A stretch of 64,000 nt of DNA from Amphiscolops sp. MND2022 (Eukaryota). The stretch is from the NCBI GenBank assembly GCA_964187785.1, contig OZ076409.1, positions 61,134,001 to 61,198,000 on the forward strand. Reading direction: 5' to 3'. The stretch's first letter is position 1, and every line of letters begins with the position of its first letter. The notes below the pieces were generated by a model. That model was not told the DNA's origin. It saw only the letters and a list, made by a program, of their open reading frames with translations, and did not search any database. Below, in pieces: positions 1 to 64,000 of the stretch. A program made the translations under genes and the position numbers.

Positions 1-1488
1 AACTGCATGAAATCTAGAAGTGTAAAAGAAACGCAACTACGTCCACCGTTACAAAAAATCTACGACCCGTGCGACGGACCAGAAGACCTGTTGGAAATAG
101 ACATCGTTGGTCCACTCCCGGCGTCGAACGGTTTTACACACATTCTGACGGCTGTTGACGTTTTTTCACGCTACCTGTTCGCCGTTCCGCTGAAGAGACC
201 TGATACACATTCCGTAGTCAGAGGATTACTGTCGATCTTCACAAAACACGCGTATGTGCCCAAACACATTCTGACGGACAAGGGCACGGCGTTCACGGCT
301 GAACTTCTGTCTGAAATCGCGAAAGCGGCTGATATTCACATCTCCCATGCCACGATAAAGCACGCGCAGACAATAGGCATGGTGGAGAGAACGCACGCGA
401 AACTGAAAAAGATCCTTAAAATTAGTGTAAACGCAGACAGACCACAATGGGACCGCTATGTCGACATAGCAATCATGGCCCATAACACAACGTATCATGA
501 TTCACTGAAATGTTCACCAACTGAAATTTTCCACGGAAGAACACCATACAACTCACTAGATCTGCAATTCCGAAACGCAAACAAACCGGCTGAAACAAAG
601 TGCAAGGACGTGAACGAAATTCTAGACAAAATGAATTTTATCTTAAGAGACAATCTAGATAACATCATTTCCGCCTATCACAAGTACAAAACGTACTATG
701 ATAGAAAAGCACGAGCACAACCACTGAAGGTGAACGAATTTGTATTCCTACTAGACCCTAAGTACGACTCTCAGAGAAGCAAAGAAGAGTTTAAAACTTT
801 CCACTGGAAAGGACCGTACAAGGTGATGAAAGTGCTATCCGATAGCAACTACATCATCCGCAAAGTAGGCACACATAAAACTCAGTGCGTACATCGCATG
901 CGACTGAGATTGTTCAAACCGGAATTTCCGATTGATGATATCAACGTGTCCAAGCATCTTTACCCAGACACTGAAAGGGTTGAAGACACGGACATATTCG
1001 ATTCGAATATTCCGACAACCGACGACGTAGATCAGAACGAGAACGACAATCTAGATCAAGACTTAGTCGAAGATGAACCTTCAGCAGAAATAGTTCCACC
1101 AGTACAAGAGCGACACAGTCCACAAGTATTTCCACCAGAAATAACCACGAGAATAGAATATCAAAAAGTAGAAACTGACCACAACAACTTTAGACCACCT
1201 ACAGTTAGATTTGGAACGCGAGAAGAAATTATTCTACCGCCTCCCCGCGATGAGAGTAGGATAAGAGTACCTCTGAGAGACGAACAACACGAAAATCAGT
1301 CACAACAGACAAACACGCAAGATGAAGATGAAGAAAGGATGAGTTCTAGACCGTCTAGATCAAATCAAAGTAGGTACAGGTTACGCGAGAACCCTACACC
1401 GAAAACGTATCCAGACTTCCTCATTCATGAGATTACTTCAGCTAGAAACGCACTGAGAAAGACCAACAAAATAGACGTAACGATTTAG
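1..1488 (+). CDS. pol: Gypsy pol polyprotein C-terminus: retroviral-type DDE integrase (5'-partial)
   Basis: EIDIVGP (D), TDKG (D), VERTH (E), HNTTYH..SPTEIFHG, WKGPYKV (GPY/F motif); frame is open from position 1. Confidence 0.93.
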   Translation, partial: NCMKSRSVKETQLRPPLQKIYDPCDGPEDLLEIDIVGPLPASNGFTHILTAVDVFSRYLFAVPLKRPDTHSVVRGLLSIFTKHAYVPKHILTDKGTAFTAELLSEIAKAADIHISHATIKHAQTIGMVERTHAKLKKILKISVNADRPQWDRYVDIAIMAHNTTYHDSLKCSPTEIFHGRTPYNSLDLQFRNANKPAETKCKDVNEILDKMNFILRDNLDNIISAYHKYKTYYDRKARAQPLKVNEFVFLLDPKYDSQRSKEEFKTFHWKGPYKVMKVLSDSNYIIRKVGTHKTQCVHRMRLRLFKPEFPIDDINVSKHLYPDTERVEDTDIFDSNIPTTDDVDQNENDNLDQDLVEDEPSAEIVPPVQERHSPQVFPPEITTRIEYQKVETDHNNFRPPTVRFGTREEIILPPPRDESRIRVPLRDEQHENQSQQTNTQDEDEERMSSRPSRSNQSRYRLRENPTPKTYPDFLIHEITSARNALRKTNKIDVTI

Positions 1489-4123
1489 CCAAGAAAAGTC
1501 TCATTTTAAATTTGAGATGTGTTACGGATGAACAAATCACAAAAACGAACGAATTACATGCAATTTTAACTTAAAGAACACATGAAGATGTAAAATGGAT
1601 GAAAAGTTACTAAAAATCACATGAAAAACGCATACAAACAAAACGCGATGTAAAACGGATGAAAAACGATCAAAAAACCAGAAAAAACAACCATAAAAAT
1701 TTCGAGATGAAAAAAGGATGAAACCACATGAAAATTTAGCTCAGACACACGAGAGATGAAAAAGTGATGAACTCAGTCAAAAATTCGACCAATCAACATG
1801 CAATATTTACTAGCGATGCATTTGAGATGGAAAGTACCATCAGAATGCGAACGCACCCACGTCCATGCTATCATAAGACTCTAGCTCGGCTAGAGGATGA
1901 AATAGCGATGAACTTGAACCAATTATTCATAAAATACATGAAATCAATCAATAAGATGAATTTGTGATGGACACTACCATCAAATCGTGACCGAATTTAT
2001 CGTTAACCTGACACAATACTCTAGCTTCGCTGGAGGATGTCAAAACGATGAATTTAGTCTAAATGGAAGTTCGAAAATATTAAATGACTTACCAAAACCT
2101 TTTTGTGATGGGAAACACCATCAACATAACACCACAACAAATCAGCTAATTCTCAAACAAACATGTAACTCCACGAAACGATAAAAACAGCCGACCTTAT
2201 TTCGAATCATGCAAATAGAATTATGCGACACAAAAATGAAATGATCAATACATGTACGGTTCAAAGACCTGCCAAATCAATGACGTCACGAAAGAAATTG
2301 ATAATTCCAAACTACATGCAATACAAATGAGCAACACACGGAAATATACATGTACCGTTTAAAAACGAGCGAGATAATATATGCAATTCACACCAAAGCC
2401 ATCCAAACCTAGACGAATAAAAATGAAACAAACAATCGAAAATACATGAAGCCTAATAACTTACATGCAAAATATAAGAACTGATGAAACACCTACAAAA
2501 CTAATAAAGGAGTGAGCACCCCCCAGTAAACATCAGCTCATAACATACAAAACACCCCTATCGAAAAGCTAAAAACATTCCTTCGTGCTGGCTGGCATTT
2601 CTCTGAAAAGAGTGCTGGTTAGTTGAGGCGGGGAGCTCACAACCATTTTCGGATGAAGCTTGCTGCGTTGGTTATCCAGCGGCTAGTGGATTCTCAGTTA
2701 GTTTTGTAGGGGCTTTGTGACGACAAAGCCCTGTCCAAATGAACGAAAATAAAAATAGCAAATTAAAACACATGAAACTAACACCGAACATATAACGACA
2801 TGTCAATAATGGGGCAACCCATTTGAAAGAACACATTATGAAACAATCCATACATGCAAATACAAGAAACAGACTGTCCAACACTGGACACATGCATAAC
2901 CGTAGTTGTCAATCATATTAATTGATCGGACTGACCGTCAAATGGACAAACCCATTTCGACGAATAATGGCAAACAACCAACCGCAAAAATGACATATAG
3001 ACTATATATAGCCCGAAACTACGAGATTCCATTCATCTGAAAGGAGCGGAGCAGCTCCACTCACCCAGCTTTGGACTGAAGCCACTAGTACCTTGCACGC
3101 CTACAGGCTATCAGTACCACTGCTGAGTGAAATTATTTTCGACTGCCACGCAAGCGGCGGTCACAAGAACTCGAAATAAAAATACATGCAATGACGTTCC
3201 GTAGTTGACAAATTAGAAACATGACGACGATGATCAAAACACATGTACCATAAAATTCATGCAAATTCAAAAACACGACAAACGGTTATAACCGTATAAC
3301 GCTAAAATACATGAAGAAAACACTCCGAAACACCGCAATATTAATAAGAATTTCCCCCGGACATGAAAAATGCAACCCCCGCTTACGTTATAGCCAAATA
3401 ACATCGAAAACACGTAAAAATTCGTACATTACAAACACACGATGAAAAAGAAGATGAACTATACCGCAAAACGAGCAAGAAACTTGCCAAGTCAAACCTG
3501 CGATGCAAAAACGATGAATTACACCAAAAACTAGCAAAAATGCAAAAATTAAAAGGCAAGATGAAAAATCGACGAACTATGTAGAAAAATCACATGTAAC
3601 AAACATGCAATGAATCGCATATAACGAACGATGTAAAAAAGATGAAAAATCAGGTTCCACGACGTCGCCAGGTCGACCGAGGAAAACGTGATGAAAAGGA
3701 GATGAGAAATCAAAAATCAAACGCTGACGAATTACCTACACTCCCACGAGATGTAATAACGATGAACACCAAAAAAGCGAAGCGCCACCGATGATCTATG
3801 ATACAAAAACACAGAACACAATGCCTCAAGTGAACTGTTGGACGAAATTGTTGATTTACACGTACTTAATATCCTCTGTAACTATCACTAACAACTCCAT
3901 AGAAAAACAGATATTGGGCACCAAAATAACTAATGTTGTAAATACACTACTACCGATCTTTCCGCCGTAGCATCTGGATTTGTATCATTCTCACTATGGT
4001 CGTTACTGTGCTTTCCATTTATTGACCTTTTTCATGGGTCTCCCAACATATGAATAACTACACTAATATGTAAATACAACAAATTATATAGCAAAACAAT
4101 GAACAACATAAACAGTTAAGAAG

Positions 4124-7100
4124 TCAGTTTCCAATCTCGGGACTGGCAGCCCGCTCCCCGGTCACATCGTAACCAAGACTAGCATATAACTGGAGACGAT
4201 AATCTTCCCCAGCCACGATACCGACGTCGTCCCACAACATGCCCTCTGTAATCTCTGATAGATCAACGAGCCTTCTGTGCGACTCCATCACTTCTTCCAA
4301 CAGTGGCCCACTGACACTACCGTAACTTCGCACATGATTAGCAGACAAATAACCAGAGATTACTGCACATACACAGCTCATGACATCGCTCGGCAGGTGC
4401 CCGATCCCTTCGCATATGGTATTGCAAGTGCTCTGCACCACCCCTCCCAGGCAAAAGACAAGTTGTAACAGACTCTGTGACCCGCGACTGGAACAGCAAC
4501 GCAACAGATCAACGGCTGAATACTCGGCAGCCGCCCCAGCTGGCCTAGGCTCGCACCGAAAAGCCCTTATAAATTCCAGAAATCCGAGCTCCATTCGATC
4601 CTGTTCGACTAAACTGATCCGCCCCATTTCCACAAGTAAATCAGTAAAATTGCGAATTTCCGCCACAAGATCAGTTTCCGCCACACAAACCAGTCTGGGT
4701 GAACTAAAGACACTTCGCACGAAAGCAAGATCGTCACGAATCCCTGGTAGCAATAATACGTTCCTGACGATAGACAATAAGAAATTAGGCACCCGGGACA
4801 CATCCTCTTCATACACAGCCACATCTTCCGTCAAATTCTCATCCGAGCTGAAACTTGCTATAAGGGCTTGTAACTTAGTCGCTGACACAACATAACTGTC
4901 TACATCCACAAACAACCACCCACGAATATCCAGATCAGTGGGCAGGCTCTCTTCGTCAACCAGTAGAGTCAGCAGGCTTTTCACAAAGAACGCACTCTCG
5001 ATCGCCCAGTAGCAACTCCGCAATGATGAAGACCCGAAACTCTTTTCGTACGATGTCACTACTGAAATGAAAAACACACCAATTCTATACACAGTAAATA
5101 ATCGGAATAACCCCCCCCCCGTTCCCTTCCCGAAAAATGCGAATTGATTAAACACTCGAATACGTAAAAACGGCCAACTACATAAACTTCCCACCCGGTA
5201 AGTATACAACATACTAACAAGCACGATAGACCATACTAAGTGCCCGAAGCCTGATTGGGATCCCAAATTCCACCCTCAAAGTAAGATCCAACGCATCTAC
5301 TGGCCCGTCTCCCGAAGCGAATCGAACTAGACACAGCACTTCTGCCCAATTGGCACGTAATTCGTCGCACACATCAGCAAGAGTCCACACGTAGACTTCC
5401 CCGGATAAAATCGCCTAAACAAAACATAACAAGCTCCACATAGATAAAACAAAATATTACAATACAAACTACTACCAATATACAAACAACAGAAACAGAC
5501 AAAGAGCACAACTCATAGTAACACTCAAATAAAAGCGGAAGACTACACCGACCTGCAACAGATGAGGGCAGCTCAACAACAGAGGATCCCTGACATATCC
5601 CTTCAGTCTTTTCTGCAGATGATTCAGCACCACGTGAATATCAGTCCCGCCGAGCGCCCGCCCTCCCACGTCCACAATTGTCCGACTGATTTCACACAAT
5701 GACAGCGTCTTCAACTCCAGTGACCCAACGCCAGTGGCGGCTTGGAACAGTCCACCCAGCTGTGGCAACGCATCGCAACACAGTCCAAGTGGAACAGGTT
5801 CTCCAAGCAAACAACACCACATGTTAATCATCCACGTGACAACTCGTTTTTCCCAATCCTGAGACAGACCAAAACTGAAGACACAGTACTGACTGATCCC
5901 TTCTAGAGAACACATTGTGACCGTGCCAGTCACTCGCCCCTGCCCAACAGTCACATGAAAGCTAGTGAACCCACAGTTAGACCACAGAGTGATTAGCCTC
6001 TTCATCGCGTACGGCCACAAACTCAGTAGAACCACACTCTAAAAACAAACGTCAACTTTACTATACATTAAATCACTATCCGCTTAAAAATAACCCGACA
6101 CAATTAATAGTTGAAAATCCCCCCTACCCAAGCTTCAAAACTACCTATGGAAAACCACCCACCAAATGTATTTTTTCATCTACACGAATCTTCATGAAAC
6201 AAAAAACAAAAAGAAATACGAATTACCATCACGTCATTCACTTCGCAAGTAACACCGAAAAGAGAGGCATGTTGCGGCTCTGACGCAACCATCACCTCCC
6301 ACAAACTCGTTACGCTGGCGAACTGACACCCACGATAGATTGAGTCAATAACCAGGCACACGAACAGATGCACCGTCTTTTCACACAATAGATCCTCTTC
6401 CTCCTCGTCCCCCCACACAGGTCGTCCAGCTGCTTCCAACTCAAACACCTCCAGTACACTAAAGGAGGGGCACGTCTCAATGAACGGCACCATTGCACCG
6501 CCCAGGCTGCTCCTACACTCCACACTCTCTTCATTACTCATCAATGACCCGTCGCGTCGCCGCAACGGTAAATCCCGAAACAAACGAATCAGGCAGTCCA
6601 AACGATGGTGACGGAGCCCACGACAATGCTCCATGAAAGTAGTGATACCACGACTGCCAACATTGATATCACGCTTGCACAGTAAACATCGAACGAATGA
6701 TAGCCGCGATTGATGACTTCGTGCATAGCCCAGTGCAAGCCCACAGTATTCATGAGTAAACCACCATGACTTGATCACTTTTCGCCCTACAAACAGAAAT
6801 AATCACATGCCAACACATAGCACATCCACTAAAAACGACCACGTTCCCACAAAATTCCAAAATCATCTTAAAATAATCCTTTAAAAACTGAAAAATGAAA
6901 AAACCACCGCAAACTTCCAAAAGTCACCCGGAGTGATGAAAAAATGATGTAAAATAATATTTTCATCGGGAAATATAAGCGAAAAACGAAGAAAAAACGA
7001 AAAGATGAAAAAGAGATGTGTTTTGCACACCACCAGAATGAAAAATGGAAACCTTAAAGAATGAAAAACTTGAACGATGGAAAAGAGATAAATAGAACGA

Positions 7101-8931
7101 CTTTGAACCAAAAATTGAGATATTTTAGAGCAAAAACAATTTAACGATGAAAAAGAGATGTAAACTGAAAAGAAAAACGACGAGAATAGCTGGAACCGAA
7201 CGAGAAAATTTCAAAGATGTAAAAGAGATGGAAAGTTCTAAAAATGACCAGAAAAGTGAAAAGGAAGAAAAAAAAAACGCCATAATTAAGACTTTTGACG
7301 ATGAAAAGGTGATGAAAATAGAAAACTGCAGAAAACTAAATAACGAAAACGGAAAAACGATGGAAAATAGAAGAAAAGAGAAAAACGTGAAAAATGCTAG
7401 CGAAAGTAAAAACGAAAAGGGAAACGAATGAAAATCTACTGATCAGATACTTCACCGGTTTAAAGCTGTTTAGTTAACCTGGCAGACGAGATGCAATGGG
7501 CTCGTCATCGGAGTCCAACAGGCTGGGTCCCATTGGAGACGTCTCGAGGTCGGCAGTACCCACATTGGACACAATACTTCCTGGAGCAGACACGCCAGAT
7601 GGAGGACTATGTAATGAGTGATCATCAGGGATTTCCAGTCGGGTCTCGGTGGTGCCAGCTGAGGGAACTTCGGACGGGTCAACGTCAACGTCAAATGCCC
7701 CTGGAACATCAGCAACCGGTGGAGGAGGAGAAGCAGACAGGGAAGTCTCCACCTGGGGTTCATAAGACGTGGAACCATCAGCAGTCTCAGTAACGGCTTG
7801 GACCTCCTTGTCCGCAGTAACCACACAGGCATCAACGGCTGCATCTATGCAATCAACAACGGCATTTGCAGCGGTGTCAACTGTGACGCGAGGTGGAGGA
7901 AGAGGACTTCTGGGAGAGGCACTAGCGTCAAGGTACCGATGGAAGCTCGGCGAGAGGACGGAGGCGGAAGCCCTCATCACAGGAGAACTCACTGCACCTA
8001 GTGACAGATCCTCAAGGAAGGAGGACAACTCTAGTGGAGGGGGCCCTCCTTGAGTGCTAGCATCAACACTAGTTGTGACGAAATCACTCGTCCCTACTCC
8101 GACGGAGTAGCTGATTGGACGAGGCCTTGGTGCGTGGATCGGTGTGGGGCCTGAAAGAAGAAACAGTTACTGGACGACGACGATTTGGAGAAGAAAGAGC
8201 GCGTACGCCGCGCGAAGAAAGAAGACCGGAGAAGAATTCATCCAAAACTCATCTTCAAAAATGGGATTTACAGCGAGTCAGTCATGAAGAGCTGTGAATG
8301 TTCATGACACATCCTAAATTCATCTTAAAAATGAATTACATGGGTAATCGATCGCAAAGGACACTACATGCAGATGAGATGTTTACATCGGAATCACATC
8401 GGAGTGTTCGGGCGATAGCCTAGAGGAGTGAAAAGGAAATTGACAAACTCACTGTACTGCTGGATGCTGTCCCGCAGCATGTCCCGCATGTGGCGGTCAT
8501 ACCACCCGAAGGTGATGCTGCCGAGGGAGGCATACCAAGGGTAGTGGTCTGAAACACCGTACGAAAAGGAGTAAGCTACTGGACGAAGTAAGGATGAGAT
8601 ATGAGGGATTCGAAGACTGAACTGAAGAATGGAAGGATAGTACTTACACTGCGGAAGATACGGGACGTTAGGGGCCTGTTCAATTTGCTGCTCGGGTTGA
8701 TACTGAGGTACGTGAGATGCTGCAGGGATCGGAGCCTCTTGAGGCGGAACTGTCTGCAATGTAGTCAGTTCGGAAATTATGCCGACAGAGTGAACGGAAT
8801 CCGCTAAAACCAAGACACGCCTTCAATTCCTAATTATTCCCCGGCCCGTTTGTGAAGAAGAGAAAAATAGTGCACTTACTTTCTGTGGCCTCGGTCTCCG
8901 GTAACGAATAGACGGAGTTGATATCCGACAT
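4124..8931 (-). CDS. 7-exon antisense gene inside the LTR element (about 1084 aa; Pro/Ser-rich N-terminus, BED-like C2H2 finger, possibly hAT-transposase-derived)
   Basis: Exons 8931-8880, 8803-8453, 8150-7479, 6786-6227, 6038-5553, 5414-5219, 5061-4124; all introns GT..AG with matching phases; total 3255 nt = 1085 codons; motif RCLLCKRDINVGSRGITTFMEHCRGLRHH. A further in-frame intron inside exon 2 is possible. Confidence 0.75.
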
Positions 8932-10065
8932 CGCGAAGAATTGCAAAACAATCTGAAAAGAATGGAAGACGGTGAAAGAAGGAAAGAAATCGAAGATTCC
9001 AGAAGCAGAGAATTTGATCAGTAATTAAATGGCCTGATCAACCATGATTACGGAAGAACAAATTCAATAGAAGATTTCAAAGAGCGCGACGCAGCTTGAA
9101 TGCCATGTTAATCAAATACTTGAATTCAGAAGATGAAAAATCGATGAAAATTCTCCGATTTCAAATACTGACATCACTTTTCTTCCCAGTACAACCAACT
9201 CAAGCTTTCTCTGAAAATGGATCGTCCTCTCCTAGGACTTGACAAAAAAAAAAAACTTCAAGTATTTGATTTGTTGACAGCTGCCAGTCTCAGATCAATA
9301 CCGACGAAGTTGAGCGGAAACGCGCAAAGGAAATCGTGGCGATTTTCAAACCGACTTGAATGGAGGATGGTTTATGGATGAGAATGCTGCTGACAACCGG
9401 TTGTAATTTTCTTCAGTTATAAATTCAGTCTCAGCCAATCAGATCGAGCAACAGTTGCTATGGCGACGAATTCATCTCTTTCTCATTCACTCAAAGGTCG
9501 AGCAGCGGAAGTAACTTTTGACAGTTGCTATGGCGACGATTCATCTCCTTTCCATCGCGAGTAAGCAAAGCAACGGCGCCAGCCATTCCGCTAAAAGGCA
9601 TCGATGTCTCGCTGAGCAAACAATTCATCGTTCATTCATCCCCGACTCGCTGCCAATTTGTCAATGAAGCTAATCGAATTGTTTATTCAGCGTAGGCGTT
9701 TTGGAGGGAAACTTTTCTCCGAGAAATCAGCTCCTACCGAAAATAACCAGCCGAAACTCCCGTCAAAAGCATGACAACCAATAAAATGCAGATCAGCGGA
9801 CATTCGATGGACCAAGAATTAGAGTTGCCGCGTCGAAAATTTTAACCGAAATCACCCAGGATGATGCCAGCAAAGACGATTACCGAAGGTCCTCTTCTCA
9901 GAGAAGCTCTCACAGGACAGAACAAACGAAGGACATGCCAGTTCAGAACTAACGAAGGACATTTTCGCCCCAACTAAACGAAGGACCAGTCGAAGCCAAC
10001 GCCGAGACAACCATCCTCTGCACATTTGGCCCCTGCACTCTCAGTCCAAATCCCGCCCCGGGGAG

Positions 10066-12312
10066 TGTCATGCCAGCATGATGGAAATATAATCTACTAA
10101 ATATTTGTAATGTAAATATTATGTCTTATGTACTTAGATATGGGCAATATGATGTCATATAATAAGAGCCATGGTTGTGAGCAACCCTACGTTACTTGTA
10201 CCTTAATCCCTATCCCCCCTGAGTTTGAGCTATATATATTTACTTATTACTGAGCGCTCTAATTCCGGTGTCCGCACAAAATGATCTTGCCAATAGCTTT
10301 TAATGTGCTATCTTATTCAATATTGGTTTGTCACGATAAGGGAGAGAAGTTTTCCGGTCAGACTGGACCGAGAGATGTAGAAATAATGAAATCTGTAACT
10401 TCTACTAGCTCCCTCGCCTCAGGACTTGTAGTCGTGACGAATTTCAGAAAAAGTTCATCACTAATCCATCAGCGGACTTAGTGATACTACAGCTTGATTT
10501 ATTAGTGAAATTACAGTGCTATATTATCAAAGTTCATCGCAATCACATCGCCAAGATTGCGGGTGAACAAAAATTGGGACATTTATTTGATTTCATTCAA
10601 TGATCCATCAGCGGATCTCACGGGACTTTAAAATGCATGAAAACCATCCCATACTCATCGCCGTTTTGTGATTATTAACCTTCAATATGCTTCTCATTTC
10701 TTAAAAGAGCATAACACATCTATATTTCATCGTCCTGACTAGTAACAATAAGAAATGAGAAAGTACATCCTTAATTCATCCTAAAAAAGAGTGAAGTGCT
10801 GGATAACTGTTTTATTAGACTAATTCATCACTAGTTCATCGTAAATTCATCGCTAGTTCAACTTGCGCTAGAATTAGCCAAATTTTCAGTTGAGTTCATC
10901 CTAAACTCATCGTTGGAATTCGATTCATTAGATTTTGCTGTTTTATTGAATGTATTCATCCTAAAGTCATCGTATATTTGTCTTTACTGTAGAATTGGTT
11001 GTTTCACCTGTTTTATCGACTGAATTCATCCTGAATTCATCGTTATTTTCACTAGTGCTGGAAATTAGCTATTTTCGAGGAGAGTTCATCCTTTTACCAT
11101 CGTCGATTTAAATTGTGCTGGAAATCGTTCATTTCGAAGAGAGTTCATCCTTTTATCATCGTCATTTTAAATAGTGTTGATTTCCGAGCGAGAAAGACTA
11201 CCATTCATCGCATTTTCATCCAGAGCTAAACTATACTTGGAAATCAGCGAATATTCTTACAAGTTCATCGCATTTCCATCTTCGAGTTTTAAATCATTGA
11301 TTTTGGTGCTAGAATCAGCGGAAAACATCGTTTTCCCATCCCAAAGTGTGCTTTACTCTAAATTTGCTTGAAATTTGTGCGTTATTGAATAATTTGAGTC
11401 CATTTTAGTTACTATAGAAACCATGATGTTATGTGCAGGCAATTGCGACACTGTAAATTGATGACTAAACGCCATTAACACATGTAGATGTGCCATGGTG
11501 CGTGGCCACTTTGCGGCAGTTCACAACACCGGTCACGTGACTTACCATTTTAACACCAGTGGTAACAGCCAATGAGAAGAGGCTGGTAAGAGATTAGCGT
11601 CTTACCAGCCTGAAAAGACACGTGAACTGCTGTATTTTGGACCGCCATTAGCGATTACTCAGACCGAAATTGCGACAAGCTACTATCCAGTTGAACACCT
11701 CACGCCGAATTTTACTCGAAAGTACATCTCATTTTCATCTTCAGAAACTATAATACTAAAACTGAGTAATTTCTTTTGACGCACTTACAACTGCGATGAA
11801 CATTGGATGAACTTTCCTATTCACCTTACTAATTTCCTGCTACTTTCTTTACGACTTGTTTATTTGTACTAGTCATCGATAAAACATCTCTGTTCAAACT
11901 TAGTGAATTAGAGATCGTAAAACCAGATAAAATAACAAAAATACATCGCAATAACATCTCAGATAATCCAGTCTTCACTCATAATTCTTTTCTCCCATCT
12001 CTATGAACCCAGATCTAGGCACTGAACTCAGAAGCGGAAGAATTATTAGTTCCTCGTTAGAAACACCTGTTCCAACGGATCCAGACATGGCTCAGTCCTC
12101 TGCCAATGACTCCGATAGTAACGAAACTTCTGATATCTCGTCTCAGTTATCTGAAATAAAAGAGAGTTATGAAAGAAAGATAAACGAGTTACAAAATGAG
12201 TTTAGTCAACTGAAGGACTTAATGATGGCTGTCATAAGTAAGACAGACACCGAAAACCGACAATCAACTTCGAAAGGTCCTTCAAAGCCGGCCCACACAG
12301 TTGGGCTCGACA
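10066..12312 (+). repeat. 3' LTR (about 2.25 kb) of the Gypsy element
   Basis: Starts TGTC after GGGGAG, ends GACA (4-bp terminal inverted repeat); TATA-like run near 10230; partner LTR not in window so the boundaries are inferred. Confidence 0.7.
12003..12312 (+). pseudogene. gag-like N-terminal fragment encoded inside the LTR
   Basis: MNPDLGTELRSGR start (LRSG-type), predicted coiled coil (LSEIKESYERKINELQNEFSQLKDLM); natural-looking sequence stops at the LTR end. Confidence 0.6.
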
Positions 12313-15148
12313 CTAAGGCTCAAAAAAGCGCATTTTTTTAAAAAATTTGTTAAAGGGGGACCCTTTCGACTTTTTGAAAATCCAGTCTGTTGCAAAATAT
12401 CAAAAAAAGTTGAGGGGGGGACCGTTTGGAGACATTTAAAAAATATAAAATTTTTTTTGGAAAAATTTTCGAAAAAACGAAAAATGAGATTTTTGAAACA
12501 GTCTCATAGTGCCGAAAAACTAGGAAGGGGGGTCCTTTGGGCTTTTTGAAACTTCACTTTGCTGCAAAACATCAAAAAACTTGAAGAGGGGACCCTTTGG
12601 CCACAAAAAAATTTCGAAAAAAAAGTCGCACAGTGACGAAAAAAATTGAGAGAGTCGCACAGTGCCGGAAAAAATTGCTCGAAAATGTTTCTGGCTAAAG
12701 CAAGGACTCGAACCCGTGACCGCAGGGTTCACCGTAAACCGAGTATTGACGAGTACATGTGAGCGAGAGTGAAGTCTGTAAAAAGTGGCACATACGCGAT
12801 GAGGTCTGTGGTCTGACGAAAAAAAAAAGAAAACAAGACGGGAACGTCTAAAGTCGGCGCTATATCTAAGGCTCAAAAAGCGCAAGACTTTTTTTAAAAA
12901 AATAAACTTGAATTTTTTGTTTTTCTTTCAGAAAATGTCGCATAGTGCCGAAAAATGTAAAAGGGGGACCCTTTGGGCTTTATTGACATATATTGGGTTG
13001 CAAAATATCAAAAAACTCGAAAGGGGGACTCTTTTGAGACATTAAAAAAATTTCGAAAAAAGTTGCACAATGCCGAAAAAAATCGAAAGGGGGGACCCTT
13101 TAGTCTCGTCCGGTTTTGTAGGTTACGTTAAAAAAGTAAAAAATGAAAGGGGGGACCCTTCTGCACTAACTTCCACTGACCGGACTTGGCCTTATGGTAG
13201 TAGTTTTAGTAGTTTCGATTGTAAGAAAAGTGGCCCAATCAGAGTGAGATTGTAGTCTGACAAAAAAAGAACAAGACGGGAACGTCCCAAGTCGGCGCCA
13301 TATCTTAGGCTCAAAAATATTCAAGGAACAACTATTGGAAACATTTGGAAAAATTATTTTTTTCAAAAAAAATTTGAAATTTTTTTTTCGAAAAAAAGTA
13401 TTTTTTTAGAAAGTCGCACAATGCCGAAAAACTCAAAAAGAGGCCATTCAGGCTCATTAAACGTTTTTACAAACCGAAAACTTCAAAAAAATGCAATTGA
13501 TACATTCCGAAAATTTTCGAAAAAAAAGTCGCATAGTGCCGAAAAAAACGAAAAAAATCAAACGAAACGAAACAAAGCTTTGGTCTCGCATCTACTTTTG
13601 GAAGCATAAAAAATTTGTGGTTTAGTGCGAGAATCGGACCCACGATCCCCTGCTTCTCAGAAAGTTAGTTGAACAAATGTGAACAAATGTGAACAAAGAT
13701 TGTAAGAAAAGTGGACCACTCAGAGTGAGATTGTCAACTGAAAAAAAAAAAAACTACTCACTGTAAGAGTCGGGCTTTTTTCCTTAAGGGAAAAGGCGCC
13801 GACTAAAAACTAGCCACTGTAAGAGTCGGGCACTTTTCCCTAGAAAAGCGCCGACTAAAAAACAAGACGGGAACGTCTAAAGTCGGCGCTATATCTAAGG
13901 CTCAAAATGCGCAAAAGACTTTTTTAAGAATTAAAACTTGAACTTTTTGATTTTTTTTCTTTCAGAAAATGTCGCATAGTGCCGAAAAATGCAAAAGGGG
14001 GGACCCTTTGAGCTTTATTAACATATATTCTGTTGCAAAATATCAAAAAACTCGAAAGGGGGACTCTTTTGAGACATTAAAAAATTTTCGAAAAAAATCG
14101 CACAATGCCGAAAAAAAAATCGAACCTTTTAGTCTCGTCCGGTTTTGTAGGTTACGGTAAAAAAGTAAAAAATGAAAGGGGGACCCTTTTGCACTAATTT
14201 CCGCTGACTTGGCCTTATGCTAGTCGTTTTAGTAGTTTCGATTGTAAGAAAAGTGGCCCAATCAGAGTGAGATTGTAGTCTGACGAAAAAAAAAAGAAAA
14301 CAAACTACCCACTGTAATAGTCGGGCTTTTTTCCTTAAGGGAAAAGGCGCCGACTAAAAAACGCCTCCCGTTACGACGCGTTAGGTTGTGGAAGTTTTGT
14401 ATTCTTCAAAATACGTCAAAACATCCGTCTTGGATAATGCAATGTTCGAAAGAGCCCGACCGAGGAACCCGTGAAAACATATAAAAACAGAACACGTTTC
14501 AGTCTCAGAATTGTCTTGTTTTCTGAAACAAGCAACTGTCAACAAGCAACAAGCAACCAAAACGTTCACTGTCATTCATTCACAAGGGAACTATCATTAC
14601 GTAATAACAAGCCGAGAAGGGCCGAAATCGGCGCTATATCTAAGTTATAAAAGGGGGGAGCTTTCGGGCTTTGTGAAACTCCAGCTGGTTGCAAAATATG
14701 AAAAAACATTGAAGGGGAGCCCTTCGGGGACTTGAAAAAATTTCCCAAAAAAATATTTTAAAATGAGATTTTTGAACTGTGTCACAGTGCCAAAAAATGT
14801 AAAAGGGGAGACCCTTTGGGATTTTTCGACATCCATTGTGTTGCAAAATGAGGAAACAAATGAAGGGGGGACCATTTGGTGCAATCCAAAAAGTTTCAAA
14901 AAAAGTCGCACAGTGCTGAAAAAAAGTGGGGCTATGGGGGGATCCTTAGTGTGGTTTCGAGGTTCTGGACGTCTGTTTTGTTTCTTCTTTTCGTTTAGGA
15001 CGCGCTTTTCAGGTTCGACTTGTTGAGGTTCGAAGTTGTTGAGGTTTGACATTGTTGAACAAATGAACAAAAAAGTGGACCTTACGCGTCTAAAAATAAA
15101 CTACCCACTGTAAGAGTCGGGCACATTTTCTACCAAAATGCGCCGACT
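12313..15148 (+). mobile_element. Cluster of about 5 non-autonomous Helentron/HINE (DINE-1)-like elements
   Basis: Units start AACAAG..(A)GTCGGCGC-like (12832, 13270, 13861, 14606) and end with a hairpin closing in GCGCCGACT (about 13804, 13856, 14355, 15148), i.e. subterminal inverted repeat plus terminal stem-loop; inserted in A-runs; internal AAGGGGGACCCTTT palindromes. Confidence 0.65.
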
Positions 15149-15791
15149 AAAAAAAAGATGTTCCGAAGCTTTTCTGTATGTTTAAGTATCTTTCATTCAA
15201 AAGTCAGGGATGAATTGACAGGTCAATCTGACTTTGGATGTGAAAAGTTAATTTATAAATTCTAGCGTCAGGGGTCAATTTGGATGAATGACAAGATGAA
15301 GTAAGACTTGCATAACTAATTCAAAATAGTTATCGACAAATATTTCGAAAGTCGATTGCTCAAAAATATGTTTTGTAGTTCATTCAACAGTAATAAGTGA
15401 CACGCAGCAAATGGTACATGTATCAACTTTGCTGAAATTCAGAACCAAATATGAGTAAATAAAACATCAAAGTGCTTCTCGGAACGAAGTGTGAGCCTGA
15501 ACGGAGCTGTCAATCAAAAACGAAACGCGTTTTCAAACTGTCTGCGAGTGAACAAAGTGGGCTTCTTTATTTAAGGTTAGAATACCTGTCAAATCTATCA
15601 GATGTTGTCCACGAAACTCATGTTGTTTTCAGTAATTGACAAACAATAAACTGAAACTTATAAAATTTTTGACTTCTTGTTGACAAATATTTACGTTGTC
15701 AAACTTGCTAAATGTTTACATGCACCGTTTTTTGCAGGTCACCTATAATTACCCATTTATTGCGTAATAAAATAATCGCTGACGTAATGTT

Positions 15792-15985
15792 CTAACGTGC
15801 GAGTTGTACCATCCACACTCCCCAGATGATAGACCAGAACCAGCCGATGAAGAAGACGACAGTGCACAGCTGTGAGAACCCGATCAGTAGAACATTGGCC
15901 ATCAGCTGGCCGTGACCTTGAGCGACCTCCTGCTCGTGCTGCTGTCGCCTGTACACGTGCACACAACCCGCTGCCACTATTGACC
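15792..15985 (-). CDS. stum: Host exon, stum/SPEC3-like membrane protein (C-terminal part)
   Basis: Acceptor TTTTAG at 15986; GSIVAAG...IGFSQLCTVVFFIGWFWSIIWGVWMV matches the stum-family GWxWSIxWG signature. Confidence 0.65.
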
Positions 15986-16459
15986 CTAAAAGGTCAGGAA
16001 CAGGTCACTAACGCACACAATCAATACATTTAATTTTTTAAATCAAAAACCATGGCCTGTAGGCTATCCAATTCTGCGGAAATTGGGTATCAACGAGGTG
16101 CGAAAAATTTTGTAAAAGTTGTTGATATTTTACTGAAAGGGTGTCGCTTCGGGTTTTTGCATTTTATAACAAAAGAAATTGCGTTTTTTAGCCGGAAGAG
16201 TTCTCTTTCCGATATTTTTGACCGTTATCGAACTTCTTAGAGAAAGTCTTCTCTCCTTTCAGTTTGTGATGTTTTCAGTCAAGAAAAAAATTAGGGAGAT
16301 ATTGCCCCTTTCTGGTTTCATTCGATGAAATAACGTTTTTGCTGAACTATATTAGGCCTTGCGGGGACAATGTCAGAGGAGTGGATCACGGCACCTCATA
16401 AAAGGCGGAATGAAATATACTAGAGACCGAAACTGAACTTGAGCCATATTGAACTCAGG

Positions 16460-16776
16460 CCGTTTTTCAGACCGAAACCTGTATTAGCAATTAATTACCG
16501 TCTCGTGATGATTCTTTGAAAAGGCTTACAGTAACAAGACAGATAACATAGAGAACAGAATTATTCAGTTCAACAATTTTTATAATCTTCTATCCTTCTT
16601 AAAACTAGTTAGAATCCTAGGATTCTAACTAGTTTTAAGAAGGATAGAAGATTATAAAATTGTTGAACTGAATAATTCTGTTCTCTATGTTATCTGTCTT
16701 GTTACTGGAAGCCTTTTCAAATAATCATCAGAAGACGGTAATTAATTGCTAATACAGGTATCGGTCTGAAAAACGG
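16460..16776. repeat. 317-bp near-perfect spacerless palindrome (foldback/MITE-like)
   Basis: CCGTTTTTCAGACCGA... mirrored as ...TCGGTCTGAAAAACGG, centre CCTAGG at 16616-16621. Confidence 0.9.
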
Positions 16777-18463
16777 TGTCGCAGGCTGCCGCCTATGACG
16801 GAAATAACTATACTACAGCGGCAGGAGAACAAGACCCGACACCAAGAACACTACCAATATACTGAATACAGGCTATGGACTTTAGAAACTTGTCCTTATT
16901 CAACGTTAGTTGTTATTTTGTGTATTCATGTAATAGTTTCATATTTAGATGAAGTTAATATTAGTCCGTTAAAATTGTACAATTTGGAGATATCCAAATT
17001 AGGCTACTTTGTAAAAGTGTGCAGTTGAGATGTATGTAAATTGTTGAATCAAAAGCAGTATTAATAGAAGCAACTGTAAAGCGGTATAGGAAACGAGTTC
17101 AAGTGACGCCCAGCGATAATCCAAAAACGTCACTTGAGCTCATTTTCTTAACCAATCACAGCGCTTCAATTCACGAGTGCAATATGACTTTCTTTTGGTA
17201 GTGGCCAAATATGGCCAATTGACTTAATGTCCTTGGAGTGTTTTATGCTTTGGTCAAATGGCCGGTTTAGGCCGTCTTAATGTAACGAATGATGCTGAAT
17301 TATTTGTACCCATAATTAACCATATTGGTTGGGGACTATTCTAGAAGTGCTTTAATATTAAAATAATACCAACGTACCCCTCAACGGACCAAATGAACTG
17401 AACGCTGATCAAAGGCCGAACAAGGTCTTTTACCCTTTCTTCCCTTAGTATTGTACTATTAATCAGGATTTGGCCAATTTCGGCCCTTTTAGGAAATACC
17501 CTATTCTAGTGATGCAGTGATATTTAAATAGATTGGGCATGTATTATTTGATATTGCTTCCCCCTACGTTGACCTATAGCCACGTGGTGGCACGTGCTAA
17601 CACTGCATACCAGTGCTACGAGCCTCACATTCCATTAACAAGCTTAACATTTGTTGACATTACAATAATAATATGTAGAATAGATATGTTGTTTGAAGTA
17701 CCGTTAAGAATACTTACCATTATGTTAATTGTTTGGTGTTGCATTTCAGGAGACAAATGTCAGGAATTCTCCCAATCAGGATTTCACAGAAATATGTGAT
17801 TGATGTTTTCCGATGATATGGAAAATATGTAAACAGGGATTTTTATGGTGCAGATACCTTTCAGAACCCATACCTGTTAAATACCAGAGATATGTAAAAA
17901 TCAAGTGCATTACATACCTTACAATGTCAATCTTGGATGAAAATATGTAAAATATGTGATTGTCACCCGCTCAGGGGTATAAATACCGGTGTTTAGCCTG
18001 AGTGGGACACAATTCATGTTTTACGACTCTAGAAAAGATTGATCTCCAAACGGCTTCGCTGTTATTTCCGTATTGATTAATTTATTATTGATTCGGATTT
18101 GTTTCAATGCCCACCACTAGAAAGCAAAAGAAAGCAAGGAAGTCTAGAGGACTTGAAATGTTATCCGATATTGAAAATCTGGATATCATGTTAGTTGAGA
18201 ACCATTTTGGTACCCAGGAAAGAGAAGGTAGCTTGAATAGCAATCTACCTAGAAGATCGAGGAGTTTTGCAAGTAATGAGTCCGAAAATGAAGACGGAAA
18301 CGGAGGTAGACCTAAGAGAAATTTTGACTCTAGGATGAATGCCGAATGTGACCGCAATTCTGTCACAGGTGATTCTAGCGCTGAAATAAACAGGTTGTCC
18401 AGCGAATTAAATTCTCGTATTTCAAGGGAAATGGACGAGATGATGAATTCTGTGAGTGTCCAA
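16777..18463 (+). mobile_element. Second LTR retrotransposon fragment (5' or solo LTR) interrupted by the Polinton
   Basis: Abrupt TGTCG start at the end of the palindrome, TATAAA near 17978, gag-like ORF starting inside it, cut at the AGTAGT Polinton terminus. Confidence 0.55.
18107..18463 (+). pseudogene. gag-like N-terminal fragment, truncated by the Polinton insertion
   Basis: MPTTRKQKKARKSRG basic start, helical SAEINRLSSELNSRISREMDEMMNSVSVQ, then runs into the Polinton terminus. Confidence 0.55.
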
Positions 18464-18700
18464 AGTAGTATAGGAAATCCCGAGACGGGCCACAAAAACC
18501 CCAAAAATTAAAAGTACTCAAAACCATTGATTTTAAGGACTTTTTAGAAAACAGATCATTAAAATCAGGGGTTTTCCAATTCGGACTACAGAAACCCCAA
18601 AAATTAAAAGTCCTCGCGAAGCCCTGCAAAACCATTGATTTTAAGGACTTTTCAGAAAACAAATCATCAAAAATAGTGTTTTTACCATGAAGCAAAAATT
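18464..18700 (+). repeat. Polinton left terminus (putative TIR) with internal direct repeats
   Basis: 5'-AGTAGT typical of Polinton ends; AAACCCCAAAAATTAAAAGT and AAAACCATTGATTTTAAGGACTTTT each occur twice; predicted 6-bp TSD GTCCAA. Confidence 0.7.
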
Positions 18701-18845
18701 CACTAACCTCTATGGTGGAAACTCTTAGTGGAACGGACTCCCGATGGCGCAGCTTCACGGCTTTGAGTTTACCATAGGCATGTCAAAACAAATAACAATG
18801 GCATGCCTATGGGTTTTGTATTTTTCAACTTTTTCATCTTAATAA

Positions 18846-19184
18846 ATGTATGAAACTCCGTCTCTTCATAAGTTTGGTTATTCTAGTGAACAGCTAAAAC
18901 TGAGGGAATATCAGGAGCTAAAAGATATGATAAAAAGTCAAGAAAAATTAGCCCAAATAACCCATTCAAAATTAAAAGAAGATTTGCAACGCGATTTTGA
19001 AAATGACATAGAAAATCAAGAGAAATTAATAGAAGAAAAAATGCTAGACGCGATAGCTTCCGCGATAGCTCCCGCGAAGCTGCATCAAACACTAGACCCA
19101 CAGGAAATTCAAGATGTTTTATTAAACACAAAGTTAATGAATGATATTTTTATTCCCAGTTTTCAGACCTTTCAAAAACCATAA
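18846..19184 (+). CDS. Polinton hypothetical coiled-coil protein
   Basis: 112-aa ORF with TAAATG start in the Polinton gene array. Confidence 0.6.
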   Translation: MYETPSLHKFGYSSEQLKLREYQELKDMIKSQEKLAQITHSKLKEDLQRDFENDIENQEKLIEEKMLDAIASAIAPAKLHQTLDPQEIQDVLLNTKLMNDIFIPSFQTFQKP

Positions 19185-19201
19185 ATAAATTAGAACAAAA
19201 T

Positions 19202-19684
19202 ATGAAAAAATCTTTCGCCGAACAAAGAACTGCTTTAGTAAACGAAGTACTAAATTTTATACACAACAATAGTTTTGAAATGTTGACAGTCCGTAACTTA
19301 AAGTTTCTGAGTTCAGTGGGTCAAGCTGGAATGATTTTAAATGAAAATGAAATTAATAAAATTTTTAATGGCCTAGATCAAAATAAAACTACTATAACTA
19401 ACAACATAATTCAACTGCCTTATGACAAAGGTTTGTTCGATTCCTTTCCCAATAAACATCAAGCTTTTGCAAATTATCTAACTTTTAGTGAATCCTATTT
19501 AAAGGAAAAGTATGGAAAAACAATACCTACTTCAGATGGTGAATATTATCTGTCTGATTTAGAATATTCTACCAGACAATCAATTCTGGAGTCATTGAAA
19601 AAAGATTCCTATGAAGACCTTGTTGATATGAAACACAGAATGAAATTAACACCAACGGAAATAAATTTCATTTTATATGATTAA
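19202..19684 (+). CDS. Polinton hypothetical protein
   Basis: 160-aa ORF tightly packed between neighbouring genes. Confidence 0.6.
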   Translation: MKKSFAEQRTALVNEVLNFIHNNSFEMLTVRNLKFLSSVGQAGMILNENEINKIFNGLDQNKTTITNNIIQLPYDKGLFDSFPNKHQAFANYLTFSESYLKEKYGKTIPTSDGEYYLSDLEYSTRQSILESLKKDSYEDLVDMKHRMKLTPTEINFILYD

Positions 19685-19687
19685 TAA

Positions 19688-20185
19688 ATGGAACAAAAAC
19701 TCTATCCCTCCCTGACCCCAACGGCTTCTCCCCCCGCACCATATGATGTAGAATCAATGATAAATAAGCGATTGCAAAGCGCGTTGCAAAACGAATTACA
19801 AAAAGTAAATAGTTTCAATAATCCTATTCAAAACATTAGTCTAATGATGAAATATTATGAAATGGAAGAAAAGAAATACAAACAGAAATACAACAAATAC
19901 AAGCTAATAAATAACCTAATTAACTCCCTCGATGGTATTATAGTGATTGGAACAACTTCAGCATCAATCTCACTAAGTATTACTGGTGTGGGTATTATAG
20001 TTGTTCCCATCGCTGCAGGACTTGGTTGTACAACTGGTATCCTTGTTAAGATTTGTTCCAGTTATTTGAAGAAAAAGGGGCAAAATTATAAACTTAAGTA
20101 CACTATTATTCAGAAGACTCTTGACGACTTTAGACAACTTTATGTCACTAGCCTAAAAGATAATCATATAGATGAAAAAGAATAG
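19688..20185 (+). CDS. Polinton membrane protein (coiled coil plus hydrophobic hairpin); stop may be premature
   Basis: GIIVIGTTSASISLSITGVGIIVVPIAAGLG hydrophobic segment; frame remains open after the TAG. Confidence 0.65.
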   Translation: MEQKLYPSLTPTASPPAPYDVESMINKRLQSALQNELQKVNSFNNPIQNISLMMKYYEMEEKKYKQKYNKYKLINNLINSLDGIIVIGTTSASISLSITGVGIIVVPIAAGLGCTTGILVKICSSYLKKKGQNYKLKYTIIQKTLDDFRQLYVTSLKDNHIDEKE

Positions 20186-20468
20186 CACCGATTTGTGACT
20201 CAATTTGAAAATTATCAGGTAGCTTCACACGAAGCTTCACACACAAAATCACATACAAAATCACAAGTAGCTTCCCACGCGACAGCTAACGCGACAGCTA
20301 ACACAGCTTCACACACACCACCAACAAGACCACTTAAACCACACAATTTTTTATAATTAATTTATTCAATTTTAACATAAAAAATAAAATAAAAATTAAC
20401 ACTAATAATTGAAAAACATACTATTAAAAAATATACTGCTATTAAATTCATAAATTTATTATAAATAA

Positions 20469-23400
20469 ATGGAGAACTGCAGTATTTGCAATTCTGATTA
20501 TAAAAAAGCTTACAAGTCTGATCATCTAAAATCAATAAAACATTTACAAAAATTAAATCAATATTATTGTAAAAAATGTAATACATTTATGCCATTGTCT
20601 GACTAGTCTAATCATCTAAATTCAGATGAACATAAAAACAAAACCAAACAACAACGCGAAGCTACACTAATTTGGTGTGAAGATTGTGGTAAATATATAA
20701 GTAATTCAAGACATTTCCAAAGTGAAATTCACACGTTAAGAAGTCAAAATAACACTACAAAAAACACATTTGGTAATACACTACATGATTCTGGAACTAA
20801 CGTAGAAATAATTGTGAATGAAAAAACATACATTAAACTGAGAGTAAATCCAACAAATCATCTTGAAGAACAGATTAATGATTTACTAAATAAAAATTAC
20901 TTTCCCCGATACAAGTTCCAATTGAGTTATTTAGCTAAGTTTTCGAAATACATCAACGGGCAGAGCTTCGCAGAAGAAGCTGTATTTCACAAATGGGTTA
21001 AATCAGATTTTAATTACAATCACACACAGATTGCCTTCGGCACACAGCATAACACATTAATGCAGAAATTAGATGATGAACAATTAGAAGGATCAGGTTT
21101 TGTGTTAAATGGTATTGTCAATGTAATATTAGAAATTTATAAAGTCAATGATATTCAAGCTTCTTCGTGGGTTGAGTTGCCAGAAAAATATAGGAATAAT
21201 AAATCAATTATAAATATAAAAAATGATGATCAATTTTGCTTTTTGTGGTGCATCCTAGCACATCTTTTTCCCGTTGAGGATCATAAAAATAGAACATCAA
21301 GTTATTCAATACACACGAACAAACTCATTTTAAATGGCTTAGAATTCCCCATGAAAATAAAAGATATTCCCAAGTTCGAAAACTTAAATAATTTAAACGT
21401 AAATGTATTTGAACTCACAAAAACAGTTTTAACACCAATCCATACCAACACAAACTATGATCAACCACAAATAGATTTATTATTATATCAAAATCACTAT
21501 TGTTTAATAACAAAATTGCATTGTCTAATAAATAAGGATTCACACATGAAATGGGTGTGTAGAAGATGTCTAACTGCATTTAGTTCTGAGCATATTCTCA
21601 GTCAACACATTGACCGTTGTCAAAAACAACAACCAACTAATATCACATTCAGTTGGAAGGATCACTTAAAGTTCGAAGATTATCATATGAAAGTTCCCGT
21701 ACCAATAAGAGTATATGCAGATTTCGAATGTATTAACCTGAAGTCAGATTTCCGCGAAGCTGCGCCCCAAGTATTATATAAACAAATTCCAATTGCAGTA
21801 GGATTTTATCTAATTTCACCATTTGGTAATAATTACAGCTCATACCTTGGTGAATCGTGTGTAACATGGTTTGTAAATGAAATGTTGACTTTAGAAAAAA
21901 TTGCAAATATTTATTTCGAAACTAATATTCCTCTTGAAATCGAAGAAGGCGAAGCTGCGCGCGCAGCTTCACAAGAATCATTTCAACAATCCGCGCAGCT
22001 TCCTAAAGTGTGTTGGCTTTTTGAACAACTACTTGGTGAGGATACAGTTAGAGACCACGATCACCTTACAGGCAAGTACCGAGGAGCGGCCCACAACATG
22101 TGTAATTTAAATTGTAAAAAAAGTCAAGTTCGTTCGTTTGTTCCTATATTTTTCCATAATTTCAGTGGTTATGATTGTCATTTAATTTTTGAAGAACTCT
22201 TAACATCAGCTTATAATCTAAAGTTACCAATAAATATTATACCAAAGTCAATAGAAAATTATGTAAGTGTGCAAGTAGGTTGTTTAAGGTTTTTAGACTC
22301 ATACAGATTTTTGAGTAGTAGTCTACAAAAACTTATAACATCATTAAATGATTTTCCTTATATGCAAAATGAAGGCCTAACTGATGATTTATTTAAGAAA
22401 AAACTAGCTTATCCATACGAAAAATTCAAAGTTAACAACCTGCATGAACCACTAAATCTAACAAAAGAGGACTATTGGTCAACATTAACACAATCTTACC
22501 CATGTGAGGATGGAATAAAAAGAACCCAACAATTGATTGACACTTACAACATTACAACAGCACAAGAACTAACTGAATTGTACTTAAAAATGGATGTACT
22601 ACAACTCACTGACGTGTTCGAAAACTTTGTTGAAACAAGCACTCTTATGTACGCATCTAAGCATCAATCCTTTGTACAGTTACTCTTTACCTGGTTATAC
22701 ATGGAAAGCTGGTTTAAAACATACTAAAATTAAATTAGATTTCATAAAAGACAAACAGTTATTATTACTACTTGAAAATAATATTCGTGGAGGAATTTCA
22801 AGTGTAATGGGACCCAGATACATTGAGTTAAATGAAAATACTAAATTACTGTACATTGATGCAAATAACTTGTATGGATGGGCAATGAGTCAATACCTTC
22901 CTACTGGAGACTTTAAAAAGATGCGGAGCTGTCACGAAGCTATGCAATATGATTCTGCACTGATGAATGAAATTAAAGAAGACATTTTGAATACACCAGA
23001 TGATAATGAATATGGATACTTTATAGAATGTGATTTAGAATATCCAGCAGAAATTAAAGAAAAAACCGAAAACTTTCCACTTTGTCCTTATCAAACAAAA
23101 ACCGATCCAAATCTTTTCTCAGAATACATGAACAGTGTAAAACAACCCAACTACAAACCAACCGAGAAACTTATGTGTGACCTAACAAATAAATATAATT
23201 ATATGATGCACTACAGGATGTTCAAGTTTTACACGAATTTGGGGATGAAAGTAACAAAAATTCACACAATCTACCGGTTCAAACAATCACTTTGGTTAGA
23301 ACAATACATCAATCATAACACACAAAAACGCACCAAAGCAAAAACAAACTTTGAGAAGGATTTGTACAAATTAATGAACAACGCTTTCTTTGGCAAGACT

Positions 23401-24298
23401 ATGGAAAATGTTAGAGACCGGACTAATTTAGAGTTTATCCCCCAAGCCGATATTGATCAAATAATAAAAAGACAATCGAAGTTAAGCTTTAAAGGTATTG
23501 TATATCATTACTCCGAATTCAGTGTTTACAAGTTTGATAAAGAAAAGACAGTCTTTGATAAACCAATTTACTTGGGTTTTAGTGTTTCAGAACTGAGTAA
23601 ATTGTTAATGTATGAGTTTTATTATCACAAATTGCAGCCATACTACAACACAGACGTCAAACTGCATTACATGGATACAGACTCATTAATTCTAAGTATT
23701 AATACTGGAGACCTTATGAATGATTTGGAATACTTCAAAGATGATTTTGATTTTAGCGAGCTTGATGAAAATCATGAGTTGTACAATTCTAATAACAAGA
23801 AAGTTATAGGTAAAATGAAAATAGAAACATCACCAATTATTGAATTAGACAACTTCATAGCTTTGAGATCTAAATCATATTCTTTTAGCTATGGAAGCAC
23901 AGTTCAGAAAGCAACGCAAAAGTCAAAACAAAAAGGAATACAACATACACCATTTTATTCACAATTTATAAATTCATTATTTAATTCTGAAACAACAACT
24001 GCAACTAATTATTCTATTAGAAGTAATGCTCACAACCTAACTGTTCAGAAACAAGATAAACTAGCTTTGAATCCTTTTGATGACAAGGTACTTGAATCCA
24101 ATACAAAATTTATCATGGGATAAACACACACAAAAAGGTGATTGTCCTTGTATACTTTGTATAAAATTAGTTGGTTTGTATTACACCGAACTGAGCACAA
24201 GGGATGGCACACCAATTCGGGATGAAGAAATATATTATAAAAATTTGGACTCTGAAAGAAAAATTGAATCATCAAGACCTTTTAAATCTGATAAGTGA
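20469..24298 (+). pseudogene. polB: Protein-primed family B DNA polymerase with N-terminal zinc fingers and an endonuclease VII-like insert; disrupted
   Basis: Exonuclease motifs VYADFE, FHNFSGYD, YLKMDV; polymerase motifs YIDANNLYG, KLMNNAFFGK, YMDTDS; RDHDHLTGKYRGAAHNMCN; in-frame TAG 20604, frameshifts near 22655 and 24088. Confidence 0.92.
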
Positions 24299-24498
24299 TC
24301 GGGCCCATTTATTGTGACACACATCTTTTATAATTATAATTTGTGTGAAATCATTATTTGCAGGGCTATACGCAGAGTTACGCAGATACTTTATTAGCGT
24401 TAGCTTCCGCATTATCATCAATTTATAAAAGGATAGTATTATAAATATCATCATTATTTTATAAATTTATTATTATATTCAGTATTATAAAATGAGTA

Positions 24499-25755
24499 TT
24501 AAATTAAATCAAAATGCCTTTGCCCATCACTACTAATACTTATTAGTTTTGGGGTTAATACAAGTGCAAAAGCTACAAAATTTGCTACTTCGACGGCAGC
24601 ATTAAATTTAAATTCTAAACGGATTGGTTGACTCGCAATGATATCCCTTTGTTTGCTTAGGTCGAATACATAAAAATTATAATTTGTTCTGAATTTGTTC
24701 AAATCAATAAATGGGTTGAGTAAGCTAGTTTCAGAATGTAAGTGATAAAAGTTTTCAATTTCACTGTATGCTTGATCATTTTTGTCGCGGTCGTAGTCAC
24801 ATTCTATCCCATCATCGGGATATTTTTCTGATCCTATTTTACAAACAGCATTACTAATTTGCAACCGGTCAAACACTGCATTATCATGAACCTGAAAATC
24901 AATTTTATTTCTAGCTTGAAATCCAACAATCCAAAAGTTGGAGTCGAAGATCCGCCTGCGTTGTCGCCTGCGCTGCCTAACTCAAATGTCCAATTCGAAT
25001 TTGTGTTAACATCTTTTCTAAAAATAATTCGTTCTGTGTAACTCAATTCGGTTGGATCTTTATTTAGAATTTGGTCCATGACAAGTTGTTGGTTTTCGAT
25101 ACTAGGAACATAGTGTGGAATATACCAACCAATGTCTTTAATAACCACTTTTGCAGCACCCACTCCAACACTTCTTAAAATCGCATCATTGTTAGTGTTC
25201 CGTTTGAGAGTTAATGTGTAGCCCAACCCATACTTTATTTTTTCTTGATCAGCAAATCCGAACAAGTCATTTAGTTTTATTCTCACAAAAAAGGTTCCTT
25301 TCTCATTTTTGTTGTTTGTTAGTTCTTGTCTTCTTATAGTTTCGCTTTCTTCAAACCCATACAATAACTGGGAAGTGGATTTAGTGCTTGTCCAACACTT
25401 GTACATTAAAGAAATCAAGTGCAAATTGTCAATTTTTTCTAGGTGTTTCCCACTAGAAGTTGTTAATTTGGCTTCACTAAATAGAGAGATTGGCCCAAAG
25501 TTAACCAATCCAATTTCATCACCATCAGCAAATCTTGTGTTATTGTTTTTAAGTACTTCAAACTCTAGACTTATGAAACTATTTTGTACACATATGTATG
25601 CATCTTCTCTTGATGACGAAGAGACTGACACTTATATTCGAGTTTGCGTTATTGACTGTCGCCAAACTACTTGGACTATACTTTATGAAATCAATTTTAT
25701 GAATAGGTTTTTCAAGAGTGTATTTATTTTTTAAAGAAAACATATCTGTGTTCAT
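24499..25755 (-). pseudogene. Polinton major capsid protein (double jelly-roll type), frameshifted
   Basis: Start TAAATG at 25755; YSPSSLATVNN, EDAYICVQNSFISLEFEV, LFSEAKL, FDRLQISN..KYP, YVFDLSKQ..IRLEFKF; split over three frames. Confidence 0.75.
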
Positions 25756-25825
25756 TTATAATAAAAAATTGTTGCGAAAGCTATCGCGAAAGCTCCGCGA
25801 AAGCTCTGTAACACTACGTGGAACA

Positions 25826-26710
25826 CTACTCAAATTTATGGAAAATATTCATACTTTCTAACGTTTTGTTGTTAGAGTCAAAGTTGATTATGCTTCTTAA
25901 AAGTTCTTGTTCATAGTATTTTCCTTGAATAATTTCTCCATTTTCATCATTTAGAGTGTATGTTACTGGGTTTGTTTCGTTGATGTTGTGTATTTTAAAA
26001 AGTTCTCTATTCCAATTTGTTGTATAACCTTTTGAATAAATGTTCCTTTTGTCAGGAACTCTTACAAAATCCCCCACTTGGAATTTGGCGAAGCTTTGCG
26101 CGAAGCTGCGCGGTTGTTTCGGTTTATTAACAAAGGTAGGTGGATCTATTGGTTTTTTATTCGCTTCAAAAAGTGTCATTTTGGTTGTGGTATGGACACG
26201 ATTATTATATTTTTGTAAAGCAGCATCAAGGTGATTTAACCAGTTACCTTTACCTTCAATGTACATTGGTTCCTTAATTAAGTCCAGAAGTGTTCTATTG
26301 AAACGTTCTATTGAAACAAAAACAGCCTTCAAATCTGAATTAGTTGAATAAATTTGAATGTTTTGCTCTTTTAAATAGTGTAATAAAGTTGTGTTGTAAA
26401 ACACTTTACCTCTATCACTCCAAATTTTGTGTGGTTTTCTCTCACTAGTTTCCAATAAATTCTTGAATGCAGTAGTTGTACTTTTTCCTGATTTATCTTT
26501 GAGAGGAATCGCCCATGCATATTTAGTATGATTGTCAATTATTGTGAAAATAAACTTGTAGTTTTTGTTGTATTGTGCTAAGCTAGACCTGTCTATCAGA
26601 TCAATACTCCAACACTCATCTTTATAGTGAGTTTGTATTTGAATTCTTTGAAACTTCTTGATTACAGGAGAGAATATTTCTTTAACAATTTCCTTCCTAT
26701 TTTGATTCAT
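25826..26710 (-). CDS. int: Polinton c-integrase (retroviral-like DDE)
   Basis: WSIDLID, IDNHTKYAWAIPLK, SDRG, IERFNRTL, KGYTTNW, GKYYEQEL. Confidence 0.92.
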   Translation of the reverse strand: MNQNRKEIVKEIFSPVIKKFQRIQIQTHYKDECWSIDLIDRSSLAQYNKNYKFIFTIIDNHTKYAWAIPLKDKSGKSTTTAFKNLLETSERKPHKIWSDRGKVFYNTTLLHYLKEQNIQIYSTNSDLKAVFVSIERFNRTLLDLIKEPMYIEGKGNWLNHLDAALQKYNNRVHTTTKMTLFEANKKPIDPPTFVNKPKQPRSFAQSFAKFQVGDFVRVPDKRNIYSKGYTTNWNRELFKIHNINETNPVTYTLNDENGEIIQGKYYEQELLRSIINFDSNNKTLESMNIFHKFE

Positions 26711-26733
26711 TTATAACAATTTTTTATAAACAA

Positions 26734-27939
26734 ATGAATAATGATTATTGCTTGCAGAGCTATAGAAATAATTATCAAGGTGAAGGAGATGGCGCGGGAG
26801 GTGGCGCAAAAGCTGGCACAATAGCTACCACGAAAGCTATCACGCCCAATTGGTTTCAGAAAACACGAATCTATAAAGTAATCACAAATCCTATGTTTAT
26901 TGTATGTTTAATTATATTTATAGGTATTATTGTTGTAATATATTGGAATTATATTCGCCCTAGACAGTTTAAAACAATTTATAAAAAACTACTACAATTT
27001 GCAGGGTTCAAATACTCTCATCTGACAAACCAGGAACGCGAACAGGAAATTAAAGAATCCCACGAAGCTACGCGTGAAGCTGAAGTTCATGGCAATTCCC
27101 ACTTCATAATTTATGGTAGTAGTGGCTCTGGGAAGACAAGTTTTTTAAAGCATTATTTGGCACAAGTTCAAAGAACTTACGTAGTTTTCGGGCGAGATGA
27201 ACGTGAGTTTCCCTCTCAAAATTTTGTACCACTGCTGCAGTTGGAGAAAGTTAGTATTGAATCACTTACTAATAAAATTGTTGTACTGGATGATGCAGGT
27301 GCATACAAAAGTCTTAAAACAAAAGTAGAAGACTTATTTTGATATGGTAGACACATGGGGATTCAAGTAATTTATCTCGCTCACTATGCAAAGGATGTTC
27401 TTCCAATCGTGAGGGAAAACTGTCACAAAATATTTCTAACAAATAATAACCCAGATAACTTCTTCGAGTCGATTGTACAAACTTATGCGTTAGCTTCCGC
27501 GATCAAAGACGGGTTTAATTGGAAATACTACCGCGATCTGTTAGAATATGGTATAATTGAATTTCACACAAGGAGTCAGAAATACAAGGTATTAAACAAC
27601 AAGTACAAGTTAATTTATGATTCGAGCAAACGAAGTGAATGGGGTCCAGAACAACTCGTTGCTTATGAAAGTTACTTTTTCACTGGTGATGAATACAACA
27701 GACTCAAAATTTTCTTAGAGGAAATGTCCGACCAGACAATTGAAATAACACCACTCAACATAGCTTATTATTATGTAGCCTATTGCAAACAAAATAACAT
27801 CAGAGTAAATGAATCCAAAATAGACAACTACGTTGAGCGTATGCAAAAACCACTAATTAGTGATTCAGTTAAAGAGGACTTTAAAAATTTAATTTATGAT
27901 CAGGCAAAAAGTTTTACTAAAAATAAACTGAGTAATTAG
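26734..27939 (+). pseudogene. A32/FtsK-like packaging ATPase 1 with N-terminal transmembrane helix; one in-frame stop
   Basis: Walker A GSSGSGKT, Walker B VVLDD, LF*YGRH (TGA 27340-27342), same frame continues to 27939. Confidence 0.8.
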
Positions 27940-28095
27940 CGGGAGCTATCGCGGAAGCTATCGCGGAAGCTATCGCGGAAGCTATCGCGGAAGCTATCGC
28001 GGAGGCTATCGCGGAAGCTATCGCGGAAGCTATCGCAAGAAATTAACAAGAAATTAACAAAAAAATTAGCGGAAGCAATCGCGGAAGCTATCGCA
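27940..28095 (+). repeat. 12-bp tandem repeat (GCGGAAGCTATC)n
   Basis: About 8 adjacent copies plus 2 more near 28069-28093. Confidence 0.9.
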
Positions 28096-28535
28096 AAAAT
28101 ATAGTGATTCTTAGAGAAGTTTAGAGAAAATTAGAGATTCTTAGAGATTCTTAGAGGAATTTAGTGATCTCTAAATTTCTCACTAAATCACTAAGGTTTC
28201 ACTAAGAGCATTTATTTTCACTAAATTTCACTATAATCTTTAATCTTAGAGAAATGAATACTCTTAGAGACACTTAGTGAAACCTTAGTGATTCTTAGTG
28301 ATTTTGCTTAGTGATTACATAGTGATTACATAGTGATTATTAGAGGAATTTAGTGATTGTTTACTAAATGAATGAATTGCTTAATTTGTATAAAAGTAGT
28401 GAAAAAAGTTTGTGTGATGATTGTAGTAATAAAAAAAAGATGTAAAGACTGTAATATTATGAAGAATTGTAATATTTTTTTTCATACAAAAGTGGTAAAA
28501 TGTATAGTACATGAATTCAATGTTTTAATAAAAAG

Positions 28536-29417
28536 GTGAGTTGTGAATTTTGTAATAAGGAATTAAATAAGAGTTATTTAAGGTCACACGTCAAGAAGCA
28601 ACACTATAAACAACACTATAATTATAATCAGCACTATAATCAACACTATAATTATAACCAGCACTATAATCAGCATACTGGGGGTGATTTGCTTCCGCGA
28701 CAGCTATCACGAGAGCTACAGCGAGAGTTACCACGAGGCGTGTCTTCACACAATAATAATAATAATAATGCGAAAGCTATCGCTAATGATGATAATAATA
28801 GTGGTGTGAACGAAACTAGTAGAACATTAATAGTTGGGCCATCATTTTGTGGTAAGACTCATTTGTTGTTGAATAAATTACGATTGATTCGTTTGGAAGA
28901 TCCAGAGAAACAAATTCGTATCATTACAAGGAGTCCGGAACAATATGAGGATGTGGAGTTTTATTTTCAAGGAATAGAAGTGGAAGAAAATGTGGGGGAT
29001 TTGGAAGAGTATAGGGGGTGTTGTGTAGTATTTGATGATATGTTAGACTCCAACCAGAAATTGATTGATCCATTTTTTACTAGGGGAAGACACAAGTCTT
29101 GTGATGTTTATTATTTATGTCAGAGCTATTTTGATGCACCAAAAAAGACAGTTAGAAACAATTCGAATATAATAATTTCATTTCAACAAACACTGAAAGA
29201 TGTAGAACATATTCATAGGGACATATCAGGTTTTGATATGTCTTATGAGGAATTAAAAAGTTTGTGTAGAGAGGCATGGAACGAAAAATTCAACTACCTG
29301 TTAATAAACAGATTGGAAGATAAAAATGGGAGTAGGTACAGGATTTGTAATGAATCTAATCCAAATTACAAGATCTTTAATCCACAAACTGATCCTTTAA
29401 GTAATCGAGGAGATTAG
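28536..29417 (+). CDS. A32/FtsK-like packaging ATPase 2 with N-terminal C2H2 finger (5' end degenerate back to about 28368)
   Basis: CEFCNKELNKSYLRSHVKKQH; Walker A GPSFCGKT; Walker B VVFDD; FTRGRH; QSYF..PKKTVRNN. Confidence 0.85.
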   Translation: MSCEFCNKELNKSYLRSHVKKQHYKQHYNYNQHYNQHYNYNQHYNQHTGGDLLPRQLSRELQRELPRGVSSHNNNNNNAKAIANDDNNSGVNETSRTLIVGPSFCGKTHLLLNKLRLIRLEDPEKQIRIITRSPEQYEDVEFYFQGIEVEENVGDLEEYRGCCVVFDDMLDSNQKLIDPFFTRGRHKSCDVYYLCQSYFDAPKKTVRNNSNIIISFQQTLKDVEHIHRDISGFDMSYEELKSLCREAWNEKFNYLLINRLEDKNGSRYRICNESNPNYKIFNPQTDPLSNRGD

Positions 29418-29713
29418 GAGATCAAGTTGCTTCGCATATTTTGGTGTTGAGAAGGTGATATGCATTCATACTCCAATAACTTGTCTATAATTGCAATAAT
29501 TTGTTCATTAATCAGAAAACTATCATTTCCTCCAACTTTTTCAAAATAAAGTAGTTTCAATTGATCCACTAATTCGTCTGGGTCAGATGGGAGGAAAATG
29601 TACTGTTGTGCGTAGCTTCGCGTGGAGCCCTGTGCACACCCCTGTAATCCACTTCCTGTGAAGCCCTGTGTAGCCTCGCGTGTATAACTCTGTGATTGAT
29701 CCTGTGCATGTGT
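29414..29713 (-). pseudogene. C-terminal part of the Polinton gene split by the 32.5-kb insertion
   Basis: LPSDPDELVDQLKLL..GGND..NEQIIAIIDKL Polinton-type C-terminus; TQG/QSYT repeats continue those of the 62187-62981 half. Confidence 0.8.
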
Positions 29714-30279
29714 CTTTGAGAATCCGCACTTGGTCGGACATTTGGCCGTTTTTTGCCTAGCACTTGGTCGAACCCGCACTTCGTCGGTCATAATTGGTCG
29801 AACACGCTATTCTGAATAGTGGAAAATGCTTCAAATGGCCTCAGGATTATTTTAAGACTTTGTCCTACCAAGTGACAAAATGTTAGATTTTATACATTTT
29901 CATAGCGCCGACCAGCGGCGAAAGAGTGTCACGAATCCGGCGTTTTTGATTGGTTGAACGAATTCCTGTGTAAGTTCGACCAAGTGAGCGAAAAGTGATG
30001 CTGCTCTCTGATTGGTCAATTCCGAGGTCAATTCTATGTCCGACATTGTCGCGGTGAGCGAGTGTGTCATCAGTGCTTCTTTCGACAAAGGAACAATGTA
30101 TTAACTCACGAAGCGAATACCGTTGGAAAGCATTCCAAATAGTTCAAAATGACGTCACTAGATAAATTGAACGTCCGACGCGTATCAGATATCACTGTGA
30201 ACCATCCACGAGTATTAATGAAGAATTTTCACACAATGTTCTACCTTTTGTAGTAAAAGTTTTTTAAGTAATTTTCACG

Positions 30280-31040
30280 CATTATTTTATCAACGAACCC
30301 CCCCCACACGCAACATGGATAAAACGAAAAAAAAATGGAAATTAGTGAATATGATTAACTTGAAGTCTTGATATTTCAAATAGTTTTTTTGGAATAAATT
30401 CAACCAATTTCAAGAAAATTTTAGAATGGAAAAATTGTATATGCATTGGCGAATTTTTATGCAGTTATAAGGTAATTTATTCAACACAACAACCACCGCC
30501 CCCCCCCGCGAGGCCAAAAAAAATAAAATGAAACGAAAAAAAATTACCTAACACAATAAAATTAAACTCATGAAACTCTCAAAAATTCATTTTATTTACT
30601 TTTTGGAATATGTCCAATCAATTTTACAAAGGCTTGAGAATGGAGGAAATATGTATGCTTTAGCAGTTTACTGCATTCTTGAAGTATTATATTTACACGA
30701 ACCCCCCCATGCCAAAAAAGAAAATGAAACGAAAAAAATACCTAACACAATAAACTGGATGTCTAACTAATTTTATTCAGTTTATTCTTTTTGGAATAAG
30801 TCCAATCAATTTTAGAAAGGCTTGAGAATGGAGGAAATATGTATGCTTTAGCAGTTTAATACATTCATAAAGTATTATTCTTACACCAAGCCCCCCCAAG
30901 CCAAAAAGTAAAATGAAACGAAAAAGAAATTACCTAAAACAATAAACTGAAAGTCTAACTAATTTTATTCAGTTTATTTTTTTGGAATTAGTCCAATCAT
31001 TTTTTCAGGGGCTTGAGAATGGAAAAAGTATGTGGATCCC
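30280..31040. repeat. About 190-200-bp degenerate tandem repeat, about 4 copies
   Basis: Recurring poly-C..AAAATGAAACGAAAAA..TTTTGGAAT..GAGAATGGA blocks. Confidence 0.75.
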
Positions 31041-31454
31041 CCCGCACAAATAATATGAATATAATTTTTGAGTTTTGCATCATATATATCAGCCGGACGC
31101 TGTTTATTAGCAGTATTCTCAGCACCGGGCGTTGCTCTTTTGTTTGGTTCATCTTTGGAAGTTTCCATTTGTCCATTAATTGATTTTTGTTTAAATTAAT
31201 TGAAATGTTTGATCCCAAATAAAATTCCGGAAGCTCTGGTAGTTAGCATATTTTCGTAGTAGACTTTGTAAATTAGATTTTTAGACCCTCCAGAGGCCAC
31301 GTTCTTCAGAGGCCAGAGGCGTGGGTCTTGTTATGGGCGACACTATGTGATCCCCTAACTGAGAGCCTCTCTAAAAATACATGATAATGGGTGTCAGTGT
31401 TTCAAGGTTGTGATTTTTTATCACAATTTTCACTTTAGCCCGACATTTTTTTAT

Positions 31455-31910
31455 TTAGTTTATTTATTAGTAGTGTTCTCAGCACCGGGCGTTGCTATTT
31501 CATTTAGTTTATTCGATAGCAGTGTTCTAAGCACCGGGCGTTGCTATTTCATTTAGATTATTTAATAGCAGTGTTCGAAGCACCGGGCGTTGCTATTTCA
31601 TTTAGTTTATTTAATAGCAGTGTTCTAAGCACCGGGCGTTGCTATTTCATTTAGTTTATTTAATAGCAGTGTTCTAAGCACCGGGCGTTGCTATTTCGTT
31701 TAGATTTTTTAATAGCAGTGTTCTAAGCACCGGGCGTTGCTATTTCATTTAGTTTATTTAAAAGCAGTGTTCTAAGCACCGGGCGTTGCTATTTCATTTA
31801 GTTTATTTAAAAGCAGTGTTCTAAGCACCGGGCATTGCTATTTCATTTAGTTTATTTAATAGCAGTGTTCTAAGCACCGGGCATTGCTATTTCATTTAGT
31901 TCATTTATTA
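31455..31910. repeat. 49-bp satellite, 9 copies, with CACCGGGCGTTGC core
   Basis: Core at 31482, 31531, 31580 ... 31874. Confidence 0.92.
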
Positions 31911-34186
31911 GCATTTAACAGAAAAGATCCGAAAGTTTTAGTGTTCTAAAGCAATCACAATGCAAAAGAGATTCACTGAAAGAAGTATGAGAATTACAGA
32001 TAAATTTTCGTGAGTTCGATTGTTTCCGGGGTATTTGGATTTATTTTTTATGTTATATGAAACTAATTTCATTTTTATGTTAAATGGGAATAATTTTGTT
32101 TTTATGTTATTTGCTCTTTATTTGCTCTTATTAAAAAGCATAAAACTTCAGGCAATAAAGAGCAAACTTTAAAATCAAATGAATGTTCTGTTGGTGCAGT
32201 GGTTTACACGACTGCTTGAAAAATTGTAGGTGTGTAGTGGTACCCAAGAGTGTCAAGTAAATTATTGAAAATAATTGCAATAAATATATTCAAATAATTT
32301 ATTTTTCAGCCTTTCCAATTACAATAGTTTATTGTTTCAAATTTTACATCAAACACGTCAAACTCAGCTGAACGAATTTTCAGTACTGCGAGATACTTCC
32401 ATAATGACTATCTATGTGACTTTGAACAAAAATTCGAGCATCCGGGATGTAAGTAAATACAGTGAATGAAGTTTTGTGAAAATAATTCGTTTTCTCAAGC
32501 ACTCCAGCACAATAAAGCGACAATAGTTTAAATCATTTATTTTCTTGAAAAATAAATATAAATAGTTTAATTTCATGCAAATTGTATTGAAATACAATAT
32601 TTTACAACCTAGGTGGTACCGATCTGTTTTGAGCCTTTTGCATCTTTCCGTCCTTATGCTGTCTTACTTGTTCATCCTTTTGTTTATCCTCTTCAAAAAG
32701 AGCGTACTGCGATTTCTCTGCAATCTGATTGGCTGAAAGCATGCGGACCGGAACGAAAGCACGGGAAACTTCAGAGAAAAATGAACTTTTTAATTCACAA
32801 CTCAATTTTGCGTGAGGACTTCGTTCCGGTCCATCCATTTTTCTGAAATTTGATTGGCTCAGACCGGTTTTGCTCCATTTTAACTTAACACTTAACACCT
32901 GACTTTTAACATTTAACGGGAAGAGACCTCATTGAAAATTGCATTTCAATAGGAGGATGGTTATTTTCATAACTTGGGAGGACGGAGGTTCAAAATGACC
33001 AACGATAATGAGTTTTACCTCTCAATGAGGGTATAGAATATGAAAGTGAAATTCGACTGCACTTCAAACAATTTTAAGCTCTTGTCAAACCTGACAACGA
33101 GCAGGTACGTGAAGCTGGCATACCAAGAATTATTTCAAAATGCTGTTGGCTCCCGCGTTGTCATATATTCGTTGGTTCGCAGTAAATATGGTATATGAAC
33201 TGCAACACTACTGAATGCTTCAAGGTCTTGTTGGAGTAGTCGGTTGCGCGAAAGATTGATCTCACACCAGCTGCATAGTTAAATTGTGGTTCGAATCACG
33301 GTAGGAGCCACCTTCATGGTTCATGGAATAGATTTCACTGTGATTGTTGATGTTTCAATCGCATCCACGGTGGAAATAATGCAGTAGTGTTGAGAGCAAT
33401 GCCCTTCTCCACTTCCTCGCGCAGTATGATTACTCCAACCAGGCTTTTTTGAGAGTATTTGTTCGTATACTGCGCTACAGTTTTAGCCAAATACATACAA
33501 TCAGGGGTGTTCAATATTTTATCCGAATATTACTATTGCTTTATAATTATTTTTATTCTCAGCGAAAAACGGATATCAACAAAAATTTAAAGTAGCCATC
33601 CATAATCAGGCCAAAACGCGGCGACAGGGCTTTTTTAATGGACTCTTAGACCTTTTGACTCAGTAGCTTAAGGTACTTGACAAAGGTATTTCTAGAAATT
33701 AGCTCAATTTTGTTTGTTTTTCGAATTTATTTCGCTGACGATTCGTTGAATTAAACGCTCTTAGTTTTAGTTATCTCAAAAATAAGTATTTTTATTCATT
33801 TAAGTGTTAATTAAGACATTTTTTTAAAATGTTGAAAATCTAAATATTCAAATCACTAATTACAATGTTTCTAATATCCATGTTTCAAAACTTTTTTAAA
33901 AGTCATCCTTGTTTTGAACAATTAATACTTGGACAGTTTGTATACAAGGATACCAGTTAGATACGAGCATTGGTAGCACATACACACACAACGAGAAAGT
34001 TTGGATCTTTTGTTGATCCCCCCATTTAATTCCCCCGTTTTTATTACTCGATATTACTCTACTTATTTTATAACTCTAGCTGCAACTGAAACTTATCGCT
34101 GTTACAGTAATAAAATATTTTTTATAAATGAAAATAAAATATAAATGAAACGACTTGAATTGAAAAAATACAATGTGTGCGTGCAA

Positions 34187-34567
34187 TTAGAATTCCATGC
34201 CAAAGAATGATTCGTCCGAAGACGAGTCAAAGAGTTTTTCCGAAGAAATCTTCTTGATGCTGGACATAAAGCTCAGCAGTTCTTCCAGTAGTGGATCCTT
34301 GTTGTCCAGAGCATGGTAGCCCAGCACTTCGTTCAAGTCCTTGAAACTTTGTGACTGTGGGTGAAGGTGTATGTTGAATTTCGTTGGGGTCTTTTTCACG
34401 GGTAGCGGATGAGAGCGGTTAGATTGGATTCCATAGAAACAAACTCTGATGACACTTTCTCTGAAGGTCCAATATATTTTTGTGATGGTAACTACCTCAA
34501 TATCGAGGTTTTCAAGCTCTTGTGGAACTACCCACAGTAAGTTCAAATATAGTTTGTGGCAAGGCAT
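34187..34567 (-). CDS. Orphan cargo protein A (126 aa)
   Basis: ATG-started ORF similar to the ORF at 38437-38925 (..P.S.SF..L.EVL.YHAL.N.DP.LE). Confidence 0.65.
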   Translation of the reverse strand: MPCHKLYLNLLWVVPQELENLDIEVVTITKIYWTFRESVIRVCFYGIQSNRSHPLPVKKTPTKFNIHLHPQSQSFKDLNEVLGYHALDNKDPLLEELLSFMSSIKKISSEKLFDSSSDESFFGMEF

Positions 34568-36034
34568 CAGTAGATTTGGTAGGTTAGACTAAACAGACTG
34601 CGTTCAAAGAGACTGAGAAACAACTGGAATTCTACAGTACCCTTCCAAAAGCGTGCTAGCACAATCGTCTCAACCTTAAACCTTACTCACGAGTAATGAG
34701 TCGGTGTTCAGTTGTGATATAGTTCAAAGTAAAATACTTTGGTGAAATAACCGGCTATAGATAATCAAGTAATTAGGAACAGCAAAGTCGAAACGATTGT
34801 TGGTTACTTAATTAAGTATTTTAAAGGCTGCCTAATTATTAAAATTGTAGTAACAAGCGTGACGTTTATTCGTGTTGCCTCGCTATAAAGTATTCAGCAA
34901 AAGAAAGTCCCTTACACTAAAGGAATCCTTTGATACTCCAGTAACCAATTGGATTCCACTTCTAATTAACTCACTTCAGACTCACCTACTAACCAGTCAG
35001 CGCCAATTCACAATCAAAATCAGTTGAAACAACCATCTTTCTCCACTGAACCAGTATTACTGAACCAGTTTCATTCTTCACTGAACTGTATTCAACAATG
35101 CTGAAAGCGACAGGGACAATAATCCTACAAAATGGAAACTTCGCCGTCATTGAGATCAAGTCACAAACCCCCAAGAAAGTTGGATTCTGCTATTACAATA
35201 GTGTGGTTTACCCTGACGGAAAGATAAGGTAATTATTGTTCTAAATCGTTTAGAGTTTCTATGTTAGAATCTGGTTTTTGTATTACGAAAGAATCTATAT
35301 CATGATGTTTTTGGTACACAGGATAACCCTCAGATCTTGGGGCATATGATTGACTAAAAAATTTTCAAAAATACTATCTCAACTTTGTGAAAATCAAGAA
35401 AAAATGCAAATTTGATTTTGTCAAAATTTACAATCCTAACTTTGTAATTTTTGTCAGAAGACTTTCAAATAAACTTTTTTGTAAACTAGATAAAATTCTA
35501 AGAACTTTTTGTAGCCGGCAAATTTTTGTTCATCCTGTTTAGACACGAAAAGATGCTCGAGAATGTGACGGATTTCATGGAAGAACAAGAGGATCTGTGG
35601 CGGCCCAATAATAATATTCATGTCAAGCCATTCCAAGCACGACTTTGATGACGAGATGATGCTGAGAAACAAATAGTCTCACTACCAAGACGATTGCCGA
35701 CGATGCCGCTGGTTGAATTTATCTGTAAAACAACCAAGAACCCGAACTCGAACGCGTATTTCTGGAATATGTGTTGAAACATTTGTGATCACTTTCAATA
35801 CCTTTTGTTTTCGTTAAATATCAATGAAAAATTTCATTGCTTCTTCGTTTATTTTCGAGTGTCGATTTTAGGAAATAGGAGTACCGAATTCGCATAAGAA
35901 AGTCCCGCCGTTTTGAGAAAATGAGTGCCCGAATTTATTCTTCCTGATTATCACTACAGTAGAGTATTTCACAAAAATACATTGAGGGTTATCATTATAT
36001 TAGTTTTGATTGACGTCTAAGTCAATTACTGTAA

Positions 36035-36465
36035 ATCAAACACTGCGCGAGTCAACGGGCGTTGCTATTTTTATTCGTTCATTCTAAATTATACACTGCG
36101 TGAGCACCGGGCGTTGCTATTTTTAATCGTTCATTCTAAATTATACACTGCGTGAGCACCGGGCGTTGCTATTTTTAATCGTTCATTCTAAATTATACAC
36201 TGCGCGAGCACCGGGCGTTGCTATTTTTAATCGTTCATTCTAAATTATACACTGCGCGAGCACCGGGCGTTGCTAGTTTTATTCGTTCATTCTAAATTAT
36301 ACACTGCGCGAGCACCGGGCGTTGCTATTTTTAATCGTTCATTCTAAATTATACACTGCGCGAGCACCGGGCGTTGCTAGTTTTATTCGTTCATTCCAAT
36401 TCGTTCATTCTAAATCAAACTCTGAGCGATGCACCAGGCGTTGCTATTTTAATACGTTCATTCTA
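36035..36465. repeat. 52-bp satellite, about 8 copies, with CACCGGGCGTTGC core
   Basis: Core at 36104, 36156, 36208, 36260, 36312, 36364 plus degenerate flanking copies. Confidence 0.92.
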
Positions 36466-36862
36466 AAACTAGAAGACGAAACTAGAATAAAGATTGGTAT
36501 TTTTATTTCTTTGAATTATTTTCAAATAAATTATTTATTGCACAACGCTGATTGCACTGGGCGTTGCAATCAAAGTTGTTTAAGTTTTAATTGTTTGAAT
36601 TCAGGCAATTAAAAAGTTTATTGATTTGAATGCATTTAGCTGCAATTAATTGCAACTATTTTTTAAGCAAATCAAATGTGAGAAACTGACAAATTTCAAG
36701 TATTTAGGTATAAAATAAAAAACTTGTCGCCCAATAACCTTGAAAAGCGACTTTTTCGTAAGTGAACCATTCTTTCTGGAATATTGATGACGTTAAGAAA
36801 ATTATAAACTCCTAGTATTTTCTTGCAGGATTTAATTGCAATTTTTGTTCGTATCGTTCATT

Positions 36863-37312
36863 GGACCATGTCATCTGTTTCCCCCCCCAACTGCGGCGGG
36901 GGGGGGGATAAGTCACAAGGTTCAAATACCACTATGTCGACATCGTTTGCGTTAGAATATTAATCCAATAAAACAATTGATGTCGACATAATCCTATCCA
37001 TTACATTGACTGTCAGTTAAAAGTTGCTCATTAGATATCATCACGGAGAAAATTTGCGTTGAAATAGGGGCCTTTTTATACTATTTCATCTTGTTCCAAG
37101 CGTGAATTTTTGCCATTTTGGACAATCATATCAAAAAATTAGGGTTTTTTTTTACCTGAAGTGTCCAACAGTTGTAGAGACAATCCGCTAAGTATTTACA
37201 TTCGTATAATATTCTCTAAGTAGTGAAATATTTTTATTCAAGAACAAAATGTGCTTTCGTGCTGGGGGGATTCCTAACAAGGTGTACCTGGGGGGGATAG
37301 ATGACATGGTCC
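36863..37312. mobile_element. 450-bp MITE, Merlin-like
   Basis: TIR GGACCATGTCATCT / AGATGACATGGTCC; exact 8-bp TSD CGTTCATT (36855-36862; 37313-37320); a lone end of the same family at 40752. Confidence 0.85.
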
Positions 37313-37324
37313 CGTTCATTTTTT

Positions 37325-37510
37325 AACAAGTTGTGCGATTAACACCTGGCGTTGCTAATTTACTTCCTTTTGAACAAGCTGTGCGATTAAAACCAGGCGT
37401 TGTTATTTTGCTTCGTTCTGAATAAGCTGTGCGATCAAACACCAGGCGTTGCCTTTTCACTTTGTTCTGGATAAGCTGTGCGATCAAACACCAGGCGTTG
37501 CTTTTTTACG
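37325..37510. repeat. About 49-bp repeat, 4 copies, with CACCAGGCGTTG core variant
   Basis: AAGCTGTGCGATCAAACACCAGGCGTTG units. Confidence 0.8.
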
Positions 37511-38436
37511 TCTTTCGTTTAACACCAGTGCTTTAAACAGAGCAAATAGGAATAAGACTAAAATAGAACCGTCCAATATCAAGGCGCTATGGCCGAGAGG
37601 TAAAATAGAATACTTTACTGCTGTAGAATGTCGGTTCGAATCTACTTAACACCGGGCGTTGCATTGCTTTTTTTTCAAATTGGATGCGTGAAACTTAGAG
37701 ATGTAATCTATCGAATGCTTGTAAAAATCCGAATCATGTCGTTTTCCCCCGATACACATTGTTTACAGTTTACATGACTAAAAAAGACAAAAAATCATAT
37801 CTTGCTTGCTAATGCCACCCCTTCCCCAGCCTACAAGATCCGAAACAACTACAAACTTTAATGTCCATCTAATTAAAATTAAAAAGTTTCTTTTGGCATA
37901 AACGGTCACAAAATGCTGAGACAGTTTTACCGGAAATATATTCCTTTCGTTACTAGTGTATGTGGATCAGACTTGTAATACAAAGACTTCGTACACCATC
38001 CGTGATTTTAGACCACCTCAAAAAATTTAAATAACCAATTCAACCTCAAACCGTCACAAGAGTGCAGAGGTATCGGCACTATCACATCAATTCAGTTTGA
38101 TGCTTTTCTTTAGTCGCCCAACCAGCAACAAATTCAACTACCGATTACCTAATTACCAAATAATTCAGGCTGAACAATTGAACAGACTAGCCTTATGTAT
38201 CATTGAGTAACGCGGTGTTGTGCTTTCATCGACTACATTCGATTAACATGAAGCAACTTAATTCTCTAATTGATAATATTCTACTATTGAACAAAGCTGT
38301 TATTTATGTCTTTCATTCTCGAAGGGAGGAAAACGCAATTATTTGTTATTTGCCAGGGTTTCCTATCGAATAATACATCCTTCATCAGGCTTTTGTTTTT
38401 CGGTACATTTTCTCTTTTCACTTATATATCTCGTAA

Positions 38437-38925
38437 TTGGTTTCTCCACTGGCTCATTCTTTCGTTCAGAGCTGTTTCAAATCAGTCAGTTCAGTTTCGT
38501 TTTCGACTCTCTCTCTCTCTTTCTCCCTGTGTGTGTGTGCCTATCTCAACCACGCTCTTTTTCTCTGTCAAGTATTCACTCTTTCCATCCAAATGTTTTG
38601 GTACCAAAAAGTGTATTTGCACCTCGAATGGACTCTGCCCAAAGAGATGCAGATCAACGGATTAGTTGACGTAATCATTACAAGATTCCGTTGGACCTAC
38701 GCAGACCATTCGGTGAAAATTTGCTACCGTTCCAAGTACTCGGGTCTAGTGTCACCCTCCCAGCCAAAATCCCGAAAATGCAAAGTGCGAATTGATCCAG
38801 AGTCACACAGTTTTTCAAGACTCTATGAAGTTCTTTGCTACCATGCCTTGGAAAACACTGACCCTGCGCTGGAAGACGCCGTGACCTACATGCAGCTGAT
38901 TTACCCACTATCAAGAGCAGCTTAA
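38437..38925 (+). CDS. Orphan cargo protein B (paralogue of A; true start uncertain, probably near 38592)
   Basis: IITRFRWTY..VKICY..IDPESHSFSRLYEVLCYHALENTDPALED aligns by eye with protein A. Confidence 0.6.
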   Translation: MVSPLAHSFVQSCFKSVSSVSFSTLSLSFSLCVCAYLNHALFLCQVFTLSIQMFWYQKVYLHLEWTLPKEMQINGLVDVIITRFRWTYADHSVKICYRSKYSGLVSPSQPKSRKCKVRIDPESHSFSRLYEVLCYHALENTDPALEDAVTYMQLIYPLSRAA

Positions 38926-41900
38926 AAACTTTCAATTTTCAAAAACAGTCTTATTTCTGAATTTGTTTTCTCGCTTCAACTATTTGGTTTCTCATTCTGT
39001 TGGTTGAATTGAATTTATAGAACACATACTTGGTTTTGGCACGAGATAAGTTGAGTGTTAATATAGACTACAAGGGTTATTGTGAATAGGTTACTAGAAC
39101 CGTAAGAAACTCAAGCAAGTTATCAACCAGTCAACTACTGCTGTTTGTAGCTACAAACATAGAAATTGACTGGCAGTAATAAACTAGAATTCTCAGTTAT
39201 ATAACGAAATTTATTCTCTTATTTATCTTGACCACCTGAATTTTCAGGAATTTTCGTTTGCTATATAGCATCTGTCTTTTCTAGTTATCTACAACGATTT
39301 TTAAAATTACAAAGCAAGTCAGTTGATCGAGCGAAATGTAAACTCAGTTTTCGTGAATCCGCACTTGGTAGGACATGAGGCCGTTTTTCAATAGCACAAG
39401 ACTTGCACTTAATACATGCGGTCGTAATTTTACTCGCACAAGGTCGGACCCGCACTTGGTAGGACATGAGACCTGTTTTTACTAGCACAAGGTCGAACTA
39501 ACAAAATGGCAAATGAAAAACCAAATTAGTTTTTGAAAAATAAAAATGAAAAGAGCTTCATCAAACATGAAATTAAAATTGTTTGGGAAAGTTGTCAAAA
39601 GCATTCAAAATCCAAAAGACTAACTGAAAATGTGTTAAAATTACTGACAAAAACGTGAGTTTAATTGTTTAACCGGGTATTCGGCTTTTCGTAATATATG
39701 AAAATAATTTCGCTATGTTGAATGGAACTAATTCCGTTTTTGTAATTTGCTCTTATATAGTATTCGCTACGTGAGTTTGGCGTTATTTGATTAACTTAAA
39801 ATTGCTGCTCTTTCAACCGAGTTAGTGTAGTAGTTAATCACGCTGTCAAGCTCATCATTTGTTAGCGGCAGCTCGTTACAGTATACGCAATTATATGTGT
39901 CTGAAGGTGAACCGGTAATTGCATTTGCGTGTTGTACGATGCTTGACACTATCTAATTCGGTTTTTTAAAGCCCCGAGAAAATCCTTACAGAGAATGTTT
40001 TCGGCATTCTTATTCCCAATGTTATTTGGAAATTCACCAATGTTTTCATTTTGGTTGTTTGACTCGGCTTAAAATAGCAACGCTCGGTGGTTCAGAATTA
40101 TAAGGTGGTTGGGAATTATAAAATGAAATCAAATACTCCCCAACTGGAACAACGTTTGAAACAATCAACTAGTTCCTTTGAATTAAATTCATCAAATTAG
40201 TTTATTGCTTGGAATACTGTAAGTCGGACTTAAACTTTCAAAAACCAAAACGTTATGCGCATTTGGAAAATCAGGCACATTCACAAATTTATTAATTATT
40301 TAATAATTATAATCAAACCCCCCCCCAACTGGAACAACAATGAAAATTTAAAACCTCGATTTTACCGAACGTTGAACTTTATTAGTTAATTCAGTTCGTT
40401 TTTTTGAAGTACAGTTAATATCAAATTATTGTTCGGTATACGTGAGAAGAATATAGAATTCGGTCTCTATATCTTGTTTTTGTATTGAAAAGGATTGCAG
40501 TTCTGGAGAATATTTTAAATGAAAAATAAATTGTTTTGAACAAGTAAAAGGAAAATGAACTATTGATCAAATTGATTTTTTAAAATACATGTACCAATCA
40601 AATACCCGCCCCCCCACCCCCTCAATAAAAATATCTTTGATTTACATTATTCATAAAATTTAATTTAGGATTCATTTATTCAGTTTACTTTTTGACAACT
40701 GTTCTTATAGAAACCAAAAGGCATAAAATCCAACCAGTTATTTCTTAAATCGGACCATGTCATCTATTTCCAAGGTACACCTTGTTGGGAAATTCTCCCT
40801 CCCCCCCAAACACTAAAGCTGTTTGATCTCTGTTCCTTGGATATAATCGAAAAAAAAAGAAAAAAATCACGAGCAGCGCAGTTCGGTAACTACTTTCTGA
40901 TTACATTCTTTATTCAACTCGATGTTCGGGTTTTGAAACCAAGTTTTGTTTGAAATGAAAGGAGGCTGAGTTTGTATTCCGAGCTGCCGCTCTTTTATTG
41001 GGAGTCAACTTTCTTGGTTTTGTCGACGAAAAAAGGAGTGCGGTGGAAATTCTACTAGTTGAACGATGCAGCGTCGTGCAAGCAATGTTTGTTTATGATT
41101 CTAACAAAGCGAGCTGCGGAGTTCAAAGCGGTGACTCATGTGACTCATCGCTTCTTCCAGCGCAGTCGCCATTCAATAGCCACTCTCTTTATCATTCAGT
41201 TGCGTTCGCTCTCTCAATCAAAATTTGAATACCTATCGTCTACTCGCCTATTCAAATCACAATATTTCCACCGATATCAGTGATGATCATTTTTCTTTTG
41301 GTTTCAATGTTTCAGTTTTCTCATTTGTTTCGAAAAGTGAAGTAAAGTTTTGAATTTTCTTTTCGACGATATAATGGTTGCACTCAAGGACGTACAAAAT
41401 TGTATTTAAAACTTTGTTTTCAAATTCAGAATTGAAAACTAAAAAAATGATCATCACTCATTCTTGGAACAAGATATGCCTTTACGCTGCACTCACTGCG
41501 CGAAGGAATTCCAAGCCAATCAGAAGTGGTTGTTCAGTCGCCATCAATCAAGATGCCTGGGTTAGTAAACAAAGATTTTGTACCAAATAACATAAGAGCA
41601 AATAACATAAAAGCGAATTTCTTTCCATTAAACGTAAAAATGAAATTAGTTTCAAAAAAAATCCAAATACCCGGTTAAACAATCGAACTCACTAAATTCT
41701 CATACTTTTTCAGTGAATGTCTTTTGCATTGTGAATGCTTTTGAACACTAAAACTTTCGGATCTTTTCTGTTAATTCCCCCACAGAGAAAATTATGAAAC
41801 ACCACCCCCCCCCCGTAACAGAGATGAGTTTCAGTTGCTGTTAGAGTTAAAAAAAGGTAGAGTAATATAGAGTAATAAAAACTGGGGGGAATTAAAACGG

Positions 41901-42594
41901 TAGGGGGGATTAACAAAAGATCCAAATTTTCTCGTAAACAATTTTATTTTCATGTTATTTGAAACTAATTCAATTTTTATGTTATTTGCTCTTGTGTTAT
42001 CTGGGAATTCACCGTAAACAAAAATTATTGAACAAACCATCCCCCTCACCGCCACCACCAAAAACAGTCAAAAACAGCTTGTGAAAAAAAATTGTACCTG
42101 GATTTAAATAAAATTGAAGGTTCTTGGTTTGCGTCCAAGCCTCTGTTGAAAATTGGAATGCTTGATCATTCATTTGCAGGGCTGTCCAAAAATTATTTCA
42201 TCAATCATCAATTTATCGATAAAAAATCAATCAAAATTTATCGATCGTAAAAATCAATCATCAATTTATTGATAAACTCATGAGATTGTGTTTTCCAAAT
42301 CAGTTCTCAGGTTTTCACACGATTCTGTTTTTAAGGCCAAAGAACACGAAAAGCTCAAATCATTTTCCGCTGCACTTGCCAACTATGTGGGTTAATTTGC
42401 GCAAGCACGACCAAATTGCAGCAGCATGTTGCTAAAAAGACTTGTCAGAAGCGACAAAAAGAAGCTGTGGAACAAGGAGTTACACCCAGTGAGTTTCCTT
42501 CACCGCCTCCAAGTAAGTTGTTTGCTTTTTCAATCTTTATTTTGTTAAATATTTTTTATTTTAATCTTGTTTTACTAGGCTCAGGTATTTTTCA

Positions 42595-43260
42595 AATCTC
42601 AAGGCGCAGTCAGTCTCAATTCCCAGCACCGGGCGTTGCTTTTTCCCGAAACTCAAGGTGTAGTCAGTCTCAATATCCAGAACCGGGCGTTTCTTTTTTC
42701 TTCGAATCTTAAGGCGCAGTAACAGTCTAGTTTGTTAGCACCGGGCGTTGTTTTTTTGTTCGAATTTTAAGGCACAGTCATAGTCTCAATTTCCAGTACC
42801 GGGCGTTGCTTTCTTCTTCGAATCTTAAGGCGCAATCATAGTCTCAATTTCCAATACCGGGCGTTGCTTTTTTCTTCGAATCTTAAGGCGCAGTAACAGT
42901 CTAGTTTGTTAGCACCGGGCGTTGCTTTTTTGTTCGAATTTTAAGGCACAGTCATAGTCTCAATTTCCTGTACCGGGCGTTGCTTTTTTCTTCGAATCTT
43001 AAGGCGCAGTAACAGTCTAGTTTGTTAGCACCGGGCGTTGCTTTTTTGTTCGAATTTCAAGGCACAGTCATAGTCTCAATTTCCAGTACCGGGTGTTGCT
43101 TTTTTTCTTCGAATCTTAAGGCGCAGTAACAGTCTAGTTTGTTAGCACCGGGCGTTGCTTTTTTGTTCAAATTTTAAGGCACAGTCATAGTCTCAATTTC
43201 CAGGACCGAGCGTTGTTCTTTTTTTCTAATCTTAAGTTGCAGTAACAGTCTAGTTTTCAA
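42595..43260. repeat. About 58-bp satellite, 11 copies of two mostly alternating subunits, ACCGGGCGTTG core
   Basis: TCTTAAGGCGCAGTAACAGTCTAG and TTTTAAGGCACAGTCATAGTCTC units alternate. Confidence 0.9.
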
Positions 43261-43415
43261 GACTTATGTTGTTTGCTATTTGGGAATTAACCTTTTTTAA
43301 AAGGTCTTCAATTACAGAAGCTTTCGTAGAACCTATGTATCGTTCTTGAAATAAGAGTAATCTCATTTCTTGTCTTCAGTTTCCAATTGTAGTTTATTTT
43401 CCTTTCCGTGACGCA

Positions 43416-43637
43416 CAGGGGCGGTGTTTGAAATTTCTCAACGGGGGGCATGTTAGTGCTGCTTAAAACGTTTGCAAGGCAATCAATGAAATTTCAACCC
43501 ACTATTCCTAACAGCAAGTTTGAAAATTTTGATCCCAAACATGGCTAAAAACCTAAAACAGAAGGGGGTTTCTTCCTTTGCTGTTTTTCAGGGTTAAATT
43601 CTGAACGAGGGCACCCCCTCGTGTAAAGTCATCACTG
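43416..43637. mobile_element. Possible hAT-type MITE (222 bp)
   Basis: CAG...CTG ends, near-identical 8-bp flanks GTGACGCA / GTGACGCT; TIR imperfect. Confidence 0.5.
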
Positions 43638-45309
43638 GTGACGCTGGACACTTGTGTATAGTTTTTTAGGAAAGGAGCAAAAAAGCATGAAATCAACTTT
43701 TGCACAACACATTTTGTGTTAATGTCCTATATGCGGTCGTAATTTTACTAGCACAAGGTCGGACCCGCACTTGGTAGGACATGAGACTTTTTTACCAGCA
43801 CAAGGTCGAACTAACATAATAGCAAATAAACTAAAGGTTTCAAATTAAAAAAATGAAATGCTTTTCAGGAAACAATAAAATTGTTTACGAGAAAGTTTTT
43901 GTGGTCAAAAGCATTCACAATTCAAAACACTCACTAAAAATGTATCAACATTAGAGACAAAATTCGTGAGCTAATTGTTTAACTGTATTCGGTTTTTTTA
44001 AATGTTTTTATGAAACTAATTTTGCTTTTTCGTTGAATGGGACTAATTTCGTTTCGTTATTTTCTCTTATATGCTATTTGGCACGTAATCTTGCATGATT
44101 AAGTTAAAACTGCTTCTCTTCAAACCGAGTTAGTGTAGTGGTTAATCACGCTGTCAAGTTCATCATTCGTTAGGGGAAGCTCGTTACAGTATACGCAATT
44201 GTATGTGTCTGAAGGTGAACCGATAATTGAGTTGCAAATGAGTGTTGAGAGCTGCTTGACACTAACTCAGTTTTTTTTAGTCCTGACAAAATCCTTTCGG
44301 CTAATGTTTTCATATTGGTTGTTCATTAAAATAGCAACGCTCAGTGGTTAAGAATTATAAGGTGGTTGGGAATTATATAATGCAGAAAATAATATTATCA
44401 ATTGGTTTGATCAAATCTCCCCAACTGGAACAACGTTTGAAACAACTAATTCTTTTGAACTAAATTCATGAAATTAGTTTATTGCTTGGAATGCTGTAAG
44501 TCGGACTTAAACTTTCAGAAATCAAAACGTTATGCGCATTTGGAAATTCATGCACATTCACAAATTATTATAATCAAACCCCCCCAACAGGAACATTGAA
44601 AAATTAAAACTTCGATTTTTTTGAACGTTGAACTTGACTTCATGATTAGATAACTCAGTTCATTTTTTGAAATACAGTTAATTTCAAATTATTGTTCGGT
44701 ATAGGAAGTTTTAGGAAGCTTTAGGAAGTTCTCGTCCCCTTAAAACTTGAAATATTCAAATTGACCCCGCAAACTGAAATAACATTAAATGCTTGATTTT
44801 ACTAAACAATGAAAAAAAATTGATTTGATTAAATTGATTTTTTTCAAATACATGTATCAAGATGGACAATATATTCAATATATTTTTGCTAGCCAATTTT
44901 CCAATCACAAAACGAAAGTGTCACAAAAGGTTGGGATAAAAATTGTTGCTTCCCTTTCAAATACAATCTTTTGACCAGATTCAACCAAGCGTTGTCCCGA
45001 GTGATATATGAAAACCATTATATCCCTTGGGTCAATATCCAGGTGATCTATGTTTAGCGTGTTTCCTGTAGAAACTTCAAAAATCAACAGTTGCTCTTTC
45101 CGTTCAAAGTTTAACGCCCAATAACAGTCTAGTTTCCCAGCACCGGGCGTTGCTTTTTGTTCAAATTTTGGGGCCGAATACCTTTCCAAATTTTTTCCAG
45201 CACCAGGAGTTGCATTTCTGCTTGGCTGTCCAAGTGTATAATAAACATCAGTTTGTTTAAAATTAATGCTTGTAAAACTAAATTAATTAAACTAACTTGT
45301 ATAAAAAGA

Positions 45310-48130
45310 AATGTAGAATGTTCGACCTTCGACTATGATTTTTACCCTCTTAGCAATTGAAAACCCAGCAGCACAGGTCGAACATGAACGACATTGCAGT
45401 TGCATGATCGTTTCTGCTTTAAAAAAATTTTGTTTTTACTCTATTTTCTTTTATTCAAAATTTTTCGAGAGAAAATCCTAACTGAGTCCTGGGTAGAAAA
45501 CATTTCGATAGTTTTTTTAAACTTGGTAGAACTCATTCCTTCTGTATGTGTGAAGAACATCATATACATAACAAAAACTTGGACGCTCTTACGGTTGGGC
45601 GCAATGCTCTTACTATATGAACACTACCTTATAGCAGGAGTATTGGCGACCAGACCAAATGTGTCACGTAAAATGATGTTTGTTTCGTTCTGGTCGGAAC
45701 GTTTTGTTACCGGAAGAGCAAGGGAGGGAACGATTCCTCGATTCATCGCTTTCAACATTTTCGAGCCCAAGACCCACTTGTGTGCTTCAATATAGTTCCA
45801 ATGAAATGAACACGGTGCAGTCTTAGTCTGAAATTGTAACGACCTTTTTATCAAATTGTCACAATACTTTTCATTAGATGAATGAAACCACATGAAGAAA
45901 TTCTGGTGGTTTGAACAAGCGTTTACGTTTATTTTTTGAGTCTGTTCTACTCGAAATAGGTTGTTACCTGTAGTAATGGTTGAAATCCTTTGTCGACTCC
46001 TCGTTCAACATTTTTGAGACCAAGACCTTCTCGCTTCATTCAAAAAAGTTCAATGAAAGAAGTCTGATTCAGTCTTCGTCAGAAAGTGTTACGTTATGTG
46101 TTTACAGAAGTCTTTCGTAGAACCTATGTATCATACTCGAGAAGAATCGCAATATCTGTTTTCTTGTCTTCCGTTTTCAAGTGTAAACAGTTCATTTTTC
46201 TTTCTTTCACGCGGGACTTTTCATTTTTCTAATCACAAAACGAAAGTGTCACGAAGGGTTCGGATAAAGTTGTTGCTCTTTCGAATGCAATTTTTTGACC
46301 TGATTCAACTAGACGTCGTCCCGATTGATATATGAAAACCATTATATCCCTTGGGTCAATGTCCAGGTGATCAACGTCGAGCATGTTTCCTTTAGTACCT
46401 CTCTGATAGAAACTTGAAAAATCAATATTGAAAACAAATAGGTTCTGAGAGCAAATTACATCGTAGTTGATACTTTGAATAAACTAAGTTTCTTTTAGGT
46501 AGACTCAGACTCTTATCACCAGACAGTCGTCCGTCTGAAGAGTCGTGACAACAAGGCGCGAAAATTTTCTATTTCCAGCACCGGGAGTTGCTATGTTTGT
46601 TCAACTCTTCAGGCACAATAACAAACTCGTTTTTCTAGCACCGGGCGTTACAATTTCCGTTCAAACTATAAGGCTCGATAACAGTCCAGTTTTCCAGCAC
46701 AGGGCATCGCTTTTCTAAATGAAAACAATACTGCGCAAAAACCCAATCTTTTCCGGCACCGGGCGTTGCTATTTTTGTCCAAATTTTAAGGCGGAATCAC
46801 ATTGACATTGTGTTTTTTTCAGCACCGGGCGTTGCTTTTCCTGAACGGTTGTTCGGTTACATAAAAACATCAATTTGTTTGAAATTAAACCTTGGTAACA
46901 TTTGAAAATGAAAGAAGGGCAAAACGCTGACGCGCGGTCCGGAAGTTTTACGAACACTCGTTAGGAAAATTGCTGTGATTTTGTTTTCCCCTAATTTTCA
47001 AACCTTTTTGTCCGAAAAGACCAAATGTCTTTTTGTGATAAAGGCGCCTATTTCAAAAGAAAATTTCTCAGCAATAAAATCTAATCAAAATTTTCTTTTC
47101 AAACATATTTCAAGTTTCGGGTGCTGCTTTTTCACTAGCTCTTTTTCAGATTAAAGTACAGTAAAGATGTAGTAATCACCAGCACCTCGCGTTGCTAGTT
47201 TGAAATGATTAAGGTGTCAAGTTTCAAATTGACGCTAGAATTCTCAAAAAATGCGATGCAATCAAGTCGAACCTCGTCAATTGGTTCCGAGCCCAATTTT
47301 TGTCGACATAAAATCACGAAATGAGATAAGCGATCACGAGATTCATTGTGTGCTGTGGTAATCACAATTAGGGGCAAAGGTCGAACTCCTGTAGAATGTT
47401 CGACCTTTCACTATGATTTTCACCCTTTCAGCAACTGAAAACTCAGCAGCATAGGTCGAACATGAACGCCACGGCAAGTGCGTGATCGTTTCTGCTAAAA
47501 AAGTTAGATTTTTTCCTCTTTTCCTTCATTTTTTCTTGATTTTCCCAAGAAATAAACCAAGTGGGTTCTGGAGAAAAAGTTTTTCGATAAAATTGTTACA
47601 ACTTCGTAGAACTCTTTCCATTTGTACGTATAAAGAATTTCAAATGAACATCGAACCTCGGACGCTCTTTTAGTTGGGTGCAATGCTCGGACTATATGAA
47701 CACTACACTATAGCAGGAGAGTTGCTTCTTAGATCAAATACGTCGCGTTGAGCATTTTTTTTCGTTCCTGCGCGGAAAATTGTGTTGAAGGAAGTAAGGG
47801 ATGGATCCTTTTCGAAGCCGGCACTTCCTTGTTTTGTTCAACATGGTTTCCTTGAAAGACACATGGTGCAGTTCTAATCTGCTCGACATGTTAAATTTTA
47901 ACATTTTGAAAGTTTGTTACAATGATTTGTTTTGGTTGAATGAATCCAGGTGAAGGAATTCTGGTAGTTTAATTGAGTGTTTGATGGTTTTTTTAATTTC
48001 TGCTCCACTCGAAAAACATTGTTACTGGTAGTAAAGTTGATATCGTTTCTCGATTCTTCGTTCAACATTTTTGGGACCAAGACGAAGTTCAATGAATGAA
48101 GTCTGATGCAGTCTTTGTCAGAAATTGTTA
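45310..48130. repeat. About 0.75-kb diverged direct duplication (45310-46090 and 47390-48130)
   Basis: Shared TGTAGAATGTTCGACCTT..CTATGATTTT, GGTCGAACATGAACG, GCAATGCTC..ACTATATGAACACTAC blocks. Confidence 0.75.
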
Positions 48131-51100
48131 TGCTGTGTTTTTAAATTTCAACCTGGACTGTTTTTTCCTGCAAGTGGTGGTTGGAAATACAGACTATTCT
48201 TCAATATTTTGAGAAAAAGATCCTGTGTTTCTGAAAAAGATTTCAATGAAAAACTCAGAAAGTGATTTTCGTCAAAAAGTGTTTCGATACTTCTTTTTTA
48301 ATTGAATACATAAAACGAAATTCAGGGAGATATGTTAGAATAACCTGTCTCTGGCATAGTTTGACAAGCCCTGTCCTGAATAATATATAAATAAATACCA
48401 ATATAGTATTCATGACAGTGGCTAGTTGAATTGTGTCGCGCTTGTTTTAACCTCATTTTTGTAGCACTGGGCGTTGCTTTTTCTTCGAGTTTTAAGGAAC
48501 AGTCTCATTCTCCAGCACCGGGTGTTGCACCGCATGAACAGTGACTAGATTACATCTAAGATTGATCGATAAACTTCGATTATAACCAACTTTTTTACTG
48601 GCACCAAGTCGAATATTGTAGCATTCTTTTTGGCTTCCGTTTGATTCCTTCGCATAACGAGTCTTATGTTTCAGAACGCCAAAAAGGTATCTTCGAGTGT
48701 GAATTTTGTGGCACGACAACGACTCGAAGTTTTGATCTAACGCGGCACAAGAAAATTACCATCTTGCTCCAGCCACAACCAGTACTTCCCAAACGGCGAC
48801 AACTTTCACGTTTTTGGAACAAAAGCCCACTACATCCTCTGGTGCAGTTGAGGAAAGTGCAAATCTTGTCGACCAAAGAGCAGTTTTGGAACCGTTTGTT
48901 CCAGAGACCCCAGAACGACGATCTCTCGCGGATGAGAGCCCTCCTTTCTCAAGTGACGAGTCGCTTCAATTTAAACTGGAAACCCTTGCTTCTCTTGGAG
49001 AGAGAAGTGAAGTCTCATCCGAAGAAACTCTTACGGGTGCTGAAGCGGTTGACGTTCAAGAGAGAGCTGAAGATTCAAAAAAAACACCTCCGAGGACAAC
49101 CGAAGTCGCGGTCGAGGAACAGCTGGAGACTGCCGTGGAGGGCGTCGCTTCTTACTCAACAAACTTCAGTTCGCTTCCCCCAATTGGAGTCAAAGTTGGT
49201 TCTGTGGAATTCCAGCAGCATGTGTTTGCAACAGCACCGCCTGCCACAAATGATTTTGATGTGCTGAATGTGGACGATATTAGATCCAAGTTTTGCAACG
49301 GGAGCCCTTCAAAACCTGTTGTTATACGCCAGTGTACCAACAAACTTCCTGGTATCGCAACTCCTCCTGGTGAAAGCTTGACGTCTTTTCGTTGTGTAAC
49401 AGAGGGAATTCCAGGGGAGGTCAAAATTAATGTCTGTTTCTCTTCGATTCAAGAAAATGAAGATGAATTCACTCTGGAGGAGTTTCTTGAGCACAATGAA
49501 GACCGCAGCCTTGAGCCTGAATATCATCCGATGAATGTGATTGACTTCAACGCGGATTCAAAGAGCGGGGTGGTCCACCGGTTTTGTTTGCCCAATATAG
49601 TGACGGACATTTCCTTTGGCCATTGCATGAAGAATTCTATGAGCCCCAAAAACCAGTTGGCATTTGATTCCACATCAGGAATTAGTGACTACCTGCTGAT
49701 GTCAGAAGCTGGAGCGCAAACTAACTGGCATCAGGACTTCACGGGCACATCCGTTTTCTACATTTTGGCAAAGGGCCAGAAACACTTCTTTGTTGTGGAG
49801 CCAACCGAGGAAAATCAAAAGCTTTTTGAGGAATGGCTTGCAAGCGGTAACAGAAAGTAAGTGAGACTTTATTCAAAGGCACATGATCAGGAGCTTTGCT
49901 TGCGGTATAAATGTTCTGAAAAATAGGTACAAATTCAAAAGTAATTTTTAGGTTTTTTCTTCAATTTTTAGAACGTTGGAGAAGCATCAATGATCGATTG
50001 CTTTTTCGTTCGAATCCCAAAAACACTCTCGTTTTCCATCACGGCGTTGCTTCTTCATCTTAAATATGAAGCCGCAATAATTAATTTTTTTCCAGCACCG
50101 GGCGTTCCTTTTTTATCTCAAATTTAGGTCGCAACAATTGTTACTTTTTTTCCAGCACCCAGCGTTGCTATTGATCGATGGTATTAATCTACCACCGATT
50201 TTTATATATGACAACTATGTGCGCGATGAACGAACGGTAGTGAATTTTAGATCCCTATGACCAATTCCTGGGTTAATTGTTGCTTCTTCAACATGCTCTC
50301 TGTTTCAGTTCATTCTTCTTCGACTTTCACCGGGACGTGACAACGCATCAGATAGTGCTAGAAAAGGGCGATTGTCTGTTCTTACCCAGTCAATGAATCC
50401 ATTTTGTGTTCACTCCGGAAGAGAGCGTGTCGTTTGGCTGTAACTTCATTATGGAGAAGCACATGTATCGGAGCGAACAAGGTTTCCAACCCTCCTTTGC
50501 ATTTCCTCACTTTGAAGCCTTGGTTGTCATATTCCTCTACAGAGAGTGGTCATATCGTCATCGTTCAGAGAGCACTGTCAGTAAAGTTGAGCTGAGGAAG
50601 ATGCTGGCTATCATCAAGGCTGACCAACGTAGACACCCCAAAGGAAAAGAGCCCTTCGAGAGCCCCTGGGAGGTTTTCCTCTACATGTACTGCGAATCCA
50701 CTTGGGACTTCCACTGGGACGAAATAGAATCTTGGGTCCAACAAAATTGAACAGAAAATGGGAGCGTGACTAGACCAATGAAAACTTTGGCTTTTCTTCA
50801 ATTCGAAGCTGACATTGATTTCTTGAGAACTGTTTGCTTTCAAAACTGACAACATTGGTTCAAAATTTTGTTCTTTCTTTTCTCGCTAAAACAATGAATC
50901 ACAGTATTTTGGCTCACTAATGTTTTTTCCGGATCAAAAGTAGACACCATAAATCCGCAAAGTATTAGATTTTCTCGATTGAATTTTCTCCTAGTAGCAA
51001 CACTGTGATTGAGCACATTTTTTCATTCTTCCTAAATTCTAAAACATAATCGAACGGTTTCAGTTGAACACTAAAAGGTTTACTCATTTATTATAATGTA

Positions 51101-52729
51101 GAGTTCATATTTCATTGGCTTTATTGATGTTATATTTTGGTTGAACTGCTCTGTGTGACAAAACCCTACCTTTCTTGCTCTTCAGAAAACCATGTCTACT
51201 TGTAGTGCTGCGCGAAAAACTGAATCGTGGAAAGACTTCCTCTATTCTGATCCGGAGGGTTTCATTGTCCAGACCGTCAAATTCGCCAATGGAACGACTG
51301 GAAGAGGGCTTTTCGTGAAAAAGCAATTTGAAGCGCAAGAGTTTCTCCTGAGTTTTGGGGGGCCGAGGAGAGCAACTCAAGTCGCCAACTTTGACTACGT
51401 GATGGAAGTTCAGGAGGGAAAAGACACAGTGTTCATTGACACTTCCGATGAGACGAACTCTGGCTTGGCGAGGTTTATCAACGACAAGGACAAATCAGTT
51501 GCCGCCAACTGTCGAATGAAAAAGGTTCATGACGACGAGGGCAGACCACATTGCATCTTCCTGGCAACTCGTGTTATTCTTCCAGGTCAGTTTAATTTTT
51601 CAAATTGTGGAACAATCTTCTGTAATGTTTCCCAGAATTCTCAAGTAATTGAAACCCAGATTTAGTTGCTACCAAAAAAACAGTCAAAATGACAGTCAGA
51701 AATGTTTTGAGAAATCAGTGACAGTGTTCGAATGTAAAAGACTTAAACTTAGCACCTTAAACGTTCATATTGGAAACTAATTTCATTTTGACAGTTTGAG
51801 ATTCAAATACAAATTTTGTTCAAACTATGTCCTTCAAACGCAAATTTTCTTCGCCTTAAAATTTAAAAGAATAACTTTCAACTGACAGGTAGCGGCCCCT
51901 TGAGGAGGATTGAACACATGGTCCCTTACTTCCATACTTTTGACACATGACCACGCTCTAGTAACTTTTCAATTCCCACAAAGTATGTCCCACTAATTGA
52001 TTCCGAATAGTTTATCGATTGAAAAAAGTGCTAAAAATTAAGATAGAGTATAGTTATCCGCCTGTCAGGTGTTGGGTGGTGAATGAACCAAGTTGAGAAC
52101 TTGCCATACAAGCTGTTGATTTGAGTTTGATCAGGAGGGGGACAACCACTTATTTACTTGGCGAATAGAAACAAACAAGATTGCGGTTAAAGTCCCATCA
52201 ATGCTTAGTAAATTAGTTTCAGGTCCCACCGAGTGCATTTTCGAAAACGTCCTATTTATTTTTTAAACAAAAATAAGCGAAGCGTCAATAAACCCTGCCA
52301 TCCCCATGGGGTGTTGGGTGGTGAATGAACCAAGTTGAGAGCTTTGCATACAAGCTGGCAATTAGGAGAGAGCAATCAGTAAATTACTTGGTGATTGAAA
52401 ACAAACACGACTGCGTTAAAAAGTCCCATCGATGCTTAGTAAAGTACAGGGTAAGGCCACACCAAGTGCAATTTGAAAAACGTTCTATTTATATTTCAAA
52501 CATATTGTTCTTGCATATAAAATCGCGTTTTCTGTTCGTTTTTGGTACTGTCGCGGAGCCCAAGTTAACTTCTAATTAGGCCCTTTTGAACGTTTTTTGG
52601 TTTTTTCTTTGGAAAATAGGATTATCATGGGTCAACATTGAGCATTAGAGCGGATGTTTTGCAGCAAAGAGCCATATATAACGTTGAAAAATACCTTTCG
52701 TGTAACTACAGGGAATGAAAAATAATGTT

Positions 52730-53155
52730 TAAGTTCGACCAAGTGGTAATGAAGCTCAAACACCGGGCGTTGCTATTTTAAAACACAAACTAGTAGTGTT
52801 TATGTTCGACCAAGTCCCCATAAAATTCAAACACCGGGCGTTGCTATTTTAACCAGGTAGTGATAAGTAGTAGTGTTTATGTTCGACTAAGTCGTTATAG
52901 AATTCAAACAACGGGCGTTGCTATTTTAACCAGGTAGTAAAAAGTAGTAGTGTTTATGTTCGACTAAGTCGTTATAGAATTCAAACACCGGGCGTTGCTA
53001 TTTTAACCAGGTAGTAAAAAGTAGTAGTGTTTATGTTCGACTAAGTCGTTATAGAATTCAAGCACCGGGCGTTGCTATTTTAACCCGATAGTGAAAAATA
53101 GTGTTCATGTTCGACCAAGTCGTGAAAAAATTCACGAACACCGGGCGTTGCTTGG
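52730..53155. repeat. About 77-bp satellite, 6 copies, combining GTTCGACCAAGT and CACCGGGCGTTGC
   Basis: Cores near 52760, 52831, 52908, 52985, 53062, 53139. Confidence 0.9.
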
Positions 53156-55754
53156 AATAGAGTCCACGAGCTGTATAAGTTTTTTCTGTCCTTTCCACTG
53201 GCACATGAAAAATCATTTATATTATTATAAATGGACATCACTGCTTTCCAGATGCCAGATTGTTTCATTATACGGAATGTATATAAACATCTCAGTTGGG
53301 ATAACTCACTAACACAGGGCGTTGATATTCCAATCACTTTTGGCAAAAGTTCCAGGGATGAGTAAGTACATAATTTGATAGGCTCAAATCAAGTTCCCTA
53401 TTTGAGAGGTGTTCAAGTTTCTCGATTCCAGGTGACGTCTTTAAACCAGGATGGGGCTTAGCATAAATCCCAAATCTTATCCATAATTTCTAAATTGCAT
53501 GACATTGAGCAAAATTGTTTTCAAACGGTGAATTCCCAAATAGCATAAGAGCAAATAAAAACACGAGAAAGTTTTAGTGTTCAACATTATAGAAAATTCA
53601 AAGGATTCACTGAAAAAAGTATTAAAAATTACAGATAAAATTACGTGAGTTCAAATGTTCAACCAAGTATTCAGTTTGATTTTTATTTTATAAGAAATTA
53701 ATTTCAATTTAATGTTATTTGAAACTAATTTTGTTTTTGTTATTTGCTCTTGTTATTTGGTACGTAATCTTTTTAAACAATCCCTCGAAATGGACTTTTT
53801 CTGGTAACCGCCAGAATTTTGGCCGTTTCCCTAAACGTTGAAATTTAGTAAGCTTTTCATTGCGCCAAAAACGTTTATTAAACGCTTCTGATTGGTTGAA
53901 AATTGAATTAGGGAAAAAACAAAGTGATTGAGTTTGTGTGCTAAACACCAATGAACTATTTATGATAATGTAATCAGCTATGTTCTTATGCACCTAGTAT
54001 GCACTTAAGTGCAGCAAGGCAGCGAAGCGGAGAGACAATACATTACTTGGCAAGCAGCCCGTTTTGACAAAAACCGACATGAAGTGGCGCGAAGGGCTGC
54101 CGCGGAATGACGGTCGACTCCAGCAAAAAATTGAAAATATTTGCTAAATTCAAATTTTTGGCGCAATGCAGAAAAATTGAATTAGTGTAACGCAATCGTT
54201 ATTGGCATTGGACCATCGTATCCATCTATTTGCATATACTGTAACGAGCTGTCCCCAAAAGATGAGCTCGACAATCGCGCGATAGCGGGATTGTCCACAA
54301 TACTAACAACACTAACATAAGATAGAACCTTTGAAGTTAAAACAACCAATTACTTTACCAAAAATATACCTTTGTGCGAACGCGTTTCAAAATACCGCAG
54401 CTTTTTTGCCTAAAATTACAAAGTTCAACAACAAATAAGTTAAGAGAGTGCCAGAAATACGAAACATCAAGGGAAGTTTTAGAACTTTTGGTATCTCTGA
54501 AAATGTTTCATTGGAATTTCTGCAACAAGAGTTCCAAAATTAGAACAATGGTAACTTCGAAAAAAGTTTATCAAGTTAGCATTTTTTCCAACCATCACAT
54601 TGTTGAAAAAATATCCGTGAAAATTGTTTCGTTAACCATTTGCCCCCAAGTCTGAGGATGCCAGTACCATTAGATTGAACAAAAAATTGGTTTCGAAAAA
54701 TTGACATTTTTTTAATTACAAGATATACATTGGTGGGTCTCAGCGACAACAGTAGCAACGCGTGGTGCTTGAACATCATGATCAATCAAGTGCAAGTCCG
54801 ACCATGTGCTTGTAAAATCAGTCATGTCCTACCAAGTGCGAGTCGACCTTGTGACTGTAAAAACACGACGACAAATTTTACTAACTGCCAGTCCGAACAT
54901 CTGCTAGTAAGAAACAGCATCATACTGAGTCCGTTTTACATGAATCGAAATACATTGTCCAAAAATAGAATAAGTTTTGATATAATTCAGAAATATTTTT
55001 GACTCATTTGAAAATTTTCATAGTTTCAATTTTGAAAGAAAAATTTTGATAGATTTCGAAGCGCCAAAAAATGAAACTGGAGAAAACAACAATATAATAT
55101 TGTCACCAGCGGGTAGCAAAAAACTTTTTACGTGGGCACAGGAAAATTGATATCTAGTTTTAGAAAATGGAATAAGGGGAAGCTTAAAAGGAACACAAGT
55201 GTTTTTCTTCGCAGATAAAGAAATGAGTTTTACTTGAAAAATTCACGTGCAACCTTGTTTAAGGAGAAGAGCTGCGATATGATTATGGCTTCCCAAATGC
55301 CGAGTAGCGAAAAAACACCGCGGTTCCCGAAAGTGAGACACCAGTTAATTTGGAAAACCCAAATTCTACAATAGAACTCGTGGTTGCAACGGCACAAATG
55401 CTTACACTTACCGAAAATGAAATGAGGTTAACTGCAGCCGGACAAGCGCCATGCGAAGAATACGTTACAAACAAATCAGCTGTTACAAAGGAAGAGTTGT
55501 CGAAGCCGAAGACCAGAAGTAGAGTTGTTTTAAAACACCAGGTCCAGAAAATAGAAACGTCAAAACCAGAATCGAAAGCCAACATTACACAGAATATTGA
55601 TTCCGAATCAAAAACCGAAGATGAGAAGTCGGAACAGACAGCCGGTGTAGTAAAAGGTTTCTCGAAATGCGTGGTGGCACTCAGAGCAACTGCCTCAGGA
55701 AAGGATGATTCAAAACAACCAACTACAATTGGAGTAGCCGAGGCAGCTGTCGTA

Positions 55755-57035
55755 AAAAAACTTGAAGCCATGCCAGCTGTCGCAAAGAAAGTTGCTCCTA
55801 TGTCACCAACTAAAAGTGGAGAAGCCAAGCCAGCTGTCGGAGAGAAAGTTGCTCCTAAGTCACCAACTAAAAGTGCAGAAGCCAAGCCAGCTGTCGGAAA
55901 GAAAGTTGCTCCGAAGTCACCAGCTAAAAGGGGAGAAGCCAAGCAAGCTGCCGGAGAGAAACTTACTTCAAAACCACCTGCTAAAAGTGGAGAAGCCAAG
56001 CCAGCTGTCGGAGAGAAACTTGCTTCAAAACCACCAGCTAAAAGTGGAGAAGACATAACAGCTGTCGGAGAGATAGTTGTTTCGGAACCATCAGCTAAAA
56101 GTGGAGAAGCCAAGCCAGCTGCCGGGGAGAAACTTACTTCAAAACCACCTGCTAAAAGTGGAGAAGCCAAGCCAGCTGTCGGAGAGAAACTTACTTCAAA
56201 ACCACCTGCTAAAAGTGGAGAAGCCAAGCCAGCTGTCGGAGAGAAACTTGCTTCAAAACCACCAGCTAAAAGTGGAGAAGACATAACAGCTGTCGGAGAG
56301 ATAGTTGTTTCGGAACCATCAGCTAAACCTGGAGAAGCCAAGCCAGCTGCCGTAGAGAAACTTACTTCAAATCCTCAAGCTAAAAGTGGAGAAGCCAAGC
56401 CAGCTGTCGGAGAGAAAGGTGCTCAGAAACCACCTGCTAAAACTGGAGGAACCAAGCCAGCTGTCGGAGAGAAACTTGCTCAGAAACCACCAGCTAAAAG
56501 TGGAGAAACCAGGCCAGCTGTCGGCGAGATAGTTGTTCCGAAACTACCAGCTAAAACTGGAGAAGCCAAGCCAGCTGCCGGAGAGAAAGTTGCTCAGAAA
56601 CCACCCGCTAAAAGTGGAGAAGCCAGGCCAGCTGTCGGCGAGATAGTTGTTCCGGAACCACCAGCCAAACCTGGAGAAGCCAAGCCAGTTGTCGGAGAGA
56701 AACTTGCTCAGAAACCACCAGCTAAAAGTGGAGAAGCCAAGCCAGCTGTCGGAGAGAAAGTTGCTCAGAAACCAACAGCTAAAAGTGGAGAAGCCAAGCC
56801 AGCTGTTGGCAAGATAGTTGTTCCGGAACCACCAGCCAAACCTGGAGAAGCCAAGCCAGCTGCCGGAGAGAAAGTTGCTCAGAAACCACCAGCTAAAACT
56901 GGAGAAGCCAAGCCAGTTGTCGGAGAGAAACTTGCTCAGAAAGGAGCAGCTAAAAGTGGAGAAGCCAAGCCAGCTGTCGGCGAGATAGTTGTTCCGAAAC
57001 CACCAGCTAAAAGTGGAGAAGCCAAGCCAGATGTT
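55755..57035 (+). repeat. 57-bp coding minisatellite (19-aa KSGEAKPAVGEKLAQKPPA), about 22 copies
   Basis: Exact 57-nt period within exon 2 of the SET-YR gene. Confidence 0.92.
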
Positions 57036-59575
57036 GCTGATGAACATGCTTCGGAACTGGCATCTGTCATTGACGCGAATGAGCCGTCCGTCGCAGCGTT
57101 GTCTTCTAAAAGTGGACCAGTGAGATCATCAACCATTTGCGGAGCATCAAGACCAGCTGAACCGCTTCAACAACCAACAGCAAGTGGAGATAAAAAAGGC
57201 TGTCAAAAAGCCGACCCTGACATCAACGAAACAGCCGCAAGCCAAGAAGCCGAAGAACATAGACTCAGCTATCGAGGAATCTGTTCAAAGGTTGACGACA
57301 AACAAATACCAGAAAAAGGAAGAAAGTTCTTCAACTCCGGATACTTCTCTACCTCACAAAGTAAACCTAGTTTTCTTTTGGTTCACTTTCCTTGATAAAA
57401 ACCACAAAAGTTTTTCAGTAGTCGTTTTTCGTCTCGCATAAAAGTTCATCACATTTGGTCGAACATACGTCGCATGTTCGACCTAGCTCTCCAAAATTCA
57501 GAATGCCGGAGCCCCTTGGTTTCTTTCGTGAGACGTCTACTGGTCAAAAAACAATTGTAGAAAAAAGATGTTTTGGAATAAAGCGAAAATTAATTGAAGG
57601 CGGAGTTTCTAAGGTTTTGCTAATGAAAATTGCTGTTTTTCTGTTGAAGTTTTACCGAAAACATTTCAATTGGTTGATAGTGATCTTCAACTTAGTGTGT
57701 TGTTTTGCAGTTGACACCCAGGAAGGGAACAACCAGAGCTGTAAAACTGCTCGCCAAGGGCCGTCAATACCTACAGCCGAAACCGGAAGCTGAAGAAAGC
57801 GAAGAATCCGTCTCCGAACAATGCTCAAGCGACGAAGAATCGCAGCCCCCATGTTCCAGTGGAACAACTGAAGATTCTAGTAAAGATTCGTCCACCTCGT
57901 CGAGCGATCGATTCACTCCCGGAAGTGATGATGACACGGACGATGAGGATGTGAGCAGCGAATACCCATCGGAAGATGAGCCATTGGAACGAACAAGATC
58001 AAAAACGAAGAAATGCGGTCCTCTGGTTGGAATAACCAAAGAAGTTGTTTTGGATGCAGAAGGTATCAGTCAGATTAGTGAAAGTTCTTACAAGTCAGCT
58101 ACAACTTCAACGGATACCCAAGAAATGGACGATCAGGAAATGGAACTTGTAATGGAGAAGTACGTCCAAAAAACAGGACAATGCCAATTCAATGCTAAAT
58201 TTCTTCGGAAGATCAAAATTCAAGTCGCCCTGAATAAACACAGAAAAACAAAATGTTGTCCTTACTGTCCCTTCACTGAACCAGAAAATGCCACTATGGT
58301 GCAAAAACTGACACGTCATGTGGATAAATTTCATCGCAAAGAACTCCGAGTTTTAAACCTTCAAAGGATTAACAAGGAAATTGAGGATCTTGAAGAAGGC
58401 AGGGAAACTGTTCAAACTGAGACCGAACTTAAAAAACTGAGGAGAGAGAAGGACAATCTCACTCACTTGATTGTCTATGAAGGTCTCTATAAATACAACA
58501 TCGCTGTTTTCAAGAAGTGCAGCGAGACCCAAAACTTCGAGAGCAAATTGATTGTTGCCAGGGATCCAACTGTAGCTGAAAATCCATCTGCTTATGACTT
58601 TGCCCCTTGTCCAAGTTGTCTCGGTTTCTTCCAGAAAAAAACAATGTATCGACATAAAACAGATTGTCCAGCAAGTGGAAAGATAGCTTTGAGCAATACA
58701 GGAAAAAATATCAAGGCTGCTACATTTGCATTGATGCTCGAAGTGAAAGCTACCAAAGACACCCCATTTGAACAATATGTTTTCACACGAATGAGACATG
58801 ATGAATATGGGAATTTTGCAAGGCGTGATCCTCTGATACGATACCTTGGCCAGTGGTACTTCGATAAGAGAAAAGCTGACGAGGGTTACCTTCAAATCAA
58901 CGACAGAATGAGAACAATGGCCAAGCTTGTACACAAACTCAATTGCTCATACTTGATTGAAGTCATTAATCCCGAAATGTGGCCAAGAGTGAAAGAAGCT
59001 GTTATGACATTCGAAAAGTCCTACAGGATTAAAATGGGATCAATTCTGAAAACAGCTGCTCAGTTCTTACGCAACCAGGCTTGGATGTGGAAAAAGAAGT
59101 CAATATCGGAAACAGCAAGAGAGTTCTTGAAAATTCTAGATAGTGAGTGGGCAGCAATTTCGGCACCAGCAAAATATGAGTTAGTTTTTTCTTTTTTAAC
59201 ACTTCATGTCACCACGAAAAACGTCTCATACTGACTTTCAAATTCAACAAAAACAAAGAAAAATGATTTTGCACTTCAGAAAAATGCAGATGTACGTCGT
59301 TTGACAACTTTTTAATTTTTGTAGTATCTTTCATTTAATTCCGTTCTCGCTACTATGCCTGAGCGGATGTCGCGCCCTTAAGCGTCAAATTGACAATGTT
59401 GAGTCTTCCATTGCGGCAACAGTGCAGGAGGGAAGCTGTCGTGAATTATGACAATCCCACGTGGGTGCATATCCGGATAGCATCAACTTTTTTTCAATGT
59501 TTTCAGCTTTAATTCCGTATTTCCAAAATGAGTTTTTTTTCATATTGGCCTTGTATGTTTTGATTGTTTTAACAG

Positions 59576-60350
59576 GATGCTGAAGAAACAGAACGAGTCG
59601 ACACACCTTGTCATTCCAACTTCGGATATGATGCGCTTCGGAGAAAAGATTGGGGCAAAAATTTCGGGTTTGCTGGCCAAAACGACTCACAACTACGCCG
59701 AAATGAAACAAATCGTGATTGCTGATCTTGTCAGTTTTAATAAGAAGCGAGATCGCGAAGTTTCGGGTGTAACACGAAAAGACATGATTCTCCAAAGGAA
59801 TCTGGCTTTACAGAGGGCACAAACAACGGATTACGAACTTTTTAAGCTCACAGAAGTTGAAATGATGTTCGCAAAGTACTACACGTTGCTGCGACTGCCT
59901 GGGAAAGGTGGAAAATTTGTTCCCGTTTTGATTCCACCGAAAACACTAGAAGTGATAGACATCATGAATAATGACGATAAGCTGAAAAGTGACAACTACT
60001 TCTTCCAAACAGAGGGAGGCGAACAATTCTACAGAAGCATAGATGTTTTGAGGAAATACGCTGAAGAGTTTAAGCTGCAAGACAAAAAAGTGTTCCGATC
60101 TACAAAGCTCCGCAAGTATCTTGCCACTGCAGCCCAGTTCTTGGATTTACCACAAAACCAAAGAGTTTGGGTGGCCGACTTCCTGGGACACGACCTGAAT
60201 GTTCACGACAAGTACTACAGGATGCACACTGATGCTGTAAACCTGGCAAAAATGACCAAACTATTATACATTGCGGACAAAGGCAAGGTCAAAGACGCCT
60301 ATCTAGAGAACCTTGACACACACCAGCCGACTTTGAATCTTGACGATTCG
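59576..60350 (+). CDS. Tyrosine recombinase catalytic-domain exon
   Basis: R (FNKKRDREV), K (PGKGG), TKLR in place of HxLR, H (FLGHD), Y (HDKYYR); no lesion in this exon. Confidence 0.88.
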
Positions 60351-62186
60351 GTGAGAATTTCTACTAATTTGACTTCAAATACTATTGCGAATAGGTTGAT
60401 AAGTTTGAATTCCAATTTTAATTTTTTTTCAATAATTTTAAAAGCTTCAGTTGAAATAGCAACGCCCGGTGTTTGAGAATACTTTTCACTTCGAATAGAA
60501 TTAACAATTAAAAAAGTGTCGGAGTTCAGTTTTTTGAATTCTTTGTTGAATTAGCAACGCCCGGTGTTTGAGAATACTGATTTCTCTTCGAATTGAATTA
60601 ACAATTGAACAAGTGTCGGAATTTAGTTTCTTGAGTTCTTTGTTGAAATAGTAGCATACGGTGTTTGAGAAGTTTGCTCTTCGAAAAGCTGCAAAGCAAA
60701 ATCACGTCTTCGTGTCATAATTTCCCCAAATTTTGAACTTTCCAGGATGCAGGTGAAGAAGTAGAAACTCCTGCTGATTCAAATCTTCCGAGTTCCTTGA
60801 AGGCGACTCCAAGCCGCAGCACATCACAACGAACCAAAGAGAAAGGGAAGAAGGATGAGTCTGATGAAGATGACGATGACGATGACGACAACAACGACAA
60901 GGAAGAAAAGTCAGACGATGACGCTTCATTCCAAGCAGATGAAGTTTCCCATGGTTCTGAGGAAGAACCCGAACAAAGAAGGCCCAAGAAAAAGAAGAGA
61001 ACAACTGCTGGAAGGCCAAAAGGTGCCACCAGACGACAATGGCCGAAAGATCAAGAAAAGGCGTTGAGAAAGGAATTTCGAAAAGAAATGATGGAAGGGC
61101 GTCTGCCCGGTCAAGATGTCTGTTTGGAAGCAATGAAGAGGTATCCTCATGCACAAAAGTGGCAAGATTTCAAGGACAAAGTGAGGAATATGCAGGTCAG
61201 CGATGCCAGAAAATGAAAACTGTTGGAAATTTCAAAGACTTTCAGTTCAAAACTTTTTTATTTTTAGGAAATGGTATTTATATCGACAATTTTTATATTT
61301 TGTGAACGCTGAATTGACTTAACTGTTTTGAATTTTGAATTTTCTGACAGCTTGTTCAATAAATTTGAAATGTTTATCGGACTTTGTTGATAAAGTTATT
61401 GCTTCTGCTTATTCAGTTTTGTGTTTTCTGAATTCACTTTTGCGTCCAAATATTTCCTTATTTTGTTTAAGTTAGAAATAGTTTTATTTTGTTCCTAATG
61501 TGTTATCAGAGGTGTGGCAGCGATAGCGGTAGCGAAAATCCTGCATAAACTAGCGATATCGATAGTTAGCGACAATATAAAGCGTTAGCGGACACTTTTA
61601 TTCGCTTAAAGAATTGAAAATTAACGAATGCAATATTTTATTGCGAATAACTTGACTCACTCATCCTCACTTGACTCACTCATCTTATTGGCTTTGGCTT
61701 GGCTTTTAGTTTCTTTCGAACGGTTATTCAGTGTAAAGAACGCAAGACGAACTAGATTTTGCCCAAAAATTTTCAAATTTTGTTACTTTTAGAGTACAAT
61801 TCTGAAATTTTTATATCTATGTTGAAAATCAAGATTTTTTAATCAGCAATGGGGGAAGGTTTTAATAAAAGAATGCGTGCAAATTGCCTAACTTTCACAG
61901 CAACAGGTAGAACAAAAAACTATAATTCGTCATAGACTGATTAGAAAAGGAGCAAAAAAGCATGAAACCAGCTATTGCACAACACATTCAAGTTTGTGTT
62001 AATGTCCTACCAAGGCATGTGGCTTTTTCTATCTTTTGTAGTCTCAGACAGTCTAAGATAGAATGTGCATGTTCGACCGCTTTTATGTGAAGGTTCGACT
62101 GTTTTGTTTGACCGGTCAATTGTGAGTGTAAATGTTCGACCTTATGCGGATTGTGCTGGCAGACCGACCAAGTGCGGATTCTCACA

Positions 62187-62981
62187 CATGTGTGTGTAGT
62201 CCTGTGTGGAGCCTTGTGTGTAGTCCTGTGTGGAGCCTTGCGTGAAGCCCTGTAATTGATAGCGAGAGTATAATTCATTAATAAATTGATATCTGATTGA
62301 TTTTTTATCTCCATAATTTAGATCATATTTCATATCATTTAGGAAGATATAAATTGGGCCCCAACTATTTATTGGTTTGTCAAATTGTGTATTACTTATA
62401 AAATTTTGAAGATCTGGGTCATTTAGATTGTATGAATTCCCATTCTCGAAAGTCATTGTTAAACCTTTGATTAGTACTTGTTGTGGGTTATGAGGATTAA
62501 TTGTGAATAAATTTGCGGAGCTGTGTGCGGAGCTACGCGGATAACCTTCTATGGCTTCTAAACTAAATTGACTTTTGTTTTTGTCATTAAGTAAATTAGA
62601 AACTGTTTTTACAATACTAGAATCAACCTGGTTGGAATTAACAAGACTTGTAAGAAGCTGATTGTTATGATTTGTAATTTCATTATATTGTTTTATTCCT
62701 TCTGTAATAGAATTTTGAAGAGTATTATTATTGTGTTCTATTGCTCTTGTCTGATTTTCAATTGCCTGTGTAACCCCTTGGGTTTGTTTGTCAATGGCTT
62801 GTAGTTGTTTTTCATTTGATTCCACCTGCTTTGTAGTAACAGGTTCAAAAACTTCTTCCATATCGTAGTGGAAGTCTTGCTTCCCTAGTTTCTCTTTTAA
62901 TCTTTCTTTGTGTAGTAAAGATTTTGTTTCTTGTAATTTTTTTAATTTTTCCAAGTCATCTCGGGTGTGAATTGAATACAT
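62187..62981 (-). pseudogene. N-terminal part of the split Polinton gene
   Basis: TAAATG start, EEVFEPVT motif and coiled coil, ends in TQGSTQDY repeats at the insertion boundary. Confidence 0.8.
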
Positions 62982-62994
62982 TTATTAGGTATAA

Positions 62995-63471
62995 TTAGTG
63001 GATTTTCCTCAGATACAGGCCTTTACTATTAGTTCTTGCGTTTCTGCCTTTACTCGACAAACCTTCGCGAAGCCCTTCGGCTTTGTATAGGTCCTTTCCT
63101 TGATGTACAAATTTAATGACCTCGGGTGCAGTTGCAGCAATTAATCGTGGATTTTTACTTGCTGCTGCAGTTCCAATATTTGCTGCTATTTCTAGTGCAC
63201 GGCCTGGGTTATTGAGTATTTTTTTTCCAACGTTTTTGCCCATTTTGCCCAAATGTTTAAAGAAGTCACCCAATCCTTCCCCATCTATTGTTCGCTCTGA
63301 TACAATTAGACTCTTATTTCTGTTACACACTATGCAGTTGCCGCGTAGTGTGTGTACGGGCCTACCAATCCGTATCACAGTGTTTGTTGTTTCTCCATAA
63401 ATATTTGTGGTGGGAGAATAATGTTTTCCACCAACACAATATGAATTATTTATAAATTTATTATAACTCAT
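62995..63471 (-). CDS. Polinton zinc-ribbon plus amphipathic-helix protein (candidate membrane-lytic virion protein)
   Basis: YCVGGKH..CIVCNRNKS then GEGLGDFFKHLGKMGKNVGKKIL. Confidence 0.65.
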   Translation of the reverse strand: MSYNKFINNSYCVGGKHYSPTTNIYGETTNTVIRIGRPVHTLRGNCIVCNRNKSLIVSERTIDGEGLGDFFKHLGKMGKNVGKKILNNPGRALEIAANIGTAAASKNPRLIAATAPEVIKFVHQGKDLYKAEGLREGLSSKGRNARTNSKGLYLRKIH

Positions 63472-63489
63472 TTATTATTATTAAAAGTA

Positions 63490-64000
63490 TTAAATTTTGA
63501 TAATTTGAATTGTGATGGTGAGTGTCTCCCCGTTAAAATCAACTGAATCATGATTAGAGTCCTCAAGGAAAAATTGAATGGTGTCCAGTCGTGTTTTGTT
63601 TATCAGCTTGTACAAAACACTTGTGGGTTCTTTTATAATTTTAAATCCGGGAGGTGCGCTTAAATTGAAAGAAAATAAAATTTGTTCTCGTATACCATTA
63701 ACAATTGAACCATCTACGCAGTCGCACTTCAGATGAACTTTGTCCGTGGTTGTTATCATGACTGGTTTTTCTGAAGTGTGAGTTCCGGATGGGTAATCAC
63801 GTTGTGTAAAACCCAGGACTTTGTTAAGTTCAGATTTAAAATGAATAGGGTTTGAGGTTGTTAAAACTGATTTCATTGATATTGTGTCGGGTATTATGTT
63901 GAATTCAATACTTAAAACTGTAAGATCTTTTTTTAATTTTGACTTATCATCTAATTCATAACCTGAATCAGTAATTATTTGTTTTATGGTATTATTTATT
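63490..64000 (-). CDS. Polinton minor capsid (penton-like) protein, 5'-partial
   Basis: LGF, KVHLKCDCVDGSIVNG, LFSF....PGFKIIKEP..VLY, DFNGETLTITI beta-rich signature. Confidence 0.78.
   Translation of the reverse strand, partial: INNTIKQIITDSGYELDDKSKLKKDLTVLSIEFNIIPDTISMKSVLTTSNPIHFKSELNKVLGFTQRDYPSGTHTSEKPVMITTTDKVHLKCDCVDGSIVNGIREQILFSFNLSAPPGFKIIKEPTSVLYKLINKTRLDTIQFFLEDSNHDSVDFNGETLTITIQIIKI

Follow-up and report, generated by a model that had tools for sequence, protein, structure and literature searches.

The 64,000-nucleotide stretch of the Amphiscolops sp. MND2022 genome that we analysed (hereafter the window) contains a member of a family of giant transposons, 33-50 kb in size, that has been spreading recently. 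Our analysis showed that this family is mobile as a multicopy unit, that it targets TG repeats, and that it joins them through a 4-bp/6-bp/4-bp junction without duplication. Its sequence encodes a tyrosine recombinase (YR) with an intact active site and fold, joined in frame to a SET domain by predicted splicing, together with a conserved zinc-finger-JmjC gene. We consider it likely that the element is a giant DNA transposon whose YR belongs to a family widespread in animals, probably the CryptonV lineage of Repbase. The coordinates of its features are collected in Table 1.

Table 1. Features of the element and its host site (window coordinates).
Feature	Position	Strand	Details
Host site, left part: Polinton/Maverick	18846..29706		ends in 3' part of interrupted ORF
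Left overlap hexamer, CATGTG in window copy	29707..29712	+	TGTGTG in 21/34 copies
Left end: 4-bp TCTT (CGTT in subfamily B) and 21-bp TIR	29713..29737	+	34 copies read
13-bp motif CACCGGGCGTTGC, element-specific	31123..53151	45 on +, 3 on -	48 copies, <=1 mismatch
13-bp motif tandem arrays, part 1	31449-31913; 36032-36396; 37328-37516		49 bp; 52 bp; 49 bp
13-bp motif tandem arrays, part 2	42591-43251; 52726-53152		58 bp; 77 bp
Orphan gene 1, 126 aa	34190..34567	-	92% DNA identity to copy in 50-kb sibling
Orphan gene 2, 110 aa	38593..38922	+	35% identical paralog of orphan gene 1
Zinc-finger-JmjC gene, four predicted exons	41476..50750	+	41476-41560, 42336-42512, 48675-49856, 50309-50750
SET-YR transposase gene, five predicted exons	51192..61216	+	splice models
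SET-YR exons	51192-51585, 55264-57360, 57712-59179, 59576-60350, 60746-61216	+	predicted; introns GT-AG, phases fit
YR catalytic exon	59576..60350	+	Arg 59748, Lys 59904, Arg 60111, His 60189, Tyr 60216
Right end: 21-bp TIR and CACA	62164..62188	+	CACA in 34/34 copies
Right overlap hexamer TGTGTG	62189..62194	+	25/34 copies
Host site, right part: remaining Polinton	62195..64000	-	starts with 5' part of interrupted ORF

Ends, copies and insertion sites

The block is bounded by 21-bp terminal inverted repeats (TIRs) that form a perfect inverted pair at 29717-29737 and 62164-62184, as the original prediction stated; chance alone would give roughly 0.0015 pairs of this kind in a sequence of 64 kb. 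A genome-wide search allowing up to 2 mismatches returned at least 220 matches to the TIR, against 0 in a reversed-sequence control, and a match search placed at least 102 left and at least 107 right element ends in the genome, all of these counts being lower bounds. Among the 100 left and 100 right ends listed, 63 of the left ends have a right end in the same orientation within 100 kb, at a median distance of 34 kb and at 29-39 kb in 51 of the 63 pairs. All five full copies fetched, each with different flanks, are collinear with the window block, with pairwise identities of 95.1-97.7%. Partial copies of the TIR core lie within ~80 bp inward of the left end. One right end (L019) matches at just 85% across its initial 337 bp.

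The proposal that the block arrived as a single insertion and split one Polinton ORF was borne out by the collinear copies elsewhere and by contiguous empty Polinton sites. In two of the three other Polintons fetched (L056 and L057) the flanks are joined and carry a single 189-aa ORF, and the Polinton copy L058 aligns to both flanks without a short repeat at the insertion site. Neither the same block inside other Polintons nor these TIRs around unrelated interiors were seen. The giant insertion thus stands, but not the limits first given to it (29717 to 62184), as comparison with the empty site gives 29713-62194 (32,482 bp). The left-flank Polinton encodes a double jelly-roll capsid, an rve integrase, ATPases, and ORFs that we take to be DNA polymerase-like from their motifs; a Pfam scan of these left-flank ORFs gave no polymerase match.

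The true element ends lie 4 bp beyond the TIRs, and a TG-rich hexamer flanks each side. Across 34 copies, the outermost left 4-mer is TCTT in 23, CGTT in nine, and another sequence in two. The 34 insertion pairs examined show insertion into microsatellites, with TG-repeat hexamers, and their short direct repeats of 4-6 bp reflect microhomology rather than target-site duplication. Both hexamers read TGTGTG in 16 of the 34 copies, and none of the remaining 18 pairs is identical, which argues against any target-site duplication and fits a tyrosine-recombinase exchange over 6 bp; post-insertion point mutation could be the source of some of these 18 unequal pairs. The junction layout of a 50,383-bp sibling copy is equal to that of the window family. 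A 5-bp TGTGT overlap was dropped in favour of the 4-6-4-bp arrangement after the ends of subfamily B and 22 further pairs had been read. The right flank of one locus (L029) is not TG-like.

All four tandem head-to-tail junctions fetched read CACA-(TG)n-TCTT, with spacers of 18-44 bp (n = 4) that exceed the 14 bp expected for a circle junction, and an end of the sibling family adjoins 17 of the 34 insertions. Small relatives also lie at microsatellite borders, one of them ~5.8 kb long between GT tracts (L064) and others at GT (L099) or GTAA (L080 and L098). Low-depth contigs of sequencing run X1, 85-99% alike, cover 26 of 30 bins, intronic sequence included; no splice or circle joint was found in them, and this is not counted as evidence.

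Perfect 21-bp TIRs are usual for DDE-type elements and rare for Cryptons, which would suit a DDE-type transposon moved in trans with the YR as a passenger. We regard this as very improbable, given the lack of identical hexamers at the 18 informative pairs, the asymmetric 4-bp tails beyond the TIR, the finding of no DDE gene within the element, and a YR that is intact, under selection, and equally placed in each of the three families.

The SET-YR gene and its relatives

A YR, a SET domain, a JmjC domain, and zinc fingers had all been predicted within the block, and all were detected. The YR is indeed the sole mobility gene found, with no match to a reverse transcriptase or a DDE transposase within the element, and introns are retained in all copies, so that the element moves as DNA. 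The SET domain, by contrast, does not fit its earlier description as histone-modifier cargo, since it forms exon 1 of the transposase gene and is predicted to be spliced in frame to the YR. The predicted protein comprises a SETD8-like SET domain, interrupted in the gene by a phase-1 intron of 3.7 kb, as well as repeats of 19 aa (55764-57034), Cys/His motifs, the YR, and a Myb/SANT-like tail. SETD8 is the nearest to the SET domain among solved structures, and in the splice models of both this and the zinc-finger-JmjC gene all introns are GT-AG with fitting phases.

The catalytic R-K-(H)-R-H-Y residues and the YR fold are both present, and these residues are invariant or almost so across 20 sequences. 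The position that we take to be usually the first His of the motif holds a Thr in the window YR, and does so family-wide. The YR model aligns to XerH with Z 11.2 and rmsd 4.3 over 187 residues, and its 25 best fold matches consist of YRs, topoisomerases IB, and other proteins with a YR fold; Z is about 5 against QRICH1 and Ndc10 vs 11 against Xer. Foldseek gave weak E-values (best 4.8e-3), a Pfam scan of the window YR found no match, a profile search against the sequences of solved structures gave no relevant match, and no Pfam match to DUF3504, NDC10_II, or GCR1_C was obtained in 20 plus 45 family members.

Three size classes were found, namely 32.5 kb (window), 37-38 kb (a subfamily), and 50 kb (the sibling family), so that giant size is accompanied by variable accessory content, as is also evident from the orphan-gene identities described below. 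In the window the SET-YR gene is broken by a stop (55305-55307) and by a frameshift towards the end of exon 2, and it is broken in all six subfamily A copies examined, among which substitutions are near neutral (pN/pS 0.9-1.5 in seven of eight exons and 0.2 in one). The frame of a subfamily B copy is open over 1716 aa with 0 stops, and 18 further copies of this subfamily are 99-100% identical across 3 kb. Within the 37-38-kb subfamily, copies are 99-100% identical to each other and the one copy examined is intact. Subfamily B is young and apparently intact. The YR of the sibling family is 66-70% identical to that of the window family, and between families all core exons show dN of 0.16-0.52 and dS from 1.6 to saturated. 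A length of 19 kb for the sibling element was rejected, because the left TIR-like motif is internal, with six of six pairs continuing into constant sequence, and a full copy measures 50,383 bp.

Relatives of the YR fall into 2,175 representative clusters at E<=0.001. A SET domain is also fused to the YR in 14 of 30 long relatives, and unnamed fish proteins share the architecture. A single clade holds all 14 of the SET-bearing relatives (12 of them were looked up, and all 12 come from teleost fish), and the window YR forms a long branch outside this clade in a FastTree phylogeny of 72 rows with relatives of >=600 aa, which has no outgroup and leaves the family unrooted; independent capture of SET is therefore conceivable. 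Within 80 metagenome YR loci, of median length 4.5 kb, SET occurs in two.

Nimaviruses are described as using YRs for microsatellite insertion and as carrying intron-containing eukaryote-like genes (PMC10871703), and the YR has weak fold matches to a hytrosavirus YR (E 3e-3) and to nudivirus VLF-1 (6.5e-3). These features would suit an endogenous DNA virus that has become reduced and integrates by a YR, as nimaviruses or Polinton-like viruses do, but we consider such an origin highly improbable, and for the window element it is largely refuted. Pfam scans of 95 ORFs placed no viral gene inside the element, whether for capsid, polymerase, packaging, or another function, all viral matches being in the flanking Polinton. 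Non-coding sequence makes up about 76% of the element, none of 19 candidate stretches in viral contigs was confirmed as a relative, and the relatives are cellular, some being about 4-6 kb in length. A PHROG search of the element gave no match, with short unassigned ORFs remaining, and no Rfam match was found in the 120 kb searched.

The zinc-finger-JmjC gene, motif arrays, and orphan genes

The zinc fingers and the JmjC domain had also been predicted to be cargo, a view that we abandon: they form one gene whose order is kept and which is under purifying selection in the sibling family, and it is therefore better regarded as core machinery. The product has three zinc-finger-like units and a KDM2/KDM7-type JmjC domain with the H-x-D, T, K, and distal H residues kept; KDM2A/PHF8 is nearest among solved structures. 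The window copy has a frameshift near 48750, and the sibling-family copy has a 661-aa open frame.

The 13-bp motif has zero copies in exons, and its final two copies are at 60459 and 60554. On contig C1, all 83 exact 16-mer matches fall in five clusters, every one an element locus. Cargo-like behaviour is likely limited to the small orphan gene(s), and only to this extent does the predicted cargo persist: the DNA identity of orphan gene 1 across families is 92% vs 68-74% for core genes, so that it was likely exchanged between them. A structure model of orphan gene 2 is beta4-alpha2, the best fold match of the orphan genes is at most tentatively PH-like (Z 5.2), leaving their fold unassigned, and their 52 homologues are all nameless and from one source type. 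A high-scoring Atlas lead, which pointed to BTB proteins, was not supported.

Anti-silencing through the element-specific motif is a plausible proposal. If the rest of our explanation holds, we give somewhat less than even odds to a scheme in which the 13-bp arrays are bound by the zinc-finger-JmjC protein of the element itself, which would erase repressive marks, and in which the SETD8-like domain would mark chromatin at the ends or the target during recombination. It is also quite possible that the mobility model is correct and the chromatin domains form no anti-silencing system, with SET acting on the transposase itself or on break repair, and with the arrays serving as accessory (arm-type) YR sites or arising as by-products of tandem expansion. 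The most dispersed motif of the sibling family is identical to its own TIR core, so that motif arrays could be YR sites rather than zinc-finger sites, and TIR-core-like 9-mers (<=1 mismatch) number 23 inside the window element vs 6 outside. No JmjC is fused to the YR in 150 relatives or lies beside it in the 80 metagenome loci (the JmjC of this element is 10 kb from its YR, beyond the median locus length), which suggests that the family moves without one; to our knowledge, SETD8-type H4K20 methylation is no activating mark. In favour of anti-silencing, the metal- and cofactor-binding residues of the JmjC are kept, purifying selection acts across families, and the domain is fused to zinc fingers, while the 13-mer is unlike the TIR, strand-biased, exon-avoiding, and family-specific, resembling published VANC targets (PMC5735166). 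In Arabidopsis, VANDAL/VANC anti-silencing is described as acting on DNA methylation (PMC5735166), and our element similarly has family-specific motifs in tandem repeats across an element that also encodes an anti-silencing candidate, although the candidate here is a zinc-finger-JmjC enzyme and motif binding is putative.

Comparison with known elements and implications

The predicted Crypton-like or CryptonV-like behaviour is matched by TG-microsatellite targeting without target-site duplication. Published work presents CryptonV as a YR DNA transposon whose insertions target microsatellites (PMC8869645, citing Kapitonov and Jurka 2012; Repbase); the likeness is that of an animal YR DNA transposon entering microsatellites, the small relatives here ending at GT or GTAA, and the comparison covers this published description. 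The literature covered yielded no mention of 33-50-kb sizes, a JmjC gene, or cargo exchange. Classical Cryptons (CryptonA/F/I/S) are described as lacking TIRs (PMC3212892) and as simple one- or two-gene elements with a proposed circular intermediate (PMC3212892, PMC13465315). They share with our element a YR as sole transposase and a short, direct-repeat-like overlap of 4-6 bp, but differ from it in having no TIRs, where ours are perfect over 21 bp, and our YR shares its predicted protein with a SET domain and a Myb-like tail.

The element probably works like an animal counterpart of the fungal Starships, which are described as giant YR transposons of 15-511 kb (PMC11162782). As in Starships, there are short direct repeats, TIRs (present in some Starships), target specificity, and accessory content that varies between relatives. 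However, Starships have a DUF3435 captain at the 5' end, whereas the YR here is the last gene, at the 3' end, and no DUF3435 match was seen in the window-family YR; the host is not fungus-like, cargo is scant, and the element is mostly non-coding.

We propose that the YR would bind both element ends and cut 6 bp apart, giving an excised circle with the junction TIR-CACA-hexamer-TCTT-TIR. Coupling sequences of the Tn916 family are 6 bp long. The circle would recombine into TGTGTG-like sites with mismatches tolerated as in this family, for which YR recombination without homology between coupling sequences, forming heteroduplexes, is described (PMC5812530). One junction would consequently retain the hexamer of the target, and the other would receive the one brought by the circle. 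Each right end would leave a fresh TG target, so that elements would line up head to tail and form clusters with those of sibling families. Tn916 belongs to bacteria, carries Xis and conjugation genes, and inserts into AT-rich targets, unlike our element with its TG-repeat targets, predicted spliceosomal introns, and chromatin domains.

More speculatively, and with rather doubtful standing, the family may be an animal Starship-like lineage with its own sequence-targeted chromatin toolkit, composed of a zinc-finger-JmjC eraser that reads a family-specific motif repeated dozens of times across the element and a SETD8-like writer on the recombinase. If so, this toolkit would hold 30-50 kb of element DNA in an active state and influence chromatin or repair where the cut is made, accessory modules would pass between sibling families within tandem clusters, and thousands of unnamed SET-YR or YR-only proteins annotated in fish and insects would be the transposases of this lineage. 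Fungi are known to harbour giant YR transposons able to carry cargo, and we found none reported from animals in the open literature searched outside Repbase. Subfamily B makes Crypton-type excision and integration, for which the papers covered only propose a circle model, directly testable. The same holds for whether an animal transposon can evade silencing by carrying enzymes that modify histones, and for the role of the large unnamed SET-YR protein family. The integration of large cargo may also benefit from an enzyme able to place 30-50 kb into TG repeats without duplication.

A single mobile unit within a Polinton gene

The 21-bp inverted repeats of the original prediction lie where it had placed them, and their occurrence far exceeds chance. 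In the 1.07-Gb source genome, this terminal inverted repeat (TIR) had at least 220 matches with two or fewer mismatches, while a reversed-TIR control sequence had none at the same limit. End-specific patterns recovered at least 102 left ends and at least 107 right ends, and 63 of the 100 left ends listed have a like-oriented right end no more than 100 kb away. The left-right span among these has a median of 33,985 bp and falls between 29 and 39 kb in 51 of the 63 pairs. Each of the five full copies fetched aligns collinearly to the window block (identity 95.1-97.7%), and in two of the three other Polinton copies fetched both flanks are contiguous, with a single 189-aa ORF spanning the empty site. 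Because the ends are paired, the copies collinear and the empty sites contiguous, the block is one mobile unit inserted in a Polinton gene, as had been proposed, and relative to the empty site the insertion covers 29713-62194. The family of giant tyrosine recombinase (YR) transposons is real and recently active. The interrupted Polinton (18846-29706 and 62195-64000) belongs to a family that is very abundant in the genome (1,192 first-look candidates with a 294-bp probe) and has two ATPase-like ORFs; the window copy has several stops and frameshifts.

Other features of the window and a repeat scattered within the element
Feature	Window positions	Remarks
LTR-retrotransposon-type integrase ORF and minus-strand ORF group	1-1488, 4124-8822	rve + Integrase_p58_C; weak BED zinc finger
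Cluster of related repeats	12300-15100	50-150 bp
Near-perfect palindrome	16460-16776	317 bp
Scattered repeat	31915-32124, 33991-34105, 39516-39756, 41583-42035, 43818-44091, 53505-53770	200-400 bp; both orientations

Ends and insertion sites

We compared 34 left/right pairs, namely 12 from the first search, 14 more of subfamily A (the 32.5-kb type of the window) and 8 of subfamily B (37-38 kb), the latter two sets being chosen out of the 63 paired ends. CACA directly follows the right TIR in all 34, and the 4-mer before the left TIR is TCTT in 23, CGTT in 9 (one hybrid plus the 8 B copies) and a one-base variant in 2. A copy on contig C1 (47,152,343-47,186,062; L003, L004) combines a B left end with an A right end and YR, and is an inter-subfamily recombinant. 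Each 4-mer is bordered on its outer side by a TG-rich hexamer; both hexamers read TGTGTG in 16 pairs, a single one does in 14 and neither does in 4. The left and right hexamers were identical in none of 18 informative pairs, so they are not a target-site duplication, which would make both identical. Tn916 recombines across an overlap of 6 bp. The junction pattern fits strand exchange across a 6-bp overlap, with the mismatch tolerance that PMC5812530 describes for Tn916, and the 6-bp spacing is compatible with the YR spacer of 6-8 bp noted in PMC3212892.

Head-to-tail junctions read CACA-(TG)n-TCTT in four of four cases (spacers 18-44 bp), and an end of a related YR transposon family, the sibling, adjoins 17 of the 34 insertions; each right end thus supplies a fresh target. 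Contigs C351 (53.6k, 84.2k, 115.1k) and C641 (167.8k) (L051-L054) carry full-length copies strung head-to-tail, as many as four in a row, with nothing but short TG tracts between them.

Core genes

Pfam gives no match for the ORF at 59532-60476, but in an alignment with 19 relatives the Lys, Arg, His and Tyr at YR positions are invariant and the first Arg nearly so. Its predicted structure (pLDDT 79.7) matches XerH, XerA, topoisomerase IB and Cre (Z 9.6-11.3), and Foldseek returned the same families with weak E-values. The YR family comprises 2,175 representative clusters (E<=0.001), and the members with a name, which come from fish, beetles and a bug, are all uncharacterised.

The SET domain, originally regarded as cargo, proved to be part of the transposase. 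The SET ORF ends just short of the final GEELxYDY motif, which lies beyond a 3.7-kb phase-1 GT-AG intron and continues into 19-aa repeats. In one subfamily B copy, predicted splicing of five phase-compatible exons gives an open 1716-aa SET-repeats-Cys/His-YR-Myb-like protein; fish proteins have the identical domain order, and of the 30 relatives that reach 900 aa or more, 14 have a SET domain. We assign SET to the transposase because exon phases, open frame and the architecture of relatives link it to the YR. Its nearest solved structure is SETD8 (E 4e-5), and it shares an RxxND variant with 10 of the 14 SET-bearing relatives and both SET-bearing metagenome loci. A caveat is that all 14 of these relatives form one clade, with the window YR as a long branch outside; a single ancient SET-YR fusion is nonetheless likely.

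The zinc fingers and JmjC domain, also listed as cargo, instead form one core gene, shared with the sibling, where it has an open frame of 661 aa. Under predicted splicing, small zinc-finger-like exons at 41476 and 42336 join the C2H2-JmjC exons in phase. The JmjC domain is of KDM2/KDM7 type (KDM2A, E 1.5e-10; the last exon of the sibling copy matches PHF8, E 7e-12) and retains H-x-D, Thr, Lys and a distal His, residues that bind metal and cofactor. JmjC homologues appeared only in ENA contigs and as one JGI protein (80%); the gene may be lineage-specific, a comparison that short contigs restrict.

Comparison of the window family with the sibling gives a dN of 0.16-0.52 and a dS of 1.6 to saturated across all core exons. 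The six A copies compared differ by nearly neutral substitutions, and each has a broken SET-YR gene, a pattern to be expected if copies decay once inserted. Subfamily B is younger than A: 18 other B copies are 99-100% identical across 3 kb, intron included.

Accessory content, relatives and proposed mechanism

Exons make up about 24% of the element. Its two orphan genes are paralogs (35% identical), for which homology and structure comparison gave no named homologue and no clear fold match. A complete sibling element (50,383 bp, G000:C1:269,927-320,309; L198-L203) has imperfect TIRs, a 4-6-4 junction and two core genes like those of the window. DNA identity between the two is 68-74% in the core genes versus 92% in an orphan gene, which suggests that accessory modules were transferred between families. 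A 320-bp stretch (33136-33457), 86% identical to the sibling and with neither an ORF nor an Rfam match, is possibly a second exchanged module. The scattered repeat in the table, possibly a MITE or regulatory module, occurs once in the sibling and was not found in the window outside the element. The sibling family (~50 kb or more) is probably more abundant than that of the window. Its left-end motif has at least 829 matches in the genome and its right-end motif at least 250, these motifs also occurring within elements; another locus lies at C5:34.09 Mb (L059, L060).

A 13-bp motif, the common core of tandem arrays with differing periods, occurs 48 times in the window element, 45 of them on one strand, and is absent from its exons, the flanking 31.5 kb and the sibling, whose own dispersed motif is the sibling TIR core. 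On the 104-Mb contig C1, all 83 exact 16-mer matches fall within five clusters at element loci.

The element works like a Crypton or Starship. It differs from classical Cryptons, which have no TIRs, and lacks the feature of a DUF3435 captain at the 5' end that PMC11162782 gives for Starships. Among the named groups, CryptonV fits best, judged by description rather than sequence comparison: PMC8869645 describes it as a YR DNA transposon found in animals and directed to microsatellites, and small relatives on metagenome contigs end at GT or GTAA repeats. Spliceosomal introns, the Polinton and the relatives point to an animal host. In L064 (163-5932), two GT tracts bound a relative of about 5.8 kb, in L065 a 149-bp inverted repeat flanks the YR about 4 kb apart, and L080, L098 and L099 end at GTAA or GT repeats. 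We found no viral genes in the element, and in the literature no animal YR transposon that is giant or fused to SET, a subject that Repbase Reports and the 2020 Kojima review may partly cover.

We see the junction anatomy, the active site and selection directly, and it is very probable that the element moves by YR-driven excision and integration into TG repeats: it would leave as a circle, which, like the activity, we infer, and the circle would integrate at TG repeats. Given this, we tentatively propose self-directed anti-silencing, in which the zinc-finger-JmjC protein would target the element's motif arrays, by analogy with the anti-silencing protein VANC (PMC5735166), and the SETD8-like domain would work at the recombination site. 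It is nearly as likely that the arrays are accessory sites of the YR and that SET serves the transposase itself. The SETD8-like SET and the JmjC could also form a writer-eraser pair, because PHF8-type enzymes can erase the H4K20me1 written by SETD8.

Follow-up and report, generated by a model that had tools for sequence, protein, structure and literature searches.

One word in six satellite arrays of a CryptonV-like transposon of Amphiscolops sp.: a candidate self-tag

Within a large transposon of Amphiscolops sp. MND2022, six tandem arrays of otherwise unrelated sequence have one 13-bp word, CACCGGGCGTTGC, in common, and the question arises why satellites should have formed around it again and again. 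The stretch analysed (the window) comprises 64,000 nucleotides of contig OZ076409.1 (assembly GCA_964187785.1). According to the original prediction for this DNA, the word is bound by a zinc-finger or Myb-like domain encoded by the element, which would recruit JmjC and SET activities in cis. Sequence-specific anti-silencing by a transposon has been proven in plants (VANC). If a protein of the present element reads the word, this would offer a compact and testable example of a transposon that edits its own histones; even with a host factor as binder, the element shows satellites repeatedly arising around one binding word.

The element, its ends and its genes

The element (Table 1) is multicopy and behaves like a CryptonV transposon; this placement was based on its tyrosine recombinase (YR) and TG-rich target. 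Some CryptonV families prefer microsatellites for insertion (PMC8869645, in part). Here, the insertion site is a short TG-rich stretch and not a long microsatellite; the exact cut is ambiguous by 2–4 bases, due to the TG repeat at the junction, and a piece of the Polinton gene was translated on either side of the element. As in CryptonV, a tyrosine recombinase mobilises the element, the target is TG-rich, and relatives have a single end point with (TG)n behind it, e.g., four copies of one relative (L047, L049, L051, L054). The present element is 32.5 kb long and has inverted ends, JmjC cargo and motif arrays.

Table 1. Features of the element, with positions counted from the first letter of the window
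Feature	Position	Strand	Remarks
Whole element, CryptonV-like YR transposon	29707..62190	+	32,484 bp; TGTG on both flanks; interrupts Polinton gene
Left end: imperfect inverted terminal repeat, subterminal GTTCGACC / CCGACCAAGTGCGG repeats	29707..29900	+	
First motif copy	31123..31135	+	Flank resembles 49-bp unit
Array A, 49-bp period, 9 motif copies	31449..31913	+	
Second paralogue of small ORF	34190..34561	-	
Array B, 52-bp period, 7 copies and 2 trailing (36432, 36555)	36032..36567	+	TRF span 36032-36396
Array C, 49-bp period, 4 units, and independent single copy at 37650	37328..37662	+	TRF span 37328-37516
Small 110-aa ORF	38593..38925	+	Paralogue of 34190-34561 (-), 35% identical
Internal end-like module with left-end-type repeats	39353..40440	+	Holds one inverted motif variant (40077)
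Small exons with C2HC/C2H2-type zinc fingers (41488, 42377)	41474..42512	+	
Array D, 58-bp period, 116-bp higher-order repeat, 11 units	42591..43258	+	TRF span 42591-43251; in inferred intron after zinc-finger exon
Duplicate of end-like module 39353..40440	43728-44703		Motif variant at 44334
Decayed 58-bp-family units (45141, 45201, 46579-46823, 48465, 48516)	45097..48528	+	Includes unrelated single copy at 47183
Zinc finger and KDM2/KDM7-type JmjC, two large exons	48676..50849	+	
Probable decayed 58-bp-family units (copies 50096-50156)	50003..50168	+	In inferred JmjC intron
Inferred spliced gene, SET-recombinase-Myb-like	51192..61216	+	
Array I, 77-bp period, 6 units	52726..53152	+	In inferred SET intron
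Single variants 53313 (+) and 54755 (-)	53313..54767		In inferred SET intron
Array J, 95-97-bp period, 2 motif copies	60450..60671	-	In inferred intron between recombinase and Myb-like exons
Right end: inverted terminal repeat, same subterminal repeats as left end, then TG-rich target	61941..62190	-	

In classical Cryptons (CryptonA/F/S) the termini are not inverted repeats, and GCR1_C or DUF3504 domains are present (PMC3212892, in part). The element resembles them in its intron-containing YR gene and short (4–6-bp) terminal direct repeats (here TGTG, position ambiguous by 2–4 bases), but has imperfect inverted ends, and neither GCR1_C nor DUF3504 was matched. Like Starships, the giant YR elements of fungi, it is large, YR-mobilised and cargo-bearing, but no match to the DUF3435 captain was found in it. 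The telomere-targeting nimaviral YRs have simple-repeat targets and carry a C2H2 finger (PMC10871703), as does the element, in which, however, no nimaviral genes were seen. The subterminal repeats of the element are likely recombinase sites; they differ from the 13-bp word and are more plausible than the word as sites of the recombinase itself. Several dispersed repeats of unknown origin are also present inside the element.

Both enzyme genes are damaged in the present copy, the finger-JmjC gene by a frameshift behind the finger together with two stop codons in the frame of exon 2, the downstream gene by one in-frame stop at about 55305. The latter is predicted to encode a KMT5A-type SET domain (split by a 3.7-kb intron, 51586–55263), a Pro/Lys-rich 19-residue repeat, Cys/His motifs, the tyrosine recombinase and a Myb-like tail. 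Recombinase residues R59, K111, R180, H206 and Y215 varied hardly or not at all in an alignment of 49 members; Phage_integrase was matched in 3 of these 49 (best E 2e-4), the sole PDB match of the profile was XerH (E 0.12), and the recombinase protein of the window alone gave no family match. For the C-terminal domain the Atlas yielded unnamed animal clusters and a Myb_Rap1 lead (0.75), so "Myb-like" denotes a lead only. The zinc fingers are few and located in separate exons without canonical linkers; thus a 15-bp site would be hard to explain by fingers. The small-ORF paralogue had only BTB leads in the Atlas, all sub-threshold. Among 21 ORFs scanned, no match to the Pfam domains of VANC, DUF1985 and DUF287, was obtained. 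CpG observed/expected, which is only a proxy for DNA methylation, was 0.95 in the element and 0.66–0.75 in the Polinton, with a left-flank value of about 1.0; the values of element and left flank would leave no DNA-methylation footprint to oppose.

Copies, arrays and conservation of the word

About 50 copies had been predicted; 29 exact matches were found in the window, and 56 copies with at most two mismatches, compared with 0.31 expected from shuffled sequence. All 56 are situated within 31123–60566 and none in the remaining 31.5 kb, the flank which served as outside control and which resembles mostly other mobile DNA; to this extent the claimed absence outside the element was confirmed. With at most three mismatches there were 63 matches, 59 inside the element and four outside. 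None of 59 copies falls into the 8,200 bases of listed exons; of the 56, inferred introns contain 32 and the 5' region the other 24. The plus strand carries 51 copies, which bears out the claim that almost all have this orientation, and the minus strand five (40077, 44334, 54755, 60459, 60554); the copy at 54755 had been missed, and those expected near 60460 and 60555 belong to Array J. When independent clusters were counted, 10 of 13 were on the plus strand (p = 0.09), and a strand-specific role is not supported. The full form of the consensus is ARCAC-nnn-GCGTTGC-T. Among 13 independent representatives, ARCAC and GCGTTGC were nearly fixed and the three intervening bases variable, which is the pattern of a protein site.

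Arrays were called with TRF, which agreed with the predicted periods of 49, 52, 49, 58 and 77 bp and added the 95–97-bp array on the minus strand. Six of the seven non-coding arrays in the element (period at least 40) hold the word once per unit. When stripped of the motif, the spacers of these six showed no alignment beyond the shuffled level (z up to 3.2, a value reached by the two 49-bp arrays), as had been stated. Of the copies that had been regarded as single, the one at 37650 is indeed independent; those at 45141–45201, 46579–46823 and 48465–48516, and probably 50096–50156, turned out to be decayed 58-bp units. Five of seven scattered units resembled the 58-bp spacers with z of 3.0–7.8, and similarity was weaker for the units at 50096 (z 1.0–4.2) and 46698 (z 0.8–2.3). 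A profile made from 58-bp spacers alone had five matches with E < 0.01 outside the array, all five adjoining a motif with at most one mismatch.

Substitutions within arrays amounted to 3.7% in the motif versus 7.4% in spacers; by variable columns (11 of 65 versus 60 of 219) the difference was not significant (p = 0.10). This count replaced an ungapped test (18 of 481 versus 178 of 1110, p = 9e-14), which was set aside since it was inflated by indels. In three of four diverged duplicated segments, chosen around the motif, the motif columns were better kept than their flanks (p 0.005–0.05); the fourth showed no motif excess (15 of 16 versus 795 of 906). Purifying selection on the motif is only suggested.

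Some other readings of the word were rejected. An RNA hairpin or terminator does not fit, as the folds are weak (-0.7 to -3.5 kcal/mol), and five of the 13 representatives have A at position -1 with no compensating change. A splice acceptor does not fit, as AA and not AG precedes many copies; a Helitron 3' end does not fit either, since the copies are internal and mostly without a following CTAG. The Rfam search gave nothing credible (one match, E 0.94).

Possible binders and rival explanations

The word can perhaps best be understood as a VANC-like self-tag, i.e., a candidate site bound by an element-encoded protein, a reading which is preferred tentatively and with somewhat less than even confidence. 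The word, as a double-stranded site, would be bound by the zinc finger-JmjC protein or by the SET-recombinase-Myb protein, whereby the predicted JmjC demethylase and SET methyltransferase would be held on the chromatin of the element and host silencing would likely be countered. Enzymes of the KDM2/7 type demethylate H3K36me2, H3K9me2 or H3K27me2, whereas H4K20me1 is deposited by KMT5A. The outcome would be an open histone state and expression of the element's genes; as CpG is not depleted, any anti-silencing would act on histones and not on DNA methylation. Local tandem duplications may have occurred repeatedly, and those containing the word would have been retained, since binding would rise with the number of sites.

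VANDAL belongs to the Mutator-type DDE elements of plants. Its VANC sites are found in introns and upstream regions and have accumulated by tandem-repeat formation (PMC5735166, in part). The present element is similar in its short motif in tandem repeats, located in putative introns and upstream, in arrays which vary between copies, and in a protein with a tandem peptide repeat (PMC5735166, in part). VANC removes DNA methylation, contains DUF1985/DUF287 domains and recognises a motif of 8–9 bp, with proven binding (PMC5735166, in part); here, in contrast, an animal-type YR element has a motif of 13–16 bp, encodes histone-enzyme domains and shows no CpG depletion, and binding of the motif is only predicted. 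The predicted self-recruitment is upheld in part: within the window, the motif stays inside one YR element with defined ends, occurs in non-coding DNA only and is the sole common feature of six arrays, the finger, JmjC, SET and Myb-like domains are encoded, and the VANDAL layout is matched (PMC5735166, in part). Against it, and against a literal analogy with VANC, are the undepleted CpG, the few fingers in separate exons, and a 3' half of the motif that is RFX-like (PMC11344851, in part).

This half leads to the main rival, which we consider unlikely: the word would be bound by a transcription or chromatin factor of the host, with the RFX family as named candidate, and would have been multiplied by the element as intronic enhancers or barriers, and JmjC and SET would act independently of it. 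The RFX X-box is the palindromic GTTGCCA-TGGCAAC or the variant CCTAGCAACA, the non-palindromic RFX5/7 site, of which the reverse complement of the motif 3' half, AATAGCAACG, matches 7 of 10 bases, so that one half-site only is offered (PMC11344851, in part). Furthermore, the element contains 29 copies of CGTTGCTA and the rest of the window none, and the element's own fingers are poor candidates for the binder. However, the fixed 5' part ARCAC is absent from the RFX site, the 58-bp family reads GTTGCTT and not GTTGCTA, and a host site would have to be reconciled with a 31.5-kb flank that is empty at two mismatches. Alternatively, the word could drive its own amplification without benefit, as a break, stall or conversion hotspot around which tandem duplications form, much as minisatellites have shared cores as hotspots; we regard this as rather improbable. 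It would account directly for a word in almost every array, for the modest size of the conservation excess, which misses significance in the strict count, and for the 77-bp array, which ends exactly at the motif; but the boundaries of five of the six arrays fall within the spacer, which simple motif-to-motif exchange would not give, the motif columns outlast their flanks in most of the diverged segments chosen around the motif, and a binder would still be needed.

The presence of the terminal word GTTCGAC(C/T)AAGT next to the motif within every unit of Array I points in another direction, namely to internal accessory (arm-type or enhancer) recombinase sites, which would pair the ends of the 32-kb element at excision and have no chromatin role. 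GTTC is also present in five of the six array spacers (1.3% under shuffling), and the motif, as read from the sequence, is an imperfect dyad with 12 of 16 positions self-complementary. This is nevertheless improbable, as the nearest copies are 1,416 bp from the left end and 1,624 bp from the right, the ends have repeats of their own, likewise in five of seven relatives examined, and YR core sites consist of 11–13-bp arms around a 6–8-bp spacer, unlike the word (PMC3212892, in part). The several dispersed repeats inside the element would suit the view that the word is part of a host-wide dispersed repeat or motif which landed there many times. With no copy in 31.5 kb outside versus 56 in 32.5 kb inside, array flanks that differ and thus reveal no common carrier repeat, and the motif apparently at the same place in other element copies, this is very improbable. 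One protein-binding word common to otherwise differing satellites is also known from the CENP-B box (PMC8122249); that box lies in centromeres, where its binder is a domesticated protein of the host, whereas the present arrays are short and located inside one mobile element.

The self-tag reading could be extended to an animal transposon family with its own sequence-addressed chromatin system, consisting of an encoded DNA reader, a histone demethylase, a recombinase-fused methyltransferase and a subfamily-specific satellite word, i.e., a putative histone-based counterpart of VANC in which word and finger helix change together; this is possible, if on the doubtful side. If a protein of the element does read the word, co-evolution of reader and site could be tested directly, given the large number of copies and the existence of subfamilies that differ in their finger helices. 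In the literature covered, which extended neither to Repbase reports nor to subscription journals, no YR transposon with both JmjC and SET, or with internal motif arrays, was found.

Other copies and relatives

The JmjC gene is a stable component of the family, with 35 clusters and 148 member sequences of 46–99% identity, HxD being kept in most. In relatives, SET and recombinase are contained in one protein, collinear with the window copy. Subfamilies with differing finger helices exist, their JmjC being 46–58% identical. The motif was kept in four of five clusters of read-through ORFs from other contigs, and one of these contigs has, judged from translated read-through ORFs only, a 54-bp unit instead of 58 bp, repeated three times in frame at the position of Array D; other element copies would thus appear to retain the motif there, although the unit around it was amplified differently. 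The ends of L039, L055, L065 and L097 are similar to those of the L047-type relative.

Eighty distant loci, present on short contigs with mostly the recombinase end only, contained no motif with at most one mismatch in 460,805 bases; 14 of these relatives had at least two arrays, none with a common word longer than 8 bases. Motif pairs were absent from JGI metagenomes and from IMG/VR; 28 single 16-mer matches in IMG/VR were regarded as chance, and no relatives of the YR were found there. A search of sequencing runs listed no RNA run, and one run was found to hold a small share (0.09); its contigs cover 26 of 30 bins, mostly at less than 95% identity.

Recurrence of the 13-bp motif

The motif CACCGGGCGTTGC, which the original prediction had placed about 50 times within the YR (tyrosine-recombinase) element, mostly on the + strand, was found 29 times exactly and 56 times at ≤ 2 mismatches (0.31 expected by chance); 51 of the 56 copies are on the + and 5 on the - strand, and all are located within the element, from 31123 to 60566. 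When 3 mismatches were permitted, 63 matches were obtained in the window, 59 in the element and 4 outside. Alignment of about 13 independent settings yielded the extended consensus ARCAC-nnn-GCGTTGC-TATTTT, with both flanks fixed and the three middle bases variable; every one of its 52 matches at ≤ 1 mismatch is in the element. The recurrence is genuine and clearly exceeds chance expectation.

The predicted periods (49, 52, 49, 58 and 77 bp) were all recovered by TRF, which detected also a sixth motif array with a period of 95–97 bp on the minus strand. Six of the seven non-coding arrays of period ≥ 40 within the element contain the motif once per unit; it is missing from the 188-bp array at 30518 and from the coding 57-bp array. 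The satellites are otherwise unrelated, as had been proposed: with the motif removed, the spacers of the six arrays aligned no better than dinucleotide shuffles (z ≤ 3.2, the highest value being that of the two 49-bp arrays). Correction was needed for supposed single copies at 45141–45201, 46579–46823 and 48465–48516, which have decayed from the 58-bp family. Spacers of such units matched that family with z of 3.0–7.8 in five of seven units tested; z was 1.0–4.2 for the unit at 50096 and 0.8–2.3 for that at 46698. A profile made from the 58-bp spacer only had nine matches in the window outside the 58-bp array; all five with E < 0.01 adjoin a motif at ≤ 1 mismatch, and none of the four with E 0.9–3 does, one having a 4-mismatch remnant.

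This recurrence in unrelated arrays is the strongest argument for selection on the motif. None of 59 copies falls within the putative exons listed (8,200 bases). Within arrays (gapped alignment), substitutions amounted to 18/481 in the motif versus 103/1384 in spacers, and variable columns to 11/65 versus 60/219 (p = 0.10). In three of four duplicated segments, which were chosen around the motif, its identity exceeded that of the surroundings (p = 0.028, 0.005 and 0.051), and in the fourth there was no excess (p = 0.40). These comparisons are suggestive of selection on the motif, but not conclusive. A hairpin role was dismissed, since the word forms no useful hairpin; this, and the lack of a significant strand bias among independent clusters (10/13, p = 0.09), would fit a double-stranded site.

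Ends and coding content of the element

The element splits a gene of the surrounding Polinton, two pieces of which flank the insertion, and TGTG adjoins it at both ends. Among distant relatives (best 80 of 352 loci), four copies of one family (L047, L049, L051, L054) share an identical terminal base, beyond which (TG)n follows, and similar ends were found at four further loci (L039, L055, L065, L097). These eight related YR elements terminate with ...GTA immediately ahead of (TG)n, and some of them have GTCCTC repeats at regular spacing in the subterminal region; this is a clear signature of target and end for this YR family. The TG-rich target fits the microsatellite preference reported for CryptonV (PMC8869645).

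In five of seven relatives examined, GTCCTC-type repeats are crowded into the final 400 bp (12–25 per kb terminally versus 2–4 elsewhere). The equivalent terminal word, GTTCGACC, occurs 17 times inside and 0 times outside the element, with clusters at the two termini, within the internal modules that resemble ends and in the 77-bp unit, and the 13-mer keeps a distance of 1.4–1.6 kb from both ends. Judged by this placement, the terminal word is likelier than the 13-mer to be the putative recombinase site. Nesting or capture of ends may have made the element a composite.

The + strand carries small zinc-finger exons and a JmjC domain of the KDM2/KDM7 type to which a finger is fused (best PDB match KDM2A, E 1e-10). 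On the same strand, one long gene is made up of pieces collinear with single fish proteins: first a KMT5A-type SET, then the N-terminal part of the recombinase, its catalytic domain and a Myb-like tail at the C terminus. Exon borders are putative, being based on GT-AG words and homology; a predicted 3.7-kb intron would interrupt the SET domain, with GEELRYDYG resuming at 55269. The recombinase was assigned by conserved R-K-R-H-Y residues, by matches of 3 of 49 members to Phage_integrase and by a weak match to XerH. The window copy is decaying; JmjC exon 2 contains two stops, a frameshift follows the finger in the JmjC gene, and a stop is present downstream of SET.

Features of the window (positions in nt)
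Feature	Positions	Remarks
Element	29707-62190	32,484 bp; both ends start CATGTG, then GAGAATCCGCACTTGGTCGG, inverted
Polinton	18464-29706, 62191-64000	integrase, double-jelly-roll capsid and A32 ATPase matches; several frameshifts; begins AGTAGTA at about 18464; CpG o/e 0.66-0.75, below neighbours
Second word family GTTCGACC, CCTACCAAGTGCGG	29707-29900, 61941-62190	both ends
Same family	39353-39520, 43735-43830, 45320-45376, 47379-47454, 54795-54893, 57457-57476	internal end-like modules
Coding 57-bp repeat	55764-57034	22 copies of a Pro/Lys/Ala-rich unit of 19 residues, located between the SET and recombinase parts; 957 bp missing from related copy in sequencing run X1
Segment missing from a related copy in sequencing run X1	43668-44895	
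Two paralogous ORFs	38593-38925 (+), 34190-34561 (-)	about 110 aa, 35% identical, no family match
Probable small two-exon gene	35099-35610 (+)	about 80 aa, immediately upstream of 52-bp array
200-bp AT-rich repeat	31915-32124, 39595-39756, 41571-41774, 43887-44092, 53563-53772	both orientations, element only
X-box-like words GTTGCTATGGCGAC	9454, 9525	outside element; closely spaced, promoter-like stretch
Near-perfect palindrome	16460-16776	317 bp, loopless
ORF pieces with BED finger	4124-8166 (-)	probably DNA transposon

Relatives

The recombinase has 2,176 related representatives at E < 0.001, and SET was present in 15 of 33 long relatives scanned. One relative's protein, P0062, has a CXXC finger C-terminal of the catalytic domain, another chromatin-reading module within the family. 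Copies on other long contigs are 92–98% identical over the aligned part. A search with the JmjC exon gave 35 clusters of 46–99% identity, with 148 member sequences, fragments of one copy possibly being counted twice; thus, many copies of the element exist, and its subfamilies have diverged. Finger helices differ between these subfamilies. The relatives suggest that the element is of animal origin. The finger exon upstream of the 58-bp array matched five clusters, and in a comparison of cluster representatives those of four read through into the motif; two representatives from one contig contain three repeats of an 18-residue (54-bp) unit at the place occupied by 58-bp units in the window.

The 80 best distant loci (460,805 bases) contained no motif copies at ≤ 1 mismatch and four at ≤ 2, and in none of the 14 loci with at least two arrays was a word of more than 8 bases shared between arrays. 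This negative result is weak, since the dispersed-word statistic overlooks the motif even in the recombinase-proximal 9–12 kb of the window element; the feature cannot be called family-wide. Known kinds appear combined here, a CryptonV-like element (by target preference) and a VANDAL-like cis architecture; the SET-YR architecture may already have been described in Kojima 2020 or the Repbase CryptonV report.

Possible readers of the motif

In VANDAL elements, the VANC protein encoded by the element binds a short motif, which has built up through tandem repeats within introns and in regions upstream (PMC5735166); the arrangement in the window copies this layout. The favoured, still tentative, reading is that an element-encoded reader would recruit the element's histone enzymes to the motif. 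A histone model fits the enzyme cargo; CpG o/e in the element is 0.95, i.e., not depleted, and a model of DNA demethylation is therefore unsupported. Fingers encoded by the element are few and scattered, which speaks against such a reader. A host factor could bind instead, which appears rather unlikely; the 3' half of the motif agrees with the RFX5/7 site at 7 of 10 bases (PMC11344851). Improbable, too, is a self-amplifying hotspot, and we regard accessory sites for recombination as quite doubtful for a word standing off from both ends. A host-wide repeat, with the copies in the window as confined to the element as they are, would be very improbable.

If an element-encoded reader is assumed, the SET-recombinase-Myb protein is a reasonable candidate binder, since activation of their own copies by transposases themselves has been reported in a 2026 preprint (10.64898/2026.08.24.746577). 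Further candidates for the putative reader are the paralogous ORFs of about 110 aa.

Follow-up and report, generated by a model that had tools for sequence, protein, structure and literature searches.

DNA transposons encoding a tyrosine recombinase (YR) are known in animals as CryptonV, and some CryptonV families insert specifically in microsatellites (Kapitonov and Jurka 2012, as cited in PMC8869645). Crypton elements of the A, F, I and S types are devoid of terminal inverted repeats (TIRs), feature a short direct repeat (4–6 bp) at the junctions, and a circular intermediate has been proposed for them; neither a SET domain nor a microsatellite is mentioned for these types in the accessible text of PMC3212892 (Kojima and Jurka 2011). 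Starships, as described in the available sections of PMC13465315, are giant, cargo-bearing elements mobilised by a YR, are bounded by short direct repeats, in some cases have inverted ends, and are unique to filamentous Dikarya. Dispersed and expanded KMT5A-like genes, marked by an N-terminal SETD8-type SET domain and conserved C-termini, have been reported in Hydractinia and sea urchin; they are switched on at genome activation, have been read as host methyltransferases, and DNA_BRE_C is found in 3 of the 24 genes listed for Hydractinia (accessible parts of PMC10368294). No SET-YR transposase, and no giant animal YR transposon with a JmjC gene, is described in the literature covered, outside which fall subscription journals and Repbase Reports. 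CryptonV entries in Repbase may already record part of the features reported here.

The window analysed, a stretch of 64,000 nucleotides from Amphiscolops sp. MND2022 (contig OZ076409.1, positions 61,134,001 to 61,198,000), hosts a mobile element. Dozens of copies reside in the genome. The copy in the window, which belongs to a family denoted A, and its target are made up as follows:

29414..29716, minus strand: left half of a Polinton-like gene cut by the element (the target), which resumes at 62185-62981
29717..62184, plus strand: family-A mobile element, TIR to TIR, about 32.5 kb, defined by shared ends and empty sites
29717..29737, plus strand: left TIR, 21 bp, with TG-rich target and then 3 variable bases before it
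62164..62184, minus strand: right TIR, 21 bp, followed by CACA and then TG repeats

The right end is common to 10/10 copies, and tracing 7 copies leftwards revealed the left TIR in 5. Exact matches to the 21-bp TIR number 170, versus 0 for controls, and 32 inward pairs, 30.7–42.9 kb apart, occur among the first 100 matches listed. Right ends run from CACATGTG into TG repeats in 17 of 18 cases, and left ends come after TG-rich DNA in all 12. Empty sites, in which the left flank is joined to the right flank without the element, were found at 11/11 flank loci; they include Polinton-like ones, and other copies have unrelated flanks. Copies on different contigs are 99.5% identical over 21 kb. The sequence (A)TGTGT is present on both sides of the element in the window, and because it sits in a TG repeat the crossover point cannot be fixed. 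Elements of a sister family, B, measure about 50 and 56 kb, and lie together with family A in tandem arrays; a search of the assembly gave no head-to-tail joint between two ends of family A.

Like CryptonV, the element is a YR-encoding animal DNA transposon with a microsatellite target, here TG repeats. It measures 31–56 kb, has TIRs, and carries a JmjC gene along with the predicted SET-YR fusion, features to be set against a CryptonV known to us by description only. With Crypton A, F, I and S it shares the YR and the absence of any reverse transcriptase among long ORFs and Pfam matches in 29717-62184, and would share a circular intermediate and, putatively, a short direct repeat at the junctions, but it has 21-bp TIRs and gives no DUF3504 match. 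Size, predicted YR-mediated mobility, cargo and inverted ends recall Starships, as would the putative short direct repeats. In Starships, however, a DUF3435 captain comes first, whereas no DUF3435 was found in 31 members of the present group, whose YR gene, joined to SET, occupies the opposite end of the element.

The SET-YR gene occupies the right end of the element, reading outwards, and is predicted to comprise five exons:

51192..51585, plus strand: exon 1, most of a KMT5A-like SET domain (GRG, RFIND)
51586..55263, plus strand: intron 1, phase 1, 3678 nt long, containing a 77-bp minisatellite and one small ORF of cargo-like type
55264..57360, plus strand: exon 2, end of SET (EELRYDYG..W) and 19-aa Ala/Lys/Pro repeats, broken in the window copy
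57711..59179, plus strand: exon 3, acidic tract, two Cys/His motifs, helical region ahead of the catalytic domain
59576..60350, plus strand: exon 4, YR catalytic domain with conserved R, K, R, H, Y
60746..61216, plus strand: exon 5, an acidic tract, then a conserved tail that may be Myb-like

These exons, and the four introns, all GT-AG, are present where a preliminary description of the window had placed them, and the intron phases given there (1, 0, 2, 0) hold in copies with an open frame. The exons sum to 5206 nt, an AATAAA is found 142 nt downstream of the exon 5 stop, and the 57-nt (19-aa) repeat occurs in 22.3 copies at 55764-57034. The preliminary description had derived from the window copy a single protein of about 1734 aa, after removal of one extra A. 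This protein cannot be obtained: an overlooked in-frame TAG at 55305-55307 ends the frame at codon 146, and the frame is shifted at 57192. The TAG replaces a Trp codon conserved in 10/10 other copies of a first set and in 9/9 readable copies of a second. The A-run at 57192-57197 is 6 residues long in the window, 7–9 in other copies and 8 in those in frame, and the window copy is therefore short of bases, without an extra A. Judged from its reading frames, the window copy is a pseudogene, able to make neither the SET-YR nor the JmjC protein. Nor had the mobile element around the gene, its inverted ends, its target or the JmjC neighbour been noticed in the preliminary description.

The same five-exon model was sought in 20 other copies, picked as best-scoring or youngest. 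The frame is open in 7 of them (2/10 in one set, 5/10 in another), which would encode 1668–1716 aa; it is not open in the remaining 13, nor in the 3 family-B copies examined. Family B is 70% identical to family A, and in 3/3 copies all four introns have the same position and phase. Intron 1 measures 438–455 nt in family B versus 3678 nt in the window, and cannot be aligned between families (score 30, versus 22–28 for shuffled sequences). A SET exon is located on the same strand, 15 kb or less upstream, for 70 of 86 YR matches, and fish database models of matching architecture also feature SET followed by YR. The splice fusion of SET to YR claimed for the window thus fails for that copy, but is well supported, at the level of predicted genes, for the family, by the open frames, the sister-family introns and the fish models. 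Among relatives, SET is present in 9 of 32 long ones, and in 3 of 58 metagenome contigs, which are mostly short. SET-only models of 197–208 aa share a cluster with one fish fusion. As unspliced single-exon calls, the nearest library proteins carry no information on splicing.

The SET domain of the window is recognised as PF00856 (27.9 bits, cut-off 22.4), as the preliminary description had anticipated. Its best PDB matches are KMT5A/SETD8, which fill the top 14 rows in single-sequence and profile searches alike; the single-sequence match is weak (E 4e-5), that of the profile is E 2e-33. Specificity for H4K20 is weakly predicted by these matches. Unlike KMT5A/SETD8, the domain is N-terminal, fused to a YR, and present in many mobile copies, and the RxxNH motif reads ND. 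The preliminary description had taken RFIND as a reason to doubt activity. The D is found in 120, and H in none, of 132 SET stretches, a set in which single fish genes are often represented by several isoforms; in this same set, residues at positions which we take to serve SAM binding or the active site in KMT5A are kept (R in 123, Y in 127, R in 128, N in 126, Y in 121, Y in 120). Between subfamilies the SET dN is 0.007 versus a dS of 0.177, and between families A and B pN is 0.15 versus a saturated pS: the domain is under strong purifying selection. Since D is the usual residue of the family, and selection maintains the domain, the doubt was misplaced. The window copy has Phe where 8/9 other in-frame copies have Tyr.

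The recombinase is recognisable by structure, the kind of check that the preliminary description had proposed. An alignment-based AF2 model of exon 4 (pLDDT 72.8), used in place of a single-sequence fold of pLDDT 35.7, matches XerA, XerH, XerD, Cre and topoisomerase IB (for XerA/XerH, Foldseek E 7e-4; Z 10.0, rmsd 5.2, 193 aligned). At the sequence level, no Pfam YR family, DUF3504 and DUF3435 included, was found in the window protein and 31 aligned members, and a profile of SET-less relatives gave no match in PDB. Residues R58 and R179 are conserved in 30/31 members, K110, H205 and Y214 in 31/31, and the first His position is T; the catalytic roles presumably held by these five were assigned by spacing. 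Exon 3 matches a profile of relatives (hhalign probability 99.1, E 5e-19), and gave no BLASTP match to one fish protein. For the tail, no Pfam family was retrieved at E<=1, an Atlas Rap1-Myb cluster appears at 0.76, and no Myb match was found in PDB; the Myb/SANT identity is only a lead.

A KDM2/KDM7-like JmjC gene is located directly upstream of the SET-YR gene in both families:

48566..49856, plus strand: C2H2 finger and first half of the JmjC domain (H-x-D), frameshifted in the window
50309..50750, plus strand: second JmjC exon with the third iron ligand His, acceptor predicted from sequence; stop at 50394-50396 in the window

The first part is a single 431-codon frame in copy c3. Best PDB matches are KDM2A and PHF8, from which the gene differs by the C2H2 finger and by residing in many mobile copies. 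H-x-D is kept in every family-A and family-B copy read; the third His is found in 8/8 family-A copies, and the search pattern was unmatched in family B. No JmjC was identified in the 58 metagenome contigs.

The reading that we favour, as probable rather than assured, is that of a giant cargo-bearing DNA transposon, likened to CryptonV by description, whose predicted SET-YR transposase would methylate nearby histones. A spliced protein would join the KMT5A-like SET to the recombinase; the YR would bind the two inverted ends and recombine across the short (A)TGTGT core, so that the element is excised as a circle and inserted at TG-repeat sites. Reinsertion would leave a TG target, which could account for the tandem arrays in which the two families lie together. 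With less weight, the long repeat and acidic linker might let the tethered SET monomethylate H4K20 at or near the element, and the JmjC protein might remove silencing marks, and thereby keep the element expressible or accessible. The element may, in short, edit its own chromatin; the preliminary description had conjectured lysine methylation by the recombinase at its own sites, which likewise stays a hypothesis.

The same transposon and fusion could use SET otherwise, to bind nucleosomes or SAM, or to methylate a non-histone lysine, for example of the transposase itself. This we regard as unlikely, yet as the most serious of the alternatives: the ND motif differs family-wide from that of KMT5A, purifying selection denotes function rather than substrate, and many relatives lack SET, which is therefore not needed for recombination. 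Against it stand the KMT5A SAM-binding and active-site positions, each kept in 120–128 of the 132 stretches, and the histone-demethylase-like gene next to SET-YR in both families. That SET and YR are neighbouring units, or alternative products generated by polyadenylation in intron 1 or 2 and by an internal start for YR, is improbable. An AATAAA is found inside intron 2 in the window and in c3, exon 3 has three Met codons ahead of its first Cys motif, and short SET-only models exist in fish and, in the accessible parts of PMC10368294, Hydractinia; but this AATAAA is missing from intron 2 in copy c9 and 3/3 family-B copies, intron 2 has a donor and an acceptor, in phase 0, that are conserved across families, and 7 copies can be read through without interruption. 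A SET-only isoform might be made alongside the SET-YR fusion.

Large size, many short ORFs and a Polinton-like insertion site might suggest that the element is a viral integrant, or else a module belonging to the element around it, with the YR as integrase, and some coral polintons do carry YRs (available text of PMC11131425). We give this very little credit: no capsid, polymerase or ATPase family was found among the element ORFs scanned, capsid-like, ATPase and integrase matches all fall outside the TIRs, Polinton-like sites occur empty and other copies have unrelated flanks, and none of 121 pattern matches in viral contigs was confirmed as a relative. Hardly credible is the spread, by segmental duplication, of domesticated host chromatin genes, a view that would agree with the presence of introns, with purifying selection and with the interpretation of the KMT5A-like expansions as host H4K20 methyltransferases (accessible parts of PMC10368294); it is opposed by sharp common ends with TIRs, by empty sites, by the near-identity of long segments on different contigs (99.5% over 21 kb), and by intact YR catalytic residues.

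Should the transposon reading be correct, animals would host a kind of giant YR transposon with cargo that has until now been reported chiefly from fungi. As the 21-bp ends are defined and the target is simple, excision and insertion are directly testable, and a recombinase moving 30–55 kb into TG repeats may serve as a tool. The pairing of writer and eraser on one mobile element makes the enzymatic countering of silencing by transposons testable. Transposases of this kind may also make up the KMT5A-like expansions of Hydractinia and sea urchin; the kinship is suggested by architecture and known by description only, and these expansions would gain another reading, as transposon genes. In its widest form, the proposal is that animals have a Starship-like class which sets its own chromatin through a writer fused to the YR transposase and an eraser beside it, the Hydractinia, sea urchin and fish genes being transposases and not host enzymes. 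This is quite possible, though we lean somewhat against it.

The remainder of the element includes cargo and short repeated motifs:

33300..45800, no strand assigned: cargo region of short ORFs, two of them zinc-finger-like; several are duplicated or also occur in family B
31123..60566, no strand assigned: 14-bp motif CACCGGGCGTTGCT, 44 copies with <=1 mismatch, all within the element, many in minisatellites

No Pfam family was found above cut-off in the cargo ORFs. For CACCGGGCGTTGCT the chance expectation is 0.01, and 0–2 copies are found in three family-B stretches; the motifs are possible protein-binding sites.

SET-YR, the predicted fusion of a KMT5A-like SET domain and a tyrosine recombinase (YR), is likely the transposase of a giant element which targets microsatellites and also bears a demethylase-like gene. 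The observed basis of this mechanism consists of the element limits, ends, target and empty sites, the exon structure of the gene, the protein fold and selection. On the right side, 10 of 10 copies of the window element (family A) match the window to about 62190, diverging beyond; on the left side, copies match as far as about 29710. Copy comparison placed the termini as follows.

29717 and 62184: 21-bp terminal inverted repeats (TIRs)

A 20-mer of the TIR has 170 exact matches in the genome (control matches, 0), and at least 32 inward-facing pairs, 30.7–42.9 kb apart, were counted among 100 of the 170 matches. Right ends feature CACATGTG then TG repeats in 17 of 18 cases, and TG-rich DNA precedes all left ends (12/12). 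In the window, the insertion interrupts a gene of a Polinton-like element. At the 11 empty sites found, the left flank invariably joins the right flank directly, two of them spanning the exact site. A 14-bp motif occurs 44 times, always between the element ends. A 77-bp minisatellite in intron 1 (window 52726-53152) holds this motif together with the TIR's inner word; in the sister family B, the word found at that family's element end likewise recurs internally.

Two subfamily copies on separate contigs share 99.5% identity along 21 kb, which points to recent movement. Family-B elements measure about 50 and 56 kb, and have ends related to those of family A. Their right-end word occurs 190 times in the genome, and is found 26–43 nt from a family-A end in at least 8 instances among 100 of the 190 matches; from this spacing, the two families stack at one target. 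Inward family-B right-end words about 19 kb apart were also noticed (contig C5 of the assembly, 34087725-34106929, and like pairs on contigs C2, C5 and C7). One such unit, containing JmjC, SET-YR and little else, represents a shortened, symmetric-ended form.

The gene model of the preliminary description, five exons joined across four GT-AG introns, lies at the coordinates claimed (exon sum, 5206 nt), but the single protein read from it is excluded for the window copy by an in-frame TAG at 55305-55307 and an A-run break at 57192-57197. The TAG resides in exon 2, 14 codons past the acceptor, and the window translation stops at codon 146; Trp is found at this position in 10/10 copies of one set and in 9 readable copies of another. 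The A-run is 6 long in the window, 7–9 in other copies and 8 in the in-frame ones, differences which may partly reflect assembly error. At the SET column aligned to EYHG of KMT5A, the window features Phe, and 8 of the 9 other in-frame copies Tyr. As judged from the TAG and the A-run break, the gene is dead in the window copy.

A genome search with the YR exon produced 633 candidates, 147 of them scored as matches. The window's exon model yields a single open frame in two of the ten copies that score best (1668 and 1716 aa), and in 5 of 10 drawn from the youngest subfamily, one of these ten being without the SET part in the stretch read; all 20 were selected, not random. Splice sites are conserved across copies, with one exception. 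Family B is about 70% identical to family A in SET and YR, and position and phase of all four introns are identical in 3/3 copies, none of the three examined having an open frame. Intron 1 measures 438–455 nt in family B versus 3.7 kb in family A, and the two are unalignable. A SET exon lies no more than 15 kb upstream of at least 70 of 86 YR hits (YR identity at least 83%, among the matches listed). Fish database models exhibit the same domain order: SET, low-complexity linker, Cys/His motifs, YR, acidic tract and tail. The SET motif precedes the YR motif in 104 of 128 relative proteins, mostly retrieved with a SET-bearing query and including many isoforms. The YR exon as query matched 2176 clusters at 50% identity, and SET is present in 9 of the 32 long relatives scanned. 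That SET and YR reside on separate transcripts is to be weighed against the open copies, shared introns and fish models, which support for the family the fusion by predicted splicing, and is quite improbable; as a predicted product, the fusion is real and widespread. In the metagenome YR relatives P0182 and P0267, a CXXC finger or an OTU protease is fused in place of SET, which suggests swappable chromatin modules.

Exon 4 matched no Pfam family by sequence. YR is recognised by structure prediction, the exon 4 model (pLDDT 72.8) matching XerA, XerH, XerD, Cre and topoisomerase IB (top match: Z 10.0, rmsd 5.2, 193 aligned), and residues R58, K110, R179, H205 and Y214 are conserved. Exon 3 is alignable to a profile of relatives. 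The tail, described earlier as Myb/SANT-like, is conserved, but its Myb identity is only a lead.

In both families, SET-YR is immediately preceded by a C2H2-finger JmjC gene (150 scored matches among 1218 candidates in the genome). Its closest solved relatives are KDM2A and PHF8, and the H-x-D motif is conserved in all copies read; the window gene is likewise broken. The JmjC protein might, more tentatively than the steps at the ends, strip repressive methyl marks, a role leaning on the substrates of KDM2 and PHF8.

If it follows the known chemistry of tyrosine recombinases and the Crypton model (PMC3212892), the SET-YR protein would bind the two inverted ends, the element would be excised as a circle, and a short TG core would recombine with a TG repeat. 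Insertion would regenerate the target for the following one. With less assurance, the tethered SET could write H4K20me1 near the element, KMT5A being the writer of this mark (PMC10368294). The main alternative, that SET acts on something other than histones or does not act as an enzyme, is unlikely, though less so than separate transcripts. The RFIND motif, which had made activity uncertain, has D at the NH position in 120/132 aligned SET stretches and H in none, but the remaining conserved positions are retained. Exon 1 scores above the Pfam SET cut-off, and the closest solved structures are KMT5A/SETD8. Synonymous differences between subfamilies number 14 in the SET exon and non-synonymous ones 2 (dN 0.007, dS 0.177); in the YR exon dN is 0.017 and dS 0.126. 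Because non-synonymous changes are few relative to synonymous ones and conserved positions are retained, the SET domain is judged to be maintained.

By description, the element resembles CryptonV in mode of working; some CryptonV families insert in microsatellites (PMC8869645, citing a Repbase report). In contrast to Crypton A/F/I/S, featured as having no TIR, it has TIRs. It resembles Starships in size and cargo (PMC13465315), but it is not classed as such because it is without DUF3435. No description of it was found in the literature searched, nor in the available portions of PMC9406493, PMC5753468, PMC4455052, PMC13465017, PMC6681497 and PMC11131425. As reported in PMC10368294, Hydractinia and sea urchin have 65 and 61 KMT5A-like genes, respectively, with SET mostly N-terminal and C-termini conserved; DNA_BRE_C is present in 3 of the 24 Hydractinia genes listed (S8 table). 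The authors view these genes as host enzymes; from architecture alone, we infer that they may belong to the SET-YR transposase class.

The remaining cargo is made of short ORFs, some common to families A and B, none above the Pfam cut-off. ORF 34190-34588 and its family-B counterpart share about 90% identity, a figure far over that of SET-YR (70%), suggesting that the families exchange cargo. This ORF (minus strand) and 38437-38925 (plus) are a paralogous pair without assigned family. Three short ORFs (39794-39952 and 44123-44266, minus; 54186-54317, plus), related to one another and each bearing a CxxC motif, show changes biased to third positions, and one sits inside the SET intron. The Polinton-like element (19000-29716 and 62185-64000) is cut in two by the YR element; the former features pPolB-like ORFs, an rve integrase, an A32-like ATPase and a double-jelly-roll match, and a genome search with its flank gave 1156 candidates. 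A long ORF at 1-1488 presumably corresponds to the end of an LTR-retrotransposon integrase, which it resembles.
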